Source: Patescibacteria group bacterium (GTDB lineage Bacteria > Patescibacteriota > Minisyncoccia > Minisyncoccales > JANBVM01). Taken from it: a stretch of DNA of 60,850 bases. The stretch is taken from positions 1-60,850 of the forward strand of contig JANBVM010000001.1 of NCBI GenBank assembly GCA_024239015.1, in the 5' to 3' direction. How positions within the stretch are numbered: the first letter of the stretch is position 1; the number at the start of each line of letters is the position of its first letter. The position numbers and the translations under genes are program-made. Below the pieces are notes generated by a model, which worked only from the letters and a program-made list of their open reading frames with translations, was not told the DNA's origin and made no database searches. This document shows positions 1 to 60,850 of the stretch, piece by piece.

Positions 1-295
1 CTTGAGCGAACTTATCGTAAGCCTTGAAGGTTGAGTTTAACCCTAATTGAATAAGCTTATTCATCAGATTTTCATATATGGATGATCTACTATGATGTAG
101 AGCATAGATGCCTGGTAACTTTGATACGGGGTTTAACTGAAGCCATTTTTGAACGATTTCCGATTTGAGCAGATCACTTCGAAGTTTCTCAACATCGATT
201 TTCACTTGATCTGTTGCAAATTCAGTAGCGGTTTTATAACGGATGACTGGTCCACCATTCTCCAACAACCAATTGAATAAATCTGTAGAAGTCAT
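1..295 (-). CDS. hypothetical protein, N-terminal part only (gene continues past the left window edge)
   Basis: Absent from the ORF track because no stop lies in the window. Hand translation of the minus strand from ATG (c295-293) gives 98 stop-free codons down to position 2: MTSTDLFNWLLENGGPVIRYKTATEFATDQVKIDVEKLRSDLLKSEIVQKWLQLNPVSKLPGIYALHHSRSSIYENLMNKLIQLGLNSTFKAYDKFAQ. One hand-counted 60-nt line is about 40% G+C versus about 25% nearby. No family recognised. Confidence 0.5.
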   Translation of the reverse strand, partial: MTSTDLFNWLLENGGPVIRYKTATEFATDQVKIDVEKLRSDLLKSEIVQKWLQLNPVSKLPGIYALHHSRSSIYENLMNKLIQLGLNSTFKAYDKFAQ

Positions 296-528
296 TTTGT
301 TATTACATTCATCTGGATTAAAAATTGATTTCTTTTATTGTTCCATAATAATATGGATTCTTTCAGCTATTAAGTTTAATTCAATATTAGTAGAATTACG
401 TGAAATAATCGAAATAAAAATTAAATAGTTATTTATTAGTTAAAATTGATAGTAATTCTTTAAAGAGTAAGAATTTATTAGAAATATAAGTACTCTTAAT
501 TACATTTTAACATAAAAAAATTAATACA

Positions 529-825
529 ATGGTAAAAACTAAAGAAGAGATTCTCGAGAAACTTAAAAAAATAAAGAAAAAGCTCAAAAGTGATTATATG
601 GTAGAATTAATTGGGCTTTTTGGCTCATATGTAAGCAATAATCAAACTGCTGCCAGTGATATTGATTTTTTAGTAGAATTCGATAAAGAAGCTGATTTAA
701 TTCATTTTATAGCTCTTTCTCGTTACTTAGAAGAAATTTTTAATGCAAAAGTGGCCATTGTTTCAAAACCTAGCCTAAAAGAAGAATTAAAGCAAAATAT
801 TCTTAATGAGGTCATTTATGCCTGA
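529..825 (+). CDS. minimal nucleotidyltransferase (MNT, Pol-beta-type NTase), antitoxin-type component of HEPN-MNT modules
   Basis: 98 aa. LIGLFGSYVSNNQTAASDIDFLVEF carries the G-S ... D-x-D NTase signature, and the size is typical of MntA-like proteins. An ATG at 818 overlaps its 3' end but opens only a 14-codon stub (818..862) where a HEPN/DUF86 partner would be expected. Confidence 0.8.
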   Translation: MVKTKEEILEKLKKIKKKLKSDYMVELIGLFGSYVSNNQTAASDIDFLVEFDKEADLIHFIALSRYLEEIFNAKVAIVSKPSLKEELKQNILNEVIYA

Positions 826-1306
826 GAAATATAAATTTTTTGGATTAATTCAATTTAACTAAATCATTAACTATACTAATCAAGTATCAATAGATACATA
901 GAAAAGAAAAAAATGAAGTAGATTTTAAAGATTTTATTTTTTTACGCTCTGTTGAGTTCAGACATTAATATTATTAGCTAAATAAAGAAAATATCTCAGA
1001 ACTTAGACAGTGGTATGATAAATATTTTCCATATTACGATCTACCATACTTCTAATTTTTTTCGGAGTTTTTCAGGTAAAGAAATCGTTCCTAACCTTAT
1101 AAATATATAAATTAAGAAGATATATATATTTTCTGTTTACTATTGCTTTTTTTATTAAATTCTATAACTGAATCTTAGAAATCTTAAAGTTTTAAATTAA
1201 TAAATCAATATTTAAAGTTTTTTTTTAATGGAATGATTTATAAATCCATAGAAATTAGTTTATTTAAAAAAATAAATTTAAAATAAAAATTAGTTAAAGT
1301 GTAAAA

Positions 1307-1459
1307 ATGACAAAGCATACGAAACCAGAACATAGAAGAAGAACTGAAAATATTAACATGGCAGTTACGAAATCTAAAAAAGAGTTCTTGGAAAACTTAG
1401 CTAAAGAGAAAGAAATGACTGTTTTTGAATATGTCAGAATCAAATTATTTGGAGGTTAA
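1307..1459 (+). CDS. small ribbon-helix-helix-like (CopG/Arc-type) protein, 50 aa
   Basis: Below the ORF-track cutoff. Hand translation: MTKHTKPEHRRRTENINMAVTKSKKEFLENLAKEKEMTVFEYVRIKLFGG. It has a basic tail, a short strand (ENINMAV) and then two helices, which is the RHH layout. No clear RBS. Confidence 0.4.
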   Translation: MTKHTKPEHRRRTENINMAVTKSKKEFLENLAKEKEMTVFEYVRIKLFGG

Positions 1460-1535
1460 AGAAAAATGAACTACATCAGTCATGCCAAAAAAATAAACCC
1501 CCAAAAAAAAAATAAGCAATTTTTGTAAAAATAAT

Positions 1536-2048
1536 TTATTCTTTCATCAATTTATATATTCCATATAATATTAAAGCTGTTAACCCAATGAGTCCTAAAC
1601 TTAAAAGCATATTATATCCAAATAATTCAATTTCTTTTCCTTTCCTACTTTGTTCAATATAATGAATTGTATTACTTAAGCTTACATTTTGATTTTCAGG
1701 ATCGAATTCAATATATTCAAGTCCAGAAATAAAACCTTCTGTCTTTATTCCCTTTTCGACTAAAGGAATAAAATTAGTAAAACCTCGAGCTTTTATCCAA
1801 TATCCTATTTCTTGATTAACAAAACCAGATTCTTTTCCTCTAGAAGTATAAAGAACTAAAAGGTAATCACTAGTCTCAATATTTTCAATTATTTTATTGG
1901 ATAATGGCTTTCCAATTTGATAATCTCTTTCAGCAATGTAAGCCAAAATTCCCTTTGATTTTAAATACTTTTCTAAAGCTACTACTAATTGATGGTCTTT
2001 AGTACTATGCGAAATAAATATTTTTAACATAATCTTCACTTTTTTCAT
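1536..2048 (-). CDS. TIR-like domain protein with C-terminal transmembrane anchor (copy 1)
   Basis: KIFISHSTKD (betaA-type start) and SDYLLVLYTSRGKESGFVNQEIGYW (conserved Glu context) fit TIR/DUF1863-type domains. The C-terminal hydrophobic stretch is LLSLGLIGLTALILYGIY. The ATG overlaps the upstream stop (ATGA). An alternative start is the MLKIF Met at c2030. Paralog of 7928..8431. Confidence 0.6.
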   Translation of the reverse strand: MKKVKIMLKIFISHSTKDHQLVVALEKYLKSKGILAYIAERDYQIGKPLSNKIIENIETSDYLLVLYTSRGKESGFVNQEIGYWIKARGFTNFIPLVEKGIKTEGFISGLEYIEFDPENQNVSLSNTIHYIEQSRKGKEIELFGYNMLLSLGLIGLTALILYGIYKLMKE

Positions 2049-2341
2049 TTTTCATTATTTTTAGATAAAAGATAAATCAGTGCAGCAGCACCTAATCCCA
2101 CAATTGCACCAAGAGCAAAATTCCCTATAGCAGTAAGAGCTGTGCTATTTTCTTCATAACCACAATTAGAACATTTTATATTTTTATCATTTATTTTAAA
2201 ATCGCTCAACTCCCTTCTGCATTTTGGGCAAATAGGTTTAATTTCAGGCAAGTTATCAAGCCCTCTTTTCATTAACTCTTCTCTTGCTTTTTCAAGTTGA
2301 GCGTGCTCAATGTCAGATAAACGAACCATATTTTTACGCAT
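2045..2341 (-). CDS. small membrane-anchored zinc-ribbon protein with RHH-like N-terminus (copy 1)
   Basis: 98 aa. The N-terminus VRLSDIEHAQLEKAREELMKRGL is a strand plus helix. CPKC-x14-CSNC is a zinc ribbon. The C-terminal TM helix is FALGAIVGLGAAALIYLL. Translationally coupled to the TIR-like gene. Paralog of 7614..7928. Confidence 0.6.
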   Translation of the reverse strand: MRKNMVRLSDIEHAQLEKAREELMKRGLDNLPEIKPICPKCRRELSDFKINDKNIKCSNCGYEENSTALTAIGNFALGAIVGLGAAALIYLLSKNNEK

Positions 2342-2597
2342 TTTAATTCACGTGATTAAAAATTTTAAATTTAATGTTATATCGTAAGTATCGATCGTAT
2401 TTATATATTATCGTCTGTAAATTTCTGTATAACAATCAAATTTTTCTTAATAAAAAAGTTCGAAGTTGAAGGGAACTATTAGAGAAACCAAAATTAAATA
2501 TTCATATTGGTTATCTTCCAATAATAGAAAAATTTTAAAATATAAAGAAAAAGAAAAACTAGTATTCAATAATATCAATTAGCTAATTTCTCAATTT

Positions 2598-2612
2598 TTC
2601 GTGAAACGGTTA
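2598..2612 (-). repeat. island motif, form B (TAACCG-TTTCACGAA read on the minus strand)
   Basis: The plus strand reads TTCGTGAAACGGTTA, an exact copy. It lies in the divergent spacer 2342-2872. Confidence 0.9.
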
Positions 2613-2735
2613 CGTGCTGAAAAGTACACTCAAATTGTCTATCTATTGAAAAATATAACCGGAGTTTTTTGTAAATTAAATCTTGGATTATTGAAATTCA
2701 TGATAAAATAAATGTTAAATTAGGTTCTGAATGGA

Positions 2736-2750
2736 TTCGTGAAATAACCG
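2736..2750 (-). repeat. island motif, form A (CGGTTA-TTTCACGAA read on the minus strand)
   Basis: The plus strand reads TTCGTGAAATAACCG, an exact copy. It starts 138 nt to the right of the 2598 copy. Confidence 0.9.
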
Positions 2751-2872
2751 ATAATTATTTGTCATTCGAAAAATCAGTATAGTATTAGTCTCATAAGAAG
2801 TAAATACCTTAATATTTTTATAAAACTCTGATATATTATTTTATAGATATCAAAATTTCATGGAGGTTAAAA

Positions 2873-3382
2873 ATGGTAAAAAAAACTATTTTTAAATTCA
2901 TTCAAGTTCAAAATAAATTAGGATTATCCGATTTAAATGATAGATTAGAACTAGATTTTGATAAAAGATTACTCATTCAGAAAGTTTTTTATTTTTTAAT
3001 TAAATTAGGTTTTGATTTTAAGCTAAAATATAACTTCTATAAGTATGGTCCTTATTCTCGAGAATTAGCTGATATTTATTTTGAATCCTCAGAATTTATA
3101 AGTATGAAAATTCATGAAAATTCAGAATATCATTTTAGTAGTAATGATGAGTTCGCTCTTACTAAACTTAAGAGTCTTTTGGAAAAATGGGGTGAGAACA
3201 CTCAAATTTGGGAATATTATTCAAGTCTCTTATTTATTCATGAAGATATGTATTTTAGAATATGGAACATTGAAAATGTAAAAGCTAAAATTGCTAGAGA
3301 GAAGCATGAACTTTTTGATAGATTCAAATTTGATTCAGTACTCCAAGAATTAAAAGAACTTGGTTTAATAACTAAACATTAA
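2873..3382 (+). CDS. Panacea/SocA-like (DUF4065-type) putative antitoxin
   Basis: 169 aa. LLIQKVFYFLIKLGFDFKLKYNFYKYGPYSRELADIY fits the K-L-x-K-L-L-Y...GP-x motif pair of Panacea domains. GGAGGT lies 8 nt before the ATG. The stop is 1 nt before the next start. Confidence 0.45.
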   Translation: MVKKTIFKFIQVQNKLGLSDLNDRLELDFDKRLLIQKVFYFLIKLGFDFKLKYNFYKYGPYSRELADIYFESSEFISMKIHENSEYHFSSNDEFALTKLKSLLEKWGENTQIWEYYSSLLFIHEDMYFRIWNIENVKAKIAREKHELFDRFKFDSVLQELKELGLITKH

Positions 3383-3383
3383 T

Positions 3384-4787
3384 TTGATTGATGTGAAGCG
3401 AATATTTGACCCCATTTATGGATTAATTGAACTTAATGACATAGAATCTCAAATTTTAGATACACCATTATTACAAAGGTTAAGGTATATAAGACAATTA
3501 AGTTTAGCTGAATTTGTATACCCTACAGCTACTCATAATAGATTTTCTCATTCTTTAGGAGTATTTCATATAACTGATAAAATAGGGAATATATTACAAA
3601 AATTTGACAATAAATTCATGAGCAATTACTATATAGATAATTTAAAGATGGCAGCTCTTTTACATGATATTGGACATTTGCCACTTTCCCATGCACTCGA
3701 ATTTTCTGAAAAAGAAGATGTTTGGAATAGATTACCTTCTTTCTTAAAATTAAATCATGAAGATTTAGGAGTGTATCAGATAAAAAATTCATACTTAAAA
3801 AATATCATAGAGAGTGTTGACGATCGTTATGATATCGATTTGATTTGCAATTTAATACAGGGTAATGATATAGCTGATAACCCAATTTTAAATAGAGTAA
3901 TAAATTGGGAATTAGATGCAGATCGACTGGATTATTTATTAAGAGATACATATTTCACAGGTGTAAAATTTGGTAGTATTGATTTTGATTATTTGGTAAG
4001 TAATTATGAAATATATAAAAATGAAAAACTTGTAGTTAACAAAAAAGCTTCAAGATCCATTGAAAATTTTCTAATTGCTAGATTCTCTTTATATGATCGA
4101 GTTTATACGCATAAAAATATATCCTATTATAATTTCTTCCTAAAAAACGTTACTAGTTTATTAATCGAAAATAGTCTATTTCCTTTATTTAAGAATGACT
4201 TAACATTTGATGAAATAATTTTAGATGAAGAAAAATCTGAATTAATTTATGAGTTAACTGATTTTTCATTATATGATAAACTCCTTCAATATTATTATCA
4301 TCAAAGGACCTTAGAAGAAAAAAGTGAAAGTATCTTACTAAATTTAAATTCAGTGTTATTTCGGAAAAAGAATCATAATATTTTTCAATATCAAAAAATA
4401 ACAAACCAAAAATCTGGCATTATTGAGTTGGTTGATGATAAAGTACTAACTTTAATAGAAAGTTTAAATGAAGAGTATAAAAACCAGATATATTTAGATA
4501 ATCCTAAAAATAGATTTACAAAATATCAATCAGTATTTTATCCTTCGATTGGATTAGATCAAGAAAAAATAAATGAAATTAAAGAACAAGAACTAAAATC
4601 AATCTGGATTACATCGGATAACGGTAATCCTCAATTATTTTACGAATGGACTGGAACTTATTTTAGAGAATTATATTCTTTTAAAAATATAAAATACTTA
4701 ATATATCTTGAAAAGAATAAAGAGAAATTAGCGGAAAAATATAGATCAATTGAAAATGATATAAAGAATCAGATAAATAAACTTTAA
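3384..4787 (+). CDS. HD-domain phosphohydrolase, SAMHD1/dGTPase-like (COG1078-type)
   Basis: 467 aa, TTG start. RLRYIRQLSLAEFVYPTATHNRFSHSLGVFH, AALLHDIGHLPLSHALE and DADRLDYLLRDTYFTGV form the canonical H...HD...D motif set of dNTP triphosphohydrolase-like HD proteins. Confidence 0.8.
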   Translation: MIDVKRIFDPIYGLIELNDIESQILDTPLLQRLRYIRQLSLAEFVYPTATHNRFSHSLGVFHITDKIGNILQKFDNKFMSNYYIDNLKMAALLHDIGHLPLSHALEFSEKEDVWNRLPSFLKLNHEDLGVYQIKNSYLKNIIESVDDRYDIDLICNLIQGNDIADNPILNRVINWELDADRLDYLLRDTYFTGVKFGSIDFDYLVSNYEIYKNEKLVVNKKASRSIENFLIARFSLYDRVYTHKNISYYNFFLKNVTSLLIENSLFPLFKNDLTFDEIILDEEKSELIYELTDFSLYDKLLQYYYHQRTLEEKSESILLNLNSVLFRKKNHNIFQYQKITNQKSGIIELVDDKVLTLIESLNEEYKNQIYLDNPKNRFTKYQSVFYPSIGLDQEKINEIKEQELKSIWITSDNGNPQLFYEWTGTYFRELYSFKNIKYLIYLEKNKEKLAEKYRSIENDIKNQINKL

Positions 4788-4822
4788 AGGAATTCTTTTT
4801 TATTAATGATTTGATATTTCAA

Positions 4823-4837
4823 TTCGTGAAACGGTTA
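4823..4837 (-). repeat. island motif, form B
   Basis: The plus strand reads TTCGTGAAACGGTTA, an exact copy. It lies 36 nt after the HD gene stop. Confidence 0.9.
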
Positions 4838-4960
4838 TCAAATTTAAAATAGAAATTAGAGCTCTGTTTCAACCGAATAGCGAATTCTATTAATTTAAAT
4901 CCTGATAATTTTAAACCAAATAATAATATTATAATGAAAAAGAGTACAAAGGAACTTGAA

Positions 4961-4984
4961 TTCGTGAAATAACCGTTTCACGAA
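4961..4984. repeat. complete 24-bp palindromic form of the island motif: TTCGTGAAA-TAACCG-TTTCACGAA
   Basis: Perfect 9-bp inverted arms flank a 6-bp asymmetric spacer. It contains form A (4961-4975, minus sense) and form B (4970-4984, plus sense) overlapping. It starts 138 nt to the right of the 4823 copy. It lies in the convergent spacer between stops at 4787 and 5040. Confidence 0.9.
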
Positions 4985-5039
4985 CTCACTTTCTTCTAGC
5001 TTGATATCTTCAAATCATTCTTAATCGTGAAAATTCTAT

Positions 5040-5882
5040 TTATTTATATCCATAAAAAACTTTCCAGAATTGGTCATCGAGAGGTATATTTCGAGGAAAA
5101 ATCATCATGCCATATCCTTTAAGTGTATAACCATCATGCCTATAAAACTTGTCTTCAATTAAAGTCATCAAATCATCACAATAGTCATTAAAAAATGCAC
5201 CTGGGCTTAAACCAAAATACTTCATAGCATATCTTCTCACCAAGTATGCTACGATGTCTGCTAATTGAACACCATTATGAATTATTGAATCAACAATAAA
5301 AGGTGTTTCTATAACTTGCTCGGGAAATTCATCCCAACCTTGTCCCGTACCATATTTTATGAAAGATTCTATTTCGTGACGTTTTTGTTCATCAAATTCG
5401 GGATCAACCGAATCCATTACTATCATTATATGCTGGTCTTTTTTTGGATGATTATCCATTACATAGCGGTTTAAACGTTCAATTAATAGTTTAAATGCCC
5501 AATTTGCTACTCCTACGTAATTTCCCTTCATAAAATGTTCCTTATGTACCACTATTGATACAATTTTTATAAACAATTTTGATAAAAAGGAATATATTTC
5601 CCGCCAGATACTTCTTAATTTATCGTCATCATCTCCAATAGACTTATAATATCCTTCCTTACGCGAAATTTCTTTCATGTGAAGTTCAAAATCTCCTGGT
5701 GGATCTTTCTGAAGTCCTTTATTTCTCACAAGATCCCAGATTTTACGTTTTAAATTTTTAATTTCCTGATGAATCCAATTCCAATATTGTTCATGAATAA
5801 TTAGAGCTGTTAAAACATAGAGTTTATTTTGTTTATTGTTAATATCCTTATTACCTGATTCATCAGCATAAGCGAAATACAT
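5040..5882 (-). CDS. DUF3800-family protein
   Basis: 280 aa. The N-terminal YADESGN and the C-terminal GVQLADIVAYLV are the two hallmark motifs of DUF3800. Confidence 0.6.
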   Translation of the reverse strand: MYFAYADESGNKDINNKQNKLYVLTALIIHEQYWNWIHQEIKNLKRKIWDLVRNKGLQKDPPGDFELHMKEISRKEGYYKSIGDDDDKLRSIWREIYSFLSKLFIKIVSIVVHKEHFMKGNYVGVANWAFKLLIERLNRYVMDNHPKKDQHIMIVMDSVDPEFDEQKRHEIESFIKYGTGQGWDEFPEQVIETPFIVDSIIHNGVQLADIVAYLVRRYAMKYFGLSPGAFFNDYCDDLMTLIEDKFYRHDGYTLKGYGMMIFPRNIPLDDQFWKVFYGYK

Positions 5883-6062
5883 TAAACTCTAACCACTTGA
5901 TTGTTATTTTAGTTTAATCTTTCACAATATTTATAGAATCTCCTTTCTTGGAGTTTTTATATAGGTTAAAATTTGGAAAGGAACAAGAATGAAAAAAGTT
6001 GATTTACTACCAAAATTTGCCAAAAATTTCGATAGGATTTTATAGACAGTGAAAGAATAGTT

Positions 6063-6740
6063 TTAAACACGAAGTCTTCTTCTATTTGGGTCTTTAATAC
6101 CAATATAACGTCGAATTCCAGAATGACCTCCTTCATTATATACATACCACAATCCCTCATCCCTTATTTTGTATTTTAAAGAGCAATTTTTACATTTTAT
6201 ATCGATATAATCTACTTTATCTTGGAAATCGATTTCTCCTTCACATTTAATGCATTTCATTTTTTCTTTTAATAGGAGCAATCTAAGACTTTCAATAAAG
6301 ATTAGATAGTTCTTGTTTATCATCGAATTAATTACATCCCAGGTTGAGTCCTTCAATGAATTAGAATTAAACACAGATATAGTTGAGCGTGAAGGTTTAT
6401 AGAATGAGATTTTTGGGTCAAAATATTGTCCGAGAGATCTTACAGATATGATATATATTTCTTTCTTTACTAAATCTGCTTTTATTACCTTGGCTGTTAG
6501 GTCAACTTGTTTAAAATACTTTTTGTTTTTAAACCAGTAAAGCATATAATCATAAGATTTTATTAACAATTTCTCAAATACTCGAAATAATATTAATGTT
6601 CCCAATGCTGATAGAATTGAGTATAAGACGATTAATGGATTAAGTGAATCTGTAAGAAAATTAAAAAGCCAAGTGAAAAGGCCTGAAAACAATGCACCTA
6701 TTACTACATATGTCAAATCATTTTTATCTGTTTTTTCCAT
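6063..6740 (-). CDS. hypothetical membrane protein with C-terminal zinc ribbon
   Basis: 225 aa. Two N-terminal hydrophobic helices (VVIGALFSGLFTWLFNFL, IVLYSILSALGTLILF). CIKC-x17-CKNC lies near the C-terminus. Confidence 0.5.
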   Translation of the reverse strand: MEKTDKNDLTYVVIGALFSGLFTWLFNFLTDSLNPLIVLYSILSALGTLILFRVFEKLLIKSYDYMLYWFKNKKYFKQVDLTAKVIKADLVKKEIYIISVRSLGQYFDPKISFYKPSRSTISVFNSNSLKDSTWDVINSMINKNYLIFIESLRLLLLKEKMKCIKCEGEIDFQDKVDYIDIKCKNCSLKYKIRDEGLWYVYNEGGHSGIRRYIGIKDPNRRRLRV

Positions 6741-6874
6741 CTTAATTCCTCAATAGTCCCTTTCTATTTTTACATTAATGTGTATAAAATTAAAATACTA
6801 TTATTAAGTGAATCTTTACCTTTTTTCATTATTTATTCTTTCAAATCCTTATTGTATTTTTATCAGCAAGATTT

Positions 6875-7186
6875 TCATAAAGGAATAATCTTAACACTAT
6901 GACTATACTGCTTTTTCATGTAGTTAGTTATTTCGAAATTTTTTTTTTGATATTCATCACTTAACTTAATTAAATGTCCTTGAGTGGGAATAATAGAAAT
7001 GAATGCTTTAATCTCGTCTTTAAAATCACTTACATTAATTTTATTCTGATTATCCACAAGCATTTTAAATGAATCAATTTGTTTTTGAATGAATTCAATA
7101 TTAGTTTCTTCTTTATTAATCTCTTTATACCAATGATACTTAACAAATGGAACTTTAATTTCTACATCGTGTCTTTTTTTTATCAT
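6875..7186 (-). CDS. hypothetical protein
   Basis: 103-aa ORF with ordinary composition. No motif recognised. Confidence 0.4.
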   Translation of the reverse strand: MIKKRHDVEIKVPFVKYHWYKEINKEETNIEFIQKQIDSFKMLVDNQNKINVSDFKDEIKAFISIIPTQGHLIKLSDEYQKKNFEITNYMKKQYSHSVKIIPL

Positions 7187-7382
7187 TATAAATTATTTAC
7201 TCGTTTTTATTTTATTTTATTTATATAATATTCACTATATAAATAAAAGAGTCACTCTTATAAATCATTTTATTAAACCGGAACCAAAATCACAATATAT
7301 AAATAAATAGAGGGTGCAGATTTACTAATTTTTTGTTTTATAGTTTTAAAATTTACATTAAAATCTTAAAAAAAATATAATT

Positions 7383-7397
7383 CGGTTATTTCACGAA
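7383..7397 (+). repeat. island motif, form A
   Basis: CGGTTATTTCACGAA, an exact copy, in the divergent spacer 7187-7613. Confidence 0.9.
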
Positions 7398-7613
7398 TGC
7401 GCACCTATCTCCTTTTTCAACTTAACCTTTTTTAAGTCATCATATCATATCTCTCCTCTCTAATTAAATTAATTATAGTTTTTCATATACTTCCCCTTAA
7501 TTTTTAGCTTTTTAAATAAAAAAAATCGGTTGTTATACAGGAATTTACTATTGATAATACTTAAATACGATTGATGCTTACAATAATACATTAGATAGTA
7601 AAATTAATATGAT

Positions 7614-7928
7614 GTGAAAAAAATGCGTAAAAATATGGTTCGCTTGTCTGATATTGAGCATGCTCAACTTGAAAAGGCGAGAGAGGAACTTATGAAGAGG
7701 GGACTTGAAAATTTACCTGAAATTAAGCCTATCTGCCCAAGTTGTAGAAGTGAGTTGGATGATTTTAAAATTAACTCAAAATATATAAAATGTTCTAATT
7801 GCGGTTATGAAGAGAAGAGCACTTCACTTACTGCTATAGGAAGTTTTGCTTTTGGAGCAATTGTAGGATTAGGTGCCGCTGCACTAATTTACCTTTTATC
7901 TAAAGACAAGAAAGAATCACAAAAGTAG
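7614..7928 (+). CDS. small membrane-anchored zinc-ribbon protein with RHH-like N-terminus (copy 2)
   Basis: The ORF track starts at GTG 7614. By comparison with copy 1 (MRKNMVRLSDIEHAQLEKAREELMKRGL...), the ATG at 7623 is the likelier start. CPSC-x14-CSNC plus a C-terminal TM helix. Confidence 0.6.
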   Translation: MKKMRKNMVRLSDIEHAQLEKAREELMKRGLENLPEIKPICPSCRSELDDFKINSKYIKCSNCGYEEKSTSLTAIGSFAFGAIVGLGAAALIYLLSKDKKESQK

Positions 7929-8431
7929 TGAAATTTATGTTAAAGATATTTATCTCTCATAGCACAAGAGATTATAAATTAGTTACAGCATTAGAAGTAT
8001 ATTTAAAAATAAAAGGTATATTGACCTATATTGCTGAAAATGATTGTCAAGTTGGAAGATCCTTATCAAGTAAAATAATTGAAAATTTAGAGAAAAGTGA
8101 TTACTTTTTAGTTCTATATACTAATAAAGGAAAAGAATCAGATTACGTCAATCAAGAAATTGGATATTGGATAAAAGCTCGCGGTTTTACTAATCTTATC
8201 CCTTTAGTTGAAAAGGGAATAATACCAGAAGGCTTCTTATCTGGATGTGAATATTTTGAATTGGATCCTAAAAATCATAATATTGGTTTGGATAAAATTG
8301 TTGATTACTTAGTACAAAAGAAAGAGGAATATGAAATAGAATTATTTGGAGATAACATAGTTGTAGGTTTAGGACTCTTAGGGCTTACGGCTTTGATACT
8401 ATATGGAATATATGTAGTTGTGAAAGAATAG
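7928..8431 (+). CDS. TIR-like domain protein with C-terminal transmembrane anchor (copy 2)
   Basis: KIFISHSTRD and SDYFLVLYTNKGKESDYVNQEIGYW, with C-terminal LGLLGLTALILYGIY. The GTG start overlaps the upstream TAG by 1 nt. An ATG at 7937 is an alternative start. Confidence 0.6.
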   Translation: MKFMLKIFISHSTRDYKLVTALEVYLKIKGILTYIAENDCQVGRSLSSKIIENLEKSDYFLVLYTNKGKESDYVNQEIGYWIKARGFTNLIPLVEKGIIPEGFLSGCEYFELDPKNHNIGLDKIVDYLVQKKEEYEIELFGDNIVVGLGLLGLTALILYGIYVVVKE

Positions 8432-8645
8432 AACAATTATTATACCTTACATTTGAATAGGTTAAAAGCAAATTTTAATTTCTCATTTTGAATTACCTAA
8501 TAAATAAATATGTGCTAAAACCTTTTGTGAAATTGCTTAGAAACAAAGAATTTGAGTTCAGTTTAAATTGGTTGTAATTATAATTATATTAATTAACCAA
8601 TTACAAGTGAACTAATTAATTAAGGGTAAAGAAATCCAAGATCTT

Positions 8646-9836
8646 TTGGAAAAATTTGTATTGGACCCTGATTTAGCTACTTTAGTAGCTAATCTCAATG
8701 TATTTAATGTAATGAATGTGTTAAAAGTTGAGACTTCTGAAACCGTCTTCTCATCATTTTTGGCTTGGTTACTTAACCCGAGGGAAAATCATGGTCTCGG
8801 ATCTTATTTTCTAAAATATTTCTTGATGAGATGCGCGAAAATTTCAAATATTTTTACCGTCATTGACATTGATAAGTTAAATCTAAGTAATAGTATTGTT
8901 AGAACAGAAGAAAATTTTCATGGTACAAGAGCGGATATAACAATAAGAATTGACGATATAAATCTAATGAAATTTGGATGCTTAATTGAAAATAAAGTAA
9001 AATCCACAGAAGGCGAAGAGCAAACTAAGAATTATGTGAAATATTCAAAGATAAAATATCCAAAATATGATTTTATGTATGTTTATCTTACTCCTTTTGG
9101 TGAAGATGCCGATTCCAAAGAGTTTATATCAGTAAGTTATGAATCTGTTAAAGAATTATTAGTTCAAACAATTAACGCAAATAAAGATAATTTAAATGAA
9201 GAAATTTTGAATTTAATACAGCATTTTTTATATAATTTAGAGGAAAATATATTGAATAAAGGAAAAATTGTAGATTTATGTAAAATAATTTATGAAAAAC
9301 ATAGAGAAGCAATTGAGGCTATTATTGCGAATAAGCCACAGCATATTAAAATAATTGAAGAGGAAATCAAGGAATTACTTATTGATTTACCAGGTGAGTG
9401 GATGACGCACCCAACAAAGACCGATTGCTACGTATTTAAGAAACAATGGTTAGAAGATTTTCGTGAATTTAATATAGGAAATCTAGTTCCATTTTTCTTT
9501 TATAACGTACACTCTTGGAATAGCGAATCATTGTATATCGCGGTACAGTTATACATAGACAGAACAAAAGAATGGAAATTAGATGTTAGAGAATTATTTA
9601 CAGAAATTATTGAAAATAAAATAGACAAATCTGGTGTAAAGCCATTTCTCTATAATAAACAAAATATAGCAAAAAAAATCAAAGATATCGTAATAAAAGA
9701 GGGTTATGAAAATGACCAGGACTTGAAAGATGTAGCTTTGAAAATGAAGGATTTAATTGATGCAACAATCGGAGTTATTGATAACACCGTTGAAGAATTA
9801 AAAAATAAGCTCTCTAATTTGAAAAATGAAAAATAA
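8646..9836 (+). CDS. PD-(D/E)xK nuclease superfamily protein (PDDEXK_4/pfam14281-like)
   Basis: 396 aa. FSSFLAWLLNPRENHGLGSYFLKYFL, RADITIRID and LIENKVKSTEGEEQTKNY match the conserved N-terminal block and the D...E-x-K core of that family. Confidence 0.55.
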   Translation: MEKFVLDPDLATLVANLNVFNVMNVLKVETSETVFSSFLAWLLNPRENHGLGSYFLKYFLMRCAKISNIFTVIDIDKLNLSNSIVRTEENFHGTRADITIRIDDINLMKFGCLIENKVKSTEGEEQTKNYVKYSKIKYPKYDFMYVYLTPFGEDADSKEFISVSYESVKELLVQTINANKDNLNEEILNLIQHFLYNLEENILNKGKIVDLCKIIYEKHREAIEAIIANKPQHIKIIEEEIKELLIDLPGEWMTHPTKTDCYVFKKQWLEDFREFNIGNLVPFFFYNVHSWNSESLYIAVQLYIDRTKEWKLDVRELFTEIIENKIDKSGVKPFLYNKQNIAKKIKDIVIKEGYENDQDLKDVALKMKDLIDATIGVIDNTVEELKNKLSNLKNEK

Positions 9837-10072
9837 GGATCTTTTTCCCAATATTTAGTGGCCTTATCCTACTCTTGGAGAGACATCCTTCCTCCAATAC
9901 ATAAAATTTCTGTTATGACTTATCATTTCAGATTTCTAATAAAATTATTGAGCTCGTACATTATAAGCCTTAACAAAATCTGAAGATTGGCAAGATCAAC
10001 ATTGCGTTGTTAAAAATTTAGAGCTTTTAGAATTCATTAATTCGCTCAAATTCAAGAGATTGAGATAAAATT

Positions 10073-10838
10073 CTTCAAAAAATGTCCATTACAAATTATT
10101 AACCCATGAGCGTATGTTAAGTTATATATCTTAAAAGAAAATAAAGATAAGCATGTTAAACTTAATAATATTCTGAAATATAAGAAAGTTCTTTTTCTAA
10201 CTGTTATAATTGTGCTAGAAATTATTTTATTAGTTTTATTTACAATCCTGTTTATTACAACTAACATAGAATTTTATAAACTTATAGTTGAATTATTAAG
10301 AAATTTTATAATATTAACCAGTGTAGTAACCGCTTTAACAATCCCATTTGTTATGAAAGATATTGAAGAAAAGAAAAGAGAAGTGGAGTTAAGAGATCGA
10401 ATAGAAACAGTTATCAATGAACTTAAAAATTATTTTGAAATTATTATCTCTTCTAAATTTGAAGAACTCCCAAAAAAAAATCTTTACATTCATCCTCAAT
10501 TTCAATTTTTTAAATCCATTGGTAGGAAAGAACCTGAATTCTTAAAGAAACTCGGTATCGATATTTCAAGTTATACTAGTACTTCAAGAAGTGGAACTCA
10601 ATCTGAAGGAGGTAGTTTAATTATCCTAAACATTTATAGATTACGTGGTGGTTATCAACCAACTCTTATTTTTATAAGCACAGAAAATGAATTTTCGGAC
10701 TTACCGGATTCGTATGAAATTCTTTTAAAAAAAATCATTGAAAACGCAGAAAAATTTTTTTCCGTAACATTAGATAAAAATTTATGCTCCTTATCAGATG
10801 ATCTCAAATCAGGTTATTTAGAAGTAACAAAACGTTGA
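10073..10838 (+). repeat. direct repeat copy 1 (~770 bp: gene plus ~90-140 nt upstream), partner at 25543..26315
   Basis: The upstream block AAATTATTAACCCATGAGCGTATGTTAAG matches AAATTATTAACCCAATAGCGTATGTTAAG, and homology continues through the CDS. Proteins are about 80% identical by eye. Confidence 0.8.
10212..10838 (+). CDS. hypothetical membrane-anchored protein (paralog of 25629..26315)
   Basis: 208 aa from GTG. The frame is open from 10110 and still encodes the paralog N-terminus (HVKLNNILKYKKVLFLTVII versus MIKINDILKYKIVLFLFVII), but the paralog ATG aligns with CAT here. One N-terminal TM helix. Confidence 0.5.
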   Translation: MLEIILLVLFTILFITTNIEFYKLIVELLRNFIILTSVVTALTIPFVMKDIEEKKREVELRDRIETVINELKNYFEIIISSKFEELPKKNLYIHPQFQFFKSIGRKEPEFLKKLGIDISSYTSTSRSGTQSEGGSLIILNIYRLRGGYQPTLIFISTENEFSDLPDSYEILLKKIIENAEKFFSVTLDKNLCSLSDDLKSGYLEVTKR

Positions 10839-11083
10839 ATTATACATAAAAAATTTAGCTACAATATACCTAGCGAGATTTTTCATAATTCCCGATGCTG
10901 AAACTGTCTTGGTGACTCCTTTTGAATCAATTCAAGATATATCTAACTATGTCAATTTGACACCATCAAATTCAACTTATGAAATCCATATAGATCCTGT
11001 TAATTATACTGTGGATGAAACTCCGCGGAACTTAAATCAATTTTTAAATAATTATGAACAAGTTAGAGTGTAAATCTTAAAAA

Positions 11084-11097
11084 TTCGTTAAACGGCT
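11084..11097 (-). repeat. degenerate island-motif copy (form B-like)
   Basis: The plus strand reads TTCGTTAAACGGCT, against TTCGTGAAACGGTT. It is intergenic. It is the only copy right of 4984 with this polarity, apart from bare arms. Confidence 0.35.
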
Positions 11098-11383
11098 GGT
11101 ACTTAACTCATTTATCACGAGTAATTGTAAAGCTACTACTAATATCAAAGAACAAATTTGGGTGTCAGAAGTGTCAATTTCGTTCAAGGATGGGAAATTT
11201 TTCGCAATCAGATTAAAAAAAAAGTAAATTAATCCAATAGTACTTAATCACTAATCATTCTCAAGAGATTCAATATTATTCAAGCAAACATCAATTCTAT
11301 TATATATTTGTTTTTTCAAAGTTCCACTAAAACTAGGAGCAATTGTTAGAAGATCGAATAACTCCTCTTCTAATTTAATTATT

Positions 11384-11899
11384 TCATATTCTTTTCTTCG
11401 AGATTTCATTAGCTATTAACTCACATATTTTTTCTGAACTAATATTTGGACTTAATGTAATTCCAATTCCCTTTAAAATCATAAATTCAATCTTTCGGTC
11501 GTTTATCCATTTATAAGGATTTTTATCAAGTATCTGATCATAATAATTTATGAAGTTGTCCATCGAAATAATCCAACAAAATTCTTGCTTAAGAGCAAAA
11601 TTCAATATAAACTCGTCAGCTACCTTACTAGATTCTATAATTATTCCTTCTTCTAGCAATCCCCTAAATTCATTTTGTTTATCTATTTCATTGAGAAGAT
11701 TTGGGTCGCAAATGGGAAATGTCCTATGTTCAGAGAAACCCAATCCATTCAAATGATTTAACAATAATTTTATATCCCCAAATCTTGGATTTTTTGTTCG
11801 ATTATAACGATGTCGAGCCACATTATTTAAATCAATGCAAAGGGGAAATTGAATTAAAAATGGCAATTTTCGAAAAATACTTTCTAACATAAAGATCAA
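11384..11899 (-). CDS. NYN/Zc3h12a-like ribonuclease domain protein (putative)
   Basis: 171 aa. LCIDLNNVARHRY (IDGSNVA-like), PICDP and ADEFILNFALKQEFCWIISMDNFINY (D-x-F...IVSND-like) follow the Zc3h12a/NYN acidic-residue pattern. Confidence 0.45.
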   Translation of the reverse strand: MIFMLESIFRKLPFLIQFPLCIDLNNVARHRYNRTKNPRFGDIKLLLNHLNGLGFSEHRTFPICDPNLLNEIDKQNEFRGLLEEGIIIESSKVADEFILNFALKQEFCWIISMDNFINYYDQILDKNPYKWINDRKIEFMILKGIGITLSPNISSEKICELIANEISKKRI

Positions 11900-12026
11900 T
11901 AGTTAAGATTATATTTAAAACAATGTTTATTACATAACTATTTGACGTTCTCATGGATCAATTATAAAAAAATATACACATCCATTTTACATAAGCTTTT
12001 TAAATTGTATTCATCTATTTTTACTA

Positions 12027-15000
12027 ATGTCAATCGAAAAAGTTATTGGGAATATTATTGAAATTTTAAAAGAATTTTATGATTTAGATTTAATTCAAAT
12101 AGAAGCATTGAAAAATTCTGATGATAAATTAGTAATCTCTAAAGAAATTCTTAAAATCCTATTTAAGAATAATATATCTTCTGTAAGGAACGAAAAAAAG
12201 GATAAAAAGGAAGAAAAGAAAAAAATAAAGCGGTATACATCTCATTGTACTTTAAGACATAGATTTCCTAAATTTTTAGCGAAAGCAAAACAAGAGGAAT
12301 TCATAGAATTAGTTATAGAATTACTAGCAGATTGTCAACTGCATATAACTATAATAATTGGTGGTGGGAATACTAATTACTTCTATATTTCGGGTTTAGA
12401 ATCAATAATTAATCTTCTATTGAATATAGATTTAGATGGTATTTTTGAAAAAAAAAAAATTAAAGAGATGTTTGATAAGCCTTGTTTAATCTACTTTAAA
12501 GAAGGTTTTATGGAAAAAATCTTTGGTCCTGACGGATTACTAAAAAAAAAAGGATTTTCCATTCCAAAATTTATTGAAACTGTAAGTTTACAAAATGAGT
12601 TTTCTAGACAGAATGTATACAATTGGAAAAAAGGAGGTTATTTTCCTGTTAATTTCTTTAAAATTTTTATGATTCGATTTGAACAATTTAACGATTACTA
12701 TAGATATATAGATTATGTAAAGATTGGAAATTCAAATAAAATTTCAAAAGATTTATTAAATAAAATTTTTGAACAAATAAAAAATTTTGAAAAGTATATC
12801 AGTCATTCAGAGCTTAATGAGATTTTTAAACAATTCAATATTGTTCAAAGATTAAATATAATTGAAAAATATGATGATTTAATTAAGAATGTCCAAAATG
12901 AGAGAGAAATTAAATATTTGGATTATGTTGAGTTAATTAGATCTAAATTTGATATTTCAGACGATAGAACGTTAATAAAATCTGTTGAATTAGTAAATTT
13001 TAAGTCTTATAAAAGAGAAAAGATTGATTTTGAATCAGGAATTAATATATTATATGGCAAAAATGGCAGTGGAAAAACGTCATTGATCGAAGCCGTATTA
13101 TTTGCTTTATTACGATTGCATCCCCAACATTCTTTATATTATAATCCTGATCCTTCAGAATCTAGGAGTCCCGCTTATATTTTTTTACTAAACACTTGGC
13201 TTATACGAGCCGGGGAAGAGGTTTGTGAAGTTAAATTGACTTTAAAAATAAGGGAAAAGGAAATAATAATCGTCAGGAGTATTTCTAGAGATTTAACTCA
13301 AGAATTAAAAATATTTGATGGGGATGAAGAAATACCTCTTATATCCTTTAAAAAAGATCCAAATATTCCATCTTTGGTGATCAATTCATCCGAAATAAAA
13401 TTATTACATCTTGACAAAGAAGAGTGTCTTGAAGAGGCTCAAATTTATTCTGAAAATCAAGAACTTTATACTGAGTTTATATTCAGTGAATTTGAAAAAC
13501 GTGGACTATTTTTTGAAAAGAACGAAATTTTTTCCTCATTTTTTAATGAATACCACTTTTTCTGGGATTGGGATGAGATAAATAAAAGAAAGCGTAAAAT
13601 AAAAAATTACTATAGGAATAAATTCCGAATGAATTATTTATACAATTTAATCAAGGATCTAAAAAGAAAACGAATAAAATTACTGTGTAATCAAGCGAAG
13701 TTAATCTCCTCATTGAAAAAAAACTTGGATGATATGGAGCTCTATACTGATATTAATGAAAATAAATACTATAAAATTACTTCTGGAGAATGTATTAAAT
13801 GCAATGATATATGTGAAAGTGAAGATGGTGACAGATATCATTTTAACGAGTTACTGGAACAAGGTTATATTAGTAAAGATAATTTTTTTAAGACTTACTA
13901 TCCTGTTGAGACTCACCATGGAACAACTTGTCAGAAATGTGGAGCATACTATTGCGATTATCATCATCAATGGATGGATTATGATTGTGAAAAATGTGAT
14001 AATGACTTAGAAGCTAACTTATACAGAAGAAGAGAATTACATGTGTTACCTTCTCAGTTTTTGAAAATTCTTAAGTTTTCTTCCAATATCGATGAAAAGA
14101 TCTATGAAGAAATCTATAGAGACAATTATAACCAATTTAAAAGAATTGTAAAACAAGAGAAATATCATCCTTTATTAGTTGAGAATTTTGATCTAGAACT
14201 AGATAATCACTGTTTTAATGAAATTTCATTAATTTATGAACTTTTAATCCATCATTATACTTATATAATCGAATCATTAAAATTTCTATTATTAGGAGGA
14301 CAGGAACCGAATTTAAATTCACTTATAAAAAACATCGAAACGTTCAATAAGAGAGATAAGATAAATCCAAATATAGATTATATTAATCATATTGTATTGA
14401 TAATTATCTTTTATATCCAGAATTTAATCTCAAACAATTCAACAATTTTAATTAGGCTTGATTTATTGATAAAAGATACTATGAAAAGTTGTTATAACTC
14501 TTCATCTCAAATTCACCATTTATCATCTTCCTCTATCGAAACCTCAATGTATCGTATTCTTTATAATACAATAAATCTCTTGAAAAGTCCTTTATTTAGT
14601 CGCATTGATCACCTAATCGAAGCCCACCAAGGTGATATTGATGATTTTTTGCAAATTTATGAAAAACACTTTCACAATTCTCTCTCAAAAAGATATTATG
14701 GATTTATATATGGTGAAATTAAGATAGTGAAGACACCACAGAAAGATTATCATCCAAATATAATTTATTATGGCGAATATGATATTCAAAAATATCTTGA
14801 GACTGATTTTAATGTATTTGTTACCCAAGTTGAAAATGTAATGAAAATAATAAGTTGGGTAAAGAAAGTTTCAGAGAAATTGAAAAAAAATACTGAAGAA
14901 ATAGAAAATCTTGAAGATAGGATTAATTTTATCAAAGAACATTCTGCTCTAATTTATAAAAATGTGTTTATTAAATTTTTAAATGAGGAATTAAAGAGAT

Positions 15001-15380
15001 TGGCTCCTAAAATATTTAAGGAATCAAATAAATTTTATGGTTTTCTAGATGAAGATAGTTTCCATAAAATACAGTTTCAAAATGGAAAAATCGCACCCCT
15101 CAACATACTTAGCAATGGGGAAAAGAGCAAGTTCTTTTTAGCTCTCATTTGTATTTTAGCCAACCTCTCAAATAACAGCTTATTCTTTTTAATTGACGAA
15201 CCTAATGAATTATTGGATACTGAAAATATTAGTATCATCAAGGACTTTTTCTCACCACTTTTCAGGACTAAACAATTGATTCTTTGTACTTATATCAAGA
15301 AATATCTCGAAACAGAACCAACTCAGAAATTTGAGGTTAGAAAACATTTGGATGGGACATCATATATCGAAGAGAAATAA
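12027..15380 (+). CDS. Rad50/SMC/RecF-like ABC ATPase with ~320-aa N-terminal extension and central Cys cluster
   Basis: 1117 aa. VELVNFKSYKREKIDFESGINILYGKNGSGKTSLIEAVLFAL is the SMC_N head with Walker A. LSNGEKSKFFLALICILA is the signature motif and FFLIDEPNELLD is Walker B, both at the C-terminus. The long helical middle carries CIKC...CQKCGAYYCDYHH...CEKC. Confidence 0.7.
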   Translation: MSIEKVIGNIIEILKEFYDLDLIQIEALKNSDDKLVISKEILKILFKNNISSVRNEKKDKKEEKKKIKRYTSHCTLRHRFPKFLAKAKQEEFIELVIELLADCQLHITIIIGGGNTNYFYISGLESIINLLLNIDLDGIFEKKKIKEMFDKPCLIYFKEGFMEKIFGPDGLLKKKGFSIPKFIETVSLQNEFSRQNVYNWKKGGYFPVNFFKIFMIRFEQFNDYYRYIDYVKIGNSNKISKDLLNKIFEQIKNFEKYISHSELNEIFKQFNIVQRLNIIEKYDDLIKNVQNEREIKYLDYVELIRSKFDISDDRTLIKSVELVNFKSYKREKIDFESGINILYGKNGSGKTSLIEAVLFALLRLHPQHSLYYNPDPSESRSPAYIFLLNTWLIRAGEEVCEVKLTLKIREKEIIIVRSISRDLTQELKIFDGDEEIPLISFKKDPNIPSLVINSSEIKLLHLDKEECLEEAQIYSENQELYTEFIFSEFEKRGLFFEKNEIFSSFFNEYHFFWDWDEINKRKRKIKNYYRNKFRMNYLYNLIKDLKRKRIKLLCNQAKLISSLKKNLDDMELYTDINENKYYKITSGECIKCNDICESEDGDRYHFNELLEQGYISKDNFFKTYYPVETHHGTTCQKCGAYYCDYHHQWMDYDCEKCDNDLEANLYRRRELHVLPSQFLKILKFSSNIDEKIYEEIYRDNYNQFKRIVKQEKYHPLLVENFDLELDNHCFNEISLIYELLIHHYTYIIESLKFLLLGGQEPNLNSLIKNIETFNKRDKINPNIDYINHIVLIIIFYIQNLISNNSTILIRLDLLIKDTMKSCYNSSSQIHHLSSSSIETSMYRILYNTINLLKSPLFSRIDHLIEAHQGDIDDFLQIYEKHFHNSLSKRYYGFIYGEIKIVKTPQKDYHPNIIYYGEYDIQKYLETDFNVFVTQVENVMKIISWVKKVSEKLKKNTEEIENLEDRINFIKEHSALIYKNVFIKFLNEELKRLAPKIFKESNKFYGFLDEDSFHKIQFQNGKIAPLNILSNGEKSKFFLALICILANLSNNSLFFLIDEPNELLDTENISIIKDFFSPLFRTKQLILCTYIKKYLETEPTQKFEVRKHLDGTSYIEEK

Positions 15381-15488
15381 CACATTAGATAATAGATAAA
15401 ATATTTACACTAAACTCTGCAGCGTCTAAAAAGTTTTTTAATAATTTGATATTTAAAGTATGAGATATTATGAATAGAGTGGAGATAT

Positions 15489-15833
15489 ATGATAAATTTA
15501 GATATTTTAGAAAATTTAAAAGCAATTAAACAAAGAATACTAGCCTTATTAATAACAAATGATTTTATAACTGATTCTTCTTCAATAGAAGATGAACGGT
15601 CAATGAACTGGAATTTTTACCAAGAAAATAAAGAATTCATAGATATAATTGATGGAATACTAGAAAACATGAAAGTATTAATCATACCTTCAGTAGAAAA
15701 TAAATCACAAATTCTCAAAATAATCAATTGGATACAAAATACCAACTATGATAATATTTCATTAGAAGAGATTCAGGATTATTTAGAAGAACGAACTATT
15801 GATAAGTTAGAATTAGAAAATCGTTTTCAGTAG
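15489..15833 (+). CDS. hypothetical acidic protein
   Basis: 114 aa. GTGGAG lies about 6 nt before the ATG. No motif recognised. Confidence 0.45.
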   Translation: MINLDILENLKAIKQRILALLITNDFITDSSSIEDERSMNWNFYQENKEFIDIIDGILENMKVLIIPSVENKSQILKIINWIQNTNYDNISLEEIQDYLEERTIDKLELENRFQ

Positions 15834-16082
15834 TAACAATTATTAAATTGGTAATAGAAATAAACTTCATCTTAGTTTTAAATTCATTAAAAATAAATAC
15901 AGATGAGTTTAACTTATAATACCACACGCACTAATTAAAATCATATAATGGACTTTTTGGTATCGACAAGAAGGTTTCCATACTACGGTTGAGAGTTTTT
16001 CTATAAAAATATTATCAGATGTAAATCGGTCTGAAATTGAAATCGACAGAATTTTCCGTGGAAATAATTTTTAACAATTATT

Positions 16083-16097
16083 CGGTTATTTTGCGAT
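16083..16097 (+). repeat. island motif, form A variant
   Basis: CGGTTATTTTGCGAT, 12/15 matches to form A. Intergenic. Confidence 0.6.
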
Positions 16098-16109
16098 CTA
16101 GAATAAAAG

Positions 16110-16301
16110 CTATTTTAAATCAAAGTAATCATTGACGAGGGTATAAAATCTTTTTAATACTTCTTCCCCTCGGGCTGTCGTGTGATATTACATAATATTA
16201 TCATCGTTTAGTTCCTTAATTAAATTTCGGGAGAGGAGAAACTGAAGAGTTTCTTTTATTGTGGATCTTACCCATAGGAACAAATAAAAATAATTAACCA
16301 T
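16110..16301 (-). pseudogene. possible decayed winged-helix gene (one in-frame TAA)
   Basis: Hand translation: MVNYFYLFLWVRSTIKETLQFLLSRNLIKELNDDNIM*YHTTARGEEVLKRFYTLVNDYFDLK*. It is a single frame with an internal stop at c16190-16188. The helix-wing-helix pattern resembles the C-terminal half of small archaeal wHTH regulators. Confidence 0.3.
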
Positions 16302-16425
16302 ATTAAAGAATTTGGACAAAAAGTAAGATTTTTATTAAAATGTGATATAACCATAATTAGACAACAAATTTCAAAATCAAATTACAAATTATAATTTTAA
16401 AAATATAAAGAGAGGGTGGAAATGC

Positions 16426-17691
16426 ATGAAGGATAAGAAAATTATTAGTTTAATCTCGTTAATCTTTTTTTCAACTGTTTTGATAAATATAACTCCGACA
16501 CGAGCGATAATTAAAGACCAAACAATCTCAACCATAGCTGAAAAAGATACCTACGTTAATACTGATGAAGCTTTATCTAACTTTGGTGGACAAGATTATG
16601 CGTTGGGGGGTTTTTATTTTGGAGGAGACATTGTAGAAGCATATTTCTTCTTTAACTTTAGCGATAAACCAAGTACTTATACCAAAGCCGAAATTTCATT
16701 AGATTTTTGGAGCGTTTCTCAAACTATGAATGTCTCAATCTATCTAATTGAAGAGGAATGGGATGAATATTCGATGACATGGATCAATAAGCCATCAAAG
16801 GGAGCTGAAATTACCTCTATAATAATCACTCAATCTGATATCTATACTATTAATGTTACAAATTTTATTGCTGGTAGAAATAACCTATCTATTTGTGTTT
16901 ATATAAAAGTTGAAAATTACGTGAATGACTATTTTTATATAACAACGAGAGAAGGTTTTTATTCTTGGGCTCCTGAGGATGCACCTCAATTAATATGGAC
17001 TTATCCTGGAAATGTAGAAATTACTGTTACAAATCCTACATCTTCATCCAATTGGCTGGAATTAAATATTTACACGATACAATGGACCTCAACAGGTGAT
17101 ATTGACAATGTAAAAATTGAGTTATATAAAGGTGCTTTATTTGTTGAAGAAATAACATCAGTGCTAGGGTATACTATCAACGATGGCACATATGACTTTT
17201 ATGTATCTATTGCTGAGAATTATGATGGTACAGATTATAGAATAAAAATCTCAGATTTTGATGACCCAAATGTTTATGGCTATAGTGGTTACTTTTCGAT
17301 AAATGTAAGGAGCGGTACTATGACAATTACTAGTCCAACTAGTTCTTCTTCATGGCAAGCTGGAACTATAAAATCTATTACTTGGACATCAACAGGAAAT
17401 TTATTAAATGTAGACATTGAAATATACAAAGGAGCAGTATTGATGTATTACATTTATGACGTATCAAATTTAGGGATTAAATTATGGGATATTGATGCAG
17501 CTATTGAGATAGGGACTGATTGGAGAATTAAGATTTCCAACTCAGATAATTCAGCTCAATATGACTGGAGTGATTATTTTGAAATATATAACGCTAGAGA
17601 TGGTGGAGCAATATCTGGTTATGATTTTTATATAATTTTAATGATATCAATAATTTCCCTTACGATAATAACTCGGAAAATAAAAAAATAA
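16426..17691 (+). CDS. secreted/anchored surface protein: DNRLRE/CBM96-like N-domain plus two Kre9/KNH-like Ser/Thr-rich repeats and a C-terminal TM anchor
   Basis: 421 aa. Signal-like N-terminus (IISLISLIFFSTVLINI). AEKDTYVNTDEALSNFGG is a typical DNRLRE-domain start. Tandem units TNPTSSSNWLELNIYTIQWTSTGDIDNVKIELYKG and TSPTSSSSWQAGTIKSITWTSTGNLLNVDIEIYKG are about 99 aa apart. Hydrophobic C-terminus. An RBS-like GGGTGG precedes the start. Confidence 0.6.
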   Translation: MKDKKIISLISLIFFSTVLINITPTRAIIKDQTISTIAEKDTYVNTDEALSNFGGQDYALGGFYFGGDIVEAYFFFNFSDKPSTYTKAEISLDFWSVSQTMNVSIYLIEEEWDEYSMTWINKPSKGAEITSIIITQSDIYTINVTNFIAGRNNLSICVYIKVENYVNDYFYITTREGFYSWAPEDAPQLIWTYPGNVEITVTNPTSSSNWLELNIYTIQWTSTGDIDNVKIELYKGALFVEEITSVLGYTINDGTYDFYVSIAENYDGTDYRIKISDFDDPNVYGYSGYFSINVRSGTMTITSPTSSSSWQAGTIKSITWTSTGNLLNVDIEIYKGAVLMYYIYDVSNLGIKLWDIDAAIEIGTDWRIKISNSDNSAQYDWSDYFEIYNARDGGAISGYDFYIILMISIISLTIITRKIKK

Positions 17692-17700
17692 TTTTTTTTT
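17692..17700 (+). terminator. oligo-T run (T9) directly after the stop codon
   Basis: TAA at 17689-17691 is followed by TTTTTTTTT, an archaeal-type intrinsic termination signal. Confidence 0.4.
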
Positions 17701-17871
17701 CTATTGACTCAATTATTATAATTTTTCTAAATCTATTTATAATTAAGTACATGTAGATCTTATTCAGAGGGGCGTTTCTAGGGAAAATACTTACGACTTA
17801 TAAATCTTGAAATAGATCTAATCTGATAAATAAATTATTTTAACAGAGAAGACTGTTGAATAATTTTATAC

Positions 17872-19434
17872 TCAGTTAAGATTTATGAAAACGTCAACAG
17901 TAAAATGGTCTGATCCGGTCAGGAAATGGGCAGTATCTCCAGTGGTAGAGTTGATTATATTGGAAGATAAAAATTGATTGACATAAATAAAATCAATGCG
18001 AGAATTATATATCCCTGGATAAGTAACACCCCAATCAGTTGGATTTAAAGTTCGATGAACGTCAGTCCAACTATGAATTGCAGATGAATAAACACTATAA
18101 TCACCACCCGTATCGGGATTACTATAAGGGGAAACCATCATACTTAAAGGTCCATAACCGAGTCCGCTCTGAGGATTAAGACCCCAATCTTCAGGAGAAA
18201 AGGAGTTTAAATCACCCAAATAAACTAAAGATACATTTCCTAAATTATCCATATAGTTGATAATACCTTCTTGTTCCAATTCTCTTCTTTGTTCATTTAC
18301 AGCCTCAGGCATGGCCTTTAAGTGGGATCCAATAATATGTATTGGTGTCCCACTTACGTTTACTTCTACATCATAGAAATCATGAGTAACATCATAACTA
18401 GTAGAATTATCGAGTAGAACATGAGTTATTTGATTATAGTCAATAACAGGATAACGACTCATTATTGCCGCTCCATCAGTAGACCTGGATATTCCTTGAG
18501 TACAATATCCAATATAGGGGTCCTCACCAGCAAAATAGGTGTTAAACTCACTTACATATTGGTTTAACTTTAAATCGCTATTATCATCCCAAGTTCCAGT
18601 TTCTATGAACATTATGATATCTGCATTCTCCTCTTTTACTACGGTTTTCCAATCAGGATAAGCAAGGTCTTCACCACTTTCCTTTATGTTAAATGCCATC
18701 AACTTGAAGATTTCAGATGTTTCAAGAATAATTCCTGAATTGTTTACAGTCACGGATATTGTATCAGAGCCATTATTACCAGAAGGATCGATAGCTTCAC
18801 AGAGAATAGTATGAGAACCATTTATTTCTTGTGTTGTATTCCAAGAATAGACATTTGTACCTGACCTTAATATATCATTAATATAAATTGCGTAAGAACT
18901 GATTCCATTGGCATCAGTAGCACTCATAGTGATTGTTACGATATCCGAAACTGTCGAATTTGCCACAGGAGAAATAATAGTAACAATTGGTGGCGTAGTA
19001 TCTGCTCCTCCGCTATTATTTACAATTATTGATATGGAATTTGAACCAGTTTTACCAAAAGGATCGGTAGCTTCACAGAGAATTGTGTGAATCCCATCAC
19101 TTTCTTGGGTTGTGTCCCATAAGTAAGATTTTGTTCCTGATCTATAAACCCCATCAATATAAATTGCGTAAGAACTGATTCCATTAGCATCAGTAGCATC
19201 CATATTAATTAATATTGTACCCGAAACTGTTGAATCATCGATCGGAGATAAGATTATAACATTTGGGAACGTTGTATCTTGTTCTTGAGGAGTATTAGCT
19301 GGAGTATTTACTATTATAAACAATAAAACAATTGAGGTTGTGCTAAAAATTATAAACAACGTAATAATAGCCAAATATTTCCTATTTTCAATTAATCTCA
19401 TTTTAATTTTAATAATGTTGGTTGACTTCTCCAA
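17872..19434 (-). CDS. membrane-anchored/secreted endonuclease-exonuclease-phosphatase (EEP) family protein with two Ig-like repeats
   Basis: 520 aa. N-terminal TM helix (LAIITLFIIFSTTSIVLLFII). Two 92-aa repeats (…SPIDDSTVSGTILINMDATDANGISSYAIYIDG… and …SPVANSTVSDIVTITMSATDANGISSYAIYIND…). The C-terminal EEP motifs are FNIKESGE, ADIIMFIETG, GSHLKA, LGDLNSF, RIDFIYV and GSDHF. Confidence 0.7.
   Translation of the reverse strand: MEKSTNIIKIKMRLIENRKYLAIITLFIIFSTTSIVLLFIIVNTPANTPQEQDTTFPNVIILSPIDDSTVSGTILINMDATDANGISSYAIYIDGVYRSGTKSYLWDTTQESDGIHTILCEATDPFGKTGSNSISIIVNNSGGADTTPPIVTIISPVANSTVSDIVTITMSATDANGISSYAIYINDILRSGTNVYSWNTTQEINGSHTILCEAIDPSGNNGSDTISVTVNNSGIILETSEIFKLMAFNIKESGEDLAYPDWKTVVKEENADIIMFIETGTWDDNSDLKLNQYVSEFNTYFAGEDPYIGYCTQGISRSTDGAAIMSRYPVIDYNQITHVLLDNSTSYDVTHDFYDVEVNVSGTPIHIIGSHLKAMPEAVNEQRRELEQEGIINYMDNLGNVSLVYLGDLNSFSPEDWGLNPQSGLGYGPLSMMVSPYSNPDTGGDYSVYSSAIHSWTDVHRTLNPTDWGVTYPGIYNSRIDFIYVNQFLSSNIINSTTGDTAHFLTGSDHFTVDVFINLN
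18727..19278 (-). repeat. tandem 276-nt coding repeat (two Ig-like domains)
   Basis: AAATTGCGTAAGAACTGATTCCATT[G/A]GCATCAGTAGCA recurs at 18885 and 19161, exactly 276 nt (92 codons) apart. Confidence 0.8.
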
Positions 19435-19617
19435 TTCTTGAAATTTCCAAAGAATCTATTCTCTCAAGATTTTTGTGTATAAATTAGTATTAAAATATTA
19501 TTAGACTGTGGATTAATAGTCATTTAATAAGAAGAAATATAGTAACTTTAAATATTGATAAAAATATATAAAGTTAGTAAAACCTCTCTATAATTATAAT
19601 TAAGGGTGAAATATTAA

Positions 19618-19878
19618 GTGGTAAAATCATTTCAAGGCTCATGGTGTATATTCTTAATTTTATTACTCCTAGGAATAGTTCCAGCTATTATTTATTATGC
19701 TATAATGTATAAAGAAGTAACTCCAATAATAGTACAACAACAACCACCGCAACAAGTAGTAATAGTTCAACAACCTGCAGCGCCACAACCTACTGGACAA
19801 CAAAACAAGTATTGCTCTGAATGTGGCGCAGAAGTAACCGGGAAATATTGTAATAATTGTGGTACTGAAATCAAATAA
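19618..19878 (+). CDS. small membrane protein with Q/P-rich linker and C-terminal double zinc ribbon
   Basis: 86 aa, GTG start with GGGTGA upstream. TM helix (WCIFLILLLLGIVPAIIYYAI). CSECGAEVTGKYCNNCG. Confidence 0.55.
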   Translation: MVKSFQGSWCIFLILLLLGIVPAIIYYAIMYKEVTPIIVQQQPPQQVVIVQQPAAPQPTGQQNKYCSECGAEVTGKYCNNCGTEIK

Positions 19879-19907
19879 TTTTAATTTGTTAATAAAAAAA
19901 GTTGCTA

Positions 19908-19915
19908 TTTTTTTT
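19908..19915 (+). terminator. oligo-T run (T8) about 30 nt after the stop
   Basis: GCTATTTTTTTTCC lies downstream of 19618..19878. Confidence 0.3.
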
Positions 19916-19930
19916 CCTAATTTTATTTTG

Positions 19931-19945
19931 TAACCGTTTCACGAA
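19931..19945 (+). repeat. island motif, form B
   Basis: TAACCGTTTCACGAA, an exact copy, in the convergent spacer 19879-20326. Confidence 0.9.
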
Positions 19946-20326
19946 TTTTTAAATTGTTTAATCTTGAAATAAATTCAATTAGACTTATTCACTCACTACT
20001 TATATACCCACTATTACAAATATTTTTATAAATTACTCTTATAATTTTTTTTTTGCCAATAGAGGAGAACTTAATTGACAATATAAGATAAGTAAAAAAT
20101 AGGACAATCTTAAGGTGAGTTTTCAGATCTAAGTTGAAAACTTTATTATTAGATAATTATTATAAAATTATCTAAAAATCATTATAATTATTTTTTTATT
20201 GAAATTATATTTAATAATAATGTATAAGATTAGGTTATACTTGAGTTTTTAGTAAAAACTAGTTATAAAAAACTAAATAAAAAGAGAAAATAAAAAAAAT
20301 TGATTAAAATTTATTGGATTCTAAAC

Positions 20327-21037
20327 CTACATTAAAAATTCTTCAAAAGTTTCTTTGTCATTTTCAGTATAATTTTTCCTATATTCAGGATATTCATCAT
20401 GTACTTTTTGCATTAATAGTTCAGTATCAATATACATTAAGTCTTCTTTTACTTCAACGATAATTTCTTTCATTCTTATATCTAATTCCTCCCATATTTC
20501 TTTTGCTAACCTATGTCCTTTTCTTGTTAAAATACATTCTATTGATGCAGTGTGTTTAAATTTCTCCCAGTTCTCTTTGCTACCTGAAATTTTCTTCCCA
20601 TCTCTCACAAGATAAATTTCAATATACTTTTTTTCGTTTAAATCTTTAATATCCTCCCCAAGATGAACTGGAATTGGTCCTGCTCTTGCTGCTCCCATTT
20701 CATCAAATAAGAATGAATCTTCACCATATTCTTCCTCAAATTTTTTTTCGATATAAAATAGCATTTTATTAAAGCGAAATTTCTGTCTAATTGCCTTTTT
20801 CCGTTGTTTCACATCAGCATAGAGCAAAGCTAATTCAAAAATATTATATTCACTTATTCCGTATTTTTTAGCAATCCTTCTCTCATCAGCTTTTATGAGG
20901 TCGCTGAAAAGATATAATTCATCTCCAGTATCTTCTTCTCTATATAGGGGAATATCCTCCAATTCTGCTTTTTTATTTTTCACATCTAAAACTTTTATAC
21001 TTGTTTTCTCTCCTGTAAGTGTTAACATTTTACCCAA
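20327..21037 (-). CDS. Panacea/SocA-like domain protein (putative)
   Basis: 236 aa. FRFNKMLFYIEKKFEEEYGEDSFLFDEMGAARAGPIPVHLGEDI resembles the Panacea K-L-L-Y...GP-x core. Weaker match than 2873 and 29809. Confidence 0.35.
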   Translation of the reverse strand: MGKMLTLTGEKTSIKVLDVKNKKAELEDIPLYREEDTGDELYLFSDLIKADERRIAKKYGISEYNIFELALLYADVKQRKKAIRQKFRFNKMLFYIEKKFEEEYGEDSFLFDEMGAARAGPIPVHLGEDIKDLNEKKYIEIYLVRDGKKISGSKENWEKFKHTASIECILTRKGHRLAKEIWEELDIRMKEIIVEVKEDLMYIDTELLMQKVHDEYPEYRKNYTENDKETFEEFLM

Positions 21038-21041
21038 CCTT

Positions 21042-21359
21042 TTATCTTTCTTTTTTAAAACTTCTTACTTTTAAAATTCTATTATTATTATCATCATTCT
21101 GGCTTGATTCTTTTTGCCATTCATAAAATATATGTGCTCTCTTCTTGCTTTTCTTATCAACTATGACTCTCTGTAGTCTTTTGTTGAAAGGCTCATTTTC
21201 TACATCACCAATCCAAATTAATTCTTTTAACATTCTATAGATTTCATACAGATTTAAGCCAGAGATTTGACCTTTTTTTTCTTCAAATAACTTTATAAGG
21301 CGTTTTGTTAGCCTTATTTTTTTGGAATCAATTTTCATGGTTCTTACCCGTTTCGACAA
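21042..21359 (-). CDS. small basic hypothetical protein, upstream partner of 20327..21037
   Basis: 105 aa, Lys/Arg-rich. Only 4 nt separate it from the next gene, so the two are probably an operon. Confidence 0.4.
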   Translation of the reverse strand: MSKRVRTMKIDSKKIRLTKRLIKLFEEKKGQISGLNLYEIYRMLKELIWIGDVENEPFNKRLQRVIVDKKSKKRAHIFYEWQKESSQNDDNNNRILKVRSFKKER

Positions 21360-21739
21360 TCAATAAATATAATTATACACAATTATATTTAAAATTAAAT
21401 GATTCCAACTTCTAACCAATGCAATAAAGAGATATTTTATTTCAAGTTAAATAACACCATTTAATATATACAAGTTCTCATAAAAAAATTTATGCTTATT
21501 CGACAAAATTATTATATCGTCAAAACTTTTTAAATATAACTTTTTTTATGTTTTACGGTGTTTTTCAGAAAATATACTCCTGAATTTTTATCAAAAGATC
21601 TTAAGTTGAGTTTTATTAGATTTTGGTAAAGGATTTAAGCAAAATAAAAATATTACAATTTTGGTTAAATGCAATATTTTTGGAATAATCATTCCTATTC
21701 TTAATAGTCATTCAATATTTTTAAAAATAATTTTAGTGT

Positions 21740-21754
21740 CGGTTATTTTACGAA
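21740..21754 (+). repeat. island motif, form A variant
   Basis: CGGTTATTTTACGAA (14/15). It ends 2 nt before the stop codon of 21757..23178. Confidence 0.8.
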
Positions 21755-21756
21755 GA

Positions 21757-23178
21757 TTAAACTTTTTTTTGTCTTAATTCCTTCGGAGGATTTTTCATGT
21801 TCCATTGACTCCAAGCGTATCCTCGAACATTTTCCCATCCATACTTTCTCATAAGTTCCAATGTAACTTCCTTTAGGTCAGCATTCTCTTTTACTTCTTC
21901 AAGGGCTATTATCTTATTCATTTGTGTCCATTTATTCCCCCCTTTTTTCAGATTACTAACTCTTGTGTTTACATTTGAAGATTTACCCACATACCATTTT
22001 CCATGTTCAAGTCGAAGGATAAAAACAGCTGTCGATCTTGTCCGATCCTCGTTTTCTTTTAAATATTCTAAACCCCCATCTTGACTTCTAATGCACTCCT
22101 GTATTTTTTTCGGGATATAAGTATTATAAGAATCACTAAAACTTGTTCCCCTTACACATCTCCAGCCATAATTTGTTATATACCGAACCATAACTTCGGT
22201 AAGATCTCCATCTTCGATAATCTCTTGAACTTTAATTACTTTACTATCTCTTGTCCATATGTTTCCCTTTCCTTCTCTATGTGCTGCGATAGTGGATGTT
22301 GTATTTTTAGATCTTCCAATCCACCACTTATTATTTGCTAATTCTAATACAAAAATAGGTCTTCTCTTTCTCGAAGTCCTTTTTTCGGCTGTAGCAATTT
22401 TTAATATATTATCATTTGTAATTTTGATTGGAGTTTCTTTCTGATCAAGTACCATTTTTTTATTTTGACTCTTTACTGGTGTTAGGGTACCCTTCACATT
22501 TTTGCTGATTCTTATTGGGTATGTAAATTTACAATCAGGGTAACCTCCGCACCCTAAAAAGATTCCACGGCTTCCAGTTCGTTCATGCATAAGGCTTCCA
22601 CAAACTGGACATAGAATATTTCTAGCGCTTTCAATATTAAAAGAAAATCTACAATTCGGAAAACCATTACAACCAAAAAATTTCCCATTTTTACCAATAT
22701 AAATAGCTAATTTCTTATTACAATTAGGACATACTTTAGGGGGAGTTAATTTTTGATTTTGTTCCTTAGTAGTTAATGTTTCCTTAATTTCATTGAAATT
22801 TAGATTTCTTTGTAAATCATTATCAGGTCGGCTTGCTCCTATTTCTCTTTTCTTAAAATCCGGATTCAATTCTAATTTTATATCGAAGAAAGAGTTGAAG
22901 TCGGAATCATCTAAAAATCCATCCTCCTCATAAATTTCAAGAATTTTTCTTAAATCTTCATTTTCTTCTACGTGCTCTTTTAAAAAACTTAAATCTGTTT
23001 TATCTAGAATATATTTTCCCTCTTCTTCAGCTTTCTCTAATTCTTTCTCTAATGATTCATATTGTTTTTCAGTTAAGAATTTATTTTTAGTAAAAAAGCT
23101 GAAGAGATCTTCAAAAAACGGATTATATTTAGCGAAAACTTCTAGCCACTGTTCTTCTTCTTCGCTCAGTTCCTTCAT
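21757..23178 (-). CDS. multidomain protein: novel N-domain + two topoisomerase-type C4 zinc fingers + two GIY-YIG-like domains
   Basis: 473 aa. CPNCNKKLAIYIGKNGKFFGCNGFPNCRF and CPVCGSLMHERTGSRGIFLGCGGYPDCKF fit zf-C4_Topoisom. IFVLELANNKWWIGRSKN...YGWRCVRGTSFS and VFILRLEHGKWYVGKSSNVNTRV...YGWENVRGYAWS are tandem GIY-YIG-superfamily-like modules. The N-terminal ~105 aa are homologous to 50256..50846. Confidence 0.55.
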   Translation of the reverse strand: MKELSEEEEQWLEVFAKYNPFFEDLFSFFTKNKFLTEKQYESLEKELEKAEEEGKYILDKTDLSFLKEHVEENEDLRKILEIYEEDGFLDDSDFNSFFDIKLELNPDFKKREIGASRPDNDLQRNLNFNEIKETLTTKEQNQKLTPPKVCPNCNKKLAIYIGKNGKFFGCNGFPNCRFSFNIESARNILCPVCGSLMHERTGSRGIFLGCGGYPDCKFTYPIRISKNVKGTLTPVKSQNKKMVLDQKETPIKITNDNILKIATAEKRTSRKRRPIFVLELANNKWWIGRSKNTTSTIAAHREGKGNIWTRDSKVIKVQEIIEDGDLTEVMVRYITNYGWRCVRGTSFSDSYNTYIPKKIQECIRSQDGGLEYLKENEDRTRSTAVFILRLEHGKWYVGKSSNVNTRVSNLKKGGNKWTQMNKIIALEEVKENADLKEVTLELMRKYGWENVRGYAWSQWNMKNPPKELRQKKV

Positions 23179-23352
23179 ATACTCACCAAATTCTCGCCTT
23201 TAAAGGTTGATGCGAATAAATTATCATTGTAACATTAATTCTTACCTAAATAAAGTTTCTCAAATTTTATTAACCCGATATCTAATTTATTATATAGAAA
23301 TACTATTGATTTTAAAATAATCTAATCTAGTTTAATTATTTGATGTGGTATA

Positions 23353-25125
23353 ATGGGAATTTTCTTGAGTAAACCATCGAGAAGCGCTACTATAGGAGAA
23401 AAAATGTTCTTTAACAGGGCTGATTATTATTTTACTAATAGTAATGATGTAATTGGATACTTTGAACCTTTTATTGGAGAACTTCATCCTGATTATTTGT
23501 TGCTCTCTCCAAAGTATGGTATATTTATTGTAGAAATAAAAGATTACTCAGCAAAGCATCTTAGAAATATATCTAAATCAGGGGAATGGGAGAAATTGAA
23601 TGGAGATGGATTATTTCAAATTAAAAACCCATTTGACCAAATGCATAAATATTGGAGGGCAGTCAAGGATCGTATCAATCATTGTGATTTTCCGAAAGGA
23701 TTAGAAATTCCAATTATTAGATTGGTAGTTTTTAGTCAGATATCCAGTAAAAGCCAACAGGCTAAAGAAATTATAAAAATATGCCCTTTAAAAATTCATA
23801 TTGCTTTCAAAGAAGTTATGAATAGAAATACCAATTTTAGAGAATTTTTTACTAATCTTCTTCCACTTGATTTTAGCCTTTCTAATGATGAATTTAACTT
23901 ATTACGTGCTAATTTAATTCCTTTCTCCCGGTTACCTACTTATAAGCAAGCAGATCTGCTTAAATACTTCTCTATTGAGGACCAAATAAAATTATTGGAC
24001 GGGGAACAGGAACGAATTGCAAGGGAATTAGGAGAGGGACATCGATTGATTTTTGGTGTAGCTGGAAGTGGAAAAACAATTCTCTTAATTGCTCGAGCTA
24101 GAATAATCACAAAACTTTACCCTGATTGGAAAATCTTGATCTTGTGCTACAACAGGTTACTTAGAGATTCACTTATTCAACTTTTAAATCCTCAAGATTA
24201 TGAGACAGATATTACTATTGAAACTTTCCACTCCTGGGCTAAAAATTTCATCATGAGTGGAAATAATAATTTTACTAATAAATATGACGATGCATATAAA
24301 AAAGCAGAGAAAAATGGGAATATAACGGAATTCTTCCAAAATACAGTCCCAAATCTATTATTAGACATGCTAAATACTTTAAACAAAAAGAATGGATACT
24401 ACGATGCTATATTAATTGATGAAGCACAAGATTTTGACCAGAATTGGTTTCTTCCTGTAATTCAAGTTTTAAATCCTGAAACAAATTCCTTATTACTTAC
24501 ATGTGACGGACTTCAAGGGATTTATGCAAGAAAAAGATTTACTTGGGCAAGCATTGGTATTCAAGCTAGAGGTCGAGTAAAAAGGTTTGAAAAATCTTAT
24601 CGTGTTCCAATTGAAATAGGAGTTGCTGCTCGAGAAGCTTTACCCAAAAATTTAATAAACCTAATAGATCAATACGATGAATTTATTTCTACTAAAGAAT
24701 ATGCTGGTGTTCATGGGATCTTAGAGATCATTATATCTAAATCTAGAGACGAAGAATATAAGGCTTTAATAGAAAAAATTGCTCATTTGCTAAAAGTACC
24801 GCAAGAAATCTTATTATTATTTCGGAGAAATATGCAAAAAATCGGATATAAGCATCCATTTTTCGATAAATTAAAAGCCCTTAATATTGAATGGAAGGAT
24901 TTAAAAGAATATCATCATATGGCTACAGGTTTATATGTAGGTACACTTCATGGAACTAAAGGTCTAGAATCTGACACTATAATAATCCCTGAAGTAGACA
25001 CTTACAAATCCGATGAAGATCGACAATTATTATATGTTGGCATGACTCGTTCCCGTAAAAAATTAGTTTTGAGTGCTAATCAATCAACTGAATTGATAAA
25101 ATTATTTGAACCACATCCTATCTAA
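23353..25125 (+). CDS. NERD-domain nuclease fused to UvrD/Rep-like SF1 helicase
   Basis: 590 aa. ELHPDYLLLSPKYGIFIVEIKDY is the NERD PD-(D/E)xK core. Helicase motifs are GVAGSGKT, ILIDEAQDF, LHGTKGLESDTIIIP and LLYVGMTRSRKKLVL. Confidence 0.75.
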   Translation: MGIFLSKPSRSATIGEKMFFNRADYYFTNSNDVIGYFEPFIGELHPDYLLLSPKYGIFIVEIKDYSAKHLRNISKSGEWEKLNGDGLFQIKNPFDQMHKYWRAVKDRINHCDFPKGLEIPIIRLVVFSQISSKSQQAKEIIKICPLKIHIAFKEVMNRNTNFREFFTNLLPLDFSLSNDEFNLLRANLIPFSRLPTYKQADLLKYFSIEDQIKLLDGEQERIARELGEGHRLIFGVAGSGKTILLIARARIITKLYPDWKILILCYNRLLRDSLIQLLNPQDYETDITIETFHSWAKNFIMSGNNNFTNKYDDAYKKAEKNGNITEFFQNTVPNLLLDMLNTLNKKNGYYDAILIDEAQDFDQNWFLPVIQVLNPETNSLLLTCDGLQGIYARKRFTWASIGIQARGRVKRFEKSYRVPIEIGVAAREALPKNLINLIDQYDEFISTKEYAGVHGILEIIISKSRDEEYKALIEKIAHLLKVPQEILLLFRRNMQKIGYKHPFFDKLKALNIEWKDLKEYHHMATGLYVGTLHGTKGLESDTIIIPEVDTYKSDEDRQLLYVGMTRSRKKLVLSANQSTELIKLFEPHPI

Positions 25126-25412
25126 GAATTAATTTGACAGATAAAACAAAGATGTGAACCAATTAAAATAAAACGATTAGTTGGAATAATAATTTCTAAA
25201 TCAAGTAATTTTTGAGCAAGAATTTTATTTTCAGCATAATCCTTGAGGATAAATTCATCTGATGCAAGTTCTACTGAATTACACATGATAGAGAGCTCAG
25301 CTAATGGCTCCTCGTTATAATTATAAGCAAAAATTGCGAGTTGACCATTTGAATAATGCGTTTTTTGTAGTTTACTATTGAGCGTTATTTGGGTATTTAT
25401 CATTTCTTTCAT
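25122..25412 (-). CDS. hypothetical small protein
   Basis: 96 aa, with a convergent 4-nt overlap with the helicase gene end. A faint resemblance to DUF4313-type proteins (YSNGQLAIFAY...EPLAELS) is not trusted. Confidence 0.35.
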   Translation of the reverse strand: MKEMINTQITLNSKLQKTHYSNGQLAIFAYNYNEEPLAELSIMCNSVELASDEFILKDYAENKILAQKLLDLEIIIPTNRFILIGSHLCFICQINS

Positions 25413-25509
25413 AAATCATACTTATTTCATTCTTTATAAATGAAAAAAGTGTATTAAAAAACTGATTTCTTATAGTAAGTTTTTGTTAAGAAACTAATAT
25501 CACAGTTGA

Positions 25510-25524
25510 TAACCGTTTCACGTA
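25510..25524 (+). repeat. island motif, form B variant
   Basis: TAACCGTTTCACGTA (14/15), in the divergent spacer 25413-25628, about 20 nt left of the 25543 repeat boundary. Confidence 0.8.
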
Positions 25525-25542
25525 AATGATTAAGCAAGTCAT

Positions 25543-26315
25543 CTTCAAAAAAAAATATTAATCTTTATAAATTATTAACCCAATAGCGTATGTTAAGATA
25601 AATATTTTAAAAGAAAATATAAATTAACATGATAAAAATTAATGATATTCTGAAATACAAGATAGTTCTTTTTCTATTTGTTATTATTGTGGTAGAAGTT
25701 ATTTCATTAGTATTATTTACAATCATGTTAATTACAACTAAAATAGAATTTTATAAACTTATCATTGATTTATTAAGAGATTTAATAATATTAACCAGTG
25801 TAGTAACCGCTTTAATAATCCCATTCGTAATGAAAGGTATTAAAGAAGAGAAACGAGAAGTAGAGTTAAAAGATCGAATAAAAACGGTTATTAATGAACT
25901 TAAAAATTATTTCGAAATTATTATCTCTTCTAAATATGAGGGATTACCAAAAAAAAATCTTTACATCCCTCCTCAATTTCAATTTTTTAAATCCATTGCA
26001 AGAAAAGATCCTGAATTCTTAAAAAAACTCGGTATTGATATTTCACTTTTCACCAGTACTTCAAAAAGTGGAACTCAATTTGAAGGAGCTACTTTAATAA
26101 TATTAAATATTTATAGATTACGTGGTGGTTTTCAACCAACTCTTACTTTTATAAGCACAGATAATGAACATTCTGAGTTACCGGATTTATATGAAATTCT
26201 TTTAAAAAAATTCATTGAAAACGCGGAAAAAGATTTTTCCATAACATTAGATAAAAATTTATGCTTCCTATCAGACAATCTTAAATCAAGCTATTTAGAA
26301 GTAATCAAACATTGA
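25543..26315 (+). repeat. direct repeat copy 2, partner of 10073..10838
   Basis: See 10073..10838. Confidence 0.8.
25629..26315 (+). CDS. hypothetical membrane-anchored protein (paralog of 10212..10838)
   Basis: 228 aa with an intact ATG. TM helix (IVLFLFVIIVVEVISLVLFTIMLI). About 80% identical to the 10212 product. Confidence 0.55.
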   Translation: MIKINDILKYKIVLFLFVIIVVEVISLVLFTIMLITTKIEFYKLIIDLLRDLIILTSVVTALIIPFVMKGIKEEKREVELKDRIKTVINELKNYFEIIISSKYEGLPKKNLYIPPQFQFFKSIARKDPEFLKKLGIDISLFTSTSKSGTQFEGATLIILNIYRLRGGFQPTLTFISTDNEHSELPDLYEILLKKFIENAEKDFSITLDKNLCFLSDNLKSSYLEVIKH

Positions 26316-26466
26316 AATTTTTATAACATAATTGCCTAAAAGAGTCATCTATTCATTAATATTAGTATATCTCATTTAATTCTCGATAGAGAACTATAGA
26401 TATATTGGAATCTTTATTAATAATTAGCATTAATATTTTCTTTTTATTATATATTTGAAAGAGCTT

Positions 26467-26481
26467 AGGTTATTTCATGAA
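26467..26481 (+). repeat. island motif, form A variant
   Basis: AGGTTATTTCATGAA (13/15), in the convergent spacer 26316-26513. Confidence 0.6.
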
Positions 26482-26513
26482 TTTGGACATCAATTCATTC
26501 TAATTTTTAATTA

Positions 26514-26717
26514 TTATCTTTTGTGATACTCTTTACATATAGTAATTAAATTCTTAGATTCGTTGTTTAAGCGATCTCCATCAATATGGTGAACATCCAA
26601 ATCGGTAGTTTTCCCATACCTTTGACATTTGTTTCCATCACGCGTTTTTATTTCCCGTTTTAATTTAACTGTAAATCCATGAGTATATCGGGAGCGTGCA
26701 TTAAGTTTAGGAAGCAT
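26514..26717 (-). CDS. small HNH endonuclease-domain protein (partly degenerate zinc ligands)
   Basis: 67 aa. RDGNKCQRYGKTTDLDVHHIDGDRLNNESKNLITICKEYH has the H-N-H residues in register, but CxxC is reduced to CQRY and CKEY. It overlaps the methylase 3' end by 11 nt. Confidence 0.6.
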   Translation of the reverse strand: MLPKLNARSRYTHGFTVKLKREIKTRDGNKCQRYGKTTDLDVHHIDGDRLNNESKNLITICKEYHKR

Positions 26718-27999
26718 TAATATAAGATAGAATATCTTTACTTTTTCTCATAGAATCCCCATATTTGATTGTTTTAGCATTTTTAAAAAAATTTGAAATC
26801 TGAAATTCCTTTAAAATTATTTGGTCATACGATATAATTTGAAATGGTTTTGATGACTCCATATGTTCAAGAAAATTCTTTATTAAATCTATAAATTCTT
26901 TTTTATTTGAAAAATTTGAATCTATTATAATTATATAGTTTATGTAGTGATTCCACTTATCTTTTTCAACTAAATAATTTTGCGTAGGATTTTCTTTAAT
27001 TTTGGATTTTAGTTCTTTTATTATCTTTTCCTCATTAAATTCTTTGATTTCGATTAATAAATAATCTAATATTATTTGATAATTTTTCTCATTTTCTAAT
27101 ATTATGATTCCTTTCTGTTTTTGATTTTCAAATTTAATTTTTAATCCTTCTTTTTTAGATTTTTGAAAAATTACATATAACATTAACTGGTAATCTCTAA
27201 AGTAGCCTATTCTACCTTGTTTTATTTTATCCTCGATAATTTTTTCAAAATCTTTATTGATTTCATAACCAACCCCATTTCGACAGAGAGATTTTGCTAC
27301 TTTCAGCGTTGTTCCTGATCCTAAGAAGGGATCTAGTATTTTATCGCCAATAAAAGAAAACATCCTTATTAACCTATAAGGTAATTCTTCAGGAAACATA
27401 GCAATATGCTCTTTTTGGATTATTCCTGGAAATCTCCAATGACCCACAAACCACTTTTTCCATTCGGTTAATGAAATTTTTGATAATTCTTTTATTTGAC
27501 GTTCAACTTTCCTCGCTTTACCATTATGTTTTTTAAGGATCAATATATGTTCATAATCAAAAGTCAATAGCCCATTCCTTGGATAATAAATAGAGCCCAT
27601 CAATGAACAACCACCTGTAGTGTTAGTAGTACTTACTTTTTGCCAAATGATATCTCCTAAAAAATCAAAACCTAAATCCAAACAATCATTTATGGTTTGA
27701 CTTGCTATAGATAATATCATATATCGCCCATATTCTTTCGTCCGTAAATATTGATCTCCAATATTTATTATCATTCTACATTGTGGTTCAAGAACTCGGT
27801 AGCATTCTTTCCAGACTTGCTTTAATCTCTCAAAATAAATATTAAAAGAATCTGAGAATCCTATTTGTTCATATGATCCATAATCTTTTATTTTTCCGTA
27901 TGGAGGAGAAGTTATTATCAATTGAACGGTATTATTATCAATTTCTTCCATATTTTCAGAAGATTTGAAATAAATTCTTGGCTCCTCTATATTAAACAA
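26707..27999 (-). CDS. beta-class DNA methyltransferase (N4-C/N6-A family, pfam01555-like) with ~180-aa C-terminal extension
   Basis: 430 aa. Motif IV IITSPPYG precedes motif I DPFLGSGTT, which is the beta-class order. SPPY is more typical of m4C enzymes. The C-terminal third has no recognisable motif. Confidence 0.8.
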   Translation of the reverse strand: MFNIEEPRIYFKSSENMEEIDNNTVQLIITSPPYGKIKDYGSYEQIGFSDSFNIYFERLKQVWKECYRVLEPQCRMIINIGDQYLRTKEYGRYMILSIASQTINDCLDLGFDFLGDIIWQKVSTTNTTGGCSLMGSIYYPRNGLLTFDYEHILILKKHNGKARKVERQIKELSKISLTEWKKWFVGHWRFPGIIQKEHIAMFPEELPYRLIRMFSFIGDKILDPFLGSGTTLKVAKSLCRNGVGYEINKDFEKIIEDKIKQGRIGYFRDYQLMLYVIFQKSKKEGLKIKFENQKQKGIIILENEKNYQIILDYLLIEIKEFNEEKIIKELKSKIKENPTQNYLVEKDKWNHYINYIIIIDSNFSNKKEFIDLIKNFLEHMESSKPFQIISYDQIILKEFQISNFFKNAKTIKYGDSMRKSKDILSYINAS

Positions 28000-28304
28000 T
28001 TCTTTTTCCTCTTAAGAATGGAACATTGAATAAAATTACGTTTTATTATCATTTATACTTATTAAAATTATCATATTAAAAGAAAAATAACAAATGATTT
28101 TTTATGTAATTTTACTTTTTTCATATCTATTAACTATAAATGGAATTATCATTTATTTAAAAAAGCACTGAGAAGATATTTATCTATTTTTGATAATTAG
28201 ATTTAGAGGAAACAAATTGTAGTAATGGATATTTTAAGCAGGTATTTGGGCATATTAAAAAATAATAAACTTTGTTGATTTCTCGGTTAAATTTGTTGAT
28301 ATCT

Positions 28305-28319
28305 CGGTTATTTCACGAT
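28305..28319 (+). repeat. island motif, form A variant
   Basis: CGGTTATTTCACGAT (14/15), in the divergent spacer 28000-28516. It is preceded by a 21-nt tandem duplication that contains a second CGGTTA (28284-28289). Confidence 0.85.
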
Positions 28320-28516
28320 AAATTTTTAAAATTTAATATAATTCAATATCTTTAATTGATGAAGATGAGAGATTTCCGGTGAGATATGTGAATATTTACC
28401 TCTATAACCCGAGAACAGAAAAAAATACATCCCGTAATTAAAGCTATTAAAAGTTAATAATATCAATCACTTGATTTATATATGAGGACTATAAAAAAAG
28501 TATTGTTTACAAAATT

Positions 28517-29386
28517 ATGACAGATTTTAGTACCAAAAAGCAAATTAAAGATAAGTTAAAGGGATATAAACCGAAATCCATGGGCCCAATAGGAGAGGCC
28601 ATTGTAGCACTTCAATTTCTTAATGTGTTCAAAGAAAAGATAGAAAATATTATCAATAGTGGAAACAATGTTGATTTAACTATAAAGTTTAAGGATGATG
28701 CGAAACAAATTACTGTTGAAGTAAAGTCTTCTGCTTTTAAAAATGATTACTATAGAAATCACTGGTCTTATGGAGTTCCAATTAAAGTTAAGGATTTTGA
28801 TTATGAATTTGATCTTCTTGGGATGGTTAATTTTATTCCCCCTGATAAAACCAATTCTTTAGGACAAAAGAGTAAAGTACGTAGCGACTATAAAAATGTA
28901 ACCCTTTATTTTATGTATAGTGAATTGGAATCATTGCTTCCAAACCCTTTCATGTATATTCCAACCACCACACTCTTAAAATTAAAAACTGAATGTAGTG
29001 ACATATATAATTTTCTTACTTTCTTTAATAATTATTACAAAGATGTAACTGTTGACCCAACAATAGTTTTTGATGAAGTTGGCTTTTCTTGGGATAATTA
29101 TAAATTGAATAACAAATTAAAGGGTGAATTAGGATTCCCAAGTTGGTTCGATAAAACATTAAGCTGTAAATATCTTGCAAGTTATGCCGTTAACAAAAGG
29201 GAGTTTTATAAGAGAGAAGTAATAAGTAAATGGAAGGAGCGTATTGATCTCAGGCAAATGGTTGATAAGGCAATCAATAATAAATCCAAGAAGTCGAGAA
29301 TATATGAAGAGTACCCCATAGATTCAAGCTTCTGCAAGAATTGTCCCCAAAAATGCAAGTATATTCTAGTGGATAGGGAATTTTAA
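28517..29386 (+). CDS. putative restriction endonuclease (PD-(D/E)xK N-domain), divergent from the methylase
   Basis: 289 aa. GPIGEAIVALQFL...NNVDLTIKF...ITVEVKSS gives the E...D...E-x-K order of restriction-endonuclease-like folds. The position opposite a methylase supports the call. Confidence 0.45.
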   Translation: MTDFSTKKQIKDKLKGYKPKSMGPIGEAIVALQFLNVFKEKIENIINSGNNVDLTIKFKDDAKQITVEVKSSAFKNDYYRNHWSYGVPIKVKDFDYEFDLLGMVNFIPPDKTNSLGQKSKVRSDYKNVTLYFMYSELESLLPNPFMYIPTTTLLKLKTECSDIYNFLTFFNNYYKDVTVDPTIVFDEVGFSWDNYKLNNKLKGELGFPSWFDKTLSCKYLASYAVNKREFYKREVISKWKERIDLRQMVDKAINNKSKKSRIYEEYPIDSSFCKNCPQKCKYILVDREF

Positions 29387-29450
29387 TTTCCTATCAAATA
29401 ATAAGCAAGAAAGGAACTCAATGTTAATAATTATCAATGTTAATTTCAAC

Positions 29451-29465
29451 TAACCGTTTCACGAA
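29451..29465 (+). repeat. island motif, form B
   Basis: TAACCGTTTCACGAA, an exact copy, 65 nt after the stop of 28517..29386. Confidence 0.9.
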
Positions 29466-29808
29466 ATTTAATTATTCATGATTTAGATTTTAATTTTTTA
29501 CTCTACACGATTTCGATATGTTAAGCATTCAGAATGGGAAGTAGCAAAACTGGTTTTAAAAGAGTTTAAGATGATAAAATTCACATATAATCAATTCATA
29601 TCATTCAAAAAGAGAGAAGGATTTTGAAAATAACAAATAAAGAAATAGTTATATTTAAACTGTTATAATAATAAAACAATTGTGTCAAGTATGGAAAAAT
29701 TAATATTTGTAAACAGTTTAATTAATTGTGAAGGAATAAAAAACAACGCTAAATATAGGGTACTATACTTACTAATTTTTAACTTTTTATAAGATTGGAG
29801 GAATAAAA

Positions 29809-30456
29809 ATGGCTGGAAGGGTTCATTATGAAGATTTAATAATAGATCTATATATTTTTGATAGATTAGAAAGATCCAGTGGAAATATGAGCACAGCAAA
29901 GCTACTCTTTTTATTTGAGGAAGATTTATATAAAAAAAATATCATTGGTTCTCATTATCCTATGATTAGGCAACAAATGGGTCCTTATAATTCTCAGATA
30001 GGAGCTCATATTAAGAATCTTGCTCTAAATGGTTATCTAAATCACGAAAAGAGTTATTTTGATAAAATAAAGAAGTATACATTAATAATTTCAAAAAATA
30101 GTAATACTACAAAATTTTTAAAAAATATTGATGAGTTAATACAAGAAAATACTAAAGTGTTTACTATCCTTGATGAGATAATTAATGAATTTGGAAAAAT
30201 GAATGCAGAAGAACTTAAAGATTACATATACACTTTAAAAGAAGTGGGTAGATTCAATATAAGTATTAAGGATTATCCTATGTATGAGATAATCCTTAAT
30301 CCATCTGATTTAAAAAATCCCAAAAGTGAATTCAAATTGGATGAAATTTGGTATGATACAGTTGAAGTCTTACTAAACCCGAGAATATTATTAAGGTTAA
30401 AGTCAGGAATAAAAGATATTCGGTATGGAAAATTTACATTTTCTAACGTAAATTAA
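29809..30456 (+). CDS. Panacea/SocA-like (DUF4065-type) putative antitoxin
   Basis: 215 aa. STAKLLFLFEEDLYKKNIIGSHYPMIRQQMGPYNSQIGAHI fits the Panacea core. GGAGG lies 8 nt upstream of the ATG. Confidence 0.45.
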   Translation: MAGRVHYEDLIIDLYIFDRLERSSGNMSTAKLLFLFEEDLYKKNIIGSHYPMIRQQMGPYNSQIGAHIKNLALNGYLNHEKSYFDKIKKYTLIISKNSNTTKFLKNIDELIQENTKVFTILDEIINEFGKMNAEELKDYIYTLKEVGRFNISIKDYPMYEIILNPSDLKNPKSEFKLDEIWYDTVEVLLNPRILLRLKSGIKDIRYGKFTFSNVN

Positions 30457-30465
30457 TCTCAAATA

Positions 30466-30849
30466 ATGTCAGAACCGTTAAAGGTTTTATATTCTAATGA
30501 ATTTGAATTAGATTTAAAACAATTTTCAGCAAAAGAGCAGAAAGCAATCAAATATGACTTGGAGCATAAGACTGAAGATGACATAGCAAGAGTCCCTTTT
30601 TATAAAGGATTTGATGAAATTGGTGAAGTTGTTTTAAGATTTTTTATGGAGTATAAAAAGCAAGGTAAAAATTATCGTATCATGTTAATGTATTGCGCTA
30701 ATTGCTATCCTGAAAATGAGCTTAGAGAACATCATAATTGTCCTATGTGTGATGAAAATAGTTTAAATCGTATAATAGTTTTTACTTTATATAAAAGACC
30801 AAAAGCTTACAGGCATTATAAATTTAAAATTCCTGAGCATTTTGATTAA
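30466..30849 (+). CDS. RelE/ParE-superfamily-like toxin with inserted CxxC...CxxC zinc ribbon (putative)
   Basis: 127 aa. The N-terminus VLYSNEFELDLKQFSAKEQKAIKYDLE resembles the RelE/ParE leader. NYRIMLMY ... RIIVFTLYKRPKAYR resembles the Y-R-I-I-Y ... hR-x-x-x-Y core. CANC-x17-CPMC is inserted between them. It starts 9 nt after the Panacea-like gene. Confidence 0.4.
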   Translation: MSEPLKVLYSNEFELDLKQFSAKEQKAIKYDLEHKTEDDIARVPFYKGFDEIGEVVLRFFMEYKKQGKNYRIMLMYCANCYPENELREHHNCPMCDENSLNRIIVFTLYKRPKAYRHYKFKIPEHFD

Positions 30850-30851
30850 GA

Positions 30852-31228
30852 ATGGATATTCCCTCACTTGTTCCAGGAAGAAAAGTCGATCTTAATTATT
30901 ATGATCGAATTATAAAAGGATGCAAGAAATAATCGCTTTCATACAATAACAGACTTTAAAAGAACTCTTCAATTTAACCTTCCTGAAGATGCAATAAAAT
31001 CTACTACTCTTACATTTTTTTCAGATTTTTCAAAAAAAAAGAGCAAATCCAAATAAGTTAAACTATAAAGACAAAAAAATTGTTGATCTTCTGAAAGAAT
31101 TTTATAGAGTTGAAGAGATAATATTACCAAATGATTTTTGGGAAAAGAATTATAATGTTATGAACGCAACAAATGAGATCTTTGAGGCAACAAGTAAAAT
31201 ATTGAGGATTCTTTTACAAAGGGAATAA
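30852..31228 (+). pseudogene. possible frameshifted gene remnant (~125 codons over three frames)
   Basis: Frame 1 reads MDIPSLVPGRKVDLNYYDRIIKGCKK*. Frame 2 reads KDARNNRFHTITDFKRTLQFNLPEDAIKSTTLTFFSDFSKKKSKSK*. Frame 3 reads ...KKRANPNKLNYKDKKIVDLLKEFYRVEEIILPNDFWEKNYNVMNATNEIFEATSKILRILLQRE*. The joins fall at A-runs (A4 near 30915, A9 at 31032-31040). Confidence 0.3.
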
Positions 31229-31321
31229 AACACTAAATTGATAATTATCCTTTTTTTCCTATTTTACATTCATTTAATAACGAGAATGATTATATCTACC
31301 TAAAGGAATTCAAGTTATGGA

Positions 31322-32026
31322 TTGAGGTTAGTGCAAGATAAACTCAAGTGGAATGCAGTAGGATTAGTAAAGAAAACCAAGCAATTGAAAGAATACATCG
31401 AACAAGAAAAACGTGATAAAGATAAATTGCCAGCTCATCAAAAAGAGCGAACAGCGCCTCTCTCTGGATACTTAGACGAGCTTAATCATATGTTAGAACA
31501 AATGGAAAAAATCGAAAAAATTATCATCCCCAAGCTGGAAAAGTTATTCCATTTAGTGTTCCAAACCCCTGAAATGATTATGCTTGCCTTAACCCGGCCA
31601 AGTGTTCGCAACATTTTTGATAACATTAATATTCATTTCAAAGATGATCCAAATCGTCCCTTGAGCCAAGAAGAATTAACAGAATTGGCAAGTTCAGGAG
31701 ATGCAGCGGTGATACTTGCTTTAATTGGAGATGCGGCTCTGGATTTAGCTATTGTCCAAACATTGTGGGATTCATCACTCTCAAAAACAGGTGAATTAAC
31801 TGAAAAACGCAAAAAAGTTGCATCGAATGAGAATATGGCTATTTATTGTGATGAATGGGGACTTTATTCTTCTCGCTTGCATCGCTTGCAAGCTACTCCA
31901 AATGAAAGAATGAAAAAAGAGACTATTGAACACGTTAAAGGGACTCTAGTTGAATCAATTTTTGGAGTGGTCTATTTAGAATTCAGTCTGAAAGAATTGT
32001 TGAGGATAGTTCCTCTTATCCAATAA
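31322..32026 (+). CDS. RNase III-domain protein without dsRBD (Mini-III-like) with ~75-100-aa coiled-coil N-extension
   Basis: 234 aa, TTG start. LALIGDAALDLAIVQTLW is a variant of the RNase III signature. ASNENMAIYCDEWGL and VESIFGVVYLE supply the remaining catalytic-domain blocks. The protein ends about 20 aa later. Hand counts give about 42-47% G+C. Confidence 0.65.
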   Translation: MRLVQDKLKWNAVGLVKKTKQLKEYIEQEKRDKDKLPAHQKERTAPLSGYLDELNHMLEQMEKIEKIIIPKLEKLFHLVFQTPEMIMLALTRPSVRNIFDNINIHFKDDPNRPLSQEELTELASSGDAAVILALIGDAALDLAIVQTLWDSSLSKTGELTEKRKKVASNENMAIYCDEWGLYSSRLHRLQATPNERMKKETIEHVKGTLVESIFGVVYLEFSLKELLRIVPLIQ

Positions 32027-32042
32027 AATATTTTTAAGCAAT

Positions 32043-32057
32043 CGGTTATTTCATGTA
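32043..32057 (+). repeat. island motif, form A variant
   Basis: CGGTTATTTCATGTA (13/15), 17 nt after the RNase III-like stop, in a convergent spacer. Confidence 0.6.
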
Positions 32058-32173
32058 ATTTGATAATCAAATTATTAAGAAGGAAAAATTCCAGATACCA
32101 AGTTTACATATTAGGCGTTGTTGCGAAAAAAAAATTAAGGACTCAATCAATTTATTCGGTCATTATACTAAAG

Positions 32174-34462
32174 TTATGAAGAATCATCCTTCAAATCATT
32201 AAATAAAAATTCTATAATCTCATCCAATTCTTTTCTTTCTTCTTTCTTTATAGTTTGAAGTAACTCAAATTCTTTATTATCTTTTTCATCAAAGAAGTCT
32301 TGATAGTGTTCTTCTAAATCTTGAGCATCGATTAATGGATATTTAAATTCAAAATCTCTGAATAATTGATTTAACCTATCAACATTATCATTAAAATCAC
32401 CCATTAAGTCAATTGCATCGGATTCAACCCATTCTTTTTCGTCATCTAATATTTCTGTAATCTTTAGAAATATGCTTTTGTTACCTCTAAAAACATCTTG
32501 AAATTCTCTCGTGTAGACTCTAAATATAAGTTCTAGAATAAAAAGGAATTCTTCTATAGGATCAGTTACATTATCATATTGAGGTAAGTAAGCGTCTATT
32601 AGTTTTATAATGTAATCTTTTATCCAAACTATCTTGACTTTAAAGTTTTTAAAATTAGAAAAAAATAACCAGAATTGATAGAAATTTAGAGTTTGATTTT
32701 TAAATTTATTAAAGAATTCAATACAACTTAGTTCTTTGAGTAAAAATTTTATATCTTTATCAAATATTTTTTCGGGATAATTTTTTGTTATGATAGCTAA
32801 ATAATCACTAATTTCTTCTATTGAATCATCCTGGATTATTTTCTTTAAGATTAATTTTTTCTTTTCTTCATTTAAAACTTGATTTTGAATTAAACTTTCA
32901 ATAAAAATTGATCCCCCTATCGTCATCATAAGTTCTTGTATACTTCTATCTTCTTTCAATAAAGAGTTAATAATATCTATTATTGAAGGATGATAGAATA
33001 TAATCTTAGTACTTTCCCAGCTAGAAATTATTTTAATATAAGTTCCATTTAATCTAAAGGTACATTGATTGAACTTCCCGATAAAATCTCTATTTAATTC
33101 TTTTAAGATTTGAATATATCTCTTTTCAAAGTAATCGATTTCCGAATTCATCCTAATTGAGAATAATGTTATAATAAATATCTTTTCTTCATCACTTAAT
33201 GAGTAGAAATCTTTTATCCAAGATTTCTGGGGTTTTTTTATAAAATCAATCACCTCATTTTTGAAATCAATAAAAGAAATATTTCCACTTAATTTCGGAA
33301 TTATCATATTACATAGCTCTCTTATACTTTCTGGTGAATAGTTTGGATGATTAATTATTTCAAATTTTAATTTCAGAAGGAATTCTATAATTTTTTCATC
33401 ATATTTTTTAAAAAAAGTTGATGCTCTTATATGGTTATATAAAATATGTGCTTTTTCCAGTTTGGTAAGTTTCCCAACCTCAACAATTACACTACTAGGT
33501 TCGATAATTGCCTTTTGTTCTTCTAACTTAGTTTTTTCTAATGCTTCCATCAAAATACTAGATCGACTCGTCCATACTAGTTGATGATTGTTGTCAATTA
33601 ATTTTAGTATACTCGGTAAATCTTTAACCCATTCATTTGATATTTCTGGGATATATTGATTTTGACCAAAAACATCATCACATACTAGTATTTCTTTTTT
33701 CTTTTGATTAAAACATCTAAAAAATTCGACCGGTTTATTAATGTAAAAGAATTGGTGTTTATTTCCAATTTTAAAGAAGCTTATTGCTTCAGCTATTGTT
33801 GATTTTCCCATTTTTGGTGGTCCCTGCAAAATAACTAAATTATATTTATTGATTTTTTCAAGGGCTTCAAGAAAAATATTAGTTGTAGCAAAAGTTTCCA
33901 TATTATCTTTCAAATTCCTAATGTGGCCTCTAGATCTTTCAAGTACTTCTTTATTGAGCAAAGATTCAATATCTGCAAATTCAATTAATCTAGGAAACTG
34001 CCATCTAATTCTATCATGATCCCCCAAAAATGCACGAATTTGTGGAAAGTGGATAACTTGAAAATGTGAAATTTTAAAATTTTTAGATTCTTCCTCTAAC
34101 TTCTTAATGTCATTTATAGTAAAATCTACATTTGTTATATAGATATAATTATCACATTTATTACCATATTTTTTAATTATTTTATTAAGTTCCTTCCCTA
34201 CAACTTTAATTAATTCGTCCCTTACTACATTTTCTCCTCTCCTTATAAAATCTCTAAATTTTGACTGAAAAATCCATTTTCCAGACCATGGTTTCCTATG
34301 TGGGGGAAAAAAGGCTTCTCCTTTAAAATAAGCATCACGCCCAAAATCCTTAGTTCCTCCATAAAATTGAATAGCAAGACCTAATTGATTATTCAACATT
34401 ATTTGGATTAGTTTCTCGAAATCATATGCCCCAAGATTACATAGTTGGTTTTTATTTATCAT
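32174..34462 (-). CDS. Mrr-like restriction-endonuclease N-domain + P-loop (STAND/AAA-like) NTPase + helical C-terminal region
   Basis: 762 aa. YDFEKLIQIMLNNQLGLAIQFYGGTKDFGRDAYF...GKWIFQSKF fits Mrr_cat-type effectors. Walker A is LQGPPKMGKST and Walker B is ILVCDDVFG. About 400 aa of helical repeats follow. Confidence 0.6.
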   Translation of the reverse strand: MINKNQLCNLGAYDFEKLIQIMLNNQLGLAIQFYGGTKDFGRDAYFKGEAFFPPHRKPWSGKWIFQSKFRDFIRRGENVVRDELIKVVGKELNKIIKKYGNKCDNYIYITNVDFTINDIKKLEEESKNFKISHFQVIHFPQIRAFLGDHDRIRWQFPRLIEFADIESLLNKEVLERSRGHIRNLKDNMETFATTNIFLEALEKINKYNLVILQGPPKMGKSTIAEAISFFKIGNKHQFFYINKPVEFFRCFNQKKKEILVCDDVFGQNQYIPEISNEWVKDLPSILKLIDNNHQLVWTSRSSILMEALEKTKLEEQKAIIEPSSVIVEVGKLTKLEKAHILYNHIRASTFFKKYDEKIIEFLLKLKFEIINHPNYSPESIRELCNMIIPKLSGNISFIDFKNEVIDFIKKPQKSWIKDFYSLSDEEKIFIITLFSIRMNSEIDYFEKRYIQILKELNRDFIGKFNQCTFRLNGTYIKIISSWESTKIIFYHPSIIDIINSLLKEDRSIQELMMTIGGSIFIESLIQNQVLNEEKKKLILKKIIQDDSIEEISDYLAIITKNYPEKIFDKDIKFLLKELSCIEFFNKFKNQTLNFYQFWLFFSNFKNFKVKIVWIKDYIIKLIDAYLPQYDNVTDPIEEFLFILELIFRVYTREFQDVFRGNKSIFLKITEILDDEKEWVESDAIDLMGDFNDNVDRLNQLFRDFEFKYPLIDAQDLEEHYQDFFDEKDNKEFELLQTIKKEERKELDEIIEFLFNDLKDDSS

Positions 34463-34486
34463 ATCTTTTCAACATATCCTTTAATT

Positions 34487-34723
34487 CTAAATTCTTAGAT
34501 CTAATATTCGACCATTAATCCTAAGCCATCTTTTCCACTTTTTATAGGTTGGAAAAAGTGATTCTACATTTTTCCAGAATCCTAATGAATGAGAAGATAG
34601 TAATGTGATAGCGGATTTAACCTCATTATAAATAGGCGACATCCCAACACCGATGGTAATCATTGTTTTATAACCACAATTTTTACATTCTATCTCATAT
34701 TCACTGCCCATTATATTCATCAA
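34487..34723 (-). CDS. small hypothetical protein (single CxxC), upstream of the STAND-like gene
   Basis: 78 aa, with CKNCGYK near the N-terminus. It lies 24 nt upstream of 32174..34462 on the same strand. Confidence 0.35.
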   Translation of the reverse strand: MMNIMGSEYEIECKNCGYKTMITIGVGMSPIYNEVKSAITLLSSHSLGFWKNVESLFPTYKKWKRWLRINGRILDLRI

Positions 34724-34924
34724 GCAATATTGAATTGGAAAAGTTGTTTATTTCTAAGCATAAATTATATTATTTTTAATGAAAATATAAATAATAGGTT
34801 TTAATAACTTTTTGTGAAAGAATGTCAATAAGAATAGCAATATTTTAATTTCTCTAATTGTATTAATGAATTGTAAGGCTATAATTAACCAAAAATCTAA
34901 AAAAATCTTGTAAAAATAGATATC

Positions 34925-35437
34925 ATGCCGAATTTAAACAATTTAGTCGAAAAAAAAAGAGAAAAGGGAGAATGGTTTGATAGGTTCAAAAGAGAAACGA
35001 CAAAAGGACTAATCATTGATTTTTCTTACGAAGATTCTAACATTGGTAAATGGAAAATAGAGGTAAAACATTCTGAGGAATACAATAACGCGGGTATCAC
35101 AGCTCCATGGAGTAATAATGAATCCAAAATCGCAAATCAATTAAAAAAAAAATCAATGATCTTCCAGTTAACAGAAAATGACGAATCTTCCTTTTATGTT
35201 CCATTTGGAATTGGATATACGGATGGAGAAAGGTTTAGAACGCGACGTATTTCTGACCAGTCAGAGTTGTCGAGTGAAATAAAATCTAATTTTGAAATTG
35301 AAAAATATCAACAAGTAAGAAGCAATCCGAGTAAACAATTAAATAATAAATTAGTTTGCGTATGTAAAAAAGACGATTACAAAAAGATGGCTTTCGCGTT
35401 TATATTACAACGAATTTATCCCGTTTTAGGAAAATAA
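34925..35437 (+). CDS. hypothetical protein
   Basis: 170-aa ORF with no motif recognised. Confidence 0.4.
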   Translation: MPNLNNLVEKKREKGEWFDRFKRETTKGLIIDFSYEDSNIGKWKIEVKHSEEYNNAGITAPWSNNESKIANQLKKKSMIFQLTENDESSFYVPFGIGYTDGERFRTRRISDQSELSSEIKSNFEIEKYQQVRSNPSKQLNNKLVCVCKKDDYKKMAFAFILQRIYPVLGK

Positions 35438-35649
35438 AAAAAGTATCCTTTTTGTCATACTTCTTTTGTCTTTTTAGATTTTATAGCAAATACCGATGAG
35501 GAGGAGGTATTACACCATAATATATAAATACCTCTAAAAATTGAAAAAGGAATAAATGTCAATATATTCTTGAATTTAACTATAAAGGATTATTATTAGA
35601 TGAGCTCGAAAAAACAATAAAAATCCGAATTGTCAGGAGGTAGATTCTA

Positions 35650-35925
35650 ATGAATAATGAAAACGGATCAAAAAAAGAAGAGTTTGAAGGATTTCGTTAC
35701 AATACTTCTATTAGTCTAGATTTTCATGAGTACGATAAACTGCAAGAACTTAGTGAAGAACTGATTAGCACCGGGAAGGCAATTAAGATAGTATTTGATT
35801 TGGGAACTGGTTTTGATTTTGACGTAAACAATATTCATTTTCTAACAGATGATATAAAAATTGTAGAAGAAACTAATTTTCTTTGGTTTGATTATAAACT
35901 TGAAAAATTTGTTGGAGAAGATTAA
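35650..35925 (+). CDS. hypothetical acidic protein
   Basis: 91 aa. AGGAGGT lies 9 nt before the ATG. Confidence 0.45.
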   Translation: MNNENGSKKEEFEGFRYNTSISLDFHEYDKLQELSEELISTGKAIKIVFDLGTGFDFDVNNIHFLTDDIKIVEETNFLWFDYKLEKFVGED

Positions 35926-36122
35926 AATGTCTAAAGATAAAAATTATAGTATGTAATAAAAAATTCAATGAATTCAAAAAATTAAGTTGGATTTGAGTAG
36001 AATTAAAGAAACTGAAGACGGCTTCATTTATGAAGATAAAGATGGCAAACTATGGAAACTTCATTTCGATAAAAATAATGATAATAGAAAATAATTTAAA
36101 GTAAAAAACACCTCAAGGATAG

Positions 36123-36818
36123 ATGAAAACAAGTATAAAAGCTGAATATGCCATAAAACTCTTGAGAAAGATATCTTCACTCCAGAAGAAGATAGGAAAG
36201 ATTCCAGATCTTCTTTTCGATGCAAATGAAAAAATTCGTCCAGAAGGAATAGGTTTTGATGTGAATCGCTTTCTAAAGGTTTTTGATAAGATTCAATTAA
36301 GAGATGGATTTATACTTGACTATTTCTACCGTTCTGGAGGTTTAGGGGGAGAACCGTTTATCTTTACTCGAAAAAAAGACAATCCCAAACTTTCAGCTGA
36401 CGGAAATCTTAAGCCCCGACCACCTTTAAATGATATTATCATTGAAATCACTCCAGAGTCTTTCTTTCAACTTGCTGTTTTTTCTCAAGTTGTCTCACAA
36501 TTTTATTTATCTTGGCACGCAAATTATAACGACCATCAATTTATATTTGGCTCTGAAATTGTTGAATATTTATTAATGGACATCCCAGAAGACTTCAGAG
36601 ATAACTTTGGTATCAACATGAAGGACAGAGAGAAATTAAGAGCTATGTCCTTTGAACCTCAAGTTAATATTAAAGAAGAGGGTGCAGAGGTTCGTTGCGT
36701 GATGTTTTCAAAGTGGTTGGGATTTTATTATAACATATTTGTTATAACTTGGCCTAATATAACTATTGAAAATAGTAGAGATATAATCGTACCTTATGAT
36801 TGTGGAATCCTCTTTTAG
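36123..36818 (+). CDS. hypothetical protein
   Basis: 231-aa ORF with ordinary composition and no motif recognised. Confidence 0.45.
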   Translation: MKTSIKAEYAIKLLRKISSLQKKIGKIPDLLFDANEKIRPEGIGFDVNRFLKVFDKIQLRDGFILDYFYRSGGLGGEPFIFTRKKDNPKLSADGNLKPRPPLNDIIIEITPESFFQLAVFSQVVSQFYLSWHANYNDHQFIFGSEIVEYLLMDIPEDFRDNFGINMKDREKLRAMSFEPQVNIKEEGAEVRCVMFSKWLGFYYNIFVITWPNITIENSRDIIVPYDCGILF

Positions 36819-36970
36819 ATTTGGAATGTAAAAAAAATATGATACATAAAAAAAGTGATATTACTCTTAATTTTCTTCATTTCTCAAGCCTCTAAACATA
36901 AAACTTTGTTTCTCTTCATCTATTTCACCTAAAATTTCTCCATCTTCTATCATCATTTTTTATTGCATGA

Positions 36971-36985
36971 CGGTTATTTCACGAT
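36971..36985 (+). repeat. island motif, form A variant (last copy in the window)
   Basis: CGGTTATTTCACGAT (14/15), 126 nt upstream of the helicase gene start. Confidence 0.85.
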
Positions 36986-37110
36986 CAAATGAGAATATAA
37001 AATTGTAAAGAATTATAATTTAGATAAAATTCTCATTAATTAAAATTATTTTAAATTTAAGAAAGGGCTTGATCATTTTTTTTCATTAAAAAATCCGGTG
37101 ATTAGAAATT

Positions 37111-40100
37111 TTGAATACAGAATCATTAAGAAATCGAAAAGCCAAAGCCCCCTGGTGGGATGGGATTGTAAAAATTATTTCTATCTCAAATGAAAATGAT
37201 AGTATAAATATTCAAGGTGTATATTTAAGAAATAACGAATTTTTTGAACAAACTATTAATACTAATCGTTTTAATGAAATTGAATTTTTAGAAGAAAATG
37301 ATTTTGAAGGAAATCCAACCAAATTCTTTTTAGCACTTATAGGTAGATTGATAAGAATAAATTATGAATATAATCCCTATTTCGCAGTTGGTATCTCGAA
37401 AATAGATCCGCTCCCACATCAATTAGAAGTTGTTTATGGATACTTATTGGCAAGACCTACTATAAGATTCCTAATTGCCGATGATCCGGGAGCGGGAAAG
37501 ACTATTATGGCAGGATTATTAATTAAAGAATTAAAATATCGAAAATTGATTTCACGAATTTTAATAGTCACTCCTGGACATTTAATTGATAATTGGATGG
37601 TAGAAATGAAAAGTAAATTTTCAGAAAATTTTACTTTCGTTAACCGCCAGTATTTAAATAATTTTTGGAGTCAAAATATCTGGAAAAAAGAAAAACAAAT
37701 TCTAACTTCAATTGATTTCTTAAAAAAGGAAGATATTAGTGAGAAATTGAAGAATGAAAAGTGGGATTTAATTATTGTTGATGAAGCTCATAAAATGTCA
37801 GCTAGATTAGAAGGAAATAAAATTGTAAAGACGCAAAGATACAAATTAGGAGAAATTTTATCCAGAAATTGTACTCACTTTTTATTCTTAACTGCAACTC
37901 CTCATAGTGGAGATATGAACAAGTTCTCTCTCTTCCTATCCTTATTAGAACCAGAAATGTTTGGATTATCTAAGAATTTTCAAGTAGAGAGTCAATTACA
38001 AGATTTATCAAATGAAGAAAATAGTATCCTTATTAGAAGAATAAAAGAAGAAATGATTGATTTTAACGGTAATGATCTATTTCCTAAAAGATATCCTTCT
38101 ACAATCAAATTTGAACTATCTCCAAAAGAAAAAGAATTATATCAAAGAGTTAGTCAATATGTCAAAGTAAATTATAATATGGCTTTAAACCAAAAGAGAA
38201 AAACTGTAGCTTTTGCTTTAATAATGCTACAGAGAAGATTGTCATCAAGTATTAGAGCCATAAAAAAATCCCTTATTAGAAGAAAAAAGAGATTGGAAAG
38301 TGTTAGAGAAAGTGATTTTGTTAAAAATTATGGTGTAAATGAACTCATCGAAATTGAAAAAAAGTATAGAAATATCCTTGATTCAGAAGATTTAGATGAT
38401 TTATCTGAAAAGGAACGGTGGGAAATCGAAAAAAAATTAGAAACTTTAACAATGGCACAAAATCTTGAGGAATTGAAATATGAAATTAACCTCTTAGAAG
38501 AATTAATTGAGCTAGCCGAGAATCTTGAGAGTTCAGGAGAAGAAACCAAATTGCAAAATTTATGGAAGACATTAAAAGAAGAAATAAGAGATAAACATGA
38601 AAAATTAATAATTTTCACAGAATTCAGGGATACACTTGAATATTTAAGAGAAAATATTTCAGAATGGGGTTTTCAAGTTGAAGTAATTCATGGTAAGATG
38701 AGTATGGATGAAAGGATCAGAGCAGAGCATCGATTTCGACAAGAAAAGCAAATTTTAATCGCAACAGAAGCGGCTGGAGAAGGAATTAATTTACAGTTTT
38801 GTTGGTTAATGGTAAATTATGATATACCTTGGAATCCAAATAGATTAGAACAAAGAATGGGACGCATACACCGATATTTACAAACGCATGATTGTTATAT
38901 TTACAATTGCATAGCAGAAAATACAATGGAAGGGAGAGTTTTTATACGGATATTAGAAAAACTTATGGTAATCAGAAGGGCTCTAGGAAGTGATAGGGTT
39001 TTTGATGTAATAGGAGAAATTTTTTCGGATGTTGGATTACATCATTTAATAAAGATAGCTTTGAATAGTCCCAATGGATGGGACGATGTATTAGAAAGAA
39101 TTGAACAAAAAGATAATGTTTTAATAGAACGAGCAAGACAATTAATTTCATCTGGAAGTTTGGCACAGAAGCATTTAGATTTATCCATTTTGAATGAAGA
39201 AATCAGGAAATCTGATGAATTTAGATTATGGCCTGAATATATTCATGAATATACTGAGCTAGCATTACATTCATTTGGAGGTAATATCACATCTAGGGGA
39301 ATTCATACACTACCAAATAAAATTTTAGATTTATGGGATTACGATTTAGAGATACAATATGGACCATTATTAGAAAAATATAAAAATATAACTTTTGATA
39401 AAACTATCTGGAAAAGCGATAGTCAAAAAGAATATATTGCACCGGGACACCCATTAATTGAATCTTTAATTGAAGCCAGTATTAGAAAATTTTCAAAACA
39501 TCTAACTAAAGGCGCATTATTTCTTGATCCAGATAATAAATTTATGGGATTAATTTGGTTTTATCAAGTTAAAATTACAGACGGAAGGAACGTAATTATC
39601 TCTGAAAAAATAATATCGATTAAGCAATCATTCGAAGGAAAAATTCAAGAAATATCACCGCTTATTATCTGGGATTATATTCCTATAAATAATTTTAATG
39701 ATTTTGAAAATACAACAATAAAGTCAGAAATAAAGAATTTGAGAAAGGATGAAAATAAAATAAAGAATTGTGTTGAGAAAATATTAAGAACTGACTATTT
39801 CCAAAATCTTCAATTGAAAAGAAATAATAATTTTGATATTAAAAAAAAAGCAATTGAAAGAAGTATGAATTTGAGAATTTCTGAAAGCCTTGAAAAGATT
39901 TATCAATATAAAGAAAAAATAGAGAATGGAGAAAATTATGATCTACCTTTAAGTAATGAGGAAAGAAACAAGGAGAAATTAATCTTAGAAAAAAAACAAA
40001 AATTAGAACAAATTAGAAGAGAAAAAGAAATTACAATGAATAGTCCTCAAATTCTTGGAATGATAATGGTGATTCCAAAGAAAAAATTAAAAAGTGGGGA

Positions 40101-40515
40101 GGCCGTTACTTCTTCCTATGAAGATGGTGTTGATAAAAGTAAGGTAGATGAAGCAGCAATGGAAGCTGTGGTAAAATTTGAAAAAGAAAGTGGTAGGGTT
40201 CCTAAGGATGTGCATCTAACAAGTTGCGGATATGATGTCTTATCTAGAAACCCAATTACTGGAAAGATTAGGCATATAGAAGTTAAAGGCCATACTGAGA
40301 GCGGTGATGTTTTTATTACTCCTAATGAATGGTTTATGGCTGGACGATTTGGTGATGATTTTTGGTTATATGTTGTTGATTACGCTTTAAACAATCCAAA
40401 AATTTTTCGGATTCAAAACCCCGCTGAAAACTTAGAATTTGATAAAATTTTAGAAACAAAAAGATATATTATAAAAGAAAATAACTGGAAAAAAAGATAT
40501 AATAATAAAAGGTAA
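37111..40515 (+). CDS. SNF2/DEAH-type SF2 helicase with C-terminal DUF3883 (PD-(D/E)xK-like) domain
   Basis: 1134 aa, TTG start. Helicase motifs are ADDPGAGKT, IIVDEAHKM, LTATPHSG, ILIATEAAGEGINLQ and QRMGRIHRYLQ. The C-terminus GYDVLSRNP...IRHIEVKGHTESGDVFITPNEW...FWLYVV is the DUF3883 pattern. Confidence 0.8.
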   Translation: MNTESLRNRKAKAPWWDGIVKIISISNENDSINIQGVYLRNNEFFEQTINTNRFNEIEFLEENDFEGNPTKFFLALIGRLIRINYEYNPYFAVGISKIDPLPHQLEVVYGYLLARPTIRFLIADDPGAGKTIMAGLLIKELKYRKLISRILIVTPGHLIDNWMVEMKSKFSENFTFVNRQYLNNFWSQNIWKKEKQILTSIDFLKKEDISEKLKNEKWDLIIVDEAHKMSARLEGNKIVKTQRYKLGEILSRNCTHFLFLTATPHSGDMNKFSLFLSLLEPEMFGLSKNFQVESQLQDLSNEENSILIRRIKEEMIDFNGNDLFPKRYPSTIKFELSPKEKELYQRVSQYVKVNYNMALNQKRKTVAFALIMLQRRLSSSIRAIKKSLIRRKKRLESVRESDFVKNYGVNELIEIEKKYRNILDSEDLDDLSEKERWEIEKKLETLTMAQNLEELKYEINLLEELIELAENLESSGEETKLQNLWKTLKEEIRDKHEKLIIFTEFRDTLEYLRENISEWGFQVEVIHGKMSMDERIRAEHRFRQEKQILIATEAAGEGINLQFCWLMVNYDIPWNPNRLEQRMGRIHRYLQTHDCYIYNCIAENTMEGRVFIRILEKLMVIRRALGSDRVFDVIGEIFSDVGLHHLIKIALNSPNGWDDVLERIEQKDNVLIERARQLISSGSLAQKHLDLSILNEEIRKSDEFRLWPEYIHEYTELALHSFGGNITSRGIHTLPNKILDLWDYDLEIQYGPLLEKYKNITFDKTIWKSDSQKEYIAPGHPLIESLIEASIRKFSKHLTKGALFLDPDNKFMGLIWFYQVKITDGRNVIISEKIISIKQSFEGKIQEISPLIIWDYIPINNFNDFENTTIKSEIKNLRKDENKIKNCVEKILRTDYFQNLQLKRNNNFDIKKKAIERSMNLRISESLEKIYQYKEKIENGENYDLPLSNEERNKEKLILEKKQKLEQIRREKEITMNSPQILGMIMVIPKKKLKSGEAVTSSYEDGVDKSKVDEAAMEAVVKFEKESGRVPKDVHLTSCGYDVLSRNPITGKIRHIEVKGHTESGDVFITPNEWFMAGRFGDDFWLYVVDYALNNPKIFRIQNPAENLEFDKILETKRYIIKENNWKKRYNNKR

Positions 40516-40522
40516 AGTTAAA

Positions 40523-43171
40523 TTGACTAAAAAATTTATAGAAGAGCAATTTCCAATAGCAGAAATTTCTAAGTTTGGAGTTAATGAAAAAAATAACAAT
40601 TTTGGAAATATATCAACAATTCATCCTTGGTGGGCTAGAAGACCTACAACTGTAGTAAGAGCTCTAATCTTATCTTGTTTATTTAATTATCCCAATAGTA
40701 AATCCAAAAGAAAAGAGATTTCTAAATATATTATTAATGCCTGCTCCGATTTCATGAAACTACCCAATCAAATAACTTTTAAAAATACATTAAATAATCT
40801 TATACATAATAAGATAACCGGAGAAAGATTAAAACTATTAGATCCCTTTGCTGGAGGAGGTGCTATACCTTTAGAATCTTTGAGATTGGGTTTAGAAACT
40901 TATTGTTCAGATTTAAATCCAGTAGCAGTTTTAACTGAGAAGGCTACATGTGAGTTTTTCCAAAGATTTAATGGGAAATTGGCTGAAGAGTTAAATAAGT
41001 GGAGGAAGATCCTTGATAAAAAATTTCTAAGAACTATTAATCCATATTACCAAAATCCAACAAATGTCAATAAAATATATGGATTTTTCTGGGCTAGACA
41101 AATTGAATGTCCTAACTCGTATTGCAAAGCCCTGATTCCAATGTTGACAAATTGTACATTTGTAAATAAAGAATTGCAAAGAAATAGAAAGAAAATCAAA
41201 AAAATAATTGCTTTAAAACCCATTATATCTGGAGAGAGCGGAGAAAAAAAAATTGATTTTGTAATCCAAAAAGATGATGAAATTGATTTTGACCATTCAA
41301 ATCTAAAAATTTATTCAAGTGGTAAGGTAACCTGTCCATCTTGTGAATTTACAATTGATAATCGAGAAGTTATGAACAAAGTTAAAAGTAAGATTTATGG
41401 AGATCGGTTATTGATTGTAATGGAGAAAGATTCTGATGATAAGAAGATATATAGATTATCAACAGAACATGATTTAAACTTATACGAAAAAGTTAAGGAG
41501 GATTTAAAGAAATATAAAGATTTAATTCCAAATGAAGAATTACCTATGGAAGTTAGAAGATGGCAAGTTCAAAATTATGGAATCTTAAATTGGAATGAAT
41601 TTTTTAATGAGAGACAAATATTGACCTCTATGATTTACTTAGAAAAATTAAGAGAAGTCAAAAATGAGATTATTAAAAACAGTGAATATTCAAAAGAATT
41701 AACATCAGCCATAATAGTTTATCTCTCATTTTATTTATCAAAATTAGTGAATTATAATTCAAAATTCACATACTGGGATAAGAGGGAATCAATTGCCAAA
41801 ACTTGGACTAGGCCAGGTATTTTTATGAGGGGTGCCTATCCTGAAAACAATCCACTATATAATTCATCGGGAAAGATGGAAAATTATTTCTATTATCTAA
41901 ATCTAGTGATTGATAATATTGGAAAAATTCGTAATTATGCAACTATTAACCAAGCTGATGTAAGAAGTCTTGATTATAAATCAGATTATTTCGATTTGAT
42001 AATTACTGATCCCCCCTATTATGATGCAATGTTATATGCAAACCCCTCCGATTTCTTTTATATATGGTTAAAATTATGCTTGGAAGATATATATCCAGAG
42101 CTCTTTCTCTTTAAATTAACCCCCAAAGATGCAGAAATTATTCAGAGCAAATTTAGACATGGTAGAGATAAACAAAAAGCTATAGCCTACTACGAAGAGG
42201 GCTTAACTTTAACATTAAGAGAGTTTTATAGAATTTTAAAACCAAGTGGGATGGGTATTATTATGTATACTCACAAATCAGTTGTTGCTTGGGAAGTCTT
42301 AATAAAAGCTTTGTTAAAATCCAATTTTACAATTTCATCTGCTTGGCCAATCGCAACTGAAACTAAAGGTGGTGTTCGAAGCCTAAACCGTGTAGTACTT
42401 GCTTCCTCAATAGCGTTAGTGTTTAAGAAAATAGAAAAGAAAAAAGAAATCTTCTTCGAAACCCAATTTACTTCTATTTTAGAAACTGAATTAAAAGGGA
42501 AACTAAGAGAGTTACTTGTTGACTTAGAAATTTATGGTGCGGACTATTTTATTTCTGCCATTGGATTCTCATTAAATATTTTTACACGATATGAAGCTGT
42601 ATTAAGTCAAAGAACTGGTAAGAAGGTTGAAGTTTCAGTCTTTCTAGACTTAGTTAGAAAAATAGTAAATGATTTTCTATTAAGTACAGTCATAGAAAGA
42701 AATGTGACAAAAAGTAATGATGAGGTGACAAATCTCTACATCATATGGTGCTGGTTTTTTAGAAATAATGGAATAGAACTTGATGATGCTTTAAAATTAG
42801 CGCAATCATTTGGTGTTGGGGAATTGAATGATTTAAAAAAAAGTAAAATAATCAAACTCAAAGATAAAAAATTTAGATTATTATTGGCGAGTGATAAAGA
42901 GCGAGAGAATTATTTATTAAAAAATATAGACAATCTTAATACTTTAATAGAAAAAATTCACTTATTAGCAATTCTGTGGAAGAATAATGATGATAATTTG
43001 GATAAGATTGTCAAAAACTATGAATTAACATCTGGAGAAAATATTTGGAAAGTTGGACAAGCATTAGCAGAGTTCTTTCCAAATAAACATAAAGAACATA
43101 ATATTTTGCAAGGTTTATTGGCAAAATATGGAAAATCTAGAACTAAAAGTGAATTAAGAAAATTTTTATGA
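40523..43171 (+). CDS. DUF1156-family DNA methyltransferase (N6-adenine type, with zinc ribbon)
   Basis: 882 aa. The N-terminus FPIAEISKFGVNEK...IHPWWARRP is the DUF1156 hallmark. Motif I is DPFAGGGAIPLE and motif IV is IITDPPYYD. It also has CPNSYC...CPSCEF. It starts 7 nt after the helicase gene. Confidence 0.8.
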   Translation: MTKKFIEEQFPIAEISKFGVNEKNNNFGNISTIHPWWARRPTTVVRALILSCLFNYPNSKSKRKEISKYIINACSDFMKLPNQITFKNTLNNLIHNKITGERLKLLDPFAGGGAIPLESLRLGLETYCSDLNPVAVLTEKATCEFFQRFNGKLAEELNKWRKILDKKFLRTINPYYQNPTNVNKIYGFFWARQIECPNSYCKALIPMLTNCTFVNKELQRNRKKIKKIIALKPIISGESGEKKIDFVIQKDDEIDFDHSNLKIYSSGKVTCPSCEFTIDNREVMNKVKSKIYGDRLLIVMEKDSDDKKIYRLSTEHDLNLYEKVKEDLKKYKDLIPNEELPMEVRRWQVQNYGILNWNEFFNERQILTSMIYLEKLREVKNEIIKNSEYSKELTSAIIVYLSFYLSKLVNYNSKFTYWDKRESIAKTWTRPGIFMRGAYPENNPLYNSSGKMENYFYYLNLVIDNIGKIRNYATINQADVRSLDYKSDYFDLIITDPPYYDAMLYANPSDFFYIWLKLCLEDIYPELFLFKLTPKDAEIIQSKFRHGRDKQKAIAYYEEGLTLTLREFYRILKPSGMGIIMYTHKSVVAWEVLIKALLKSNFTISSAWPIATETKGGVRSLNRVVLASSIALVFKKIEKKKEIFFETQFTSILETELKGKLRELLVDLEIYGADYFISAIGFSLNIFTRYEAVLSQRTGKKVEVSVFLDLVRKIVNDFLLSTVIERNVTKSNDEVTNLYIIWCWFFRNNGIELDDALKLAQSFGVGELNDLKKSKIIKLKDKKFRLLLASDKERENYLLKNIDNLNTLIEKIHLLAILWKNNDDNLDKIVKNYELTSGENIWKVGQALAEFFPNKHKEHNILQGLLAKYGKSRTKSELRKFL

Positions 43172-43189
43172 TTTTATAGAGGCAAAAAT

Positions 43190-46033
43190 ATGTTATTTAA
43201 AAATTGGCAAGAAATAATTGAAATCCAAGATTTTATTGAGTTAGATAAGATAGATAGCTCTCTATTTGTCGCAGATTTGGATAAAATTCGAGCTGGAAAG
43301 GGAATTAGAGAATATTTTGATCCTATTTTGTTTTTTGAAAATACTTATTTAACAAAAGGTTTAACTAAATTATTTAAAGGAGTATTGTCTCGTCTATTAG
43401 GAATTTCAATAGAGGGTGTTTATAACCTTCAAACTTCTTTTGGAGGGGGTAAAACTCATGCTTTAGCAGGGTTATTCCATTTTTTTAATTCTTATAAAAA
43501 ATTGAAAGACGAATTAATCTTTGATGTTATATTAAAAGATTTTAAATCAAAAATCCCTGAAAAATTCTTACTTCAAACTTGTACGATTGTAGGAGCGAAT
43601 TTAGATGTTAATAAAGGTAGAATTGTCGAAAACGATATAAAAATTAATACCATTTGGGGAGAACTCGCATATCAATTAGGAGGGGCAAAGGGTTATAAAA
43701 TAATTGAATTAGACGATAAAAGCAAAACATGCCCGACTAAAGATTCATTAAAGAAACTATTCTTAAGTGTAGAACAACCTTCATTAATTCTAATGGATGA
43801 AGTTTTAGGATATATTTCAAATTTAGATGTAATTGATAAAGAATGGTTAAATACAACTTTTGAATTTTTTCGAAGATTACCTGAAGTAGTTAATGATGAA
43901 GAATTGAAAGTTGCTTTGATTATTTCAATACCAGAAAGTCGTATTGAATCGCAAACCGAAAGAGGAGAAGCTCATCTTTTAACAATAAGTAAAATGATCG
44001 GAAGGGAAGAAAGCATCATTCCACCAATTGAAGGAGAAGAAATCTATCATATTATCCGAAAACGTTTATTCAAACCATTATCAGAAATTAAAAAAAATGA
44101 AATTACGAAAGTTTGTAATAAAATATTCAACCTATATAAAAATATTAAATTTAAAAATTCTCTGCCTGATGAAATATTTTCTACCGTTATTGAAAATTAT
44201 GAAGATAAATTAAATTTAAGTTATCCATTTCACCCTGAATTAATCAAGGTATTTTATGAAAAATGGAATGCTTCCGAAGCTTTTCAAAGAACAAGATATA
44301 TACTAAATATTTTTAGTCTATTGTTAAGAAATTTAAAAAATGACAAAGGTGTCTCTTTAATACTACCAGGACACTTCAGTATAACAGAGTCGGATATTAA
44401 ATCTATTTTATTAAAATTTATGGGTCAAACTTATGAAAGTGTGATTGATACAGACATTAAAAGAGCTCGTTTTCTACAAGAGGAGTCAATTGGTGAAGAT
44501 AAAATAAAAGAGAGTAAATTGGTAGAGAAATTATTTAGAGTTATTTTTTTACATTCTTTTCAAGTTGGAACCAATCCTATTGGAATTAATGAGCAATTTC
44601 TAAATCTATCAGTACTGGATGAATCTGGTATCATCCCTGCCTTAATAGAATTAGCAAGAGCAAAAATGAAAAATTATTTATTCTATTTTTTTGAAGAAAA
44701 CGGTAAATTCTTAATAAAAACAGAAATAAATTTAAATGCGATAATAATTGATGAAAAAAACAAACTAAAGGGAGAAGAAATTGAGGATACTTTTAAATCT
44801 AAACTTAATTCAGTAATAAAAAAGAATTATCAATACATTATATACCCCTCCGTCTCAAATGATATTCCAGACAAACCAGCCATCATTTATATTATAGGTG
44901 ATTCATCATTTGGTATTCCATTAAATAAAATGCATAGTTTAAATCCTGAAATTATTGCTAAGTTATTAGAATTCACAAAAAATATTGGTAAATCAAACAG
45001 AGTATATAAAAACGGATTAATATTTATTTTACCAGAAATTTATAGTTTCAGCGAAGCGCGGGACAAAATAAAAGAATTGTTAGCCTTAGAAAAGATTGAA
45101 AAATCTGATGTTATGAACAGATTATCTTCTACACAAAAGCAAGATTTAAAAAAGAGGATTAAAGATTCAAATGAAAATCTTAACAAATATTATTATAATA
45201 CATATTCAGTAGTATGTAAATGGGATAAAGAATCAAATATAAAAGTGTTTAAAGCATCCCAAGATGGAGAAAATCTTCAAGAACGGGCTGAAAAGATATT
45301 AATCAGTGAAAATGTAATTTTTGAAAGTTATTTTTCGGGAGCTTTAGCTCAGATATTAAATGAAGTTAAAAGTACTGAGGGTTTATGGAACCAATTCTTT
45401 CAAATAGGCGATGTTCTTCTTAAAGATCAAAATGTATTAATAAGAACAATTATCCAAGGAATTCAGAGAGGAGATTTTGCTTATGGGAAATTAGAAGAGA
45501 ATGTTAAAAAAGAGGATTTTTCAAAATTAAAAACAGAAGATTTTAAAATTTGGTATTATCAAGAACAAATTTCAAAAAGTAAAATTACTATTTCAAACGC
45601 CACCTATTTAATTTCGAGTTCTATTGTTGAACAAATTGTTAAAAACTCCATCGAAAAACCTATCCCTCCTGAAACACCACCTATAACACCCCCTACAACA
45701 CTTCCTGAAACACCACCTATAACACCACCTATAACACCCCCTATAACACCTCCTGAAACACCACCTGAGCCAATATCAGAAGAATTGAAAGAATTAAAAC
45801 TATCAATGGAGTTTAGTTGGGAAAATTTGGATCTATTAATGAATTTAAAAACATTACTTTTATTACTAGGACAAAAGTCTGAAGCATTAAAAATTAAATT
45901 CAACATAGATTTTAAGGCTTCTACAAACATTAGTGGAATGATTCTCACCAATATTAAAAAGCTACTTAAAGAATTATCAGATAAAATTGAAAATATTGAT
46001 GTAAAATCTAATATCGAAGATTTAATGGGCTAA
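43190..46033 (+). CDS. DUF499-family P-loop ATPase (BrxC-like)
   Basis: 947 aa. FVADLDKIRAGKGIREYFDPILFFENTYLTKGLTKLFKGVLSRL is the conserved DUF499 N-block. SFGGGKTHAL is Walker A-like and LILMDEVLGY is Walker B. It starts 18 nt after the methylase gene. Confidence 0.75.
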   Translation: MLFKNWQEIIEIQDFIELDKIDSSLFVADLDKIRAGKGIREYFDPILFFENTYLTKGLTKLFKGVLSRLLGISIEGVYNLQTSFGGGKTHALAGLFHFFNSYKKLKDELIFDVILKDFKSKIPEKFLLQTCTIVGANLDVNKGRIVENDIKINTIWGELAYQLGGAKGYKIIELDDKSKTCPTKDSLKKLFLSVEQPSLILMDEVLGYISNLDVIDKEWLNTTFEFFRRLPEVVNDEELKVALIISIPESRIESQTERGEAHLLTISKMIGREESIIPPIEGEEIYHIIRKRLFKPLSEIKKNEITKVCNKIFNLYKNIKFKNSLPDEIFSTVIENYEDKLNLSYPFHPELIKVFYEKWNASEAFQRTRYILNIFSLLLRNLKNDKGVSLILPGHFSITESDIKSILLKFMGQTYESVIDTDIKRARFLQEESIGEDKIKESKLVEKLFRVIFLHSFQVGTNPIGINEQFLNLSVLDESGIIPALIELARAKMKNYLFYFFEENGKFLIKTEINLNAIIIDEKNKLKGEEIEDTFKSKLNSVIKKNYQYIIYPSVSNDIPDKPAIIYIIGDSSFGIPLNKMHSLNPEIIAKLLEFTKNIGKSNRVYKNGLIFILPEIYSFSEARDKIKELLALEKIEKSDVMNRLSSTQKQDLKKRIKDSNENLNKYYYNTYSVVCKWDKESNIKVFKASQDGENLQERAEKILISENVIFESYFSGALAQILNEVKSTEGLWNQFFQIGDVLLKDQNVLIRTIIQGIQRGDFAYGKLEENVKKEDFSKLKTEDFKIWYYQEQISKSKITISNATYLISSSIVEQIVKNSIEKPIPPETPPITPPTTLPETPPITPPITPPITPPETPPEPISEELKELKLSMEFSWENLDLLMNLKTLLLLLGQKSEALKIKFNIDFKASTNISGMILTNIKKLLKELSDKIENIDVKSNIEDLMG
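45659..45772 (+). repeat. in-frame Pro/Thr-rich tandem repeat (PIPPETPPITPPTTLPETPPITPPITPPITPPETPPEP)
   Basis: Units of ACACC(A/C)CCTATA are iterated. The segment sits between the body of the DUF499 protein and its last ~85 aa. Confidence 0.85.
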
Positions 46034-46097
46034 ATTATAAAATACTAATCATTAGAATCTTGAAAAAAAGCAATTAAAAGATTTAAAATTTCAAAAA

Positions 46098-47003
46098 ATG
46101 AGTCTTATAAAAGATTATTCAGGACCGAAAAGGTATAAACTATTTAAAGTTACATTAGAAGTTTTTGATAAACTGGGAGGTTCTGGAAGAATTGATGAAA
46201 TTCATGAGAAAATTATTGATCTTCTCAATTTAACAGAGGAAATTATTGATTATCCACACGGAGATAGTGGTAGAAGTTATCAAACGGAGCTTGAATATCA
46301 GTTAGCATGGGTAAGAACGATGTTAAAGCATCTGGGTTTAATAAACAATACAAAACAAGGTGTTTGGGTATTAACACAAAAAGCAAAGGAAAGTGATTGG
46401 GACAATAATTACATTGCAGAAAAATATAGAGAATACCTAAAAAATGAAAAAGAAAAGAAACAAAAATCAAAAAATGGAATGGATACTGTAGTCACTCATG
46501 ATCCTGAATTTATAGAAGATATATATGAAGATGAAAAGGAATTAAATTGGAAGCAAAAATTGAAAAACACTCTTACTACTATGAATCCTTATGATTTTGA
46601 AAAACTTACTCAAATTATCCTTAGAGAATGTGGATTTATGGAAGTCGAAATAACAAAAAAGAGTGGAGATGGTGGTCTTGACGGTAAGGGAATATTCCGC
46701 CTTAATAACTTAGTTAGCATCCCTGTAATTTTTGAATGCAAAATATATAAAGACCCTGTCGGAGCAGATAAAATCAGGAATTTTAGAGGAGCAATGCAGG
46801 GAAGAGCAAACAAAGGTTTATTTTTAGCCACAAGTACATTCACAAGAGCTGCAAAAGAGGAGGCAGCTCGAGAAGGAGCTGATTTAATAAATCTTTTAGA
46901 TGGTGAAAAAGTTATAGATCTTCTTAAAGAACTTGAACTCGGTGTTTCGGTGAAAATGGTTGAAAAAGTGGAAATTGATCAGGAATGGTTTGAAAATCTT
47001 TAA
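46098..47003 (+). CDS. mrr: Mrr-family restriction endonuclease (Mrr_N winged helix + Mrr_cat)
   Basis: 301 aa. YDFEKLTQIILRECGFMEVEITKKSGDGGLDGKGIF...IPVIFECKIYKDPVGADKIRNFRGAM...KGLFLATSTFT is the canonical Mrr catalytic core. Confidence 0.85.
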   Translation: MSLIKDYSGPKRYKLFKVTLEVFDKLGGSGRIDEIHEKIIDLLNLTEEIIDYPHGDSGRSYQTELEYQLAWVRTMLKHLGLINNTKQGVWVLTQKAKESDWDNNYIAEKYREYLKNEKEKKQKSKNGMDTVVTHDPEFIEDIYEDEKELNWKQKLKNTLTTMNPYDFEKLTQIILRECGFMEVEITKKSGDGGLDGKGIFRLNNLVSIPVIFECKIYKDPVGADKIRNFRGAMQGRANKGLFLATSTFTRAAKEEAAREGADLINLLDGEKVIDLLKELELGVSVKMVEKVEIDQEWFENL

Positions 47004-47089
47004 TTGATTTAATTATAAATATAGGACAAATAATTTTCTTTAAAATTCTTCATTCTATTGATAGAAACATATATCAATTAAAATCATTT

Positions 47090-48079
47090 TTAGAAAAATT
47101 CTATAACTTTACTCAAAAACATTTCCATTCTTTCCTTTTCAGCCAAACAATCTATCCAATCTTTTGGAATAATGGACGTTCCATAGAAAGCTCCGAGAAT
47201 GCTTCCAGCAATACAGGCGACGCTATCGCTATCGCCATCATGGTTAACAGAAACGCGAAGGCACGATTTTAAATCGTTGGCATACTGAATTGCAGAATAA
47301 AGGGCCATAGCAAAAGCCTCTTCTCCGACCCATCCCTGCCCAATATAAGTAAGCGCTTCTAAATCCGATCCAAAAGCTCCACCTTTCCGCTGAGTAAGGC
47401 TCGTTTTTAATCGTTGCATCGCATTTTCAAAATCGGAATGAAGGTGATTGCAATATTTTTCAATGGGATTTATCATTTTATCGGGGTGCATTCCATTAAT
47501 TGCAAGAGCAACAGCATATGATCCTGCGAGAGCTGCTGCTGTTGCTGCCTTATGACCATGAGTAATCTCAGATTGTATCATGGAAACATTAAATAATAGT
47601 TTATGATGAGGTCCATCTATTAAAGGTAATTCCGGTGTTAAAGAATTTGCGAACCAAATCCCTAATGGCGCTGCGCGCATAACAGTTCCACACCCTTTTG
47701 AATCATTAACACCAGATAATTTCCACTTCTTTGCTCCATTTACTTTCAAAAAATTAACAGCATGAGTAGTTGTACGTCCCGGTGAATACCCGGGGTTATT
47801 TAACCAATTAATGAATTCTTCAGCGAAATTCCTGCCGATTGTATCATCAATTAAATCTTTAATTTGTTTTACTTCTCCTAAACGTAATAAAGAGTTAGTA
47901 ACAGCAATCGTCATCTCGGTATCATCTGTCCAAATAGCATTTTTCTCTGGATTTAGAATTCCATCTTCTCCATAAATATCTCGAATTGCTTCGATTGAAT
48001 GGAACTCAACCGGCATCCCTAGAGCATCGCCTAGCGCTAAGCCCCAATAACAACCCAGAATTTTGTCTTTTGTCAACAT
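47090..48079 (-). CDS. ADP-ribosylglycohydrolase (ARH/DraG family)
   Basis: 329 aa. GCYWGLALGDALGMPVEF, WTDDTEM and GDSDSVACIAGSILGAFYG are ARH hallmarks. Hand counts give about 38-47% G+C. Confidence 0.85.
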   Translation of the reverse strand: MLTKDKILGCYWGLALGDALGMPVEFHSIEAIRDIYGEDGILNPEKNAIWTDDTEMTIAVTNSLLRLGEVKQIKDLIDDTIGRNFAEEFINWLNNPGYSPGRTTTHAVNFLKVNGAKKWKLSGVNDSKGCGTVMRAAPLGIWFANSLTPELPLIDGPHHKLLFNVSMIQSEITHGHKAATAAALAGSYAVALAINGMHPDKMINPIEKYCNHLHSDFENAMQRLKTSLTQRKGGAFGSDLEALTYIGQGWVGEEAFAMALYSAIQYANDLKSCLRVSVNHDGDSDSVACIAGSILGAFYGTSIIPKDWIDCLAEKERMEMFLSKVIEFF

Positions 48080-48346
48080 GATAAAATCTCAAATAATAGG
48101 TAGAAATAATATAATTTAAACCTGTTCTAAATCCATTTCTATTTAAAATTAGTATTTATTTATGAGGGAAGAAACAGATAAATTTGATATATATACATAT
48201 TTATACCTAAAATAAAAGTCGGATTGTTCGGAAAACACAGAGGAAAACGCTCAAGGCATCATTTTTTTCATATTTCGATAAAATCCTGTAGACATACTTC
48301 TATCTCTATTAGAATAGAGATGCGTAGATAAAAGTTAATGTAAATA

Positions 48347-48540
48347 TATGCATACTTTTTTCCAGTACGTATATTTTTCATTTCAATTGAGAAAGAATGC
48401 CTAATTCGGGATTTTATAATTGAATTCGACTAAGTATAGATAATATGAATATCTGTATTTTATAGTATTTTCCCTGGGAAATCAAATTGAGTAGCATAAA
48501 TATTTATATATAAATATCAAAATTAGATTTAGTTAAAATT
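48347..48540 (+). repeat. 194-bp direct repeat, copy 1 (partner 49458..49651, offset 1111 nt)
   Basis: TATGCATACTTTTTTCCAGTACGTATATTTTTCATTTCAATTGAGAAAGAATGCC... matches TATGTATAATTTTTTCCAGAATGCACATTTTTCATTTCAATTGAGAGAGAATGCC..., and homology continues through ...TATTTTCCCTGGGAAATCAAATTGAGTAG...TAAATATCAAAATT. About 88% identity by eye. Confidence 0.85.
48469..48481. promoter_or_regulatory. 6+1+6 palindrome TTTCCCTGGGAAA inside repeat copy 1
   Basis: A G/C-containing palindrome conserved in both repeat copies, standing out from an A/T-rich background. Candidate operator. Confidence 0.35.
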
Positions 48541-48691
48541 ATTAAAGGTGTCCCGTAGAGGCATTATTTTCTTCAGAATTGGATATGGAAAAATAGCTTC
48601 ACTGATATAAATACAAAGTATAAATAGTATGAATATTGATATGCATACCTTAATTTTTAATTAAATTGATTTAAATTAGAATTTAAATTAT

Positions 48692-49363
48692 CTAAGATGT
48701 TAAATTATCCATTAATCTTTTAAATTCATCTTCATGAATCTTTATAGAATTTAAAACTTCCTCTATAGGTTTTTCATAAATGTTGGGATGTATTTCAGAA
48801 GTTAAAGTATACACTTCTACATTCTCAAGTTTGAGATTCTTAACATTTTGAAGGTGATTGTCTATTTTTTCTTTTGAAATATTTTCTCTATTAATCACAA
48901 CTATGTGAAAAATTAAATTATCTGATATCTTTAAAATCTTCTCTAGTTTAGTTATACCATCAGGATTTAAAATTTGAATTTTTCCAGATTTCCCTTTAAT
49001 TTTTTTTAATTCTTCATTTTTATTCCTACAAAATTCGGTAATCTTATCTCTCATCCATCCAAAATCAGTTTTTATATCAATAATATGCTCAATAACATTA
49101 TTTTTTACAATAACTGTATCAGGTCTTATGGTTTTAATTCCTTTACTAAAAGTAATATTATGATCAGTAAATAAATCGTAATCCTCAGTTAAATTAACAG
49201 CTAAGAAATAACTAAGTAAATCCTCTGTTAATCCTGAGATTGTTCTGCTAAGACCTCTCTTTATGCTGGGATGATAAAACCTCGGTTTTCTAGCTTCTCT
49301 ATAAAGTTCAATAACTTTGCGGATAAATTCCCGAGGTTCCATTTTAAAATAATATTTTTCCAT
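48692..49363 (-). CDS. hypothetical protein, possible PD-(D/E)xK nuclease
   Basis: 223 aa. TIRPDTVIVKNNVIEHIIDIKTDFGW has P-D ... D-x-K spacing typical of restriction-endonuclease-like cores. No partner methylase is adjacent. Confidence 0.4.
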   Translation of the reverse strand: MEKYYFKMEPREFIRKVIELYREARKPRFYHPSIKRGLSRTISGLTEDLLSYFLAVNLTEDYDLFTDHNITFSKGIKTIRPDTVIVKNNVIEHIIDIKTDFGWMRDKITEFCRNKNEELKKIKGKSGKIQILNPDGITKLEKILKISDNLIFHIVVINRENISKEKIDNHLQNVKNLKLENVEVYTLTSEIHPNIYEKPIEEVLNSIKIHEDEFKRLMDNLTS

Positions 49364-49457
49364 AGACTTTCATCTTTAAATTTTGTTATTAGATTTATTA
49401 TACAAGATTGTATAATATTCCAATATAAGTTTGTATTTATATAATTTCTTACCCGAG

Positions 49458-49651
49458 TATGTATAATTTTTTCCAGAATGCACATTTTTCATTTCAATTG
49501 AGAGAGAATGCCGAATTTGGGATTTTATAATTGAATTCTATTAGCTATAGATAGTATGATTATCTGTATTTTATAGTATTTTCCCTGGGAAATCAAATTG
49601 AGTAGTAAAAATATTTATATATAAATATCAAAATTGAAATTAGTCAAATTG
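49458..49651 (+). repeat. 194-bp direct repeat, copy 2
   Basis: See 48347..48540. Its last 18 nt are the first codons (TTG start) of 49634..50308. Confidence 0.85.
49580..49592. promoter_or_regulatory. 6+1+6 palindrome TTTCCCTGGGAAA inside repeat copy 2
   Basis: Same sequence as 48469..48481. It lies about 45 nt upstream of the 49634 start. Confidence 0.35.
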
Positions 49652-50308
49652 AATCCTGAGGATTATTTCAAAAATACACTTTTTTTTAATGAAAAAACAT
49701 CGATATCAATAGAAATTGTAAAACATTTGAAGAGGCAAAAAGAATACATTAAGACTTTTAAATATCCAACGAAGTGCAAACCTATTTTTAATGGAAGTGG
49801 GTGTAATCTCTTATTTTGTAAGAAATTATATGATTTTATTATATTAAATAAATTTTCTTCAAAAATTAATGGTTATAATATAGAGCAATTTTTATATTCT
49901 AAAGAATTTGAAGAAATTAATAAATGGATTTATACACACCATCCCGAATTTTCAGATTTAGATAAAGATTATTTTGAGATATTAAATATCTGGATTAATC
50001 GAAGTGCTTTTAATTATGCGGCGCTTTATAAGTATTGTAATTACAATGATAAGATGTTCTTCAAGACAATAAGAGTCTTAAATAATAAAATAAGATATAT
50101 ATTCCCTTGGATTTGGTCGTTAATTATAAAATTATTAATAATTCAAAATCATAAACTTAAAAGATTCGAGCAATTATCATATTATATAAAATATGGCTTG
50201 AATTCAGAGGAGAAGTTTATAAATTATATATATGAAAGTTTAAGGGATATGGTTATTAAAGAAAAACCAATAACCAAGGATTTAATAAGAAATTTAGTAA
50301 AAATATAG
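49634..50308 (+). CDS. hypothetical protein
   Basis: 224 aa, TTG start. No motif recognised. Its 3' end overlaps 50256..50846 convergently by 53 nt. Confidence 0.4.
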   Translation: MKLVKLNPEDYFKNTLFFNEKTSISIEIVKHLKRQKEYIKTFKYPTKCKPIFNGSGCNLLFCKKLYDFIILNKFSSKINGYNIEQFLYSKEFEEINKWIYTHHPEFSDLDKDYFEILNIWINRSAFNYAALYKYCNYNDKMFFKTIRVLNNKIRYIFPWIWSLIIKLLIIQNHKLKRFEQLSYYIKYGLNSEEKFINYIYESLRDMVIKEKPITKDLIRNLVKI

Positions 50309-50846
50309 AATTATCTAGTGAATGAATTATGTTTTTTTCTGTATAATCCTCATCGTAGATCTCTGAGGTTCCAGTAACCTCATTCAATTTTTCCAACTTA
50401 GGCAATCGTTCACCACATTTAGAACAAAACTGAATATGCGGCGAACAAAGAAAGCTACAATGGGGGCAAGGTACTTTTACGACTTTGTACTTAAAAAGGC
50501 TTTCTGGAGCCTTTACTTCCTTTGGCACACCCATCATCTCTGCTTTCAGGCTTAAAAGTTCTTCATATTTCCTTTTATCTAAGTATCCTTTATCTTCATA
50601 AATGCTGAATATTGCAGTTAAATTTTCATTCCCAGTTGAAAATTCTTCAAAAAATTCAATTTCGGAGGTATTTAATAAAGTATCGCCTTGTTCTTCTGCT
50701 TGATTAATGTAAAGGTGGAACCAGTAATATTGATTATTAGATAAATACTGTTTTAATTTGTAATGGAGCAGGAAGGAAGCGAAAAATTCATGGTGTTTGG
50801 CAAACGCTTCTAACCACTGGATTTCACTGTCAGTTAATTCTTTCAT
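50256..50846 (-). CDS. zinc-ribbon protein sharing the N-terminal domain of 21757..23178
   Basis: 196 aa. MKELTDSEIQWLEAFAKHHEFF...AEEQG...IYEDKGYLD aligns without gaps to MKELSEEEEQWLEVFAKYNPFF...AEEEG...IYEEDGFLD. This is followed by CPHC-x11-CSKC. It lies 19 nt downstream of the HD-GHKL gene. Confidence 0.55.
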   Translation of the reverse strand: MKELTDSEIQWLEAFAKHHEFFASFLLHYKLKQYLSNNQYYWFHLYINQAEEQGDTLLNTSEIEFFEEFSTGNENLTAIFSIYEDKGYLDKRKYEELLSLKAEMMGVPKEVKAPESLFKYKVVKVPCPHCSFLCSPHIQFCSKCGERLPKLEKLNEVTGTSEIYDEDYTEKNIIHSLDNSIFLLNFLLNPWLLVFL

Positions 50847-50865
50847 TGATTGATAAGTCTAATTT

Positions 50866-53562
50866 TTAAATTAATAGACTATTAAATGGAAGATCCTCTA
50901 ATTTTAAATTATATTCAACATCTGATATCTCATTCAATTTATTTATTATTATATGTAGCTGATCCTCATATTCTTCTCTTCGAATCCCCATAAATGGATG
51001 TTTAAAAAGTATGTCTGTCATAGATTTTATTAAGACTTTGAATGAATCAAATATCATATTAAGATTCTCAATATTCTTTGGATTATTTAATAATGCTTTG
51101 TTATATTGATGGTTTTTATTAAATAGAACACCTACTTCAGGCACAACATTAGGAAGTATCATAAAAAGAACATCATTATCATCAAAGTCAACCATTTTAT
51201 ATATATTGAATATTTTTTTATAAGAATCATACTTTTCACTTAAATCAATTTTAATCATTGGTCCAAATTCAGATTGGAAAATTATCATTTTATATCTCTT
51301 TCTAAACAGATACTCTAGAATTAATAAATTGATATATATCGGGACAATAACAATAGGATCTATTCCAGATTCCCCTAAATCAACAAGTTCAATCTCATAC
51401 CATGGTAATGGAAGAAGAAAGTTTACTATTTTATTTCTTGAAATTACATCTTTTAAGGTTTTTTGTTCTATTTTATTTTTTGAAAACATGGTTAAAACAA
51501 TCAATTTTTCAAATAATTCATGATATTTTATAGTCCTAGTGTCTGAATAATAACTTTTTCCTCTAAATATATTAGTGAAAAATAATTTGGATAATTCCCC
51601 AACGTTGATTAGACCTTTTTCATTCTCAAAATTCCCTAGTTTAATAAATATAGCTTTAATAATTTCAATTTCAAAATCCTCCAAAAGAGAGTAAATCTTA
51701 TTTTTATTAATTATTTCCATTCTATTAAGACTTAATTCAAGATCATCAAAGACATTAATTTTTCCGAAAAGAAATTTCAAATTTCTACTACTTATCTTTT
51801 GTACGAAAATGCCCTTATTATATACTTCGATAAGATTATCTGGAACATCATCTTTTAAACATTGATTGATATTTCTACAAATTCTTTCTTTAGGATTAAT
51901 ACAAACGGCAATTCCTATTACTCCTCTAATATTTTTTAATTTGATTTCAGTGGAAATTATGGAATAATCGTTTAATTTTTCTATTTCTGTTAATTTGATA
52001 TATTGTTTTACATCTTCTTCTAAATTCATATTATATTGTTCCCTATTAATAATTTCAATCGTTCCGTTTTGGGAATTAATAATTTCTATTGGAAATTCAA
52101 CATCTTTAACATGTTTTTGAATATGTTTAATTAACTCTTTATAAGATAATTCTTCTTTTACTTCATTGCTTAAAATAAAAGTGATTTCTGTTCCTTCATT
52201 TTCAAGGCTAGAGTCATTATAAAAATAAAAATATGTTTTAAGGTTTGGATTTTTGTCAACTCTAAATCTTATTGTCTCTTTATTTTCCATTTTTGTTTCT
52301 ATTTCAAAAAAATCACTGATCATAAAATAGGAGAATACCCCAATTCCAAAAATAGATATTAAACTATTATTAATGGAAATCTCTTCACGATAAAATGATT
52401 TACCAAGTTTCCCAAAATAATTTTTCAAAATGAATAAATCCATACCACCTCCATTATCTTTTATTTTTACTTTATCATTACTATAAAATATTTCAATTTT
52501 GGGCTCAAAATCTTCATCTAACATTTTTTTATATTTACATGTGTCTATTGCATTTTGAATTGCTTCTCGTAAAGCGATATATTTATCTTGATAAAGATTT
52601 TTGCTAATAAAATATTGAAAGATATTATTTACATCGATTGTGAATCCTATTGGAATAGGTTGAAAATTAATAGGTTTAATATTTCTTCTTAATTTTCTCC
52701 AATGAAAAATGTATTCTTGATTACCTGTATTGCCTAAATTATATATTATTTCATAACAGTATTCAATTACGTTATCTATCTTATCAAATTGTTCATTTAA
52801 TGCGTTATATACTAACTGACTTTCTGTTTCACCAGTTATGATGATAACATCTCCATTATAATTAACCTGATGAGTAGATAAATGCTTTTCCCATTCTAAT
52901 TTTCCTCTGTCATCATCTGGTTTAAAAAATTTAATAATTAAATCAGGCAAACGTTTCTTAGATAAATCTAATTCATCAGCTAATCGTAAAATACAGCTTA
53001 GAAATGGCAAACAAATATAAGAATCTGTTTGATCTCTCAAAAAAAACTTTGTTGGATAATTTTTAATTTCCAATCTCCTATGGGCTTTGGAAACTAATGC
53101 TATTGCTTCAGCATAGTCTTCATTTATAATTTGCAATTCTGTGTTCCAATGTTTTTTAATAAAAGAAAAACTTAATTCATGGTGAATTTCTCTTATGAAA
53201 TCTACTTTTTTTGCATTTTTATTCTTAATTCTAAATTTATTATACTCTTCTCCATCTGCATATTTTAAAAGTTCTTCTGGGGGAATACACATTCCAATAT
53301 CATGTAAAATGCAAGCAGAAAGTAAAATATAAATTTCATCAGCATTTAACTTATCCGGTCCATCTTTAACTAATAGTGAAACTATATTTGCTACCATAAG
53401 TGAATGATCTATTGAATGATCTGTAAAAGTAGGAAAATTTACTACATACTTTTCTAGAAGTTTTCCCGCTTTTAATTTAATATTAGTGAAGGATACAAAA
53501 AGTTCTAAATCAAGATCTTTCAATTTTTTTTCTAGATCATTCTCAACCTTAATTGCATTCAT
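50866..53562 (-). CDS. HD-domain + GHKL (HATPase_c/MORC-Hsp90-like) ATPase fusion protein
   Basis: 898 aa. HD: FTDHSIDHSLMVANIV...ACILHDIGM...ADELD. GHKL: REAIQNAIDT (N box), DNGGGMD (G1) and GKLGKSF...FGIGVFSYF (G2). About 450 aa of the C-terminal region are unassigned. Confidence 0.65.
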   Translation of the reverse strand: MNAIKVENDLEKKLKDLDLELFVSFTNIKLKAGKLLEKYVVNFPTFTDHSIDHSLMVANIVSLLVKDGPDKLNADEIYILLSACILHDIGMCIPPEELLKYADGEEYNKFRIKNKNAKKVDFIREIHHELSFSFIKKHWNTELQIINEDYAEAIALVSKAHRRLEIKNYPTKFFLRDQTDSYICLPFLSCILRLADELDLSKKRLPDLIIKFFKPDDDRGKLEWEKHLSTHQVNYNGDVIIITGETESQLVYNALNEQFDKIDNVIEYCYEIIYNLGNTGNQEYIFHWRKLRRNIKPINFQPIPIGFTIDVNNIFQYFISKNLYQDKYIALREAIQNAIDTCKYKKMLDEDFEPKIEIFYSNDKVKIKDNGGGMDLFILKNYFGKLGKSFYREEISINNSLISIFGIGVFSYFMISDFFEIETKMENKETIRFRVDKNPNLKTYFYFYNDSSLENEGTEITFILSNEVKEELSYKELIKHIQKHVKDVEFPIEIINSQNGTIEIINREQYNMNLEEDVKQYIKLTEIEKLNDYSIISTEIKLKNIRGVIGIAVCINPKERICRNINQCLKDDVPDNLIEVYNKGIFVQKISSRNLKFLFGKINVFDDLELSLNRMEIINKNKIYSLLEDFEIEIIKAIFIKLGNFENEKGLINVGELSKLFFTNIFRGKSYYSDTRTIKYHELFEKLIVLTMFSKNKIEQKTLKDVISRNKIVNFLLPLPWYEIELVDLGESGIDPIVIVPIYINLLILEYLFRKRYKMIIFQSEFGPMIKIDLSEKYDSYKKIFNIYKMVDFDDNDVLFMILPNVVPEVGVLFNKNHQYNKALLNNPKNIENLNMIFDSFKVLIKSMTDILFKHPFMGIRREEYEDQLHIIINKLNEISDVEYNLKLEDLPFNSLLI

Positions 53563-53994
53563 CTTCTATTTGAAATACTATATTTGGATTTTTGTAATAA
53601 AATAAGATTTTATAATATTTTAATGCATGTTTAATTCTCTAATGTAATTCAAATCCTTTAGAATCATTATTCCATTATAAGTTCGACCCTAATAATAGAG
53701 GGTGGGCTTAAGCAAAATTATAATTTTTTACAAAATTAGAAAAAAATTTTATAAAAGTAAACAGAAATAGTGATTATGGAAGAACCAAAGGAAATTGATC
53801 CGTCAAAGGAAGAATCAGATAAACAGTCAAGATCCAATAGACCATTATCTGAAGAATAATCAAACTAGATTCAGTGGAACGAAAAATATAAATTTTTTAT
53901 TTAAGGTCCTTTTATTAGGAGACCCTAAATCATATCAATTAATAGGTATATAAATATTTTGTATTAAAGAATTCTATAAATAAGTTATTAATCC

Positions 53995-55170
53995 TTAAAT
54001 CAAAATTTCTTTTCCCAGAATCCACACATCGTTTTCAACGTCAAGTTCTTCAGTTTTCTTATAAAAGGTCCTATTTTCTTGGCTTAAGACACCCAAATGT
54101 ACCAAGTGCCGTTTAAACGCGAAGAAGAAATTATAGTGCCCGAAGTCTGAGATTGTCTTTTTATAATTATCCATTAAGGCTTCTCTATTTCCGGATAAGA
54201 ACATGGATATAACTTTATCCTTTGCCGTTGGCTTAACAAAAAAATTCAAAAAGAGGTTAGGGTGCTCCAAGATCAATATATCTATTATTTCTTTCGAACT
54301 GACTTCGGTTTTATCAAAACTTTGAAGGATTGAGACGAACTGTTTAAAATCTGGATTTTGAAAATATATAAGCTGTAGAAATTTGGCGAGAGATGGGAAT
54401 TCTGAGTACACACACTTGTTTCTCTGAGTTTGATTTAACCTTTCCTGTAATTTAGAGATGGAATCTATACCAATCGAAATAAAATGTTCTAAGCAGAATT
54501 GACCAATTATAGACAAATTATAACCATTTTCATTTAAATCTAAAATTCCAATCGTATTTGCTCCACCAATAAGTTCACTGTAAGCCTTATTACTCCAATC
54601 GACCTGTTCAAAGTTGCTTATCAATTCCTTTTTTGTTCTTGATTTAGTCTCCCGACCTTGAAACAAGAAAAGCGGAGCGAAATAGTTAATGATGTGAGTC
54701 CGACCAAATGACGAGAAACTTCTATTTTTCTTTTTCTGATGCTGGAGTACGGTTAATTCATTTTTGACATCATCTAGGAAAATCGGGGATATATTATAAA
54801 GAGGGTTAATGACTTCCACACTTGAACCAGATTCATCTACCGAAATTAATCCTAATCCCGAAGATAGTGCGATGTTAGAAATTTTATTTAAAAAGCTATT
54901 TATCCCTCCTATATAAGATAGATGTACTCCAGATTTGTAAGTTAGAGCTTGACCTATTGCTTTTTTATAATCGGTGAGACCTTTTACTTCCACGGCAAAA
55001 ATTTGCTTAACATTATTTAATCCAAAAATATCAGGGCGAGCACCACTGATTAGTAAACAATGCTTTTGAAAGCGTAAATCTTTATGAATAGGATGATCAT
55101 CAATCCAAAATTGCCAGCTTTCATGTTGTAAGTGTTCACAAATTCGGGATACGACTTCCGCTTCATTCAC
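53995..55170 (-). CDS. hypothetical protein with N-terminal PD-(D/E)xK-like domain
   Basis: 391 aa. EAEVVSRICEHL...GARPDIFGLNNVKQIFAVEVKGLTDYKKAIGQALTY gives the E...PD...E-x-K...Q order of restriction-endonuclease-like folds. Confidence 0.45.
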   Translation of the reverse strand: MNEAEVVSRICEHLQHESWQFWIDDHPIHKDLRFQKHCLLISGARPDIFGLNNVKQIFAVEVKGLTDYKKAIGQALTYKSGVHLSYIGGINSFLNKISNIALSSGLGLISVDESGSSVEVINPLYNISPIFLDDVKNELTVLQHQKKKNRSFSSFGRTHIINYFAPLFLFQGRETKSRTKKELISNFEQVDWSNKAYSELIGGANTIGILDLNENGYNLSIIGQFCLEHFISIGIDSISKLQERLNQTQRNKCVYSEFPSLAKFLQLIYFQNPDFKQFVSILQSFDKTEVSSKEIIDILILEHPNLFLNFFVKPTAKDKVISMFLSGNREALMDNYKKTISDFGHYNFFFAFKRHLVHLGVLSQENRTFYKKTEELDVENDVWILGKEILI

Positions 55171-55346
55171 ATGATTTTATAGGTTCTCTTTTATTTAAGG
55201 TTTTTTTATGATTATTTATTATTTAACATTAAATTTGCAAAAGATTATTTTTACTCAAGTGTCGAAAAAATTCAATACACAAAACAAATACAGCTACTTC
55301 TTCGTGAAAGTTTTTTAGTATTTCTTATTATTATACATAGAATGAA

Positions 55347-57317
55347 ATGGTAGATCCCGATATAACTTCAGATAGAATTTTATCTTTAATTTCTGATCAA
55401 TGGCTTACGAAGGCAGATATTGCCTATAAATTAGGAATAAAACATTCTTCAGACAGAAAATATTTAACTAAAAAAATAGAAGAACTAAACCGTACAGAGA
55501 GGTTAATATCTCTTATTTATAATGACTGGGTTTATTGGAAACGTAACAATTCTGAAAGCATTGTAGAATTAAAGATTAGCTTTTGTTTAGCGATATTAGA
55601 TGAGGACCCATTTGATGCTGAGCTTTGGTACAAGCTAGGTAATCAGTATTTAGAATATGGGGGATATGACATGGAAGAGTTAAATATAGATCTTATTGTA
55701 ATAGATACTTTTATGCAAAGTAAAAAATGCTATAAAAATGCTCTAAGTGTTGTTGATCCCGAAATTAACCTCAAACTCTATTTTGATATTTTACTAAATT
55801 TAGCTGTGATTTATGTCATGCTCGGAGAACCGGATAAAGCACAATCTCAGATTGATTTCTTGCTTGAAATTGAAGAAGAATTTGAAGTAGATTTCATTGG
55901 TGAAATGTATAAGAAATTGGCGCAAGTCTATCTTAATAAAGCTGATTATAATCAAGCATTACATTATGCGACAGAGTCTCATATGAGATTATTAGAAGAT
56001 GAAACGCTAGAAATTATCTTCCATAAAATAGACATCGAAAAAAAAAAAGAAGAGGACTCCACTAAAAAAGATCTAACACTAGAATTGAGTATTAATCCTC
56101 TCGACCATCAAGAACTAAATGATCAAAATCTGGATTTTTTGCTACAGGAAGAGATACTTGCTAAATGGAAAAAAGAGACTGATAATAAAATTGTTTGGGT
56201 TGCACAATTAGAAGGTGTTGAATTTAAGCTTTATATCCCTAAATGGAGAATTCCTCAACCAGATCCAGAAGAAATTTTAATAAAAATATATTCTCCTTCT
56301 GAAAAGGTAGGAAAAGAAGAATTCATCACTAAAGATGATATTCAATTAAACCCTAAATTAAAAAATAATACCATTTATTCAGATATTCACAGAATTAGTG
56401 AGCATACTCAAACAATTAGATTTGATCCAGATGGAGACCGCGAGAATTGGGAAATAGGGAGCCCTTATATACCTAAATCAATATTAAAAGGAAATAATAT
56501 TGATAAACTTTCTATAGCAGTTGAATGGCTTAGTGAAAACGTTTTAGAAAAACCAGGAGCATTTTCAGCACAAGAGGATAGTACTTTATCTAAAAGCACA
56601 CAAGGTGAAGAGGTAGAAAATCTATTTGAAACCAATCAGCACTCAATTACTAAGGATGGAAATTTAAAAATTACTAGAAAGAATGTTTTAACTGTTATTG
56701 ATGGACCAAATTCCTTTGGTGAAGACTATAAAGATCAATTAGATTTAGAAAAAGTTGCTGATTACTCTCACGATTTAGATAAAAATGCAGGTCTTTATTA
56801 TTTTACAAAAACAACTGAAAATTACCACCAGCAAACTTATCTCTCTCGTATTGGGTATAAAGTACAACCATTTCATAAGGATATCGATTATGCTTTAAGG
56901 GATCTAATTAGAGAAAAGCTAAATTCAAATCAACCCCCAACCTTAATTCTCCTTGGTGCTAAGGATCAAGACTACACAGGTTTCATCAAACAAATTCGTA
57001 GAGAATTCAATATCGAGATAAAACTTGTGATTTCATCTGAAAAAGGTTTATCTAATTCACTTAAAAGATCATTTAAAGAAGAAGATATCTTAAAATTTCC
57101 AAAAGAAATGAAAATGGAATCTCGCGTTAGGGAATCAGTTTTTACATTTTTGGAAGGAGATGAGGGTCGTATTATTAGTAAGACTCAAACAGGAAAAATA
57201 TGTCTTCCAGATAGAGCAGGTAATTTTCAACCTAATGTAGGGGAGAAATGGATTTGTAAGATAAAAAAAGAATTTGATAGTTCAATAATTCTAACACTAA
57301 TCAAAAAGATTGGTTGA
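55347..57317 (+). CDS. wHTH + TPR-like + LabA-type NYN domain protein (putative)
   Basis: 656 aa. The N-terminus LTKADIAYKLGIKHSSDRKYLTKKIEELNRTERLISL is wHTH-like. AELWYKLGNQYLEYGGY and ALHYATESH are TPR-like. LTVIDGPNSFG ... KDIDYALRDLI ... LILLGAKDQDYTGFIKQIRREFNIEIKLV follows the LabA/NYN acidic pattern. Confidence 0.45.
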   Translation: MVDPDITSDRILSLISDQWLTKADIAYKLGIKHSSDRKYLTKKIEELNRTERLISLIYNDWVYWKRNNSESIVELKISFCLAILDEDPFDAELWYKLGNQYLEYGGYDMEELNIDLIVIDTFMQSKKCYKNALSVVDPEINLKLYFDILLNLAVIYVMLGEPDKAQSQIDFLLEIEEEFEVDFIGEMYKKLAQVYLNKADYNQALHYATESHMRLLEDETLEIIFHKIDIEKKKEEDSTKKDLTLELSINPLDHQELNDQNLDFLLQEEILAKWKKETDNKIVWVAQLEGVEFKLYIPKWRIPQPDPEEILIKIYSPSEKVGKEEFITKDDIQLNPKLKNNTIYSDIHRISEHTQTIRFDPDGDRENWEIGSPYIPKSILKGNNIDKLSIAVEWLSENVLEKPGAFSAQEDSTLSKSTQGEEVENLFETNQHSITKDGNLKITRKNVLTVIDGPNSFGEDYKDQLDLEKVADYSHDLDKNAGLYYFTKTTENYHQQTYLSRIGYKVQPFHKDIDYALRDLIREKLNSNQPPTLILLGAKDQDYTGFIKQIRREFNIEIKLVISSEKGLSNSLKRSFKEEDILKFPKEMKMESRVRESVFTFLEGDEGRIISKTQTGKICLPDRAGNFQPNVGEKWICKIKKEFDSSIILTLIKKIG

Positions 57318-57493
57318 GCTTTAAATACGTTAACTTAATAGTCAAGATAAAGAGGGTGAAATAATGCAAAAAAACTCAATTAGGTTAACTAAAAGAATTA
57401 TAAATGTAGAGGCTATTTTATAGTTCTAGCTAAGATTTAGATTTTTCATCTTTAAAAGAAGTCCAATCTCATTTGACAATGTTTCAGGTTTAA

Positions 57494-58372
57494 TTAAGCT
57501 TTAAGAATGTCTAATTTTCGAATTAATTCAGAAATTAAACGGTTATCTTGATTATTCATAATTCTATTCCATATGCCAGCTTGGTTCGCATTATGTGGTA
57601 AAGCTATATACTTTCCTTTTATATTATCTAAGTTATCCGATCTACTATAAAATTTTCCAATCTCGAATAGATACTCACCAAATTGGGTGGGTTTAATATT
57701 GAATTGTCTTTCAAATTCCTTTCTATTGTCGTCTAAGAATTTTAAAAATGTATTATTAGGTAGCAATCTTAGATATTTCTTTAGTTCTTCTTTTACCGCT
57801 TTTCCTAAGAAAATTAAACTTAAATTATCATTAAAACAATTTAATTCTTCAGTGAAATAATTTTTAGAGCATTCATTCCTAGCTTTACGTAGGAATTTAT
57901 CCTCAGTATAACATTTTGCTAGATCAGTACCATAAATCCTATCTAAATTATTTCTCAAATCCAATATTAGATCTATGTATTCCCATAATTCATGTTTACT
58001 TTTTAGGAGTTTTACATCAGAATAGAATCCTAACTCATACCAAATGTGTACGAAAGACCATTTCAACGGTTTATAATTTTCCTTTATAGCTTTTCTTAAT
58101 GAATTCTCGTTAGATACTTCTGAACCAATGATGACTATATCTTTATTAAAAAAAAAATTATTTTTATAAGACATCTTACCTACCCATCCTGGAAAGTCTT
58201 GATGACTACGATTTGAACAAATTTTGCATTTTGATTGTCTTTTCTGTCCATTAGTCATTAAAGATCTTATTATATCGCTTCTACTTTTTAATTCTTCTCC
58301 ATTTTGCTTTAAGATTTCATTAACTATTATTGGAGAGTAAATTTTTTCAAGTAGAAGTCTTAATGATCCCAT
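57494..58372 (-). CDS. divergent uracil-DNA glycosylase-superfamily-like protein (putative)
   Basis: 292 aa. The order CKIC ... DIVIIGSEVS ... IYGTDLAKCY ... C ... LSLIFLGKAV ... YIALPHNAN mirrors family 4/5 UDG blocks (CxxC, vGEaPG, T-N-x-v-K-C, LG-x-x-A, HPS), but with substituted catalytic motifs. Confidence 0.35.
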   Translation of the reverse strand: MGSLRLLLEKIYSPIIVNEILKQNGEELKSRSDIIRSLMTNGQKRQSKCKICSNRSHQDFPGWVGKMSYKNNFFFNKDIVIIGSEVSNENSLRKAIKENYKPLKWSFVHIWYELGFYSDVKLLKSKHELWEYIDLILDLRNNLDRIYGTDLAKCYTEDKFLRKARNECSKNYFTEELNCFNDNLSLIFLGKAVKEELKKYLRLLPNNTFLKFLDDNRKEFERQFNIKPTQFGEYLFEIGKFYSRSDNLDNIKGKYIALPHNANQAGIWNRIMNNQDNRLISELIRKLDILKA

Positions 58373-58633
58373 TTTATAACCTCTATAGCTATTAATGAAT
58401 TTTTATGGTATAAATAAGAGCATTTTACTTATTTAATTAAATGGTTTTCACCAAATAAATTATCCTTCAAAAACAAAATCGCATTATTTGGGTAATAAAC
58501 CTCAATTAAGAAATTTAATTTTACTATTAAATTCTGGTAAATTCAAGAAAAGAATTTACTAATTTATTCTTAAAAGTTAAATAGAAGCCCAATTTGTATA
58601 TAGTTAGATATTTGTTAATATTAGGGTGATTTT

Positions 58634-60220
58634 ATGACTTCATTAACTTTTCATGGTGGAATATCGACTATCGGTGGAAATTGCGTTATCATTGAGGAGA
58701 GCAACACTCGAATCATGTTTGACAATGGGATGTGCTTTTCCAGTGAAGGCGCTTATTACAAAGATTTCTCAAGTCCCAGGACGAACAACGATTTACGGGA
58801 TTATCTAAAATTAGGCTTAATTCCTGAAATTCCCGGGATATACGGAAAAGAAAAGATTAACGATGTGTGTCTCGAAGATGCTGATCCTGAGAGTGAGTAT
58901 TTATTTAAAGCCGATCTTATCAGTTATGAGGATTATATGGAAGATAATGGCGCACCATACATTTCCGCGCTATTTTTAACGCATGCTCATTTAGACCATG
59001 TCCGTAATATTATGTTTATGGCTCCCGAAATTCCTATTTATTGTTCTGAAATTACAAAACGACTATTAGAAATCATCTGCGACACTTCGGATTATGATTT
59101 TTTTCATTACAGTTATCATGAGAAAGGAGAGAGAAGTAAGAACAGTTTTTTTCCTGGTTCTGTATTTAAAAAAAAATGCAAAAGGGAGAGATTTTTAGAG
59201 ACAATCGTTCCTAATGAACCTATGGAACTTCCGGAAGAAAAAGGCCTTTTTAAAATAGAAGGTTATCCGGTCGATCATTCGGTACCTGGTGCGATGGCGT
59301 TTAAAGTCACTACAAAGAGTGGGAAGACGATAATATATACCGGGGATATAAGATTTCATGGACATGACTATGAGAAGAAAATATCTGATGATTTTGTAAA
59401 AAAGGTCGGTTCTAATCCAGACATTTTGATATCGGAAGGGACCAGAATTGGTGATAATAAGGAATTTGGTGAAAGCGATGTTTATCACAATATTAGTGCT
59501 TCATTGAAAAAAGACAACAACCTGTCAAAAAAGTTGATAATAGCATCTTTTCCTTGGAAGTCTATTTCACGCTTTGTTACAGTCCATCAAATTGCTAAGG
59601 ATTTAAAAAGAGTTTTAGTAATTCAACCGAAATTGGCGTATACAATTCACAATTTGCAAGATTTTGATTCAATAATGATAAAAGGAGTTTTAAAAGAAGA
59701 TACTGTAAAGATATTCTTACCAAGGAAATATAGTATGATTTATTCTGATGATGATTATAAAACGACTAAATATCATGTATCCTATGATGTAAAATGGCCA
59801 AAGAACCAGCCAATTGGGTTCTATTCAGCTGAATATGGAGAAAATATTTTAGTCAGGGCATGTGATATAAAAGAAAATCCGAGTGATTATTTACTGCACC
59901 TTAACTTTTATGAGCTTAACGAGTTAATTGATATCTGTCCTCCGAAAGATAGTTATTTTTTCAATCTTAAGACAGAGCCTTTTGATGAGGAGGGAGAGCT
60001 TGAAGAAAAAGTTCTTATGAATTGGATATCGAAATTCAGTTTACAATTTGAAGGAGAGAAATATCACGCGTCTGGTCATGCTCCGGGCATTCATATCAGA
60101 GAGATGATAAATAAAATTAGACCAATGAAGATTTTTCCAATTCATACTGAAAAGCCAGAACTATTTAAATATGAAAATGCTGAGACACACATAATAAAAG
60201 GGCAGAAATATTTCATTTAA
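58634..60220 (+). CDS. metallo-beta-lactamase/beta-CASP ribonuclease, RNase J-like
   Basis: 528 aa. FLTHAHLDHVRN is the HxHxDH motif. It also has VDHSVPGA and TGDIRFHG. The C-terminal KYHASGHAPGIHIREMINKIRPMKIFPIHTE is the RNase J/beta-CASP motif C region. GGGTGA lies upstream of the ATG. Confidence 0.7.
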   Translation: MTSLTFHGGISTIGGNCVIIEESNTRIMFDNGMCFSSEGAYYKDFSSPRTNNDLRDYLKLGLIPEIPGIYGKEKINDVCLEDADPESEYLFKADLISYEDYMEDNGAPYISALFLTHAHLDHVRNIMFMAPEIPIYCSEITKRLLEIICDTSDYDFFHYSYHEKGERSKNSFFPGSVFKKKCKRERFLETIVPNEPMELPEEKGLFKIEGYPVDHSVPGAMAFKVTTKSGKTIIYTGDIRFHGHDYEKKISDDFVKKVGSNPDILISEGTRIGDNKEFGESDVYHNISASLKKDNNLSKKLIIASFPWKSISRFVTVHQIAKDLKRVLVIQPKLAYTIHNLQDFDSIMIKGVLKEDTVKIFLPRKYSMIYSDDDYKTTKYHVSYDVKWPKNQPIGFYSAEYGENILVRACDIKENPSDYLLHLNFYELNELIDICPPKDSYFFNLKTEPFDEEGELEEKVLMNWISKFSLQFEGEKYHASGHAPGIHIREMINKIRPMKIFPIHTEKPELFKYENAETHIIKGQKYFI

Positions 60221-60328
60221 TAGGAAAAGACACCTTCATACCTCTAACGACGATCAGAAATAATCTTGTGATATTTAAATATTAAACACATACATATTAA
60301 ACATCATCCTATTATTGAGTGAGGTCAA

Positions 60329-60850
60329 ATGGAAAAGACAGAAAAATCAGTAAGACTCACCTTATTAGGGGGTGTAAATGAAGTAGGGGGCAATATAGTA
60401 TTATTAGAGGATCTTAAATACGACGTAAAAGTGTTCTTAGATTTTGGGATTAAGATTAAAAAATATAAGAATGAATATGAGCGTAATCAGTATCCATCAT
60501 CAATAGATGAATTGGTAAGGCTTTGTTTACTTCCTAATGAAGACCATATTCAACTTGAGAACTTATATATTAAAGAGTTCAAATTTGCCAAACAAAATGT
60601 GAAAATAGAGATTAAAGATAACGGTCAAATTAATGCTGATAATCGTTTCTCTAATTTAGATGGGATTTTTATCTCACATCCGCATAAGGATCATTATTTT
60701 GGCCTATCTTTCATAAATCGAACTATTCCTATCTACACAGGGGTTGTTACGAAAAGAATTATTCGCGCTTACTGTAAATCTTCTAAGGTTTCAATTGAAA
60801 ATAATTTTAATGGTTTGAATTGGCAGCCATTCCGAACTGGAGATATCATA
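60329..60850 (+). CDS. second MBL-fold (RNase J-like) protein, N-terminal 174 codons, runs off the right edge
   Basis: Not in the ORF track because it has no stop in the window. ATG at 60329 follows GTGAGGT. It reads MEKTEKSVRLTLLGGVNEVGGNIVLLEDLKYDVKVFLDFG...FISHPHKDHYFG (HxHxDH), and the frame is open to 60850. Confidence 0.65.
   Translation, partial: MEKTEKSVRLTLLGGVNEVGGNIVLLEDLKYDVKVFLDFGIKIKKYKNEYERNQYPSSIDELVRLCLLPNEDHIQLENLYIKEFKFAKQNVKIEIKDNGQINADNRFSNLDGIFISHPHKDHYFGLSFINRTIPIYTGVVTKRIIRAYCKSSKVSIENNFNGLNWQPFRTGDII

Follow-up and report, generated by a model that had tools for sequence, protein, structure and literature searches.

TIR domains are immune hardware common to organisms from bacteria through humans, and the central mechanistic question about them is how TIR self-association stays off and then switches on. 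The locus described here raises this question for a pair of adjacent genes that occurs twice in a stretch of 60,850 nucleotides (hereafter the window; GCA_024239015.1, JANBVM010000001.1:1-60850, deposited as Patescibacteria group bacterium; G+C 28%). One gene encodes a TIR-like protein and the other a smaller zinc-ribbon protein, and an initial annotation, made from the sequence alone, proposed the two as a candidate self-contained two-gene, membrane-tethered TIR system present in duplicate. Is the larger protein a TIR protein, do the two genes belong together, and does the pair fit any TIR system that already has a name? We find the TIR call to be robust, the pairing to be real but limited to one narrow lineage, and the joint function to be putative.

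The ORFs of both copies lie where the initial annotation had placed them, and the features of the two cassettes are as follows:

2045-2341, minus strand: copy 1 small protein (98-aa ORF)
2162-2230, minus strand: copy 1 zinc ribbon, Cys4 (C38, C41, C57, C60)
2063-2119, minus strand: copy 1 small protein, C-terminal Gly-rich hydrophobic helix (aa 75-93), followed by the tail KNNEK
1536-2030, minus strand: copy 1 predicted tail-anchored TIR protein (164 aa from MLKIF); a longer ORF, 1536-2048 (170 aa), opens at the ATG at 2048
1809-1811, minus strand: copy 1 codon of the Glu at the catalytic position (E80; E74 when counted in the 164-aa protein)
1554-1610, minus strand: copy 1 predicted TM helix of the TIR protein
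2342-2456, minus strand: copy 1 conserved upstream region, with an A/T-rich, TATA-like ATAAATA box; 73% identical to 7509-7623
7509-7622, plus strand: copy 2 conserved upstream region, with a TTAAATA box (7571-7577) and a GTGA located 7 nt ahead of the ATG
7623-7928, plus strand: copy 2 small protein (101 aa from ATG); the ORF 7614-7928 (104 aa) opens at the GTG at 7614
7734-7802, plus strand: copy 2 zinc ribbon
7845-7901, plus strand: copy 2 small protein, hydrophobic helix
7937-8431, plus strand: copy 2 predicted tail-anchored TIR protein (164 aa from MLKIF); the ORF 7928-8431 (167 aa) opens at the GTG at 7928
8156-8158, plus strand: copy 2 codon of the Glu at the catalytic position (E77)
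8357-8413, plus strand: copy 2 predicted TM helix of the TIR protein

When every window ORF is scanned by HMM, each family turns out to have exactly two members. Copies 1 and 2 make up an inverted repeat (1537-2456 vs 7509-8430) with 73-83% nucleotide identity, highest in the small gene (83%), followed by the TIR gene (77%) and the 115 nt upstream (73%), which bears out the claim of a duplication. Because the repeat spans both genes together with those 115 nt, the duplicated unit appears to be a promoter plus two genes. The upstream regions of both copies also align with those of three homologous loci found elsewhere (L014, L015, and L016), and we infer that they act as the cassette promoters. 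A sigma-70 promoter and terminator scan was uninformative (9 sites vs 9.1 expected), a search for terminal inverted repeats bounding the cassette gave weak matches only (27 nt, 74%, in AT-rich DNA), and neither Rfam families nor tRNAs occur in the window.

The identity of the larger protein, proposed as TIR-like in the initial annotation, is now secure. Pfam TIR_2 (PF13676) matches it well above the gathering score (E=6.7e-15 for copy 1 and 5.8e-14 for copy 2; 56.1 and 53.1 bits vs a cut-off of 28), and its AF2 model (pLDDT 86.5, with 34 homologues in the input alignment) has a beta-alpha core at residues 1-113, then one continuous helix at 114-163 ending in a hydrophobic segment. The best PDB matches that Foldseek finds for this model are all TIR domains, with probability 1.0, and include the SARM1 TIR, Hydra TRR-2, MAL, TIR-STING, SPARTA TIR-APAZ, and Cat1; the SARM1 TIR is the top structural match, yet its sequence identity is only ~16%. 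Profile search and structure prediction thus give a TIR fold and not some other flavodoxin-like fold, which had been named as the outcome that would count against the TIR reading.

A Glu at the catalytic position is also in place. The closest solved structure by sequence is Cat1 (PDB 9mud; E=3.8e-6), and the Glu of VNQEIGYW lines up with that of Cat1 ‘WCWDEL’ and AbTir ‘WTNYEL’, i.e., the catalytic position of both. This Glu is invariant in 34 homologues, as are F5, S7, H8, S9, D12, A33, S68, V71, and E105 in the TIR family alignment. Cat1, or CRISPR-associated TIR 1, is a filament-forming, NAD+-degrading protein with a CARF sensor that works with type III CRISPR; unlike Cat1, the window TIR has no CARF domain and no CRISPR link. 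Sequence cannot separate a NAD+-depleting TIR from a signal-producing one.

Each of the four proteins has one strongly hydrophobic 19-mer at its C-terminus (Kyte-Doolittle means 2.03-2.19, with 2.14 for the copy 1 small protein) followed by a tail of 5-8 aa, so the single C-terminal helix that the initial annotation saw in both proteins is confirmed in both copies. A lone hydrophobic helix at the C-terminal extreme, with no signal peptide, is the pattern of a tail anchor, and both proteins have it. Across the TIR family, the hydrophobic helix is present in 58 of 58 members and lies within the last 35 aa in all but one (57/58); the 15 aa preceding it are basic (mean +2.0), and the tail after it is ~5 aa long. 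Such a basic pre-helix linker is expected of an N-in tail anchor, which would leave the TIR domain in the cytoplasm. The protein is therefore predicted to be a membrane-anchored TIR of the catalytic type, with membrane insertion, topology, and NADase activity all read from its sequence. The two copies share 68% amino acid identity (dN/dS 0.30), and their divergence is concentrated in residues 101-140, which form the alphaE/juxtamembrane linker.

In the small protein (~100 aa), an N-terminal helix is followed by a Cys4 zinc ribbon and then by a C-terminal hydrophobic helix. It has no curated family in Pfam, NCBIfam, or PADLOC, where zinc-ribbon models match below threshold only. However, a profile of its own family matches S27ae/eS31-type ribosomal zinc ribbons (E=1e-4), in keeping with the CxxC...CxxC ribbon first noticed in the sequence. 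The family comprises 14 close relatives and, among 1.8 billion representatives, 88 clusters at 50% identity; most members are ~95-135 aa long and keep the order of head, ribbon, and hydrophobic helix, and some relatives have no ribbon. In a broad alignment, G27, C41, C57, and C60 never vary, nor does one Gly of the hydrophobic helix, and C38 is present in at least 90% of sequences. The two window copies are 86% identical at the amino acid level, with a dN/dS of 0.09.

How the small protein sits in the membrane is ambiguous. Basic C-tails mark the wider family (mean +2.2; ~15 members have Arg/Lys-rich tails of 28-46 aa), and the stretch ahead of the helix ranges from neutral to acidic. Under the positive-inside rule, basic C-tails suggest a C-in orientation, which is a poor fit to a simple tail anchor. 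On the other hand, the high charge of the head and ribbon and the lack of a signal peptide argue against export. The hydrophobic segment could also be re-entrant. It is Gly-zipper-like, and it shares similar small-residue motifs with the TM helix of the TIR protein (GLG...AL(I/L)xY; GLGAAALIYLL vs GLxGLTALILYG); helix-helix contact between these two Gly/Ala-rich segments is therefore plausible.

The head of the small protein was at first described as RHH-like, i.e., of a DNA-binding type, and here the initial annotation was not upheld. No RHH family matches at E<=1 in Pfam or NCBIfam or at E<=10 in a PDB profile search. The AF2 model, of low confidence (pLDDT 67), has a single helix at 10-29, then a poorly defined ribbon and a helix at 74-97, with no second RHH helix. 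This bears directly on whether the pair could be a type II toxin-antitoxin module, one of the options raised by the initial annotation, in which the small protein would be an RHH DNA-binding antitoxin that neutralises a TIR toxin and auto-represses the operon. The gene order fits (the small gene comes first), the N-terminus, MVRLSDIEHAQLEKAREELMKRG, resembles an RHH strand and first helix when inspected by eye, and two TACnATTGAT direct repeats lie on either side of the TATA-like box upstream of copy 2. However, matches to this operator-type repeat are not enriched (43 vs 38.7 expected), a membrane-anchored DNA-binding antitoxin would be unusual, and homologous TIR genes occur with no small-protein gene nearby (loci L001-L007, L030, and L031), so the ‘toxin’ is tolerated without this antitoxin. 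We consider a toxin-antitoxin module very improbable.

The junction between the two genes was originally described as translationally coupled by overlaps, and this claim stands only in part. The ATGA (copy 1) and TAGTG (copy 2) overlaps are present in the DNA and the genes are tightly linked, but the overlap starts are probably unused, making overlap-based coupling doubtful. The real TIR start is probably the internal ATG at MLKIF, 8-15 nt past the stop of the small gene, because every TIR homologue starts M(L/V)K(I/V)FISHS, NCBI gene calls give 164-aa TIR products, a conserved AGTGAA(A/G)WTWATG marks this start in copy 1, copy 2, L014, and L008, and the overlap ATG of copy 1 is missing from its closest relative, L008. 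From this start, the spacer is 14 nt in copy 1, 8 nt in copy 2 and L014, and 15 nt in L008. Co-transcription of the two genes is likely, and overlap-dependent coupling is not established.

Outside the window, the pair is also found at L008 (88% and 85% amino acid identity) and at L014, L015, and L016 (81% and 70%), which places the cassette in at least four different defence-island contexts. L014 and L015 come from one metagenome and have different flanking genes, and they share a 1175-bp block, 97% identical, that starts ~245 nt ahead of the small gene and ends ~120 nt beyond the TIR stop. The trees of the two genes agree, each giving ((copy 1, L008), (copy 2, L014)). Together, these results support the two genes travelling as a ~1.2-kb unit within one clade. 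Both genes have low dN/dS (0.09-0.14 for the small gene, 0.23-0.30 for the TIR gene) at a dS of ~0.6-0.9, and purifying selection over such distances indicates that the window holds two old, selected subtypes and not a recent duplicate.

The pair is thus conserved at these loci as neighbours, as one would expect of a two-gene system, but neither family is always paired. TIR-TM genes with no nearby small-protein homologue occur at L030 (67% identity) and L031 (58%) and, at ~50% identity, in Lokiarchaeota (L001/2), Odinarchaeota (L003), and marine sediment (L004-7). Conversely, small-protein homologues at 55-66% identity adjoin other genes: at 58-66%, these are a Bles03-family protein, tiny soluble ORFs, or nothing obvious, and other homologues sit beside other small TM and zinc-ribbon proteins. 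The original description of a self-contained two-gene system is therefore not general. The orphan TIR-TM genes further imply that the TIR protein is tolerated, or able to act, without the small protein.

Some of the other neighbours of the small protein are themselves tail-anchored. For example, in a Thermoplasmatota MAG (L011), a homologue with 59% identity overlaps by 4 nt the gene of an unrelated 148-aa tail-anchored protein, here called partner B, which carries the motif HKDRVDP...GHL...DSP and has no match in Pfam, NCBIfam, or PDB. In Nitrososphaerales (L013), a ribbon-less homologue lies upstream of a 122-aa relative of partner B, and L027/28 provide a third, weak case. In consensus form, the partner B motif reads HxDRVDP...GHL...D(S/A)P. 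Because the small family lies recurrently upstream of a tail-anchored protein, its role may be to partner such proteins, and its association with a different one elsewhere suggests a swappable membrane adaptor.

These distributions frame another explanation, that there is no joint function at all: the TIR-TM gene would be a single-gene defence module, and the small gene an unrelated neighbour captured in the cassette in one lineage. Each family is indeed independent at 50-67% identity, distant relatives of the small protein occur in non-defence or heterogeneous contexts, and single short TIR proteins suffice for defence in E. coli (PMC11350192). However, chance capture sits poorly with the 8-15-nt spacing, the conserved ribosome-binding-like motif, and the lack of a promoter-like gap between the genes, and with an upstream region that was duplicated along with both of them. 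The congruent trees and the strong purifying selection across a dS of 0.6-0.9 also speak against it, as does the similarly tight association of the small family with another tail-anchored protein. We regard this explanation as unlikely; were the small protein indeed irrelevant, the result would be a tail-anchored member of a known stand-alone TIR defence class.

Whether the pair belongs to a named system depends first on its neighbours. Our scan took in the ORFs between 529 and 15833 that reach 100 aa, together with an NTase at 529-825. Besides the NTase, this region encodes DarG-C-like, HD/dGTPase-like, DUF3800, PD-(D/E)XK PDC-S26, and SMC-like ATPase proteins, and none of its scanned ORFs carries SIR2, SLOG, Macro, cyclase, STING, or pAgo domains, so the claim that no known TIR partner is adjacent is sustained. 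Neither cassette nor scanned neighbours contain a Pycsar cyclase or cNMP-binding domain, and the CBASS, TIR-STING, and SPARTA parts sought (CD-NTase, STING/SAVED fusion, pAgo-APAZ) are absent both from those neighbours and from the protein itself, which is TIR plus TM only. The PycTIR-type Pfam model CAP12-PCTIR_TIR does score above its cut-off (31.4 and 25.4 bits vs 24.7), overlapping the stronger TIR_2 match.

Thoeris requires closer attention, since it combines a ThsB TIR with an effector, and types II, VI-VII, and further predicted types have TM effectors (10.64898/2025.12.03.692087, PMC11204291). The cassette resembles it in being a two-gene TIR operon in a defence island with a TM-containing partner and a ThsB model as its best PADLOC score (10.64898/2025.12.03.692087, PMC11204291). 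A Thoeris-like pair would work as follows: the TIR-TM protein senses infection and makes an ADPR-derived messenger, and the small protein oligomerises via its glycine-rich helix and breaches the membrane. In current practice, a TIR gene with an adjacent gene in a defence island is taken as a Thoeris candidate, and TM proteins are numerous among the predicted effectors (10.64898/2025.12.03.692087); in the phage AC1 system, which has been validated, a TIR is encoded alongside TM proteins (PMC9122126); and the Gly-zipper-like helix would suit a membrane effector of this kind.

The PADLOC ThsB matches have E=1.7e-10 and 7.6e-10, and Pfam ThsB_TIR scores below its cut-off (19.6 vs 21.2). Several features point away from Thoeris, however. 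The ThsB models detect the generic TIR fold, and their matches reflect this shared fold only. A Thoeris-type signal-binding effector (SIR2-SLOG, Macro-TM, or SLATT) is absent from the partner and from scanned ORFs 529-15833, the cassette has no ligand-binding effector domain of the SLOG, Macro, SLATT, or DUF6650 type, and the small protein has no recognisable SLOG, Macro, SAVED, STING, or CARF domain. Unlike in Thoeris, the window TIR is itself tail-anchored and its family is mostly orphan, as would suit an effector more than a soluble ThsB-type sensor, and the small protein also pairs with non-TIR proteins. On balance, a Thoeris-like mechanism is doubtful.

The initial annotation could not place the pair in Thoeris, CBASS, Pycsar, TIR-STING, or SPARTA, and the absence of their partner components from the cassette and the scanned neighbours agrees with this. 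Its list of systems, however, omitted Rst_2TM_1TM_TIR, the closest named analogue (PMC9122126). This is a hotspot system of P2-like phage AC1 with experimentally demonstrated anti-phage activity (Rousset et al. 2022, PMC9122126). The resemblance lies in a TIR encoded with small transmembrane proteins, without a soluble enzymatic effector, in a mobile hotspot or island setting; the differences are three genes (TIR, 1TM, and 2TM) vs two, a bacterial or phage-borne vs a mostly archaeal family, and the zinc ribbon, which the text consulted does not mention for Rst_2TM_1TM_TIR (PMC9122126). Its PADLOC TIR-TM model PDLC03016 matches copy 2 weakly (E=0.0048, TIR residues 1-82, 82/293 model positions) and copy 1 not at all, and its 1TM/2TM partner models do not match the small protein at E<=1. 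Judged by the features tested, then, the pair falls outside Thoeris, Pycsar, CBASS, SPARTA, and Rst_2TM_1TM_TIR; the last of these and the TM-effector Thoeris variants are its closest known analogues.

Two further comparisons concern the TIR protein itself. In E. coli, the short stand-alone TIR-V, -VI, and -IX defend alone by abortive infection, with the catalytic Glu required, and TIR systems with TM domains are also among the described TIR defence proteins (PMC11350192). The window protein is similarly short, with little beyond its TIR domain, but the stand-alone TIRs are bacterial and none described there has a C-terminal tail anchor with a zinc-ribbon membrane partner (PMC11350192). In Dictyostelium TirC, a TM tether restrains an otherwise toxic NADase (PMC13142454). 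The window protein would likewise tether a catalytic-type TIR by a single predicted TM helix, which is C-terminal, whereas that of TirC is N-terminal, in a eukaryotic protein with no partner gene (PMC13142454). In its mode of action, the pair would by analogy come closest to the stand-alone or TM-associated TIR defence systems. Full-text literature searches turned up no account that joins a tail-anchored TIR to a membrane partner with a zinc ribbon.

The reading we favour, tentatively and with a little less than even confidence, is that the cassette encodes a tail-anchored TIR NADase acting as an abortive-infection effector, together with a lineage-specific membrane co-factor, in a mobile unit of ~1.2 kb. 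A single long helix ending in a Gly-rich TM segment would keep a cytoplasmic, catalytic-type TIR at the membrane's inner face, and by analogy with SARM1, AbTir, Cat1, SPARTA, and TIR-STING, the TIR would be inactive while dispersed. Infection would cause TIR self-association in the membrane plane, forming composite active sites that consume NAD+, and its loss would lead to growth arrest or abortive infection. The small protein would lie beside the TIR protein via helix-helix packing and either restrain its clustering (antitoxin-like) or trigger it (sensor-like); we infer both the physical interaction and any direction of regulation. An effector able to stand alone would explain the many orphan TIR-TM genes. 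TIR-TM proteins, in which a membrane tail anchor is the only appendage of the TIR domain, come mainly from Asgard-type and other archaeal MAGs, and they suggest control by two-dimensional membrane confinement.

A bolder proposal makes the pair a split Toll-like receptor, probably archaeal. The basic C-tails of the small-protein family suggest an N-out/C-in orientation, in which the head and ribbon would form a minimal surface-sensing ectodomain; a signal would pass through TM-TM contacts, and the tail-anchored TIR would assemble and fire. In other archaea, small sensors of this family would act on different tail-anchored effectors such as partner B. We give this proposal very little weight. 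If the favoured reading of effector plus co-factor is validated, the gain would be a compact, ~1.2-kb module of TIR defence and a ~100-aa family, with its 88 clusters, that has no Pfam or NCBIfam model, as well as an archaeal example bearing on the origin of membrane-proximal TIR signalling.

The setting is that of a defence island, as had been proposed. In addition to a DarG-C-like and HD/dGTPase-like pair and the DUF3800, PDC-S26, and SMC-like ATPase genes, the window encodes NERD-UvrD, an N6/N4 methylase, nSTAND3, SNF2 with a DUF1156 methylase, Mrr, and an HD-CE/HATPase protein. All of the long loci are likewise defence islands, with nSTAND3, OLD/Gabija-like ATPases, Shedu SduA_C, RM, NERD-UvrD, PDC-S26, and HD/dGTPase-like genes; for example, L014 and L015 carry nSTAND3, OLD-type ATPases, SduA_C, Eco57I-type RM, and further TIR proteins.

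Neither protein has a homologue among 50,697 phage records, the plasmid collection holds only one generic TIR (30% identical), and a scan of IMG/VR with the TIR protein gave one TIR at 30% identity. Every named homologue of either protein with >45% identity is archaeal. One orphan TIR-TM gene, that of L031, adjoins a PycTM gene and an ORF of 236 aa, which has no family match and, from its sequence alone, reads as cyclase-like.

Between the two TIR cassettes of the window lies a gene whose product carries a ribbon like that of the cassette's small protein:

6063-6740, minus strand: 225-aa transmembrane and zinc-ribbon protein

This protein has two transmembrane helices at its N-terminus and a CxxC...CxxC ribbon at its C-terminus, the latter resembling the small-protein ribbon (hmmsearch E=0.0013). 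The likeness extends to the DNA, where a 36-nt repeat (75%) pairs window 2163-2198, in the small-protein ribbon, with 6184-6219, in the gene for the 225-aa protein. In the Odinarchaeota locus L003, an analogous multi-TM and zinc-ribbon protein (1323-1988) is encoded directly 5' of an orphan TIR-TM, i.e., a homologue of the tail-anchored TIR protein that lacks the small-protein partner.

Small-protein homologues also occur beside a different gene, which we call partner B:

L011 8294-8740: partner B, 3' of a small-protein homologue, Thermoplasmatota
L013 8282-8650: partner B, 3' of a small-protein homologue, Nitrososphaerales
L027 5091-5471, minus strand: partner B, third locus, a weak case

Partner B is an unannotated tail-anchored family of 120-150 aa, with the motif HxDRVDP..P(L/I)GHL..D(S/A)P ahead of a C-terminal transmembrane helix, and it had no match in Pfam, NCBIfam or the PDB. 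In both Thermoplasmatota and Nitrososphaerales its gene directly follows that of the small-protein homologue; the third locus is a weak instance.

The orphan TIR-TM genes have neighbours of their own. At L031 (1479-3840), the orphan TIR-TM (58% identity) is preceded by a PycTM gene, a 236-aa ORF and a gene for a 111-aa protein; the 236-aa ORF matched no family, and its sequence reads to us as cyclase-like. In L030 (2185-2526), the 111-aa protein recurs at 64% identity beside the orphan TIR-TM, and it may be an alternative recurrent partner of TIR-TM.

Approximately 15 distant members of the small-protein family (including P0085, P0089, P0118, P0122, P0126, P0127, P0143, P0147 and P0160) continue past the hydrophobic helix into Arg/Lys-rich C-terminal tails of 28-46 aa, with charges of +10 to +12. 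Such tails are at odds with the family having the topology of simple tail anchors.

A conserved motif, CGGTTATTTCACGAAT, is located at the 5' edge of the cassette (window 7373-7398 and 2735-2760; 7745-7771 in the cassette locus L015). A segment of ~128 nt is shared by L014, another cassette locus (8804-8931), and the window (2595-2722); in L014 and L015 it follows the cassette on the 3' side, whereas in the window it is found 5' of copy 1. Motif and segment may be cassette-boundary or mobility signals, for which the inverted-repeat evidence is weak.

Several other genes of the window lie near the cassettes or in the same island:

529-825: nucleotidyltransferase of the minimal (MNT) type, adjoining copy 1 (Pfam NTP_transf_2, E=8e-14)
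1307-1459: 50-aa ORF, adjoining copy 1
2873-3382: 169-aa protein like the C-terminal part of antitoxin DarG (PADLOC E=1.8e-7)
3384-4787: 467-aa HD/dGTPase-like protein, directly after the DarG-like gene
8646-9836: PD-(D/E)XK protein, directly 3' of copy 2 (PADLOC candidate system PDC-S26, E~1e-54)
47090-48079: ADP-ribosylglycohydrolase (Pfam E=7e-64)

The DarG-like and HD/dGTPase-like genes form a tightly coupled pair between both cassettes and may be a separate defence or toxin-antitoxin (TA) module. By eye, the 50-aa ORF looks like a small RHH-type antitoxin, and together with the nucleotidyltransferase it probably represents separate TA-like genes. The ADP-ribosylglycohydrolase, ~39 kb from copy 2 (the nearer cassette), could provide a tie to ADP-ribose metabolism.

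The source MAG carries the NCBI label 'Patescibacteria group bacterium'. Named relatives of the small protein and TIR-TM belong to the archaea (Loki-, Odin- and Promethearchaeota, Thermoplasmatota, Bathyarchaeia and Nitrososphaerales), and this taxonomic assignment may be mistaken. Because L014 and the window have in common a 91%-identical NERD-UvrD gene (L014 1-2147; window 23376-25522), L014 stems from a close relative, and there the cassette sits elsewhere.

Follow-up and report, generated by a model that had tools for sequence, protein, structure and literature searches.

A polar 15-bp intergenic word as the likely recombination site of an integron-like gene-cassette system in Loki-type Asgard archaea

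In the defence island studied here, a short intergenic word separates nearly all gene modules, and in related Loki-type Asgard genomes it marks the exact points at which gene modules are swapped. It is therefore most probably where recombination takes place in an integron-like gene-cassette system not described before. The word is a 15-mer, [CGGTTA|TAACCG]TTTCACGAA, in which one of two hexamers, CGGTTA (form A) or TAACCG (form B), carries on its 3' side the 9-bp arm TTTCACGAA; the two hexamers are reverse complements of each other. Judged from sequence comparison, the arrays of this 15-mer are probably asymmetric site-specific recombination sites that delimit mobile cassettes. No known organisms are more closely related to eukaryotes than the Asgard archaea, whose large, variable genomes acquire and reshuffle genes in ways that are poorly understood.

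Occurrence and polarity of the word in the window

The window, that is the whole 60,850-nt stretch of DNA that we analysed, comes from an Asgard archaeon (Promethearchaeota/Loki type) with 28% GC, an origin that the first-pass annotation had not recognised. It holds 16 copies of the site, against about 1.6 expected per form. With up to three mismatches allowed, form A gave 13 matches and form B 8, and none of 100 dinucleotide-preserving shuffles (mean 1.6, maximum 5) reached the observed counts. The bare arm occurs 10 times versus an expectation of 0.69. Intergenic DNA makes up 19% of the window and the 16 sites lie there, the sole exception being a copy at 397 that overlaps a dubious 61-aa ORF. 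These data confirm that the word is non-random and intergenic, with polar copies in the window. A first-pass annotation of this DNA had claimed as much, and its site coordinates and match qualities were all reproduced on re-scanning; its list of copies is to be amended in that the one at 16083, taken singly, is at chance level and the one at 397 was missing.

Left of 4984 the sites lie on the minus strand. They comprise a form A site matching at 13/15 positions (CGATTATTTCACGTA, 397..411), which recurs with the same 3' flank at 5751 and 8350 of locus L004, and two complete 153-bp units, each running from an A to a B site and hereafter called E elements. In the first (2598..2750) both A (2736-2750) and B (2598-2612) are exact, and its interior belongs to family 0, the largest, with 33 members across metagenomes and MAGs; it has no conserved secondary structure, and its fold as single-stranded DNA scored z = +0.96. 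The second (4823..4975), with exact copies of A (4961-4975) and B (4823-4837), has an interior family in common with L018, L021 and L023 and a single-stranded fold of z = -0.43. Overlapping its A site, at 4961..4984, stands the full 24-bp palindrome TTCGTGAAA-TAACCG-TTTCACGAA, an exact minus-strand A at 4961 overlapping an exact plus-strand B at 4970. Only deduced from the two forms in the first-pass annotation, this palindrome is physically present, and it is the polarity switch of two diverging arrays.

Right of 4984 the sites lie on the plus strand. Exact A (7383..7397) is followed by the weak A-like site (12/15, 16083..16097), exact B (19931..19945) and an A at 14/15 (21740..21754). Then comes a complete gene module (25510..26481, plus strand), in which a B site (25510-25524, 14/15) and an A site (26467-26481, 13/15) enclose the gene of a 228-aa membrane protein. 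Another A at 14/15 (28305..28319) adjoins a methylase module (26707-28189), and exact B (29451..29465), A at 13/15 (32043..32057) and A at 14/15 (36971..36985) complete the plus-strand array. From 37 to 60.8 kb there is no copy with two or fewer mismatches, in agreement with the earlier reading. The polarity boundary at 4984 holds as well and the pattern extends outside the window, with five further minus-strand copies in the 4 kb leftward (L004).

Array grammar across Asgard and sediment DNA

Seventeen stretches of Asgard genomes and 98 of marine-sediment metagenomes also carry the word. Over a total of 626 kb they hold 401 sites, of which 390 (97%) are intergenic, and the sequence of the site hardly varies among them. 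Viral contigs that each contain one exact chance match served as a control: their 775 kb yielded only 5 further sites at two or fewer mismatches, and neither a virus nor a plasmid with such sites was found.

The arrays follow a regular order: an A site, a B site about 138 nt on, a gene module, and the next A. The A-to-B unit is the E element, about 153 bp long, non-coding and unstructured, which the first-pass annotation had overlooked. We collected 118 distinct copies in some 26 interior families, all of 147-155 bp, and the A-B spacing of 136-139 nt is constant across unrelated families. RNAalifold applied to ten family-0 elements gave a 6-bp terminal stem only, with no covariation and no consensus structure, and six elements folded as single-stranded DNA scored z from -1.45 to +1.25 relative to shuffles. 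A structured non-coding RNA was ruled against by this lack of a consensus structure and by an Rfam search of the window, which returned no match at gathering thresholds.

Gene modules usually run from B to A and contain one or two ORFs in either orientation, mostly toxin-antitoxin (TA) or defence genes dominated by MNT/HepT, PIN, RHH, TIR, HD, restriction-modification and STAND, a content similar to that of cassette arrays elsewhere. The first-pass annotation had described defence-island modules, and TA and defence genes do prevail, but some sites adjoin genes with other functions, that of a Na/Ca exchanger among them. Relative to the array, 127 ORFs are co-directional and 151 anti-directional, so that the polarity of an array does not depend on the direction of its genes. 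Gene junctions of all three types (convergent, divergent and tandem) contain sites, and these face gene stops (median about 57 nt) and starts (median about 145-149 nt) about equally, the start side of modules keeping some 145-149 nt of upstream DNA. The statement that the word is not tied to a fixed distance from start codons is borne out by these variable distances.

In the whole data set there are 18 palindromes, all at minus-to-plus (divergent) polarity switches. Each joins an A on one strand to a B on the other, whereby the A/B alternation runs on to both sides. Their two arms are identical inverted copies, and two arms are present only in these 18 cases. Position frequencies over 45 A and 44 B contexts were uninformative on both outer sides of the 15-mer, beyond the hexamer (5') as well as beyond the arm (3'); an ordinary site has one conserved 9-bp arm and no conserved second arm 5' of the hexamer.

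Homology breakpoints and alternative readings

The cassette-boundary hypothesis of the first-pass annotation was checked in relatives by counting flank homology between pairs among 358 unique site contexts. Homology was one-sided in 1,215 pairs and two-sided in 7, breaking exactly at the motif. Of 36 comparisons of gene modules, 35 showed the whole inter-site module beside different neighbours, as did all 177 comparisons of spacer elements. The 228-aa-protein module of the window recurs as a whole unit in L022 (82.7% identity, between B at 5305 and A at 6284), where homology stops short of the hexamers by 9 nt and 5 nt; a 120-aa-gene module shared by L019 and L021 in opposite orientations has its limits within 1-3 nt of both hexamers. 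L069 and L116 share 99.4% identity as far as ...TACGTGAAA-CGGTTA-TT, with divergence setting in right behind the hexamer and no relation beyond, and the methylase module is found at locus L003 of a related genome inverted along with its site polarity. Variant arms were identical in 40% of downstream-homologous pairs versus 3% of upstream-homologous ones (background, 4%). Since arm variants go with the 3' flank, exchange takes place on the 5' side of the arm, within the hexamer or at it. Within one E element, accordingly, the A arm is family-specific and the B arm goes with the downstream module.

We considered whether the E elements might instead be non-autonomous, MITE-like mobile elements homing to a conserved target word. 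Single sites would then be empty targets or solo ends, and gene modules would be passive, seeming modular only because different E families land beside them. The number of multi-copy families with conserved termini and constant length, their presence at unrelated loci in many genomes and the lack of a recombinase encoded nearby are consistent with such elements. We nevertheless regard this explanation as unlikely, because gene modules too recur hexamer to hexamer in other neighbourhoods and orientations, and because the contrasting behaviour of the two arms of E is not that of a target-site duplication. Terminal inverted repeats are moreover limited to the 6-mer, the 9-mers being direct repeats that differ systematically at the two ends; E is never flipped and always has the polarity of its array; and the plus-strand array of the window consists of ten sites with zero E elements.

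Less probable still is that the word binds a regulator or a chromatin/insulator protein, or signals a transcript boundary, with recombination incidental. Its strictly intergenic location, strong conservation and pseudo-dyad arm (TTC-NN-GAA) would suit a binding site, and the A-B distance of about 138 bp is near 13 helical turns, as expected of a protein bridging two sites on the same helix face. However, the indifference of the sites to junction type, to gene starts or stops and to gene strand contradicts the operator and transcript-end alternatives of the first-pass annotation, as does the variability of the distances. Nor was an Rfam match or a predicted structure found, and the exact breaks at the hexamer would be left unexplained. 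A polar replication or segregation motif (KOPS-like or Ter-like), with the palindrome as a dif-like or origin-like switch, would account for strict strand polarity flipping at a 9-6-9 palindrome, yet it is very improbable given 18 palindromes in about 626 kb sampled, exclusively intergenic sites confined to islands and lacking from 37-60.8 kb of the window, a GC skew that tracks gene orientation with no switch at 4984, and module shuffling that it does not explain.

Proposed mechanism and likeness to known systems

Under the recombination-site reading, each site would be a 6-bp hexamer in which crossover takes place, with a single 9-bp arm for recombinase binding directly 3' of it. Co-oriented arrays would divide the variable parts of Loki-type Asgard chromosomes into modules that can be exchanged independently of one another and are of two kinds: a fixed non-coding spacer of about 138 nt from A to B (153 bp as the E element, both sites included), and a self-contained cassette, usually from B to A, of one or two genes in either orientation with their own promoter and terminator. 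A trans-acting recombinase could swap DNA at the hexamer and so move, exchange or flip modules. By analogy it would most likely be a tyrosine recombinase that is specific on the arm and non-specific on the other side, like Rci at sfx. Where a minus-strand A and a plus-strand B share one hexamer, a two-armed palindrome would arise, with arrays diverging from it. If simple inversion were at work, convergent junctions, which carry a bare hexamer, should be as frequent as palindromes; the counts, 1 versus 18, do not fit such a model. The evidence is comparative throughout, and circular intermediates, empty sites and read-level variants were not seen.

A Pfam scan covering nearly all called ORFs of the window revealed no recombinase family, and among the top Pfam families of 89 locus ORFs there was no tyrosine or serine recombinase. 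Searching about 580 ORFs of array loci by phmmer with XerD, Cre and gamma-delta resolvase likewise returned none (for XerD and Cre, nothing below E = 0.05), these searches being insensitive to divergent archaeal integrases and most loci being short contigs. The comparisons establish the site, its order in the arrays, its conservation and the coincidence of homology breakpoints with the hexamer. As no recombinase was found nearby, we infer the enzymology, namely recombinase action and family; what the palindrome and the 138-nt spacing do is likewise inferred. The first-pass annotation had proposed the geometry of tyrosine-recombinase core sites and pdif; this stands as an analogy, ordinary sites being one-armed and about 630 kb of array DNA having yielded no such enzyme.

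A conserved 15-bp site that can be searched for would allow variable islands to be mapped in fragmented MAGs, would predict cassette boundaries and would permit a hunt for the recombinase, which might be developed into a new tool that recognises a short, asymmetric site. The 15-bp site also lets one ask whether defence and TA repertoires are built by an integron-like mechanism independent of bacterial integrons. If the reading is true, assembly breaks and mis-binning in these regions would be explained too. A wider proposal, which may equally well prove right or wrong, is that Loki-type Asgards possess a platform for gene capture and shuffling parallel to the integron and built differently, with one-armed half-sites whose hexamer can flip, obligatory 153-bp spacers, bidirectional arrays seeded by palindromes and a recombinase acting in trans, and that this platform organises much of their TA and defence repertoire.

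Integrons, shufflons and pdif modules are all similar to this system, which nevertheless qualifies as none of them. Like integrons, it has tandem arrays of independently assorting cassettes (median about 1.3 kb, rich in TA and defence genes) between co-oriented recombination elements, often without an adjacent integrase; the separators are about 150 bp, uniformly oriented, with conserved ends, inverted cores and family-specific variable interiors. In single-stranded form an attC site, an imperfect palindrome of 57-141 nt with RYYYAAC at its 5' end and GTTRRRY at its 3' end, folds up. No such folding is predicted for E elements, and their core order, CGGTTA...TAACCG (GTTA...TAAC), is the reverse of that of attC. 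Both E ends are exchange points, so that a gene and its spacer come apart, unlike in the integron. Furthermore, Pfam and phmmer searches found no IntI next to the arrays, which diverge both ways from a palindrome, and the cassette genes are randomly oriented and look self-expressed, whereas integron cassettes are mostly co-oriented and promoterless. Clusters of attC sites without an integrase (CALINs) have been reported to be enriched in Asgardarchaeota (PMC9668308). In those parts of the supplementary data of an archaeal integron paper that were available to us, the motif was absent.

In the sfx sites of the tyrosine recombinase Rci, only the core and the right arm are conserved and the other side is variable (PMC11852207). 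The R64 shufflon shares with our arrays an asymmetric site with a conserved crossover core, one conserved arm and a variable other side, and presumably one enzyme that acts on many sites and shuffles segments. Yet sfx sites lie in the pilV gene cluster beside rci in alternating inverted orientation; the sites described here are intergenic, chromosomal and co-oriented over tens of kilobases with no rci-like neighbour, either orientation of the core is found beside the arm, and the modules are whole genes.

The pdif sites of Acinetobacter plasmids are 28-bp XerC/XerD sites of 11-6-11 geometry, with two distinct conserved arms, which flip as a whole and delimit small TA or resistance modules; the orientation of the central region alternates from site to site and the enzyme is encoded elsewhere. 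Xer-exploiting integrative elements use dif. The present sites are likewise short, with a 6-bp centre of alternating orientation, and delimit small TA-carrying modules. In contrast to the two distinct 11-bp arms of pdif, they have one conserved 9-bp arm, which keeps its orientation throughout an array while the hexamer alone is flipped; their host is an archaeal chromosome, and the fixed-length E element has no pdif counterpart.

In Neisseria, the 20-bp inverted repeat dRS3 flanks RS families, which are variable segments of 50-150 bp without fixed length, and these bacterial intergenic mosaics are associated with rearrangement and foreign-DNA insertion. There too a short, highly conserved intergenic repeat alternates with families of variable segments, but without the strict array polarity and the gene-cassette alternation that are both present here.

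Sites, palindrome and genes in the window

The first-pass annotation had described a 15-nt intergenic word in two forms, A (CGGTTA followed by a 9-bp arm; CGGTTATTTCACGAA) and B (TAACCG followed by the same arm; TAACCGTTTCACGAA). Every copy it listed was recovered at its coordinate and with its match number, the copy at 16083 being weak (12/15), and one further copy was found at 397 on the minus strand (13/15). With up to three mismatches allowed, the window contained 13 matches to form A and 8 to form B, against an average of 1.6 and a maximum of 5 in dinucleotide-preserving shuffles. The bare arm, TTTCACGAA, occurred 10 times versus 0.69 expected. All 16 window sites fell in intergenic DNA, which makes up 19% of the window. 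The polarity originally noticed was also upheld, sites to the left of 4984 lying on the minus strand and those to the right on the plus strand, as was the absence of copies with two or fewer mismatches between 37 and 60.8 kb. The two forms had been read as halves of a 24-bp palindrome; this geometry was correctly deduced, but it had been overlooked that the palindrome is physically present at 4961-4984 (TTCGTGAAA-TAACCG-TTTCACGAA), where an exact minus-strand A overlaps an exact plus-strand B. Three isolated pieces of the site, which may be decayed sites or chance occurrences, were observed: a bare CGGTTA at 28284-28289, which precedes the 28305 A site by 21 nt; a minus-strand arm at 55301-55309, in the intergenic region 55171-55346, preceded by AAAAAC in place of the hexamer; and an arm at 37550-37558, inside the large CDS starting at 37111.

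The earlier gene annotations were essentially right, the genes being TIR, HD, DUF3800, Panacea, RNase III, nSTAND3, PD-(D/E)XK, GIY-YIG with a Zn ribbon, a NERD-UvrD helicase, an SMC-like ATPase and HNH with an N6/N4 methylase. Neither a tRNA, nor an Rfam family, nor a recombinase was detected in the window. A two-gene Zn-ribbon and TIR operon forms an inverted duplication (1530-2497 and 7469-8441, 78.7% identical), roughly symmetrical about the palindrome. Paralogous genes for membrane proteins of ~210-230 aa, without a Pfam match, lie at 10212-10838 and 25629-26315 in the window and at 5466-6152 in L022, one of the site-bearing stretches from related genomes and metagenomes. The 25629 copy makes up a complete B-to-A module, no flanking sites could be recognised around the one at 10212, and the same family adjoins palindromes in stretches L039 and L098. 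The N-terminal region of the GIY-YIG/Zn-ribbon protein (21757-23178) has a paralogue in the site-free right part, a 196-aa ORF at 50256-50846. A three-gene operon (37111-46033; 1134, 882 and 947 aa), read earlier as helicase-methylase-ATPase, begins 126 nt past the last site and shares its defence-like but site-free stretch with Mrr and HD-CE/HATPase genes.

Homology breakpoints and array organization

The sites had been proposed to be cassette boundaries, and the comparison of relatives suggested with that proposal supported it. We compared 35 nt on each side of the sites for all pairs among 358 unique contexts, counting flanks of at least 70% identity as homologous. Homology was one-sided in 1,215 pairs and two-sided in 7, two of which were near-identical resamplings. 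Whole inter-site segments that recurred with 70-97% identity and a coverage of 80% or more often matched to within 0-7 nt of both ends, and they had different neighbours in 35 of 36 evaluable comparisons of gene modules and in 177/177 comparisons of the non-coding E element described below. For instance, in L019 and L021 a module carrying a 120-aa gene ends 1-3 nt from each hexamer, the two copies being oppositely oriented with respect to a shared Na/Ca-exchanger gene, and L069 and L116 are 99.4% identical over 2.5 kb and unrelated directly past ...TACGTGAAA-CGGTTA-TT. Variant arms such as TTTCGCGAA or TTTCACGTA were identical in 40% of pairs with a common downstream flank, compared to 3% of pairs with a common upstream flank and a background of 4%. 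The arm thus belongs to the module on its 3' side, which puts the exchange point within the hexamer or at its border; no second, weaker arm was found 5' of the hexamer. Taken as sequence comparisons, these data support the sites being junctions between independently assorting modules. Some breakpoints between L003 and L004 (which overlaps the left side of the window) or the window sit in duplicated MNT genes and not at sites, this comparison being only partly informative.

Across 626 kb of non-redundant loci, 401 sites were found with two or fewer mismatches, 390 of them intergenic. When transitions were read in motif orientation, A was followed by B 145 times, at 130-145 nt in 127 cases and at longer distance in 18, while none of the 86 B-to-A transitions was shorter than 490 nt (median 1.3 kb). 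A-to-A (19) and B-to-B (20) transitions occurred at variable distances. In its canonical form an array thus repeats the series A-[~123 nt]-B-[gene(s)]. The short unit from A to B, hereafter E, is non-coding and 147-155 bp long (151-155 bp in 114 of 118 distinct copies); in the window and its flank, A is followed by a same-strand B after 137-138 nt in three instances. Its interiors fall into ~26 sequence families, the largest with 33 members spread over many samples.

E is not a known RNA. A structured RNA or attC-like hairpin was rejected, as Rfam gave no match, RNAalifold found none and single-stranded DNA folding was no better than in shuffles. Nor is E a MITE, because it has neither terminal inverted repeats nor a target-site duplication; the two arms of each E differ systematically. 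An invertible promoter ("inverton") was likewise discarded, the interior being opposite to the A/B ends in none of the 118 distinct elements.

Gene modules contained one ORF (n=62) or two (n=43), mostly encoding MNT/HepT, PIN, RHH-type antitoxins, TPR/STAND proteins and similar, with an Na/Ca exchanger also present. ORFs ran with the array in 127 cases and against it in 151, and sites faced stops (median distance ~57 nt) and starts (~145-149 nt) about equally often. These distances and mixed directions place the sites outside complete transcription units and show that they are not tied to transcription. In L019 (4583-6837), two ORFs of 164 and 576 aa, which judged only by eye resemble JAB/MPN and E1/E2 proteins, respectively, adjoin a plus-strand E; they would make up a Cap3/Cap2-like pair of the CBASS type within an Asgard array.

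Polarity switches and putative site exchange

Site orientation was uniform within each locus except at switches. We counted 18 minus-to-plus switches at a palindrome, where opposite-strand A and B share one hexamer, one minus-to-plus switch without a palindrome (L093) and a single convergent switch (L089). On one strand the palindrome presents A, often followed by an E interior and B ~138 nt away, and on the other B, followed by genes. Since it reads as A one way and as B the other, the A/B alternation carries on outward on both sides.

The 18:1 asymmetry fits either of two models that we infer. The palindrome could serve as a seed or insertion site for arrays that extend outward from it; a circle bearing a half-site would recombine with the two-armed site, regenerating it and leaving an outward-pointing half-site. 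Alternatively, in a shufflon-like arrangement, recombination would occur only between sites on opposite sides of the switch, and modules would pass between the two arrays with the pattern preserved. Compatible with both models, a Panacea-HD-E block lies in the minus-strand array of the window and in the plus-strand array of L015, the 120-aa gene occupies opposite arrays in L019 versus L021, and the polarity of the methylase in the window is opposite to that in L003, a locus of the related MAG in which the module (26707-28189 in the window) is inverted and the polarity of the neighbouring site flipped too. Simple A-by-B inversion predicts as many convergent junctions with an armless hexamer as palindromes; the asymmetry argues against it as the main source of palindromes, and no bare intergenic hexamer was found right of 36985 in the window. 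Replication-linked polarity was dismissed, GC skew following gene strand only. DUF3800 adjoins the window's palindrome and no other; no recurrent neighbour gene was detected at palindromes or in arrays.

Each site consists of an asymmetric 6-bp centre beside a 9-bp arm with an internal pseudo-dyad, and the palindrome of two inverted 9-bp arms around the 6-bp centre, which by analogy is the geometry of tyrosine-recombinase core sites. The R64 shufflon offers a parallel: conservation in its sfx sites is limited to the core and the right arm, and Rci is believed to contact the opposite side without sequence specificity (PMC11852207). From this geometry and the one-armed precedent, we propose a trans-acting recombinase and infer the enzymology of the putative exchange as follows. 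The enzyme would bind the arm and exchange strands across the hexamer. Recombination between hexamers of the same orientation would integrate, excise or exchange modules, and sites of opposite arrays would yield inversions. The A-B distance, constant at ~13 helical turns, hints at a possible bridging of both E arms in a higher-order complex. No recombinase, including the tyrosine type for which the first-pass annotation had proposed to search the flanks, was matched by phmmer and Pfam among the window genes and ~580 array-locus ORFs, a search that divergent archaeal integrases would escape.

Comparison with known systems and distribution

In operation the site system is like an integron cassette array, and integron attC clusters have been reported as enriched in Asgard archaea (PMC9668308). 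It departs, however, from the defining integron traits: E lacks attC-like folding, its core order is the reverse of that in attC, exchange points lie at both of its ends, cassettes are not co-oriented and no IntI was detected. Site asymmetry is shared with shufflons, whose arrangement differs; pdif modules likewise are small, carry toxin-antitoxin genes and have a 6-bp centre that alternates, but their two-armed 28-bp site is not matched here. We found no description of either 15-mer in the searchable literature, including work on Asgard mobile elements and archaeal integrons, and we rate the system as site-specific-recombination cassette arrays of a variant not found described there.

A highly specific pattern demanding an A-B pair at E spacing matched 19 stretches in a collection of species-representative genomes, 17 of which belong to Asgard MAGs with the label Promethearchaeota, Hodarchaeota, Hermodarchaeota or "uncultured archaeon". 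Neither of the two bacterial matches had another site copy, and they agree with chance expectation. The same pattern matched 98 JGI metagenome stretches, chiefly of marine-sediment origin, with LAZR01 contigs from Loki's Castle among them; the Loki-type class belongs to the Asgard phylum Promethearchaeota, a host lineage of high evolutionary interest. Contigs from MAGs labelled Hermodarchaeota (DZ1M.92; L017) and Hodarchaeota (DZ1B.338; L024) share 2.5 kb at 99.96% identity (5523-8000 in both), which suggests mis-binning or mislabelling, so that the apparent breadth of the motif over Asgard classes is not to be taken at face value. Carriage by viruses or plasmids was rejected: the pair pattern had no match among viral contigs, single 15-mer matches were isolated and attributable to chance, and blastn against phage and plasmid collections returned nothing relevant. 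Two low-G+C IMG/VR contigs carry two sites each (L131, 7436-7450 and 8398-8412; L144, 804-818 and 4459-4473), one of the two having been binned into a giant-virus MAG; they may represent Loki-type DNA that was wrongly assigned, or real carriage on a mobile element.

The window (28% G+C) has a non-identical counterpart in the 93.9-kb ENA metagenome scaffold ZHAO22-1_SAMN11268106 scaffold_45. Its left flank shares 99.8% identity with contig CAZALK010000004.1 of MAG GCA_964486045.1 ("uncultured archaeon"), and the array extends beyond the left edge by five more minus-strand copies. In the related MAG the motif is entirely on the minus strand, amid different genes (RE_MjaI, a methylase and an SbcCD-like pair). 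Between two 99.5%-identical MNT copies, the ENA scaffold contains a tandem duplication of 1.5 kb (within L004, 7953-10311) comprising an MNT gene, HepT, an ORF of 120 aa and a gene that matches MJ0235 weakly in Pfam. Window positions 1-840 hold a single-copy, collapsed version, a discrepancy that stems either from the strains or from the assemblies.

Follow-up and report, generated by a model that had tools for sequence, protein, structure and literature searches.

The palindrome at positions 4961–4984 of the window, i.e. the whole stretch of 60,850 nucleotides analysed here, is best explained as the single complete core site of a site-specific recombinase, lying in the middle of an array of defence modules that extends to both sides. 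We assign a probability of roughly 0.7 to this reading. The gene for this enzyme would lie elsewhere in the genome, and a tyrosine recombinase similar to Xer/XerA is the most probable class, as far as it can be inferred. Many Asgard archaeal genomes share the two-sided layout of the array, of which the literature searched contains no description.

The palindrome, to which no strand is assigned, consists of the 9-bp arm TTCGTGAAA, the asymmetric 6-bp spacer TAACCG and the inverted arm TTTCACGAA, and its full 24 bases read TTCGTGAAATAACCGTTTCACGAA. As the sequence-only reading of this DNA had claimed, no other complete copy exists in the window; the sequence is unique even when three mismatches are allowed and appears in none of 100 shuffles. 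The 9-mer arm itself is present 10 times (0.64 expected), and the 15-mer of arm and spacer has 13 matches at three or fewer mismatches (1.6 expected). The location of the palindrome in a 252-nt gap between converging genes was likewise recovered, with the gap separating the stop codons of the ORFs 3384–4787 on the plus strand and 5040–5882 on the minus strand.

This convergent position, together with a predicted fold of −9.4 kcal/mol as single-stranded DNA (z = −4.4, stem of 9–10 bp), would suit a bidirectional terminator hairpin or a palindromic operator of a defence-gene regulator, and a hairpin on either transcript had been proposed before. However, the palindrome lies between 15 divergent, 13 convergent and 18 tandem gene pairs elsewhere, and it is on these mixed contexts that the terminator or operator reading was rejected. 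Moreover, it occurs once per contig with one match per genome, the remaining copies have no second arm and are thus unable to form the hairpin, and their polarity ignores gene direction. We therefore regard such a role as having next to no probability. The whole window gave no Rfam match at gathering thresholds, and tRNAs are likewise lacking in it.

All other copies are half sites made up of one arm and the 6-bp spacer, and these occur in two forms, f1 with the arm followed by TAACCG and f2 with the arm followed by the inverted spacer CGGTTA. The existence of two forms was overlooked in the sequence-only reading, while its statement that the motif polarity reverses at the palindrome proved correct. 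On the left side, every good half copy is on the plus strand, comprising a degenerate f1 site at 397–411 (TACGTGAAATAATCG followed by A) that also precedes an NTase gene in three other contigs (L105, L106 and L107), an f2 site at 2598–2612, an f1 site at 2736–2750 and an f2 site at 4823–4837, 138 nt left of the palindrome. On the right side, every good half copy is on the minus strand. The closest neighbour there is the f1 site at 7383–7397, whose spacer is inverted relative to that of the palindrome. Further outwards, f2 sites are found at 19931–19945 and 29451–29465 (both exact) and at 25510–25524 (one mismatch), and f1 sites at 21740–21754 and 28305–28319 (one mismatch each) and at 26467–26481 and 32043–32057 (two mismatches each). 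The outermost f1 site at 36971–36985, with one mismatch, marks the right edge of the array, and no site was found beyond it in the remaining 37–60.8 kb of the window. An additional degenerate f1 site on the minus strand at 16083–16097 (ATCGCAAAATAACCG followed by A, three mismatches) is uncertain.

The f2 site at 2598 and the f1 site at 2736 enclose 123 nt and form a gene-less mini-module (2598–2750, plus strand), the internal sequence of which is conserved with five other contigs (L004, L039, L097, L098 and L102). A second mini-module at 4823–4975 is composed of the f2 site at 4823 and the left arm and spacer of the palindrome. This f2-to-f1 spacing of 137–139 nt was observed 14 times in 12 contigs, with a fifteenth unit at 134 nt. 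A structured RNA was considered for the 153-nt f2-N123-f1 unit and rejected, as there is no Rfam match and the unit folds weakly (consensus −7.8 kcal/mol, with little covariation).

The half sites fall at the borders of discrete defence or toxin–antitoxin modules; these correspond to entire operons, each with its own gene orientation. The module left of the palindrome (2751–4822, plus strand) encodes a 169-aa protein and a 467-aa HD-domain protein, while the one on the right (4985–7382, minus strand) encodes a DUF3800 protein, a 225-aa protein and a 103-aa protein, the last of which is also present in L033 and L071. The right-hand array then continues through successive site-bounded modules from 7398 to 36970 (no strand assigned). 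These carry, in succession, a PD-(D/E)XK protein (PDC-S26), an SMC-like ATPase, a CBM96-domain protein together with an Ig-domain/EEP-nuclease protein, a NERD-UvrD helicase, an N6/N4 methyltransferase, SocA/Panacea and nSTAND3. Clustering of 566 ORFs from all loci yielded no common family, and the biggest cluster, which has no Pfam match, covers 8 loci. A fixed cargo orientation relative to the polarity was rejected, since diverged homologues at 65–90% identity fill all four side/orientation classes. Because many cargo genes belong to no known family, the module boundaries defined by the sites aid the cataloguing of candidate new defence systems.

Two of these modules, each encoding a TIR-domain protein and a Zn-ribbon membrane protein, are placed in mirror orientation at 1530–2500 (minus strand) and 7465–8437 (plus strand) and are about 79% identical. 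On their account, the sequence-only reading had described a mirrored 6.9-kb segment with the palindrome as a possible axis of inversion or palindromic duplication. The inverted repeat was detected at 1537–2456 and 7509–8430 (73–83% identity), and by pairwise alignment it extends over approximately 1530–2500 and 7465–8437 (78.7% identity over 978 nt). The resulting midpoint of about 4983 agrees with the earlier estimate and lies 10.5 nt from the centre of the palindrome at 4972.5. The two TIR modules are located 2464–3431 and 2485–3457 nt away from the palindrome, hence equidistant within about 21 nt, which is what a large inversion axis or the remains of a hairpin-mediated duplication would produce. 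The mirror symmetry, however, is confined to the two terminal gene pairs, while the interior from 2500 to 7465 is unrelated across the two sides. When 2500–4972 was compared with the reverse complement of 4973–7465 by blastn and tblastx, the motif itself was the sole match. The site-to-site modules between the TIR copies differ in length (2210 versus 2398 nt), so the equal distance is the product of unrelated stretches. Furthermore, the TIR homology ends 65–100 nt before the nearest motif, which means that this pair cannot define module ends. Among the 29 loci that have 1.5 kb or more to either side, mirrored homology is seen at this one and is absent from the 28 others, and polarity and half sites reach 32 kb past the repeat. 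Combined, these observations largely refute the duplication axis, to which we attach very little probability. The mirrored segment looks like two diverged TIR modules only, whose equal distance from the site appears coincidental.

Outside the window, the palindrome was found as a single copy in each of 10 Asgard archaeal genomes (MAGs) and 93 metagenome contigs, where the genome scan covered exact 20-mers only and the Asgard MAGs are incomplete. In the same exact 20-mer scan, cultured Asgard genomes gave no match. One non-Asgard match (L002, Bacteroidaceae, 48% GC) was excluded, as it belongs to a different, CGTGAAAT-rich repeat. A second complete site was absent from 686 kb of locus sequence. 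About 30% of the palindromes are within approximately 180 nt of a contig end, as predicted for a strain-variable hotspot that breaks assemblies.

The polarity, plus on the left and minus on the right of the palindrome, holds for 133 of 133 sites (132 of 132 after removal of two duplicate contigs) and is independent of the orientation of the flanking genes. A position weight matrix of 129 half sites (79 f1 and 50 f2) showed that 8 arm positions and all 6 spacer positions are essentially invariant, the ninth arm position being W, while the second arm is variable and only one complete site is present per array. The sites remain equally intact at increasing distance from the palindrome, up to 32 kb. 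In 61 of 73 cases (84%), the nearest neighbour of the complete site carries the inverted spacer, namely f2 on the left in 20/28 and f1 on the right in 41/45. Going outwards, the two forms alternate between adjacent sites in 106 of 132 pairs, and neighbours of the same form are further apart.

These counts also bear on a model of nested transposons with terminal inverted repeats, in which the palindrome represents two abutted ends, similar to an IS-circle junction, into which further copies were inserted. Elements of the IS3, IS30 and IS256 families are known to pass through intermediates with inverted repeats abutted a few bp apart, and the left and right arms of the array do form inverted-repeat pairs. 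The model nevertheless needs the i-th left and right ends to be of the same form, against the predominance of f2 on the left and f1 on the right. In addition, neither a transposase nor target duplications were found, and in the cases examined the anchor flank has inserted DNA at one side. Nested transposons are thus a highly improbable origin of the array.

Evidence for recombination at the site was also obtained by comparing contigs. In the two closest pairs, the flanks match through arm and spacer at 98.7% and 97.7% identity, after which one contig continues with the second arm and the other with kilobases of insert and then a new complete site. Contigs L016 and L038, for instance, are 98.7% identical until ...TTCGTGAAATAACCG, from where L016 proceeds with TTTCACGAA, while L038 proceeds with 2.27 kb followed by a new complete site with the variant left arm ATCGTGAAA. 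The same pattern is repeated in L079/L048 and in L101/L024 versus L057. Homology begins or ends at the palindrome in four further pairs (L044/L099, L024/L028, L047/L086 and L055/L097), and a 650-nt module with sites at both ends was found in two genomes. Counting all 275 ends of homology, 74 were placed 40 nt or less from a site, compared with 3.8% expected, which corresponds to a 7-fold enrichment. The same module can also occupy different positions. In the window, the half site at 25510 borders a module (228-aa gene, 25629–26315) on its right; in L090, the matching arm and module adjoin the complete site. Mirror-image positions of a shared module were also observed between different genomes (L001/L061, L017/L095, L049/L055 and L050/L059). 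In L049/L055, about 50 nt of the opposite flank are homologous despite the site being complete in one contig and half in the other, an observation that is outside the prediction of a simple crossover model.

With half copies pointing to a single complete site in 104 independent contigs and homology breaking there, the suggestion in the sequence-only reading of a recombination junction with a polarity switch is borne out. That reading had also asked whether relatives keep the same gene pairs without the palindrome; the opposite was found, as the palindrome is kept with different genes.

An absolute polarity with a single reversal point could also be expected if the sites were bound in an oriented manner by a protein that terminates replication, guides a translocase or binds origins, as Ter, KOPS or ORB are, and converged on a terminus or dif-like palindrome. 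The f2 form (GTGAAACGG) may loosely resemble archaeal ORB cores, which would count for such a chromosome-organisation motif. Polarised short sequences pointing to dif are known in Euryarchaeota, also in favour of this alternative (PMC2958812). Against it, the sites are restricted to module boundaries within about 9–32 kb of the palindrome in the window, and the exact inversion of a 6-mer between the two forms fits a crossover spacer but hardly a binding motif. The insertion of DNA exactly at arm and spacer between contigs and the 7-fold enrichment of homology ends at sites also argue against a role in chromosome organisation, which we consider quite unlikely.

Returning to the recombinase reading, the following mechanism can be proposed. 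The core site would offer two inverted 9-bp recognition arms flanking a 6-bp asymmetric crossover spacer, and the cargo modules, which encode mostly antiviral defence and toxin–antitoxin systems and no recombinase of their own, would each consist of one conserved arm, the cargo and one non-conserved end. A circular module bearing a half site (arm, spacer and variable arm) may recombine with the complete site, whereby one complete site would be rebuilt beside the newcomer and one half site left on its far side, the conserved arm of which would face the complete site. Repeated integration on either side would then result in the absolute polarity that reverses at the palindrome. Since the spacer is asymmetric, half sites would arise in two forms, f1 keeping the TAA-side arm and f2 the CCG-side arm. 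Any position within the shared 15–16 nt fits as the putative point of strand exchange.

The orientation of the neighbouring spacer would determine what can happen next. A neighbour with its spacer oriented as in the complete site could be excised again, whereas one with an inverted spacer would allow inversion only, moving the complete site one module outward and flipping the module. As inverted-spacer neighbours could only be inverted, arrays with alternating spacers would be deletion-proof, and alternation is what is observed. Simple integration predicts neighbouring spacers of the same orientation, yet 84% are inverted, and it does not by itself account for the first inverted site. The circular intermediates and inversions are thus predicted by the model; for inversion, the prediction comes from patterns only, because no near-identical pair of contigs (at least 94% identity) differs by one. 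A bolder and decidedly tentative extension is that one complete site "walks" through the half-site array by successive inversions and thereby reshuffles the defence islands of Asgard (Lokiarchaeia-type) genomes. A host recombinase, which might be the XerA enzyme of dimer resolution, would capture, flip and release the modules on a previously undescribed platform.

A related explanation is a programmed multi-inversion switch of the shufflon type, in which a dedicated invertase with its gene at another locus acts on the half sites as functional sfx-like sites, changing the order and orientation of the defence modules for phase-variable immunity, and acquisition is secondary. It would account for half sites with a conserved core and one conserved arm as in sfx, for their intactness up to 32 kb from the palindrome, for the alternating spacer orientation and for the mirror-image placement of modules across genomes. 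On the other hand, no invertase gene adjoins any array, the modules are whole operons with their own orientations rather than alternative exons, and the lack of a near-identical pair differing by inversion speaks against it as well. The observed insertion and deletion differences require integration and excision, beyond inversion alone. We therefore judge a dedicated switch unlikely, albeit conceivable; it overlaps with the preferred recombinase reading and does not exclude it.

No recombinase is linked to the arrays. In 737 kb around 104 sites, no linked tyrosine-recombinase signature was detected, and a regular-expression search for the catalytic motif over the locus sequences returned one loose, implausible match. 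A phmmer search of six-frame translations with a putative E. coli XerD sequence as query gave no match. Pfam annotation of the window ORFs revealed no integrase and no transposase, and neither array edge carries an integrase. As for possible carriers, no viral contig contained the palindrome, and the f1 and f2 matches in three scans of viral contigs were single, unrelated and at chance level. A circular module, virus or plasmid with the site was not found in the collection, which may lack such circles. The four 15-mer half-site strings are absent from the literature searched, and the literature searched on Asgard archaea with Xer, defence hotspots or recombinases contained nothing equivalent, nor any earlier report of archaeal elements that exploit Xer.

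The proposed system would provide Asgard defence islands with a concrete, testable mechanism of cassette-wise gene gain and loss in the archaeal lineage closest to eukaryotes. A defined 24-bp sequence and partner sites of 15–16 bp are in themselves sufficient to find hypervariable regions. According to a 2024 paper, the Heimdallarchaeial "aloposons" had been the sole non-viral integrated elements described for Asgard archaea, a list that this paper extended by transposons, integrative elements and defence islands (PMC11529989). The palindrome may also be the dif of the chromosome; if the enzyme is XerA, the site would give a handle on dif and the terminus of these genomes. The natural mix of one symmetric and many asymmetric sites would furthermore test shufflon-derived ideas on symmetry and on inversion versus excision, and genome engineering could gain a new set of recombinase and sites.

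By analogy, the closest known systems are Xer-exploiting elements, the pdif modules of Acinetobacter and the sfx sites of shufflons. Integrons (IntI, attI and attC), which are also reported in Archaea, share the recombinase-less cassette array of adaptive genes, a uniform site polarity and one special insertion site. In contrast to integrons, no integrase lies beside the present array, the sites measure 15–24 bp instead of the 60–140 bp of folded attC, and inspection of the sequence revealed no RYYYAAC/GTTRRRY signature, while the array is two-sided and its multi-gene modules have their own orientation.

The palindrome has the core-site plan of Xer-dif, with two inverted arms and a 6-bp spacer in an intergenic position, although its arms are 8–9 bp compared with 11 bp in known Xer sites. 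Archaeal dif shares the inverted-arm plan as 11-6-11, as in P. abyssi (ATTGGATATAA-TCGGCC-TTATATCTAAA), and a by-eye comparison of the two sites gave about 12 of 28 matching positions, including the inner AA-N6-TT positions (PMC2958812). The sequences analysed span 60 kb here and 8–20 kb at the other loci, and the GC skew of the window shows no switch at 5 kb, which is uninformative as to a position at the replication terminus, where dif lies. A site of this inverted-arm, 6-bp-spacer type, present once as would seem to be the case here, is likewise used in archaeal XerA/dif and by Xer/dif with its IMEX (CTX and TLC phages, the gonococcal island and Legionella LME-1). As in IMEX, the integrated elements lack a recombinase and pile up beside the site, and one good site is rebuilt while a defective one is left, here in L016/L038, L079/L048 and L101/L024 versus L057. 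The free circular or replicative form with an attachment site that is typical of IMEX has no counterpart among the viral contigs. The present arrays differ from IMEX in their Asgard archaeal host, in their extension on both sides with at least 10 modules, mostly of defence, and in half sites that keep arm and spacer perfectly in two alternating spacer orientations. A 2021 review of archaeal tyrosine recombinases does not mention IMEX (PMC8371274).

The pdif modules, which are recombined by XerC/XerD, are similarly small, recombinase-less units between Xer-type sites, carrying resistance and toxin–antitoxin genes where defence and toxin–antitoxin genes are found here. They alternate in orientation and undergo inversions and deletions between sites with matching spacers (PMC13141974), and an alternating site orientation is likewise seen in the present arrays. 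The pdif module classes C and D are mirrored by modules bounded by the TAA-side or CCG-side positions. However, every pdif site has both arms, while the present arrays contain one complete site and otherwise single arms, always the outer one. Furthermore, pdif modules reside on plasmids and have distinct XerC and XerD arms, in contrast to the chromosomal archaeal setting and the palindromic arms observed here, which probably point to a single recombinase.

The R64 shufflon (Rci, sfx) resembles the present half sites in its conserved core with one conserved and one variable arm. In the shufflon, the whole site alternates, rci is adjacent and the segments supply a single pilin gene with alternative 3′ ends, whereas here the arm polarity is fixed per side and only the spacer flips, no recombinase is adjacent and whole defence operons are involved. 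An asymmetric sfx site supports inversion only, while an artificially symmetric one also allows excision (PMC11852207). By analogy, this dependence on symmetry would fit the presence of one symmetric site among many asymmetric ones in the arrays described here.

In this window of 26-30% G+C, the palindrome TTCGTGAAA-TAACCG-TTTCACGAA occupies 4961-4984; the ORFs 3384-4787 (plus strand) and 5040-5882 (minus strand) converge on it, leaving a gap of 252 nt. The sequence-only reading had described it as the only complete copy in the window, at which the polarity of the incomplete copies flips, and both claims hold. It is the sole match even at three mismatches, with zero matches in shuffled sequence. 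Its parts, in turn, recur: the 9-mer arm occurs 10 times (0.64 expected), and the 15-mer of arm plus spacer has 13 matches at ≤3 mismatches (1.6 expected). These half sites come in two forms, f1 (arm+TAACCG) and f2 (arm+CGGTTA), which carry the identical 6-mer in inverted orientation; the palindrome combines the two, with f1 on one strand and f2 on the other. To its left, good half sites lie on the plus strand at 397, 2598, 2736 and 4823; to its right, they lie on the minus strand at 7383, 19931, 21740, 25510, 26467, 28305, 29451, 32043 and 36971, together with a weak copy at 16083 (minus strand). Every good copy is intergenic; over the first 37 kb of the window, the gaps separating functional gene groups hold roughly one each. 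The strand of the copies is independent of the orientation of the neighbouring genes (divergent, convergent or tandem), which argues against a promoter or terminator. An arm-only ATCGTGAAA without spacer, 40 nt right of the palindrome at 5024-5032, is on the "wrong" strand (plus) and may be due to chance.

The palindrome had also been proposed as the axis of a mirrored 6.9-kb segment. The inverted repeat is real (1537-2456 versus 7509-8430, 73-83% identity; aligned extent about 1530-2500 versus 7465-8437), and refining its boundaries by alignment places the midpoint at ~4983; the palindrome is centred on 4972.5, an offset of 10.5 nt. Each repeat copy is a gene pair encoding a TIR-domain protein and a small Zn-ribbon membrane protein, but the 5 kb separating the copies show no mirroring. 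Both this unrelated interior and the lack of mirrored flanks at 28 other loci contradict a palindromic duplication centred on the site. The TIR-module copies are equidistant from the palindrome to within about 21 nt, which is taken as a probable coincidence because the intervening modules are unrelated and their site-to-site lengths differ by about 190 nt.

When one genome per prokaryotic species was scanned with the central 20-mer of the palindrome, 11 matches were obtained, 10 of them in Asgard archaeal MAGs with one copy per genome (Promethearchaeota/Lokiarchaeia, one Hodarchaeota and three labelled just "uncultured archaeon"; G+C 26-31%). The eleventh, in the only non-Asgard genome, a Bacteroidaceae MAG of 48% G+C (L002:1335-1354), is found among several CGTGAAAT-containing repeats and probably represents an unrelated repeat family. 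A metagenome scan added 93 contigs with one copy each, and a search of 686 kb revealed no second complete site. For about 30% of the metagenome copies, the contig ends no more than about 180 nt away, as is expected of a position at which strains vary. The window itself is 99.99% identical to ENA scaffold ERZ23500248 scaffold_45 over 10.4 kb, and its left flank matches MAG contig CAZALK010000004.1. The comparison with related genomes suggested by the sequence-only reading showed that relatives keep the palindrome while the adjoining genes differ almost everywhere (ParA-like, PIN, Piwi, McrB-like, OLD-like, UDG-like and others). The terminator hairpin considered earlier and an operator are both contradicted by the palindrome's position between divergent (15), convergent (13) and tandem (18) gene pairs. 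In one Promethearchaeota MAG, a 492-aa Piwi-domain protein (short Argonaute-like; L005:2620-4098, minus strand) directly adjoins the complete site.

Across all loci, the polarity holds for 133 of 133 half sites with ≤1 mismatch, the plus strand carrying those to the left of the palindrome and the minus strand those to its right (132 of 132 with two duplicate contigs removed). Conservation is limited to 15-16 nt, whereby arm (beginning with T or A) and spacer are essentially invariant, the next base is A after f1 in 82% of cases and non-A after f2, and the flanks have no information content. Once all loci are put in the orientation that gives the palindrome a TAACCG spacer, the closest half site is mostly f2 on the left (20 of 28 cases) and mostly f1 on the right (41 of 45); the neighbours' spacer is thus inverted relative to that of the complete site. 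Nested inverted-repeat transposons require the same forms on both sides, the opposite of what is observed. Moving outward, 106 of 132 neighbour pairs alternate in form. The distance between same-form neighbours is larger (median 2.26 versus 1.33 kb), which suggests that some sites were missed. Site integrity does not drop with distance from the palindrome.

A gene-less 153-nt unit, composed of f2, 123 nt and then f1 (or the complete site), is present in 15 copies (window 2598-2750 and 4823-4975, L004:63-216, L007:2761-2914 and 11 others). Its spacing is constant at 137-139 nt, apart from one unit with 134 nt, and its three sequence subfamilies are kept across genomes. It shows a weak TTAAAA 5-10 nt beyond f2 and a weak RNA fold prediction, and may be a miniature module or accessory sequence. 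Elsewhere, f1 and f2 stand almost back to back, with gaps of 6 nt (L048, 7070-7035 nt left of the palindrome) and 17 nt (L005:7789-7835), so some junctions hold two sites.

Pairs of related loci reveal what happens at the sites. L016 and L038, from the same sample set, are 98.7% identical as far as ...TTCGTGAAATAACCG, beyond which L016 runs into TTTCACGAA, whereas L038 reaches a complete site only after 2.27 kb of different DNA. The left arm of this site is the variant ATCGTGAAA, as if it had come with the insert. The same insertion behaviour was observed for L079 versus L048 (7 kb) and L101/L024 versus L057 (2.5 kb). The last comparison delimits a 650-nt module at both ends: homology starts 3 nt past an f2 site and runs to the final spacer base of the following site. 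Two of the genomes have the complete site at that position, the third an f1 half site. Likewise, window module 25525-26466, arm included, matches the module adjoining the complete site in L090. In many locus pairs homology begins or ends exactly at the palindrome, and 74 of 275 homology ends fall ≤40 nt from a site, compared with 3.8% for random positions. These alignments indicate that the sites are junctions. A polar binding motif for replication or segregation would account for the polarity, but leaves the exact spacer inversion, the module boundaries and the insertions unaccounted for. In one pair, L049 (-60 to +70 relative to the palindrome) and L055 (-950 to -820) share a module and ~50 nt of the opposite flank; one has a complete site and the other just TAACCG plus the right arm, the left arm being replaced by TTGGTAATTC. 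This configuration is not predicted by a simple crossover model.

Judged by its predicted genes, the entire window is a defence island, and the stretches between motifs are discrete systems. The genes include TIR, HD and DUF3800 proteins, a PD-(D/E)XK protein (PDC-S26), an SMC-like ATPase, a NERD-UvrD helicase, a DNA methyltransferase, SocA/Panacea, nSTAND3, a DISARM-like SNF2/DUF1156 operon, Mrr and an HD-CE/HATPase protein. On the left, the array ends 8.7 kb from the palindrome with an f1 site that adjoins MGMT, Imm63 and nucleoside-hydrolase genes; on the right, it ends at 36971-36985. Just beyond this last half site, 37111-47003 holds the DISARM-like operon (SNF2 helicase with NOV_C domain, DUF1156 methyltransferase, 947-aa protein) followed by Mrr, with homologous pieces in L047, L061, L087, L104 and L076. 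The 8.7 kb at 7398-16082 lack a good site despite several apparent systems (TIR pair, PD-(D/E)XK, 208-aa and 171-aa proteins, 1117-aa SMC-like ATPase) and are probably fused modules with decayed sites. The 208-aa gene there (10212-10838) is a paralogue of 25629-26315, where a site is present, and of the palindrome-adjacent module of L090; upstream of the 208-aa gene, around 10000, an arm could not be recognised. Near the right end, a beta-lactamase-fold/RMMBL protein (beta-CASP-type RNA-metabolising family; 58634-60220) may mark where the window leaves the island for core genes. At the left end, window 1-842 and L106:7954-10304, on near-identical scaffolds, differ by a stretch of ~1.5 kb flanked by two 98-aa nucleotidyltransferase (MNT) gene copies (order in L106: MNT-HepT, two small ORFs, second MNT), which looks like a deletion or duplication via homologous recombination between the MNT copies.

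We propose that the palindrome is the complete core site of a recombinase encoded elsewhere. A module would comprise one conserved arm, cargo and a variable end; we infer that a module circle recombining with the complete site would leave behind a half site with its conserved arm outermost, hence the polarity. As far as the sequences place it, the crossover could occur anywhere inside the shared 15-16 nt. A neighbour with the same spacer orientation would be re-excisable, while one with an inverted spacer could only invert, moving the complete site by one module; alternating arrays would therefore be the stable ones. Simple integration alone would give same-orientation neighbours only, unlike the inverted ones seen. 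A dedicated shufflon-type switch is a possible alternative that overlaps with this model. No module circle was found, nor a recent inversion among the compared contigs. Pfam on the window ORFs, a catalytic-motif search, and phmmer on six-frame translations of all 737 kb with an XerD query returned no tyrosine recombinase, and Pfam no transposase or integron integrase at either array edge.

By analogy, the architecture matches tyrosine-recombinase systems in several respects. The 9-6-9 core matches the 11-6-11 plan of archaeal dif (PMC2958812). Xer-exploiting elements follow the same logic, with a unique site, elements without their own recombinase, and insertion yielding one complete and one half site. 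A conserved core with a single conserved arm, as in the half sites, is the hallmark of shufflon sfx sites, whose asymmetry confines the enzyme to inversion; artificially symmetric sites excise too (PMC11852207). Alternating site orientation is likewise the rule in Acinetobacter pdif modules, where rearrangement takes place solely between sites with a common spacer (PMC13141974). A search of the accessible literature for four 15-mer half-site strings gave no match. Neither Xer-exploiting elements nor Asgard come up in a 2021 review of tyrosine recombinases in archaea (PMC8371274), and according to a 2024 paper, aloposons were until then the only reported Asgard non-viral integrated elements (PMC11529989). 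The component parts are of known kinds, and their geometry is a new variation on them: in Asgard archaea, a single complete site is flanked on either side by polar half sites, with spacers that alternate and cargo that serves defence.

Follow-up and report, generated by a model that had tools for sequence, protein, structure and literature searches.

A Rad50/SMC-like ABC ATPase paired with a divergently encoded NYN-family nuclease: a putative immune module of Asgard archaea

The DNA stretch analyzed in this study (the window; 60,850 nucleotides) carries a gene for a 1117-aa ATPase with a long N-terminal extension, adjacent to a divergently transcribed gene for a small nuclease-like protein. 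What kind of ATPase is this, which of its neighbors belong to the same system, and what could they do together? The main features are listed in Table 1, with the three ORFs lying where a sequence-only reading of this DNA had placed them. That reading described a giant orphan ATPase forming a trio with its neighbors in a defense setting; the ATPase class, the N-terminal extension, the Cys-rich module, and the NYN neighbor were borne out, whereas the trio as a unit and the orphan status were not.

Table 1. Coordinates of the features of the ATPase-NYN locus in the window
Feature	Residues	Coordinates	Strand	Remarks
NYN (Zc3h12a-like, PIN-like fold) nuclease gene		11384..11899	-	171 aa; predicted effector
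Intergenic region, divergent genes on either side		11900..12026		127 nt, AT-rich; sequence reading
Rad50/SMC-clade ABC ATPase gene		12027..15380	+	1117 aa; predicted sensor/transducer
N-terminal extension	1-316	12027..12974	+	Family-specific alpha/beta domain
Walker A, GKNGSGKT	344-351	13056..13079	+	Motif reading
Apex insertion	about 578-850	13758..14576	+	Gap mapping of alignment A1
Cys/His module	589-657	13791..13997	+	C-x2-C ... C-x2-C-x4-C-x2-H ... C-x2-C
ABC signature through Walker B, catalytic Glu, D-loop		15108..15200	+	Motif reading
H-loop position	1087-1089	15285-15293	+	Reads C-T-Y, no histidine
Acidic ORF		15489..15833	+	114 aa; 108 nt downstream of ATPase gene

The ATPase family

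Profile comparisons assign the 1117-aa protein to the Rad50/SMC clade of ABC ATPases. Pfam SMC_N covers residues 317-1097 (E 5.6e-20) and AAA_23 covers residues 320-555. The head is split, as had been claimed, with the signature LSNGE (residues 1028-1032) and the Walker B motif FFLIDE (residues 1052-1057, followed by the catalytic E1058) located at the C-terminus. N340, G344, G349, and K350 are near-invariant across the family. The family profile finds its best PDB matches in archaeal Rad50 heads (1.5e-21) and the next in SMC heads, in agreement with the Rad50/SMC-like character proposed earlier. In all 12 members with the Walker B motif IDEPNE, the H-loop reads Q-x-[IVL]-[IL]-x-T-[FY], so that Tyr or Phe takes the place of the His, and the profile alignment with ABC proteins stops at the Thr just before the canonical His. 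This replacement suggests that the ATPase could be a slow-hydrolysing, switch-like enzyme and not a motor. As to a supposed long coiled coil between the heads, a crude heptad scan flagged only residues 727-755 and 924-981.

An exhaustive search, 1.84 billion in size, yielded 12 ATPase cluster representatives at E<1e-30, the full-length relatives (P0019-P0030) being found at 1e-123 to 1e-29. Members of the family share about 30% identity across their full length, and thus the description of the protein as an orphan was too strong. All relatives come from low-GC marine-sediment archaea (GC of the loci about 25-32%), and one of them, annotated as Rad50, is from Candidatus Lokiarchaeum GC14_75. 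C-terminal fusions to HerA, TPR, and HhH occur in the family. No relative was found by a motif search of 185,579 GTDB species representatives, nor among the 2.9 million viral contigs of IMG/VR. The family is small, rare, and patchy.

The N-terminal extension is kept in 15 relatives (alignment A2). It has a net charge of +7, an alpha-beta-beta-alpha-beta-beta-alpha order in its first half, and an HTH-like motif, SRQNVYNWKKGGYFP, at residues 193-207. The sequence-only reading had recognized nothing in it, and indeed no credible match to its 316 residues was found among Pfam, PHROG, and PDB sequences, the sole sequence match being a sub-threshold one to RRM_1 (E 0.009, 16 bits). The AF2 model is confident (pLDDT 79.8, pTM 0.72) and weakly similar to LAGLIDADG/WhiA scaffolds: the top Foldseek lists for PDB and BFVD consist mostly of LAGLIDADG endonucleases, PI-SceI, and WhiA, all weak matches (E 0.01-0.4, local probability up to 0.99, ~110 residues), with nothing at E<=0.001 in either database. 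Alignment to I-CreI by hhalign found nothing, and the family shows no conservation where LAGLIDADG enzymes have their catalytic acids. We predict that the extension is a DNA-binding or sensor module.

The apex insertion is mostly missing from the shorter members P0024, P0026, P0027, and P0035 (alignment A1). As noted earlier, it holds a Cys-rich cluster instead of a simple CxxC hook, consisting of C589, C592, C596, C635, C638, C643, H646, H647, C654, and C657. The eight-ligand module is present in 9 of the 13 full-length members, the window's protein counted; the pattern is aligned in P0019-P0023, P0025, P0028, and P0030, and was found again in loci L004, L006, L007, and L008. The number of ligands, eight, suggests that two zinc ions could be bound by one and the same chain, arranged as a cross-brace or treble clef, and that the module does not form a Rad50-type hook shared between chains.

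The NYN partner and the gene neighborhood

The NYN nuclease family includes the animal antiviral RNase Regnase-1. The 171-aa upstream neighbor, described earlier as NYN/Zc3h12a-like, is a divergent Zc3h12a-type member of this family, visible at profile level only. Searched by itself, it gives no Pfam match even at E<=10 and no significant BLASTP match to MCPIP1, with shuffle z-scores of 2.0-2.8; the assignment comes from the family profile of its orthologs. PF11977 is matched by six of eight family members (best E 1.6e-13), the profile finds PRORP2 (1.4e-4) and ZC3H12C (2.4e-3) in PDB, and hhalign pairs it with the NYN domain of MCPIP1 at a probability of 91.6% (E 8e-7, 121 columns). Residues D23, D95, and D114 are aligned with D141, D226, and D244 of MCPIP1, whereas two of the five active-site Asp residues, D225 and D248, correspond to A94 and N118 (active-site residues of MCPIP1 as given in PMC5499597). 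D65 is invariant in the family. The window protein is the most divergent one within its close ortholog group, with the SND motif reading SMD; it is devoid of the C-terminal tail (...GELDLF) conserved in the orthologs and is the sole group member missing PF11977. The MAGs behind the NYN homologs found in GTDB carry the label Heimdallarchaeota or Promethearchaeota, apart from one whose only label is "uncultured archaeon".

Both the public gene call and the homolog alignment favor an ATG at 11890 as the more likely start of the NYN gene. This yields a protein of 168 aa and a divergent gap of 136 nt, compared to 127 nt counted from the TTG start. The gap presumably houses both promoters; a sigma-70-type scan of 11900..12026 found 44 sites against 42 expected, archaeal promoters being outside the scope of the tool.

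In all nine distinct loci having upstream sequence, the ATPase gene is preceded by a divergently oriented gene of the NYN family, and the ATPases encoded there are only 26-54% identical. Hence the neighbors do not vary freely on this side. The ORFs 3' of the ATPase gene, in contrast, vary from locus to locus. The 114-aa ORF (D+E = 22, K+R = 11) is probably a real gene, since the public gene caller also calls it; family searches (Pfam, PADLOC, and NCBIfam among them) gave no match, and no homolog was found in 17 related loci (L003-L019). The ORF is thus no conserved part of the system, and the proposed trio is reduced to a pair.

The relatives have further constant partners on the NYN side, overlooked earlier: HerA-type ATPases with PD-(D/E)XK or NurA-like nucleases. 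A HerA-like gene follows the NYN gene in L004 and L006, accompanied in L004 by a NurA-like gene (weak match, E 1e-3); a PD-(D/E)XK-HerA fusion is encoded on the NYN side in L005, L007, and L009; and one ATPase relative is itself fused to HerA. Such a third gene stands beside the closest NYN orthologs in seven of seven loci with enough sequence (L005, L007, L009, L016-L019). It is missing from the window locus, where a search for a remnant found none. We take the window copy to be a minimal form; the relatives also have a HerA-type translocase, either in fusion with a PD-(D/E)XK or NurA-like nuclease or linked to one. Also overlooked earlier was a wHTH-TPR protein that stands in for the ATPase in some Asgard MAGs (L017-L019). 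Judged by a flanking gene of ~82% identity, L005, L013, L017, and L019 occupy the same chromosomal site. The copy in L013 is decaying, its ATPase being split and its NYN gene truncated.

The pair sits in a defense island. The island in the window contains TIR, PDC-S26 PD-(D/E)XK, HD, DUF3800, NERD-UvrD, nSTAND3, SNF2 with a DUF1156 methylase, Mrr, and HD-CE/HATPase genes; most related loci are short contigs, which cover little of the surroundings of the relatives. A tRNA search of the window found none, and no integrase or transposase was seen near the pair, where the Pfam content of the neighbors is defense-like. None of the PADLOC, Pfam, and NCBIfam models places the pair in a named system, in line with the earlier remark that the domain combination fits none of Lamassu, Wadjet, and the OLD/Gabija-like families: the PADLOC matches of the ATPase mostly concern the Walker A/head region, no PADLOC model of any kind matches the NYN proteins, and the NCBIfam scores of the ATPase are far under the cut-offs. 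No description of the pair was found in the searchable literature.

Proposed function and its alternatives

With the domains identified, the family found to be conserved, the two genes found to be linked, and their island characterized, a function can be proposed. The company of defense genes in this one island and the architecture lead us to read the locus as a two-gene anti-virus or anti-plasmid conflict module of Asgard archaea, with the ABC ATPase as a putative sensor and the nuclease as a putative effector, and give this reading about an even chance (probability roughly 0.5). The pair probably represents an undescribed ATP-controlled nuclease immune module. In the mechanism that we infer, the heads of the ATPase would dimerise on ATP binding. 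The N-terminal domain, possibly a basic alpha/beta scaffold akin to catalytically dead LAGLIDADG/WhiA modules with an HTH-like motif, and the two-zinc apex insertion would sense some feature of nucleic acids, for instance foreign DNA, free DNA ends, or unusual structures. Nucleotide-dependent head engagement would then recruit or release, within a physical ATPase-NYN complex, the small Mg2+-dependent nuclease, which would cut nucleic acid, most likely RNA, so that transcripts are destroyed or growth stops; alternatively, its substrate could be ssDNA or flap DNA. The variable modular architecture (fusions, accessory nucleases, the ATPase swap, decay in L013) is typical of immune systems, HEC-03 and Menshen (see below) offer precedents, and the lack of relatives in IMG/VR speaks against a viral gene pair. 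The lack of the third gene in the window, the divergence of the window's NYN protein, the A94/N118 replacements, the sparse heptad signal for a coiled coil, and the weakness of the LAGLIDADG resemblance speak against this reading.

The HerA/NurA company of the relatives also fits DNA repair. The pair could belong to a repair or recombination machine, with the ATPase as a Rad50 paralog and the NYN protein replacing Mre11 in end resection together with HerA and NurA or PD-(D/E)XK nucleases, on the model of the archaeal Mre11-Rad50-HerA-NurA operon. A link of Mre11-Rad50 with HerA-NurA is established (PMC2288612, PMC3300031), and the affinity of the heads to archaeal Rad50, the annotation of the Lokiarchaeum member, and the HerA linkages and fusions described above would agree with this role. 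However, the ATPase reaches 36-48 bits with the NCBIfam Rad50 equivalogs, more than 10-fold below their cut-offs (700-1087), and no Mre11- or Metallophos-like protein was found among 26 scanned ORFs, out of the 42 window ORFs of at least 100 aa, with all immediate neighbors of the pair included. It would be unusual for a working Rad50 to lack the H-loop His, and against such a role also speaks a family that is rare, patchy, and absent from the GTDB representatives searched, with a highly variable architecture where a TPR protein can replace the ATPase. Besides, the window neighbors are TIR, PD-(D/E)XK, nSTAND, and restriction-modification genes, with no HerA and no NurA. We therefore consider a repair role unlikely.

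Slightly less probable still is that the window copy is a non-functional, drifting remnant of a three- or four-gene system (NYN, HerA-nuclease, and sensor) that has lost its HerA-nuclease gene. The copy may be reduced or decaying, given the absence of the third gene and the divergence of its NYN protein; the missing tail and PF11977 match, and the clear decay of L013, point in the same direction. On the other hand, both window genes are intact full-length ORFs even though a genome GC of 27% makes stop codons likely to appear. The ATPase still has all its motifs and the NYN protein its three core Asp residues, two independent assemblies yield identical copies of both genes, and two-gene systems of an ABC ATPase and a PIN protein work elsewhere (HEC-03). 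Finally, it is very improbable that the pair is a selfish or mobile-element module, in which a homing-endonuclease-derived DNA-binding ATPase and a toxin-like nuclease serve element maintenance or addiction: the weak LAGLIDADG likeness, the occurrence of AAA_21/AbiEii-type ABC ATPases in toxin-antitoxin-like systems (a weak Pfam match here), and the patchy distribution would suit it, but the IMG/VR viral contigs hold no relatives, no integrase, transposase, or tRNA was seen among the defense-like neighbors, and the catalytic-acid positions are not conserved.

Comparison with known systems

With Zc3h12a/Regnase-1, N4BP1, KHNYN, and PRORP, the NYN protein shares the PF11977/PRORP PIN-like group and three aligned active-site Asp residues, whereas its family is stand-alone (170-190 aa) and has no CCCH zinc finger, KH, or PPR, and the equivalents of MCPIP1 D225 and D248 are not kept. 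Septu PtuA, PARIS AriA, Gabija GajA, and DndD/PbeC give head-level PADLOC matches to the ATPase, those to PtuA, AriA, and GajA covering little beyond the Walker A region, but the ATPase has no HNH, TOPRIM, or DndE partner. The best PADLOC score belongs to mad3 of MADS (1.5e-23; 2.6e-31 over the entire 374-position model for the L005 relative), and HerA-like partners of the relatives match mad8 and HerA models. However, the score with the NCBIfam MAD3 equivalog is 21 bits, far from its cut-off of 420, and the pair has no adjacent methyltransferase or other mad genes.

Like Mre11-Rad50/HerA-NurA, the system pairs a nuclease with an ATPase whose heads are nearest to archaeal Rad50, and among its relatives HerA and NurA-like genes occur as linked genes or fusion partners. 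It differs by the lack of the Mre11 phosphoesterase and of a single CxxC hook centred in a long coiled coil, by the lost H-loop His, and by a distribution that is patchy, not universal. In Lamassu, an SMC/Rad50-like split-head ATPase (LmuB) is likewise coupled to a separate nuclease effector, and one LmuB model (PDLC03859) aligns over both heads (residues 317-1095, E 1e-9). Still, its score of 36 bits is under that of the generic SMC_N (72 bits), LmuB has neither the extra N-terminal domain nor the eight-ligand zinc module, and the window locus has no LmuA- or LmuC-like partner. We know of no NYN effector among the listed LmuA types.

Menshen combines the sensor NsnA, the ABC ATPase NsnB, and NsnC, an inactive PIN with a nuclease, its sensor domains being highly polymorphic (PMC12065111). 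The logic of sensor, ABC-ATPase transducer, and PIN-fold-containing effector is similar, but the locus described here has no ParB-DUF262 protein, the domain that may act as its sensor is part of the ATPase itself, and its PIN-like protein keeps catalytic Asp residues. The closest in design is HEC-03, where an ABC ATPase (HEC-03A) and a small PIN nuclease (HEC-03B) are both needed for phage defense (bioRxiv 10.1101/2024.01.29.577857). HEC-03 is bacterial, uses a VapC-type PIN instead of a Zc3h12a-type NYN nuclease, and has no long N-terminal domain or zinc module; the HEC-group PADLOC matches of the window ATPase are to HEC-01A and HEC-02A, mostly in the head region, with no HEC-03A among the best 25. 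Thus the pair is best read as a putative new, Asgard-restricted variant of the defense design in which an ABC-ATPase sensor controls a nuclease effector.

A candidate immunity pair of Asgard archaea

We estimate at roughly one half the probability that the 1117-aa ATPase and the divergent NYN nuclease form an Asgard-restricted, unnamed variant of immunity in which an ABC ATPase acts as sensor and a nuclease as effector, the window holding a minimal form of two genes. The function is inferred from domains, linkage and genomic context. The observations of the sequence-only reading stand, and its interpretation holds in part. The three ORFs it described, an ATPase flanked by an NYN-type RNase and a small acidic protein, were found again in the window at the coordinates listed in the table, which also collects the other features considered. 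The GC content of the window is about 27% throughout, and no tRNA or Rfam RNA was found in it.

Coordinates of the ORFs, defence-island members and related operons (positions are those of the window unless a related locus is named)
Feature	Position	Strand	E-value or basis
TIR	1536-2048	-	
HD	3384-4787		
DUF3800	5040-5882	-	
TIR	7928-8431	+	
PDC-S26 PD-(D/E)XK	8646-9836		8.9e-55
NYN ORF	11384-11899	-	ORF scan
ATPase ORF, 1117 aa	12027-15380	+	ORF scan
114-aa ORF	15489-15833	+	ORF scan
CBM96/Kre9_KNH-like (421 aa) and Big_7 + Exo_endo_phos (509-520 aa) proteins; predicted secreted/surface	16426-19434		
Zn_ribbon_Top1 protein	21757-23178	-	
NERD-UvrD helicase	23353-25125		
N6_N4 DNA methylase	26707-27999	-	
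nSTAND3 NTPase	32174-34462	-	
SNF2 helicase with NOV_C (1134 aa), DUF1156 DNA methylase (882 aa), 947-aa protein without Pfam match	37111-46033	+, co-directional	
Mrr	46098-47003		
ADP-ribosylglycohydrolase	47090-48079	-	
HD-CE + HATPase_c_3	50866-53562	-	
NYN + PD-(D/E)XK-HerA operon with divergent putative wHTH + TPR protein replacing the ABC ATPase	L017 2613-8482; L018 6703-12917; L019 6615-12923		
Flanking protein, ~650 aa, ~82% identity between loci	L017 640-2586; L019 3544-5517; L005 7609-8394; L013 10364-11110		

The split ABC head proposed for the ATPase is borne out by motif positions, domain coverage and profile matches. The Walker A motif GKNGSGKT (aa 344-351) lies in the N-lobe, and the signature LSNGE (1028-1032), the Walker B motif FFLIDE (1052-1057, followed by E1058) and the D-loop lie in the C-lobe. 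Pfam SMC_N covers aa 317-1097 (E 5.6e-20), and the best PDB matches of the family profile are archaeal Rad50 heads (M. jannaschii, both lobes, 1.5e-21), followed by SMC heads. The curated models of Rad50, SMC, RecF, RecN and MukB score far under their cut-offs and cover the Walker A region alone. By these searches the family is placed within the Rad50/SMC clade, yet appears to be no ortholog of Rad50, SMC, RecF, RecN or MukB.

A word-indexed search of 5.8 billion proteins retrieved only the ATPase itself and Walker-A-level matches, and the same index queried with the family profile returned the ATPase alone. The family was recovered only when 1.84 billion cluster representatives were searched exhaustively with HMMER, yielding 12 proteins with E<1e-30. 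The full-length relatives have 929-1483 aa and about 30% identity to the query; for instance, P0020 is aligned to query residues 1-1108. Some family members carry C-terminal fusions, namely HerA (P0028), TPR (P0027, P0030) or HhH (P0024). Residues ~960-1721 of another member, P0035 (1721 aa), contain motifs resembling those of N6-adenine DNA methyltransferases (ILDPACNDGS, and KPPW for NPPW), a reading that was supported neither by Pfam (E<=0.001) nor by the PDB sequence search.

Q-x-[IVL]-[IL]-x-T-[FY] is the H-loop sequence of the 12 members with an IDEPNE Walker B motif, and against canonical ABC proteins the profile alignment stops at the Thr just before the usual His. Since [FY] follows the aligned Thr, the switch histidine is replaced by Tyr or Phe. 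Judged by ABC ATPases in general, this replacement suggests that the ATPase hydrolyses slowly and behaves like a switch.

A repair machine built on a Rad50 paralog is the alternative closest to these head matches, and one family member, KKK44243.1 from Candidatus Lokiarchaeum sp. GC14_75, carries Rad50 in its annotation. We consider it rather unlikely: no gene for Mre11 (a calcineurin-like phosphoesterase) is adjacent in the window or among the ORFs examined in the related loci, and the neighbours of the pair are the 114-aa ORF, a 208-aa ORF, a PDDEXK_4 protein and a TIR protein. Were the function repair, a Rad50 paralog would have a set of partners independent of Mre11, which would likewise be new.

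The window NYN protein alone has no Pfam match at E<=10 and no homolog by word index, its single-sequence AlphaFold2 model is uninformative (pLDDT 44), and BLASTP against the human MCPIP1 NYN domain (reference sequence 100% identical to PDB 3V32) is not significant, with alignment-score shuffles giving z = 2.0-2.8 only. At the profile level, the suggestion that this 171-aa neighbour is a Zc3h12a-type NYN nuclease is upheld, and we regard the predicted assignment as solid. Eight members were aligned, the window protein, five close orthologs and two distant relatives; six of them match PF11977 RNase_Zc3h12a (best E 1.6e-13). The family profile retrieves PRORP2 (1.4e-4) and ZC3H12C/B (about 2e-3) from PDB, and hhalign to MCPIP1 gives 91.6% probability (E 8e-7, 121 columns).

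The active-site aspartates of MCPIP1 are D141, D225, D226, D244 and D248 (PMC5499597). Three of the five are kept in the window protein, where D23, D95 and D114 align with D141, D226 and D244; A94 and N118 stand at D225 and D248, and residue 118 varies among E, D, N and Q in the orthologs. D65 is a further family invariant. The orthologs open with M-[CT]-L-E, in favour of a true start at the ATG at 11890, which gives the 168 aa of the public gene call. The same call contains a 52-aa ORF overlapping the NYN 3' end (window ~11251-11409, minus strand; L001 9225-9383). In a 2017 classification, prokaryotic Zc3h12a-like proteins are listed as of unknown function.

Gene linkage, partner exchange and distribution

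An NYN-family gene lies divergently upstream of the ATPase in all nine distinct loci having upstream sequence (the window, L004, L005, L006, L007, L008, L009, L012 and L013), and the ATPases of these loci are just 26-54% identical. Clear NYN orthologs (phmmer 1e-35 to 1e-44), directly and divergently upstream, were identified in L005, L007, L008, L009 and L012; the copy in L013 is truncated, and those in L004 and L006 belong to a more distant subfamily. The related ATPase loci were collected with the short alignment of the C-terminal head, the full ATPase and N-extension alignments being too variable for such a scan. Of the three-gene unit initially proposed, the linkage of ATPase and nuclease is retained and the 114-aa ORF is not. 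The latter encodes an acidic protein (22 D+E vs 11 K+R) with no family match and no homolog in any related locus, and the genes 3' of the ATPase vary by locus; thus the conserved unit is the pair rather than the trio.

Several relatives contain additional genes on the NYN side. In L005, L007 and L009, a PD-(D/E)XK domain (PDDEXK_1, 3.8e-10) at the N-terminus and a HerA-like ATPase (PADLOC HerA 1.9e-12, mad8 3e-14) at the C-terminus are joined in one protein of ~770 aa; the PDB sequence search returned nothing for the 771-aa PD-(D/E)XK-HerA protein. The NYN side of L004 holds a HerA-like (DUF87) gene and, after it, a gene with weak resemblance to NurA (E 1e-3); a fragment homologous to the HerA-like gene is present in L006. 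In L017-L019 (GTDB Asgard MAGs), a 950-1070-aa protein takes the position of the ABC ATPase, divergent from the NYN and PD-(D/E)XK-HerA operon. The TPR tails of ATPase fusions (L008/P0030) are homologous to the C-terminal TPR region of this protein, whose N-terminus we read as putative wHTH-like repeats. It looks as if the sensors, ABC ATPase or TPR protein, are interchangeable on a constant module of NYN and HerA-linked nuclease. These modular relatives would provide a good system for studying sensor exchange in archaeal immunity.

By tblastn, the relatives' HerA and nuclease genes have no remnant anywhere in the window. As a separate observation, the NYN orthologs of L005, L007, L009, L012 and L016-L019 end in ...ITTL-x-ILN-x-IE-x3-GELDLF, a tail missing from the window protein. 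The tail may be a contact for the PD-(D/E)XK-HerA partner; the window is without both. Alternatively, the window copy may have been reduced from a larger system or be in decay, which we judge improbable; its ATPase and NYN ORFs are both present. L013 (3483-7067) looks like a decaying copy: its ATPase is split into ORFs 4289-6259 and 6447-7067, and its NYN protein is without the N-terminal strand bearing the first catalytic Asp.

A ~650-aa protein, for which the PDB sequence search gave no match, is encoded within a few kb of the system in four loci. Since this flanking gene recurs, the ATPase and TPR versions seem to share one chromosomal site, which suggests a common insertion site. It is very improbable that the pair is a module of a selfish element: viral origin was rejected, as the IMG/VR viral contigs contain no relative of the ATPase or of the NYN protein.

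One long, dense defence island, spanning 1536-60220, surrounds the pair. The 37111-46033 trio presumably resembles DISARM-class or related methylase-helicase defence operons. In L010, a homolog of the window HD-CE/HATPase_c_3 protein (2476-4116) directly adjoins an ATPase-family fragment, so that the ATPase family and this gene co-occur in a second contig. The predicted secreted or surface proteins at 16426-19434 part the pair from the next defence genes and are odd content for a defence island. The promoter and terminator scan of the window was uninformative in this AT-rich archaeal DNA.

The family appears to be confined to Asgard archaea. A scan of GTDB genomes with the NYN alignment found four loci, three of them in MAGs labelled Heimdallarchaeota or Promethearchaeota and the fourth in one labelled just "uncultured archaeon"; with the ATPase motif, none of 185,579 GTDB species representatives yielded a relative. 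The GC content of the related loci is 25-32%, with two weak outliers up to 37%.

The N-extension and the zinc module

The N-extension (aa 1-316), as the sequence-only reading had remarked, resembles nothing familiar: it has no credible Pfam, PHROG or PDB sequence match, the sole match being a sub-threshold RRM_1 (E 0.009). Because relatives align from query residue 1 on, it is a conserved and defining part of the family. Y118, S126, F182, P207 and G234 are invariant in the N-extension alignment, and F166-G167-x-x-G170 is nearly so. The AlphaFold2 model built from a 16-sequence alignment (pLDDT 79.8, pTM 0.72) has the order alpha-beta-beta-alpha-beta-beta-alpha at aa 34-133 and a helix-turn-helix-like unit at aa 179-217, at the conserved SRQ-x-VY-x-WK-x3-YFP. 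The net charge of the region is +7.

Foldseek searches of PDB and a viral library with this model gave nothing at E<=0.001. Both lists are headed, weakly (E 0.01-0.4), by LAGLIDADG homing endonucleases and their derivatives. I-AabMI, I-OnuI, I-LtrI and I-Vdi141I are among the top PDB matches, which also include PI-SceI (109 columns, rmsd 3.6 Å, probability 0.99) and WhiA (105 columns, rmsd 4.0 Å, probability 0.98). The viral matches are LAGLIDADG proteins, ribonucleotide reductases and DNA/RNA polymerases; these reductases and polymerases are frequent intein hosts. Pfam found no LAGLIDADG match in the 16 N-extensions and no family common to them, hhalign to I-CreI gave 0.1% probability, and the candidate LAGLIDADG catalytic positions are not conserved acids in the alignment. 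The model offers a lead, rather than a result, that the N-extension could be a catalytically dead LAGLIDADG/WhiA-like DNA-binding scaffold.

The Cys/His cluster reported between the heads is present (C589, C592, C596, C635, C638, C643, H646, H647, C654 and C657). The pattern C-x2-C ... C-x2-C-x4-C-x2-[CH] ... C-x2-C is aligned in nine of 13 full-length members, including that of the window, and its ligands recur in the metagenome loci L004, L006, L007 and L008. The eight Cys/His ligands at aa 589-657 lie about 110 aa past the N-head and about 300 aa ahead of the C-head. In Rad50, two chains share a single CxxC hook, at the tip of a long, symmetrical coiled coil; here there is instead an eight-ligand module, absent in four members. 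Since the eight ligands sit in one chain, we infer two intramolecular zinc sites per chain, probably of the cross-brace or treble-clef type.

Most of the block equivalent to window aa ~578-850 is likewise missing from the members without the module (P0024, P0026, P0027 and P0035), which suggests that the predicted zinc module, with the ~190 aa after it, is inserted where a short pair of arms ends. The whole inter-head region has only about 480 aa and no Pfam match to SMC_hinge (PF06470) at E<=0.1. Residues 481-585 are almost free of Pro and Gly. In a crude heptad scan, only aa 727-755 and 924-981 scored above the 99th percentile of shuffles; a coiled coil is not established.

Significance and comparison with known systems

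Modules of an ABC ATPase and a nuclease form one of the major classes of prokaryotic immunity (examples are Lamassu, PARIS, Gabija, Septu and HEC-03), and to our knowledge nearly all that is known of them is bacterial. The combination described here is new: a Rad50-like head lacking the H-loop histidine, a conserved N-terminal domain modelled as homing-endonuclease-like, a predicted two-zinc apex module and an NYN effector. A more specific and doubtful proposal is an Asgard immune system in which a Rad50-like ATPase, with a captured dead homing-endonuclease scaffold as nucleic-acid sensor, would gate a stand-alone Zc3h12a-type NYN effector. Regnase-1, N4BP1 and KHNYN are animal antiviral RNases of the same nuclease family. 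As this effector family is used by animals against viral RNA, the pair is a testable link to the question of which parts of eukaryotic immunity go back to Asgard archaea. Should the Asgard NYN clade turn out to be sister to its eukaryotic counterpart, the RNase arm would join the eukaryotic innate-immunity modules with an archaeal root.

No named system claims the pair, in agreement with the initial impression that it fits none: PADLOC and NCBIfam models assign neither gene, and PADLOC has no match for the NYN proteins (window and orthologs) or for the 114-aa protein. The best PADLOC match of the ATPase is mad3, covering the head alone in the window protein; the further matches, PtuA, AriA, GajA, AbiLi, DndD, PbeC and HEC-01A/02A, lie mostly in the head region, with AriA and HEC-01A reaching into the N-lobe and one match each of PbeC and DndD on the C-head.

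Individual systems were rejected on the following grounds. A Rad50 ortholog would not score 36-48 bits against NCBIfam cut-offs of 700-1087, with only the Walker A region covered; SMC proper was rejected for the missing match to an SMC hinge and the short inter-head region. One LmuB model (PDLC03859) extends across both heads (E 1e-9, 36 bits), more weakly than the generic SMC_N, and the other LmuB models match the head only; Lamassu was rejected, as PADLOC found no LmuA or LmuC alongside (171-aa and 114-aa proteins, NYN orthologs). MADS was rejected at 21 bits against the NCBIfam MAD3 cut-off of 420, with no adjacent methyltransferase or other mad genes. For PARIS, Gabija and Septu, membership was rejected because the AriA, GajA and PtuA matches are mostly over the head region. 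Dnd/Pbe was rejected as well: PbeC and DndD match head segments at E 1e-6 to 1e-7, and there is no adjacent DndE-like gene.

In the literature, we found no account of an NYN protein paired with an SMC-like ATPase in archaea; a mention in the ABC-ATPase classification of Krishnan et al. 2020 is possible. Rad50, SMC, Lamassu, HerA and NYN all go unmentioned in the main text of the Asgard defence survey. No HEC-03 model is among the 25 best PADLOC matches of the ATPase, and the NYN proteins are unmatched; HEC-03, an ABC ATPase with a PIN nuclease, is the closest system by design only. Its defence needs both the ATPase and the PIN genes (bioRxiv 10.1101/2024.01.29.577857), and Menshen follows a comparable logic of sensor, ABC protein and PIN effector (PMC12065111). 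By parts, the closest system is Mre11-Rad50 with HerA-NurA.
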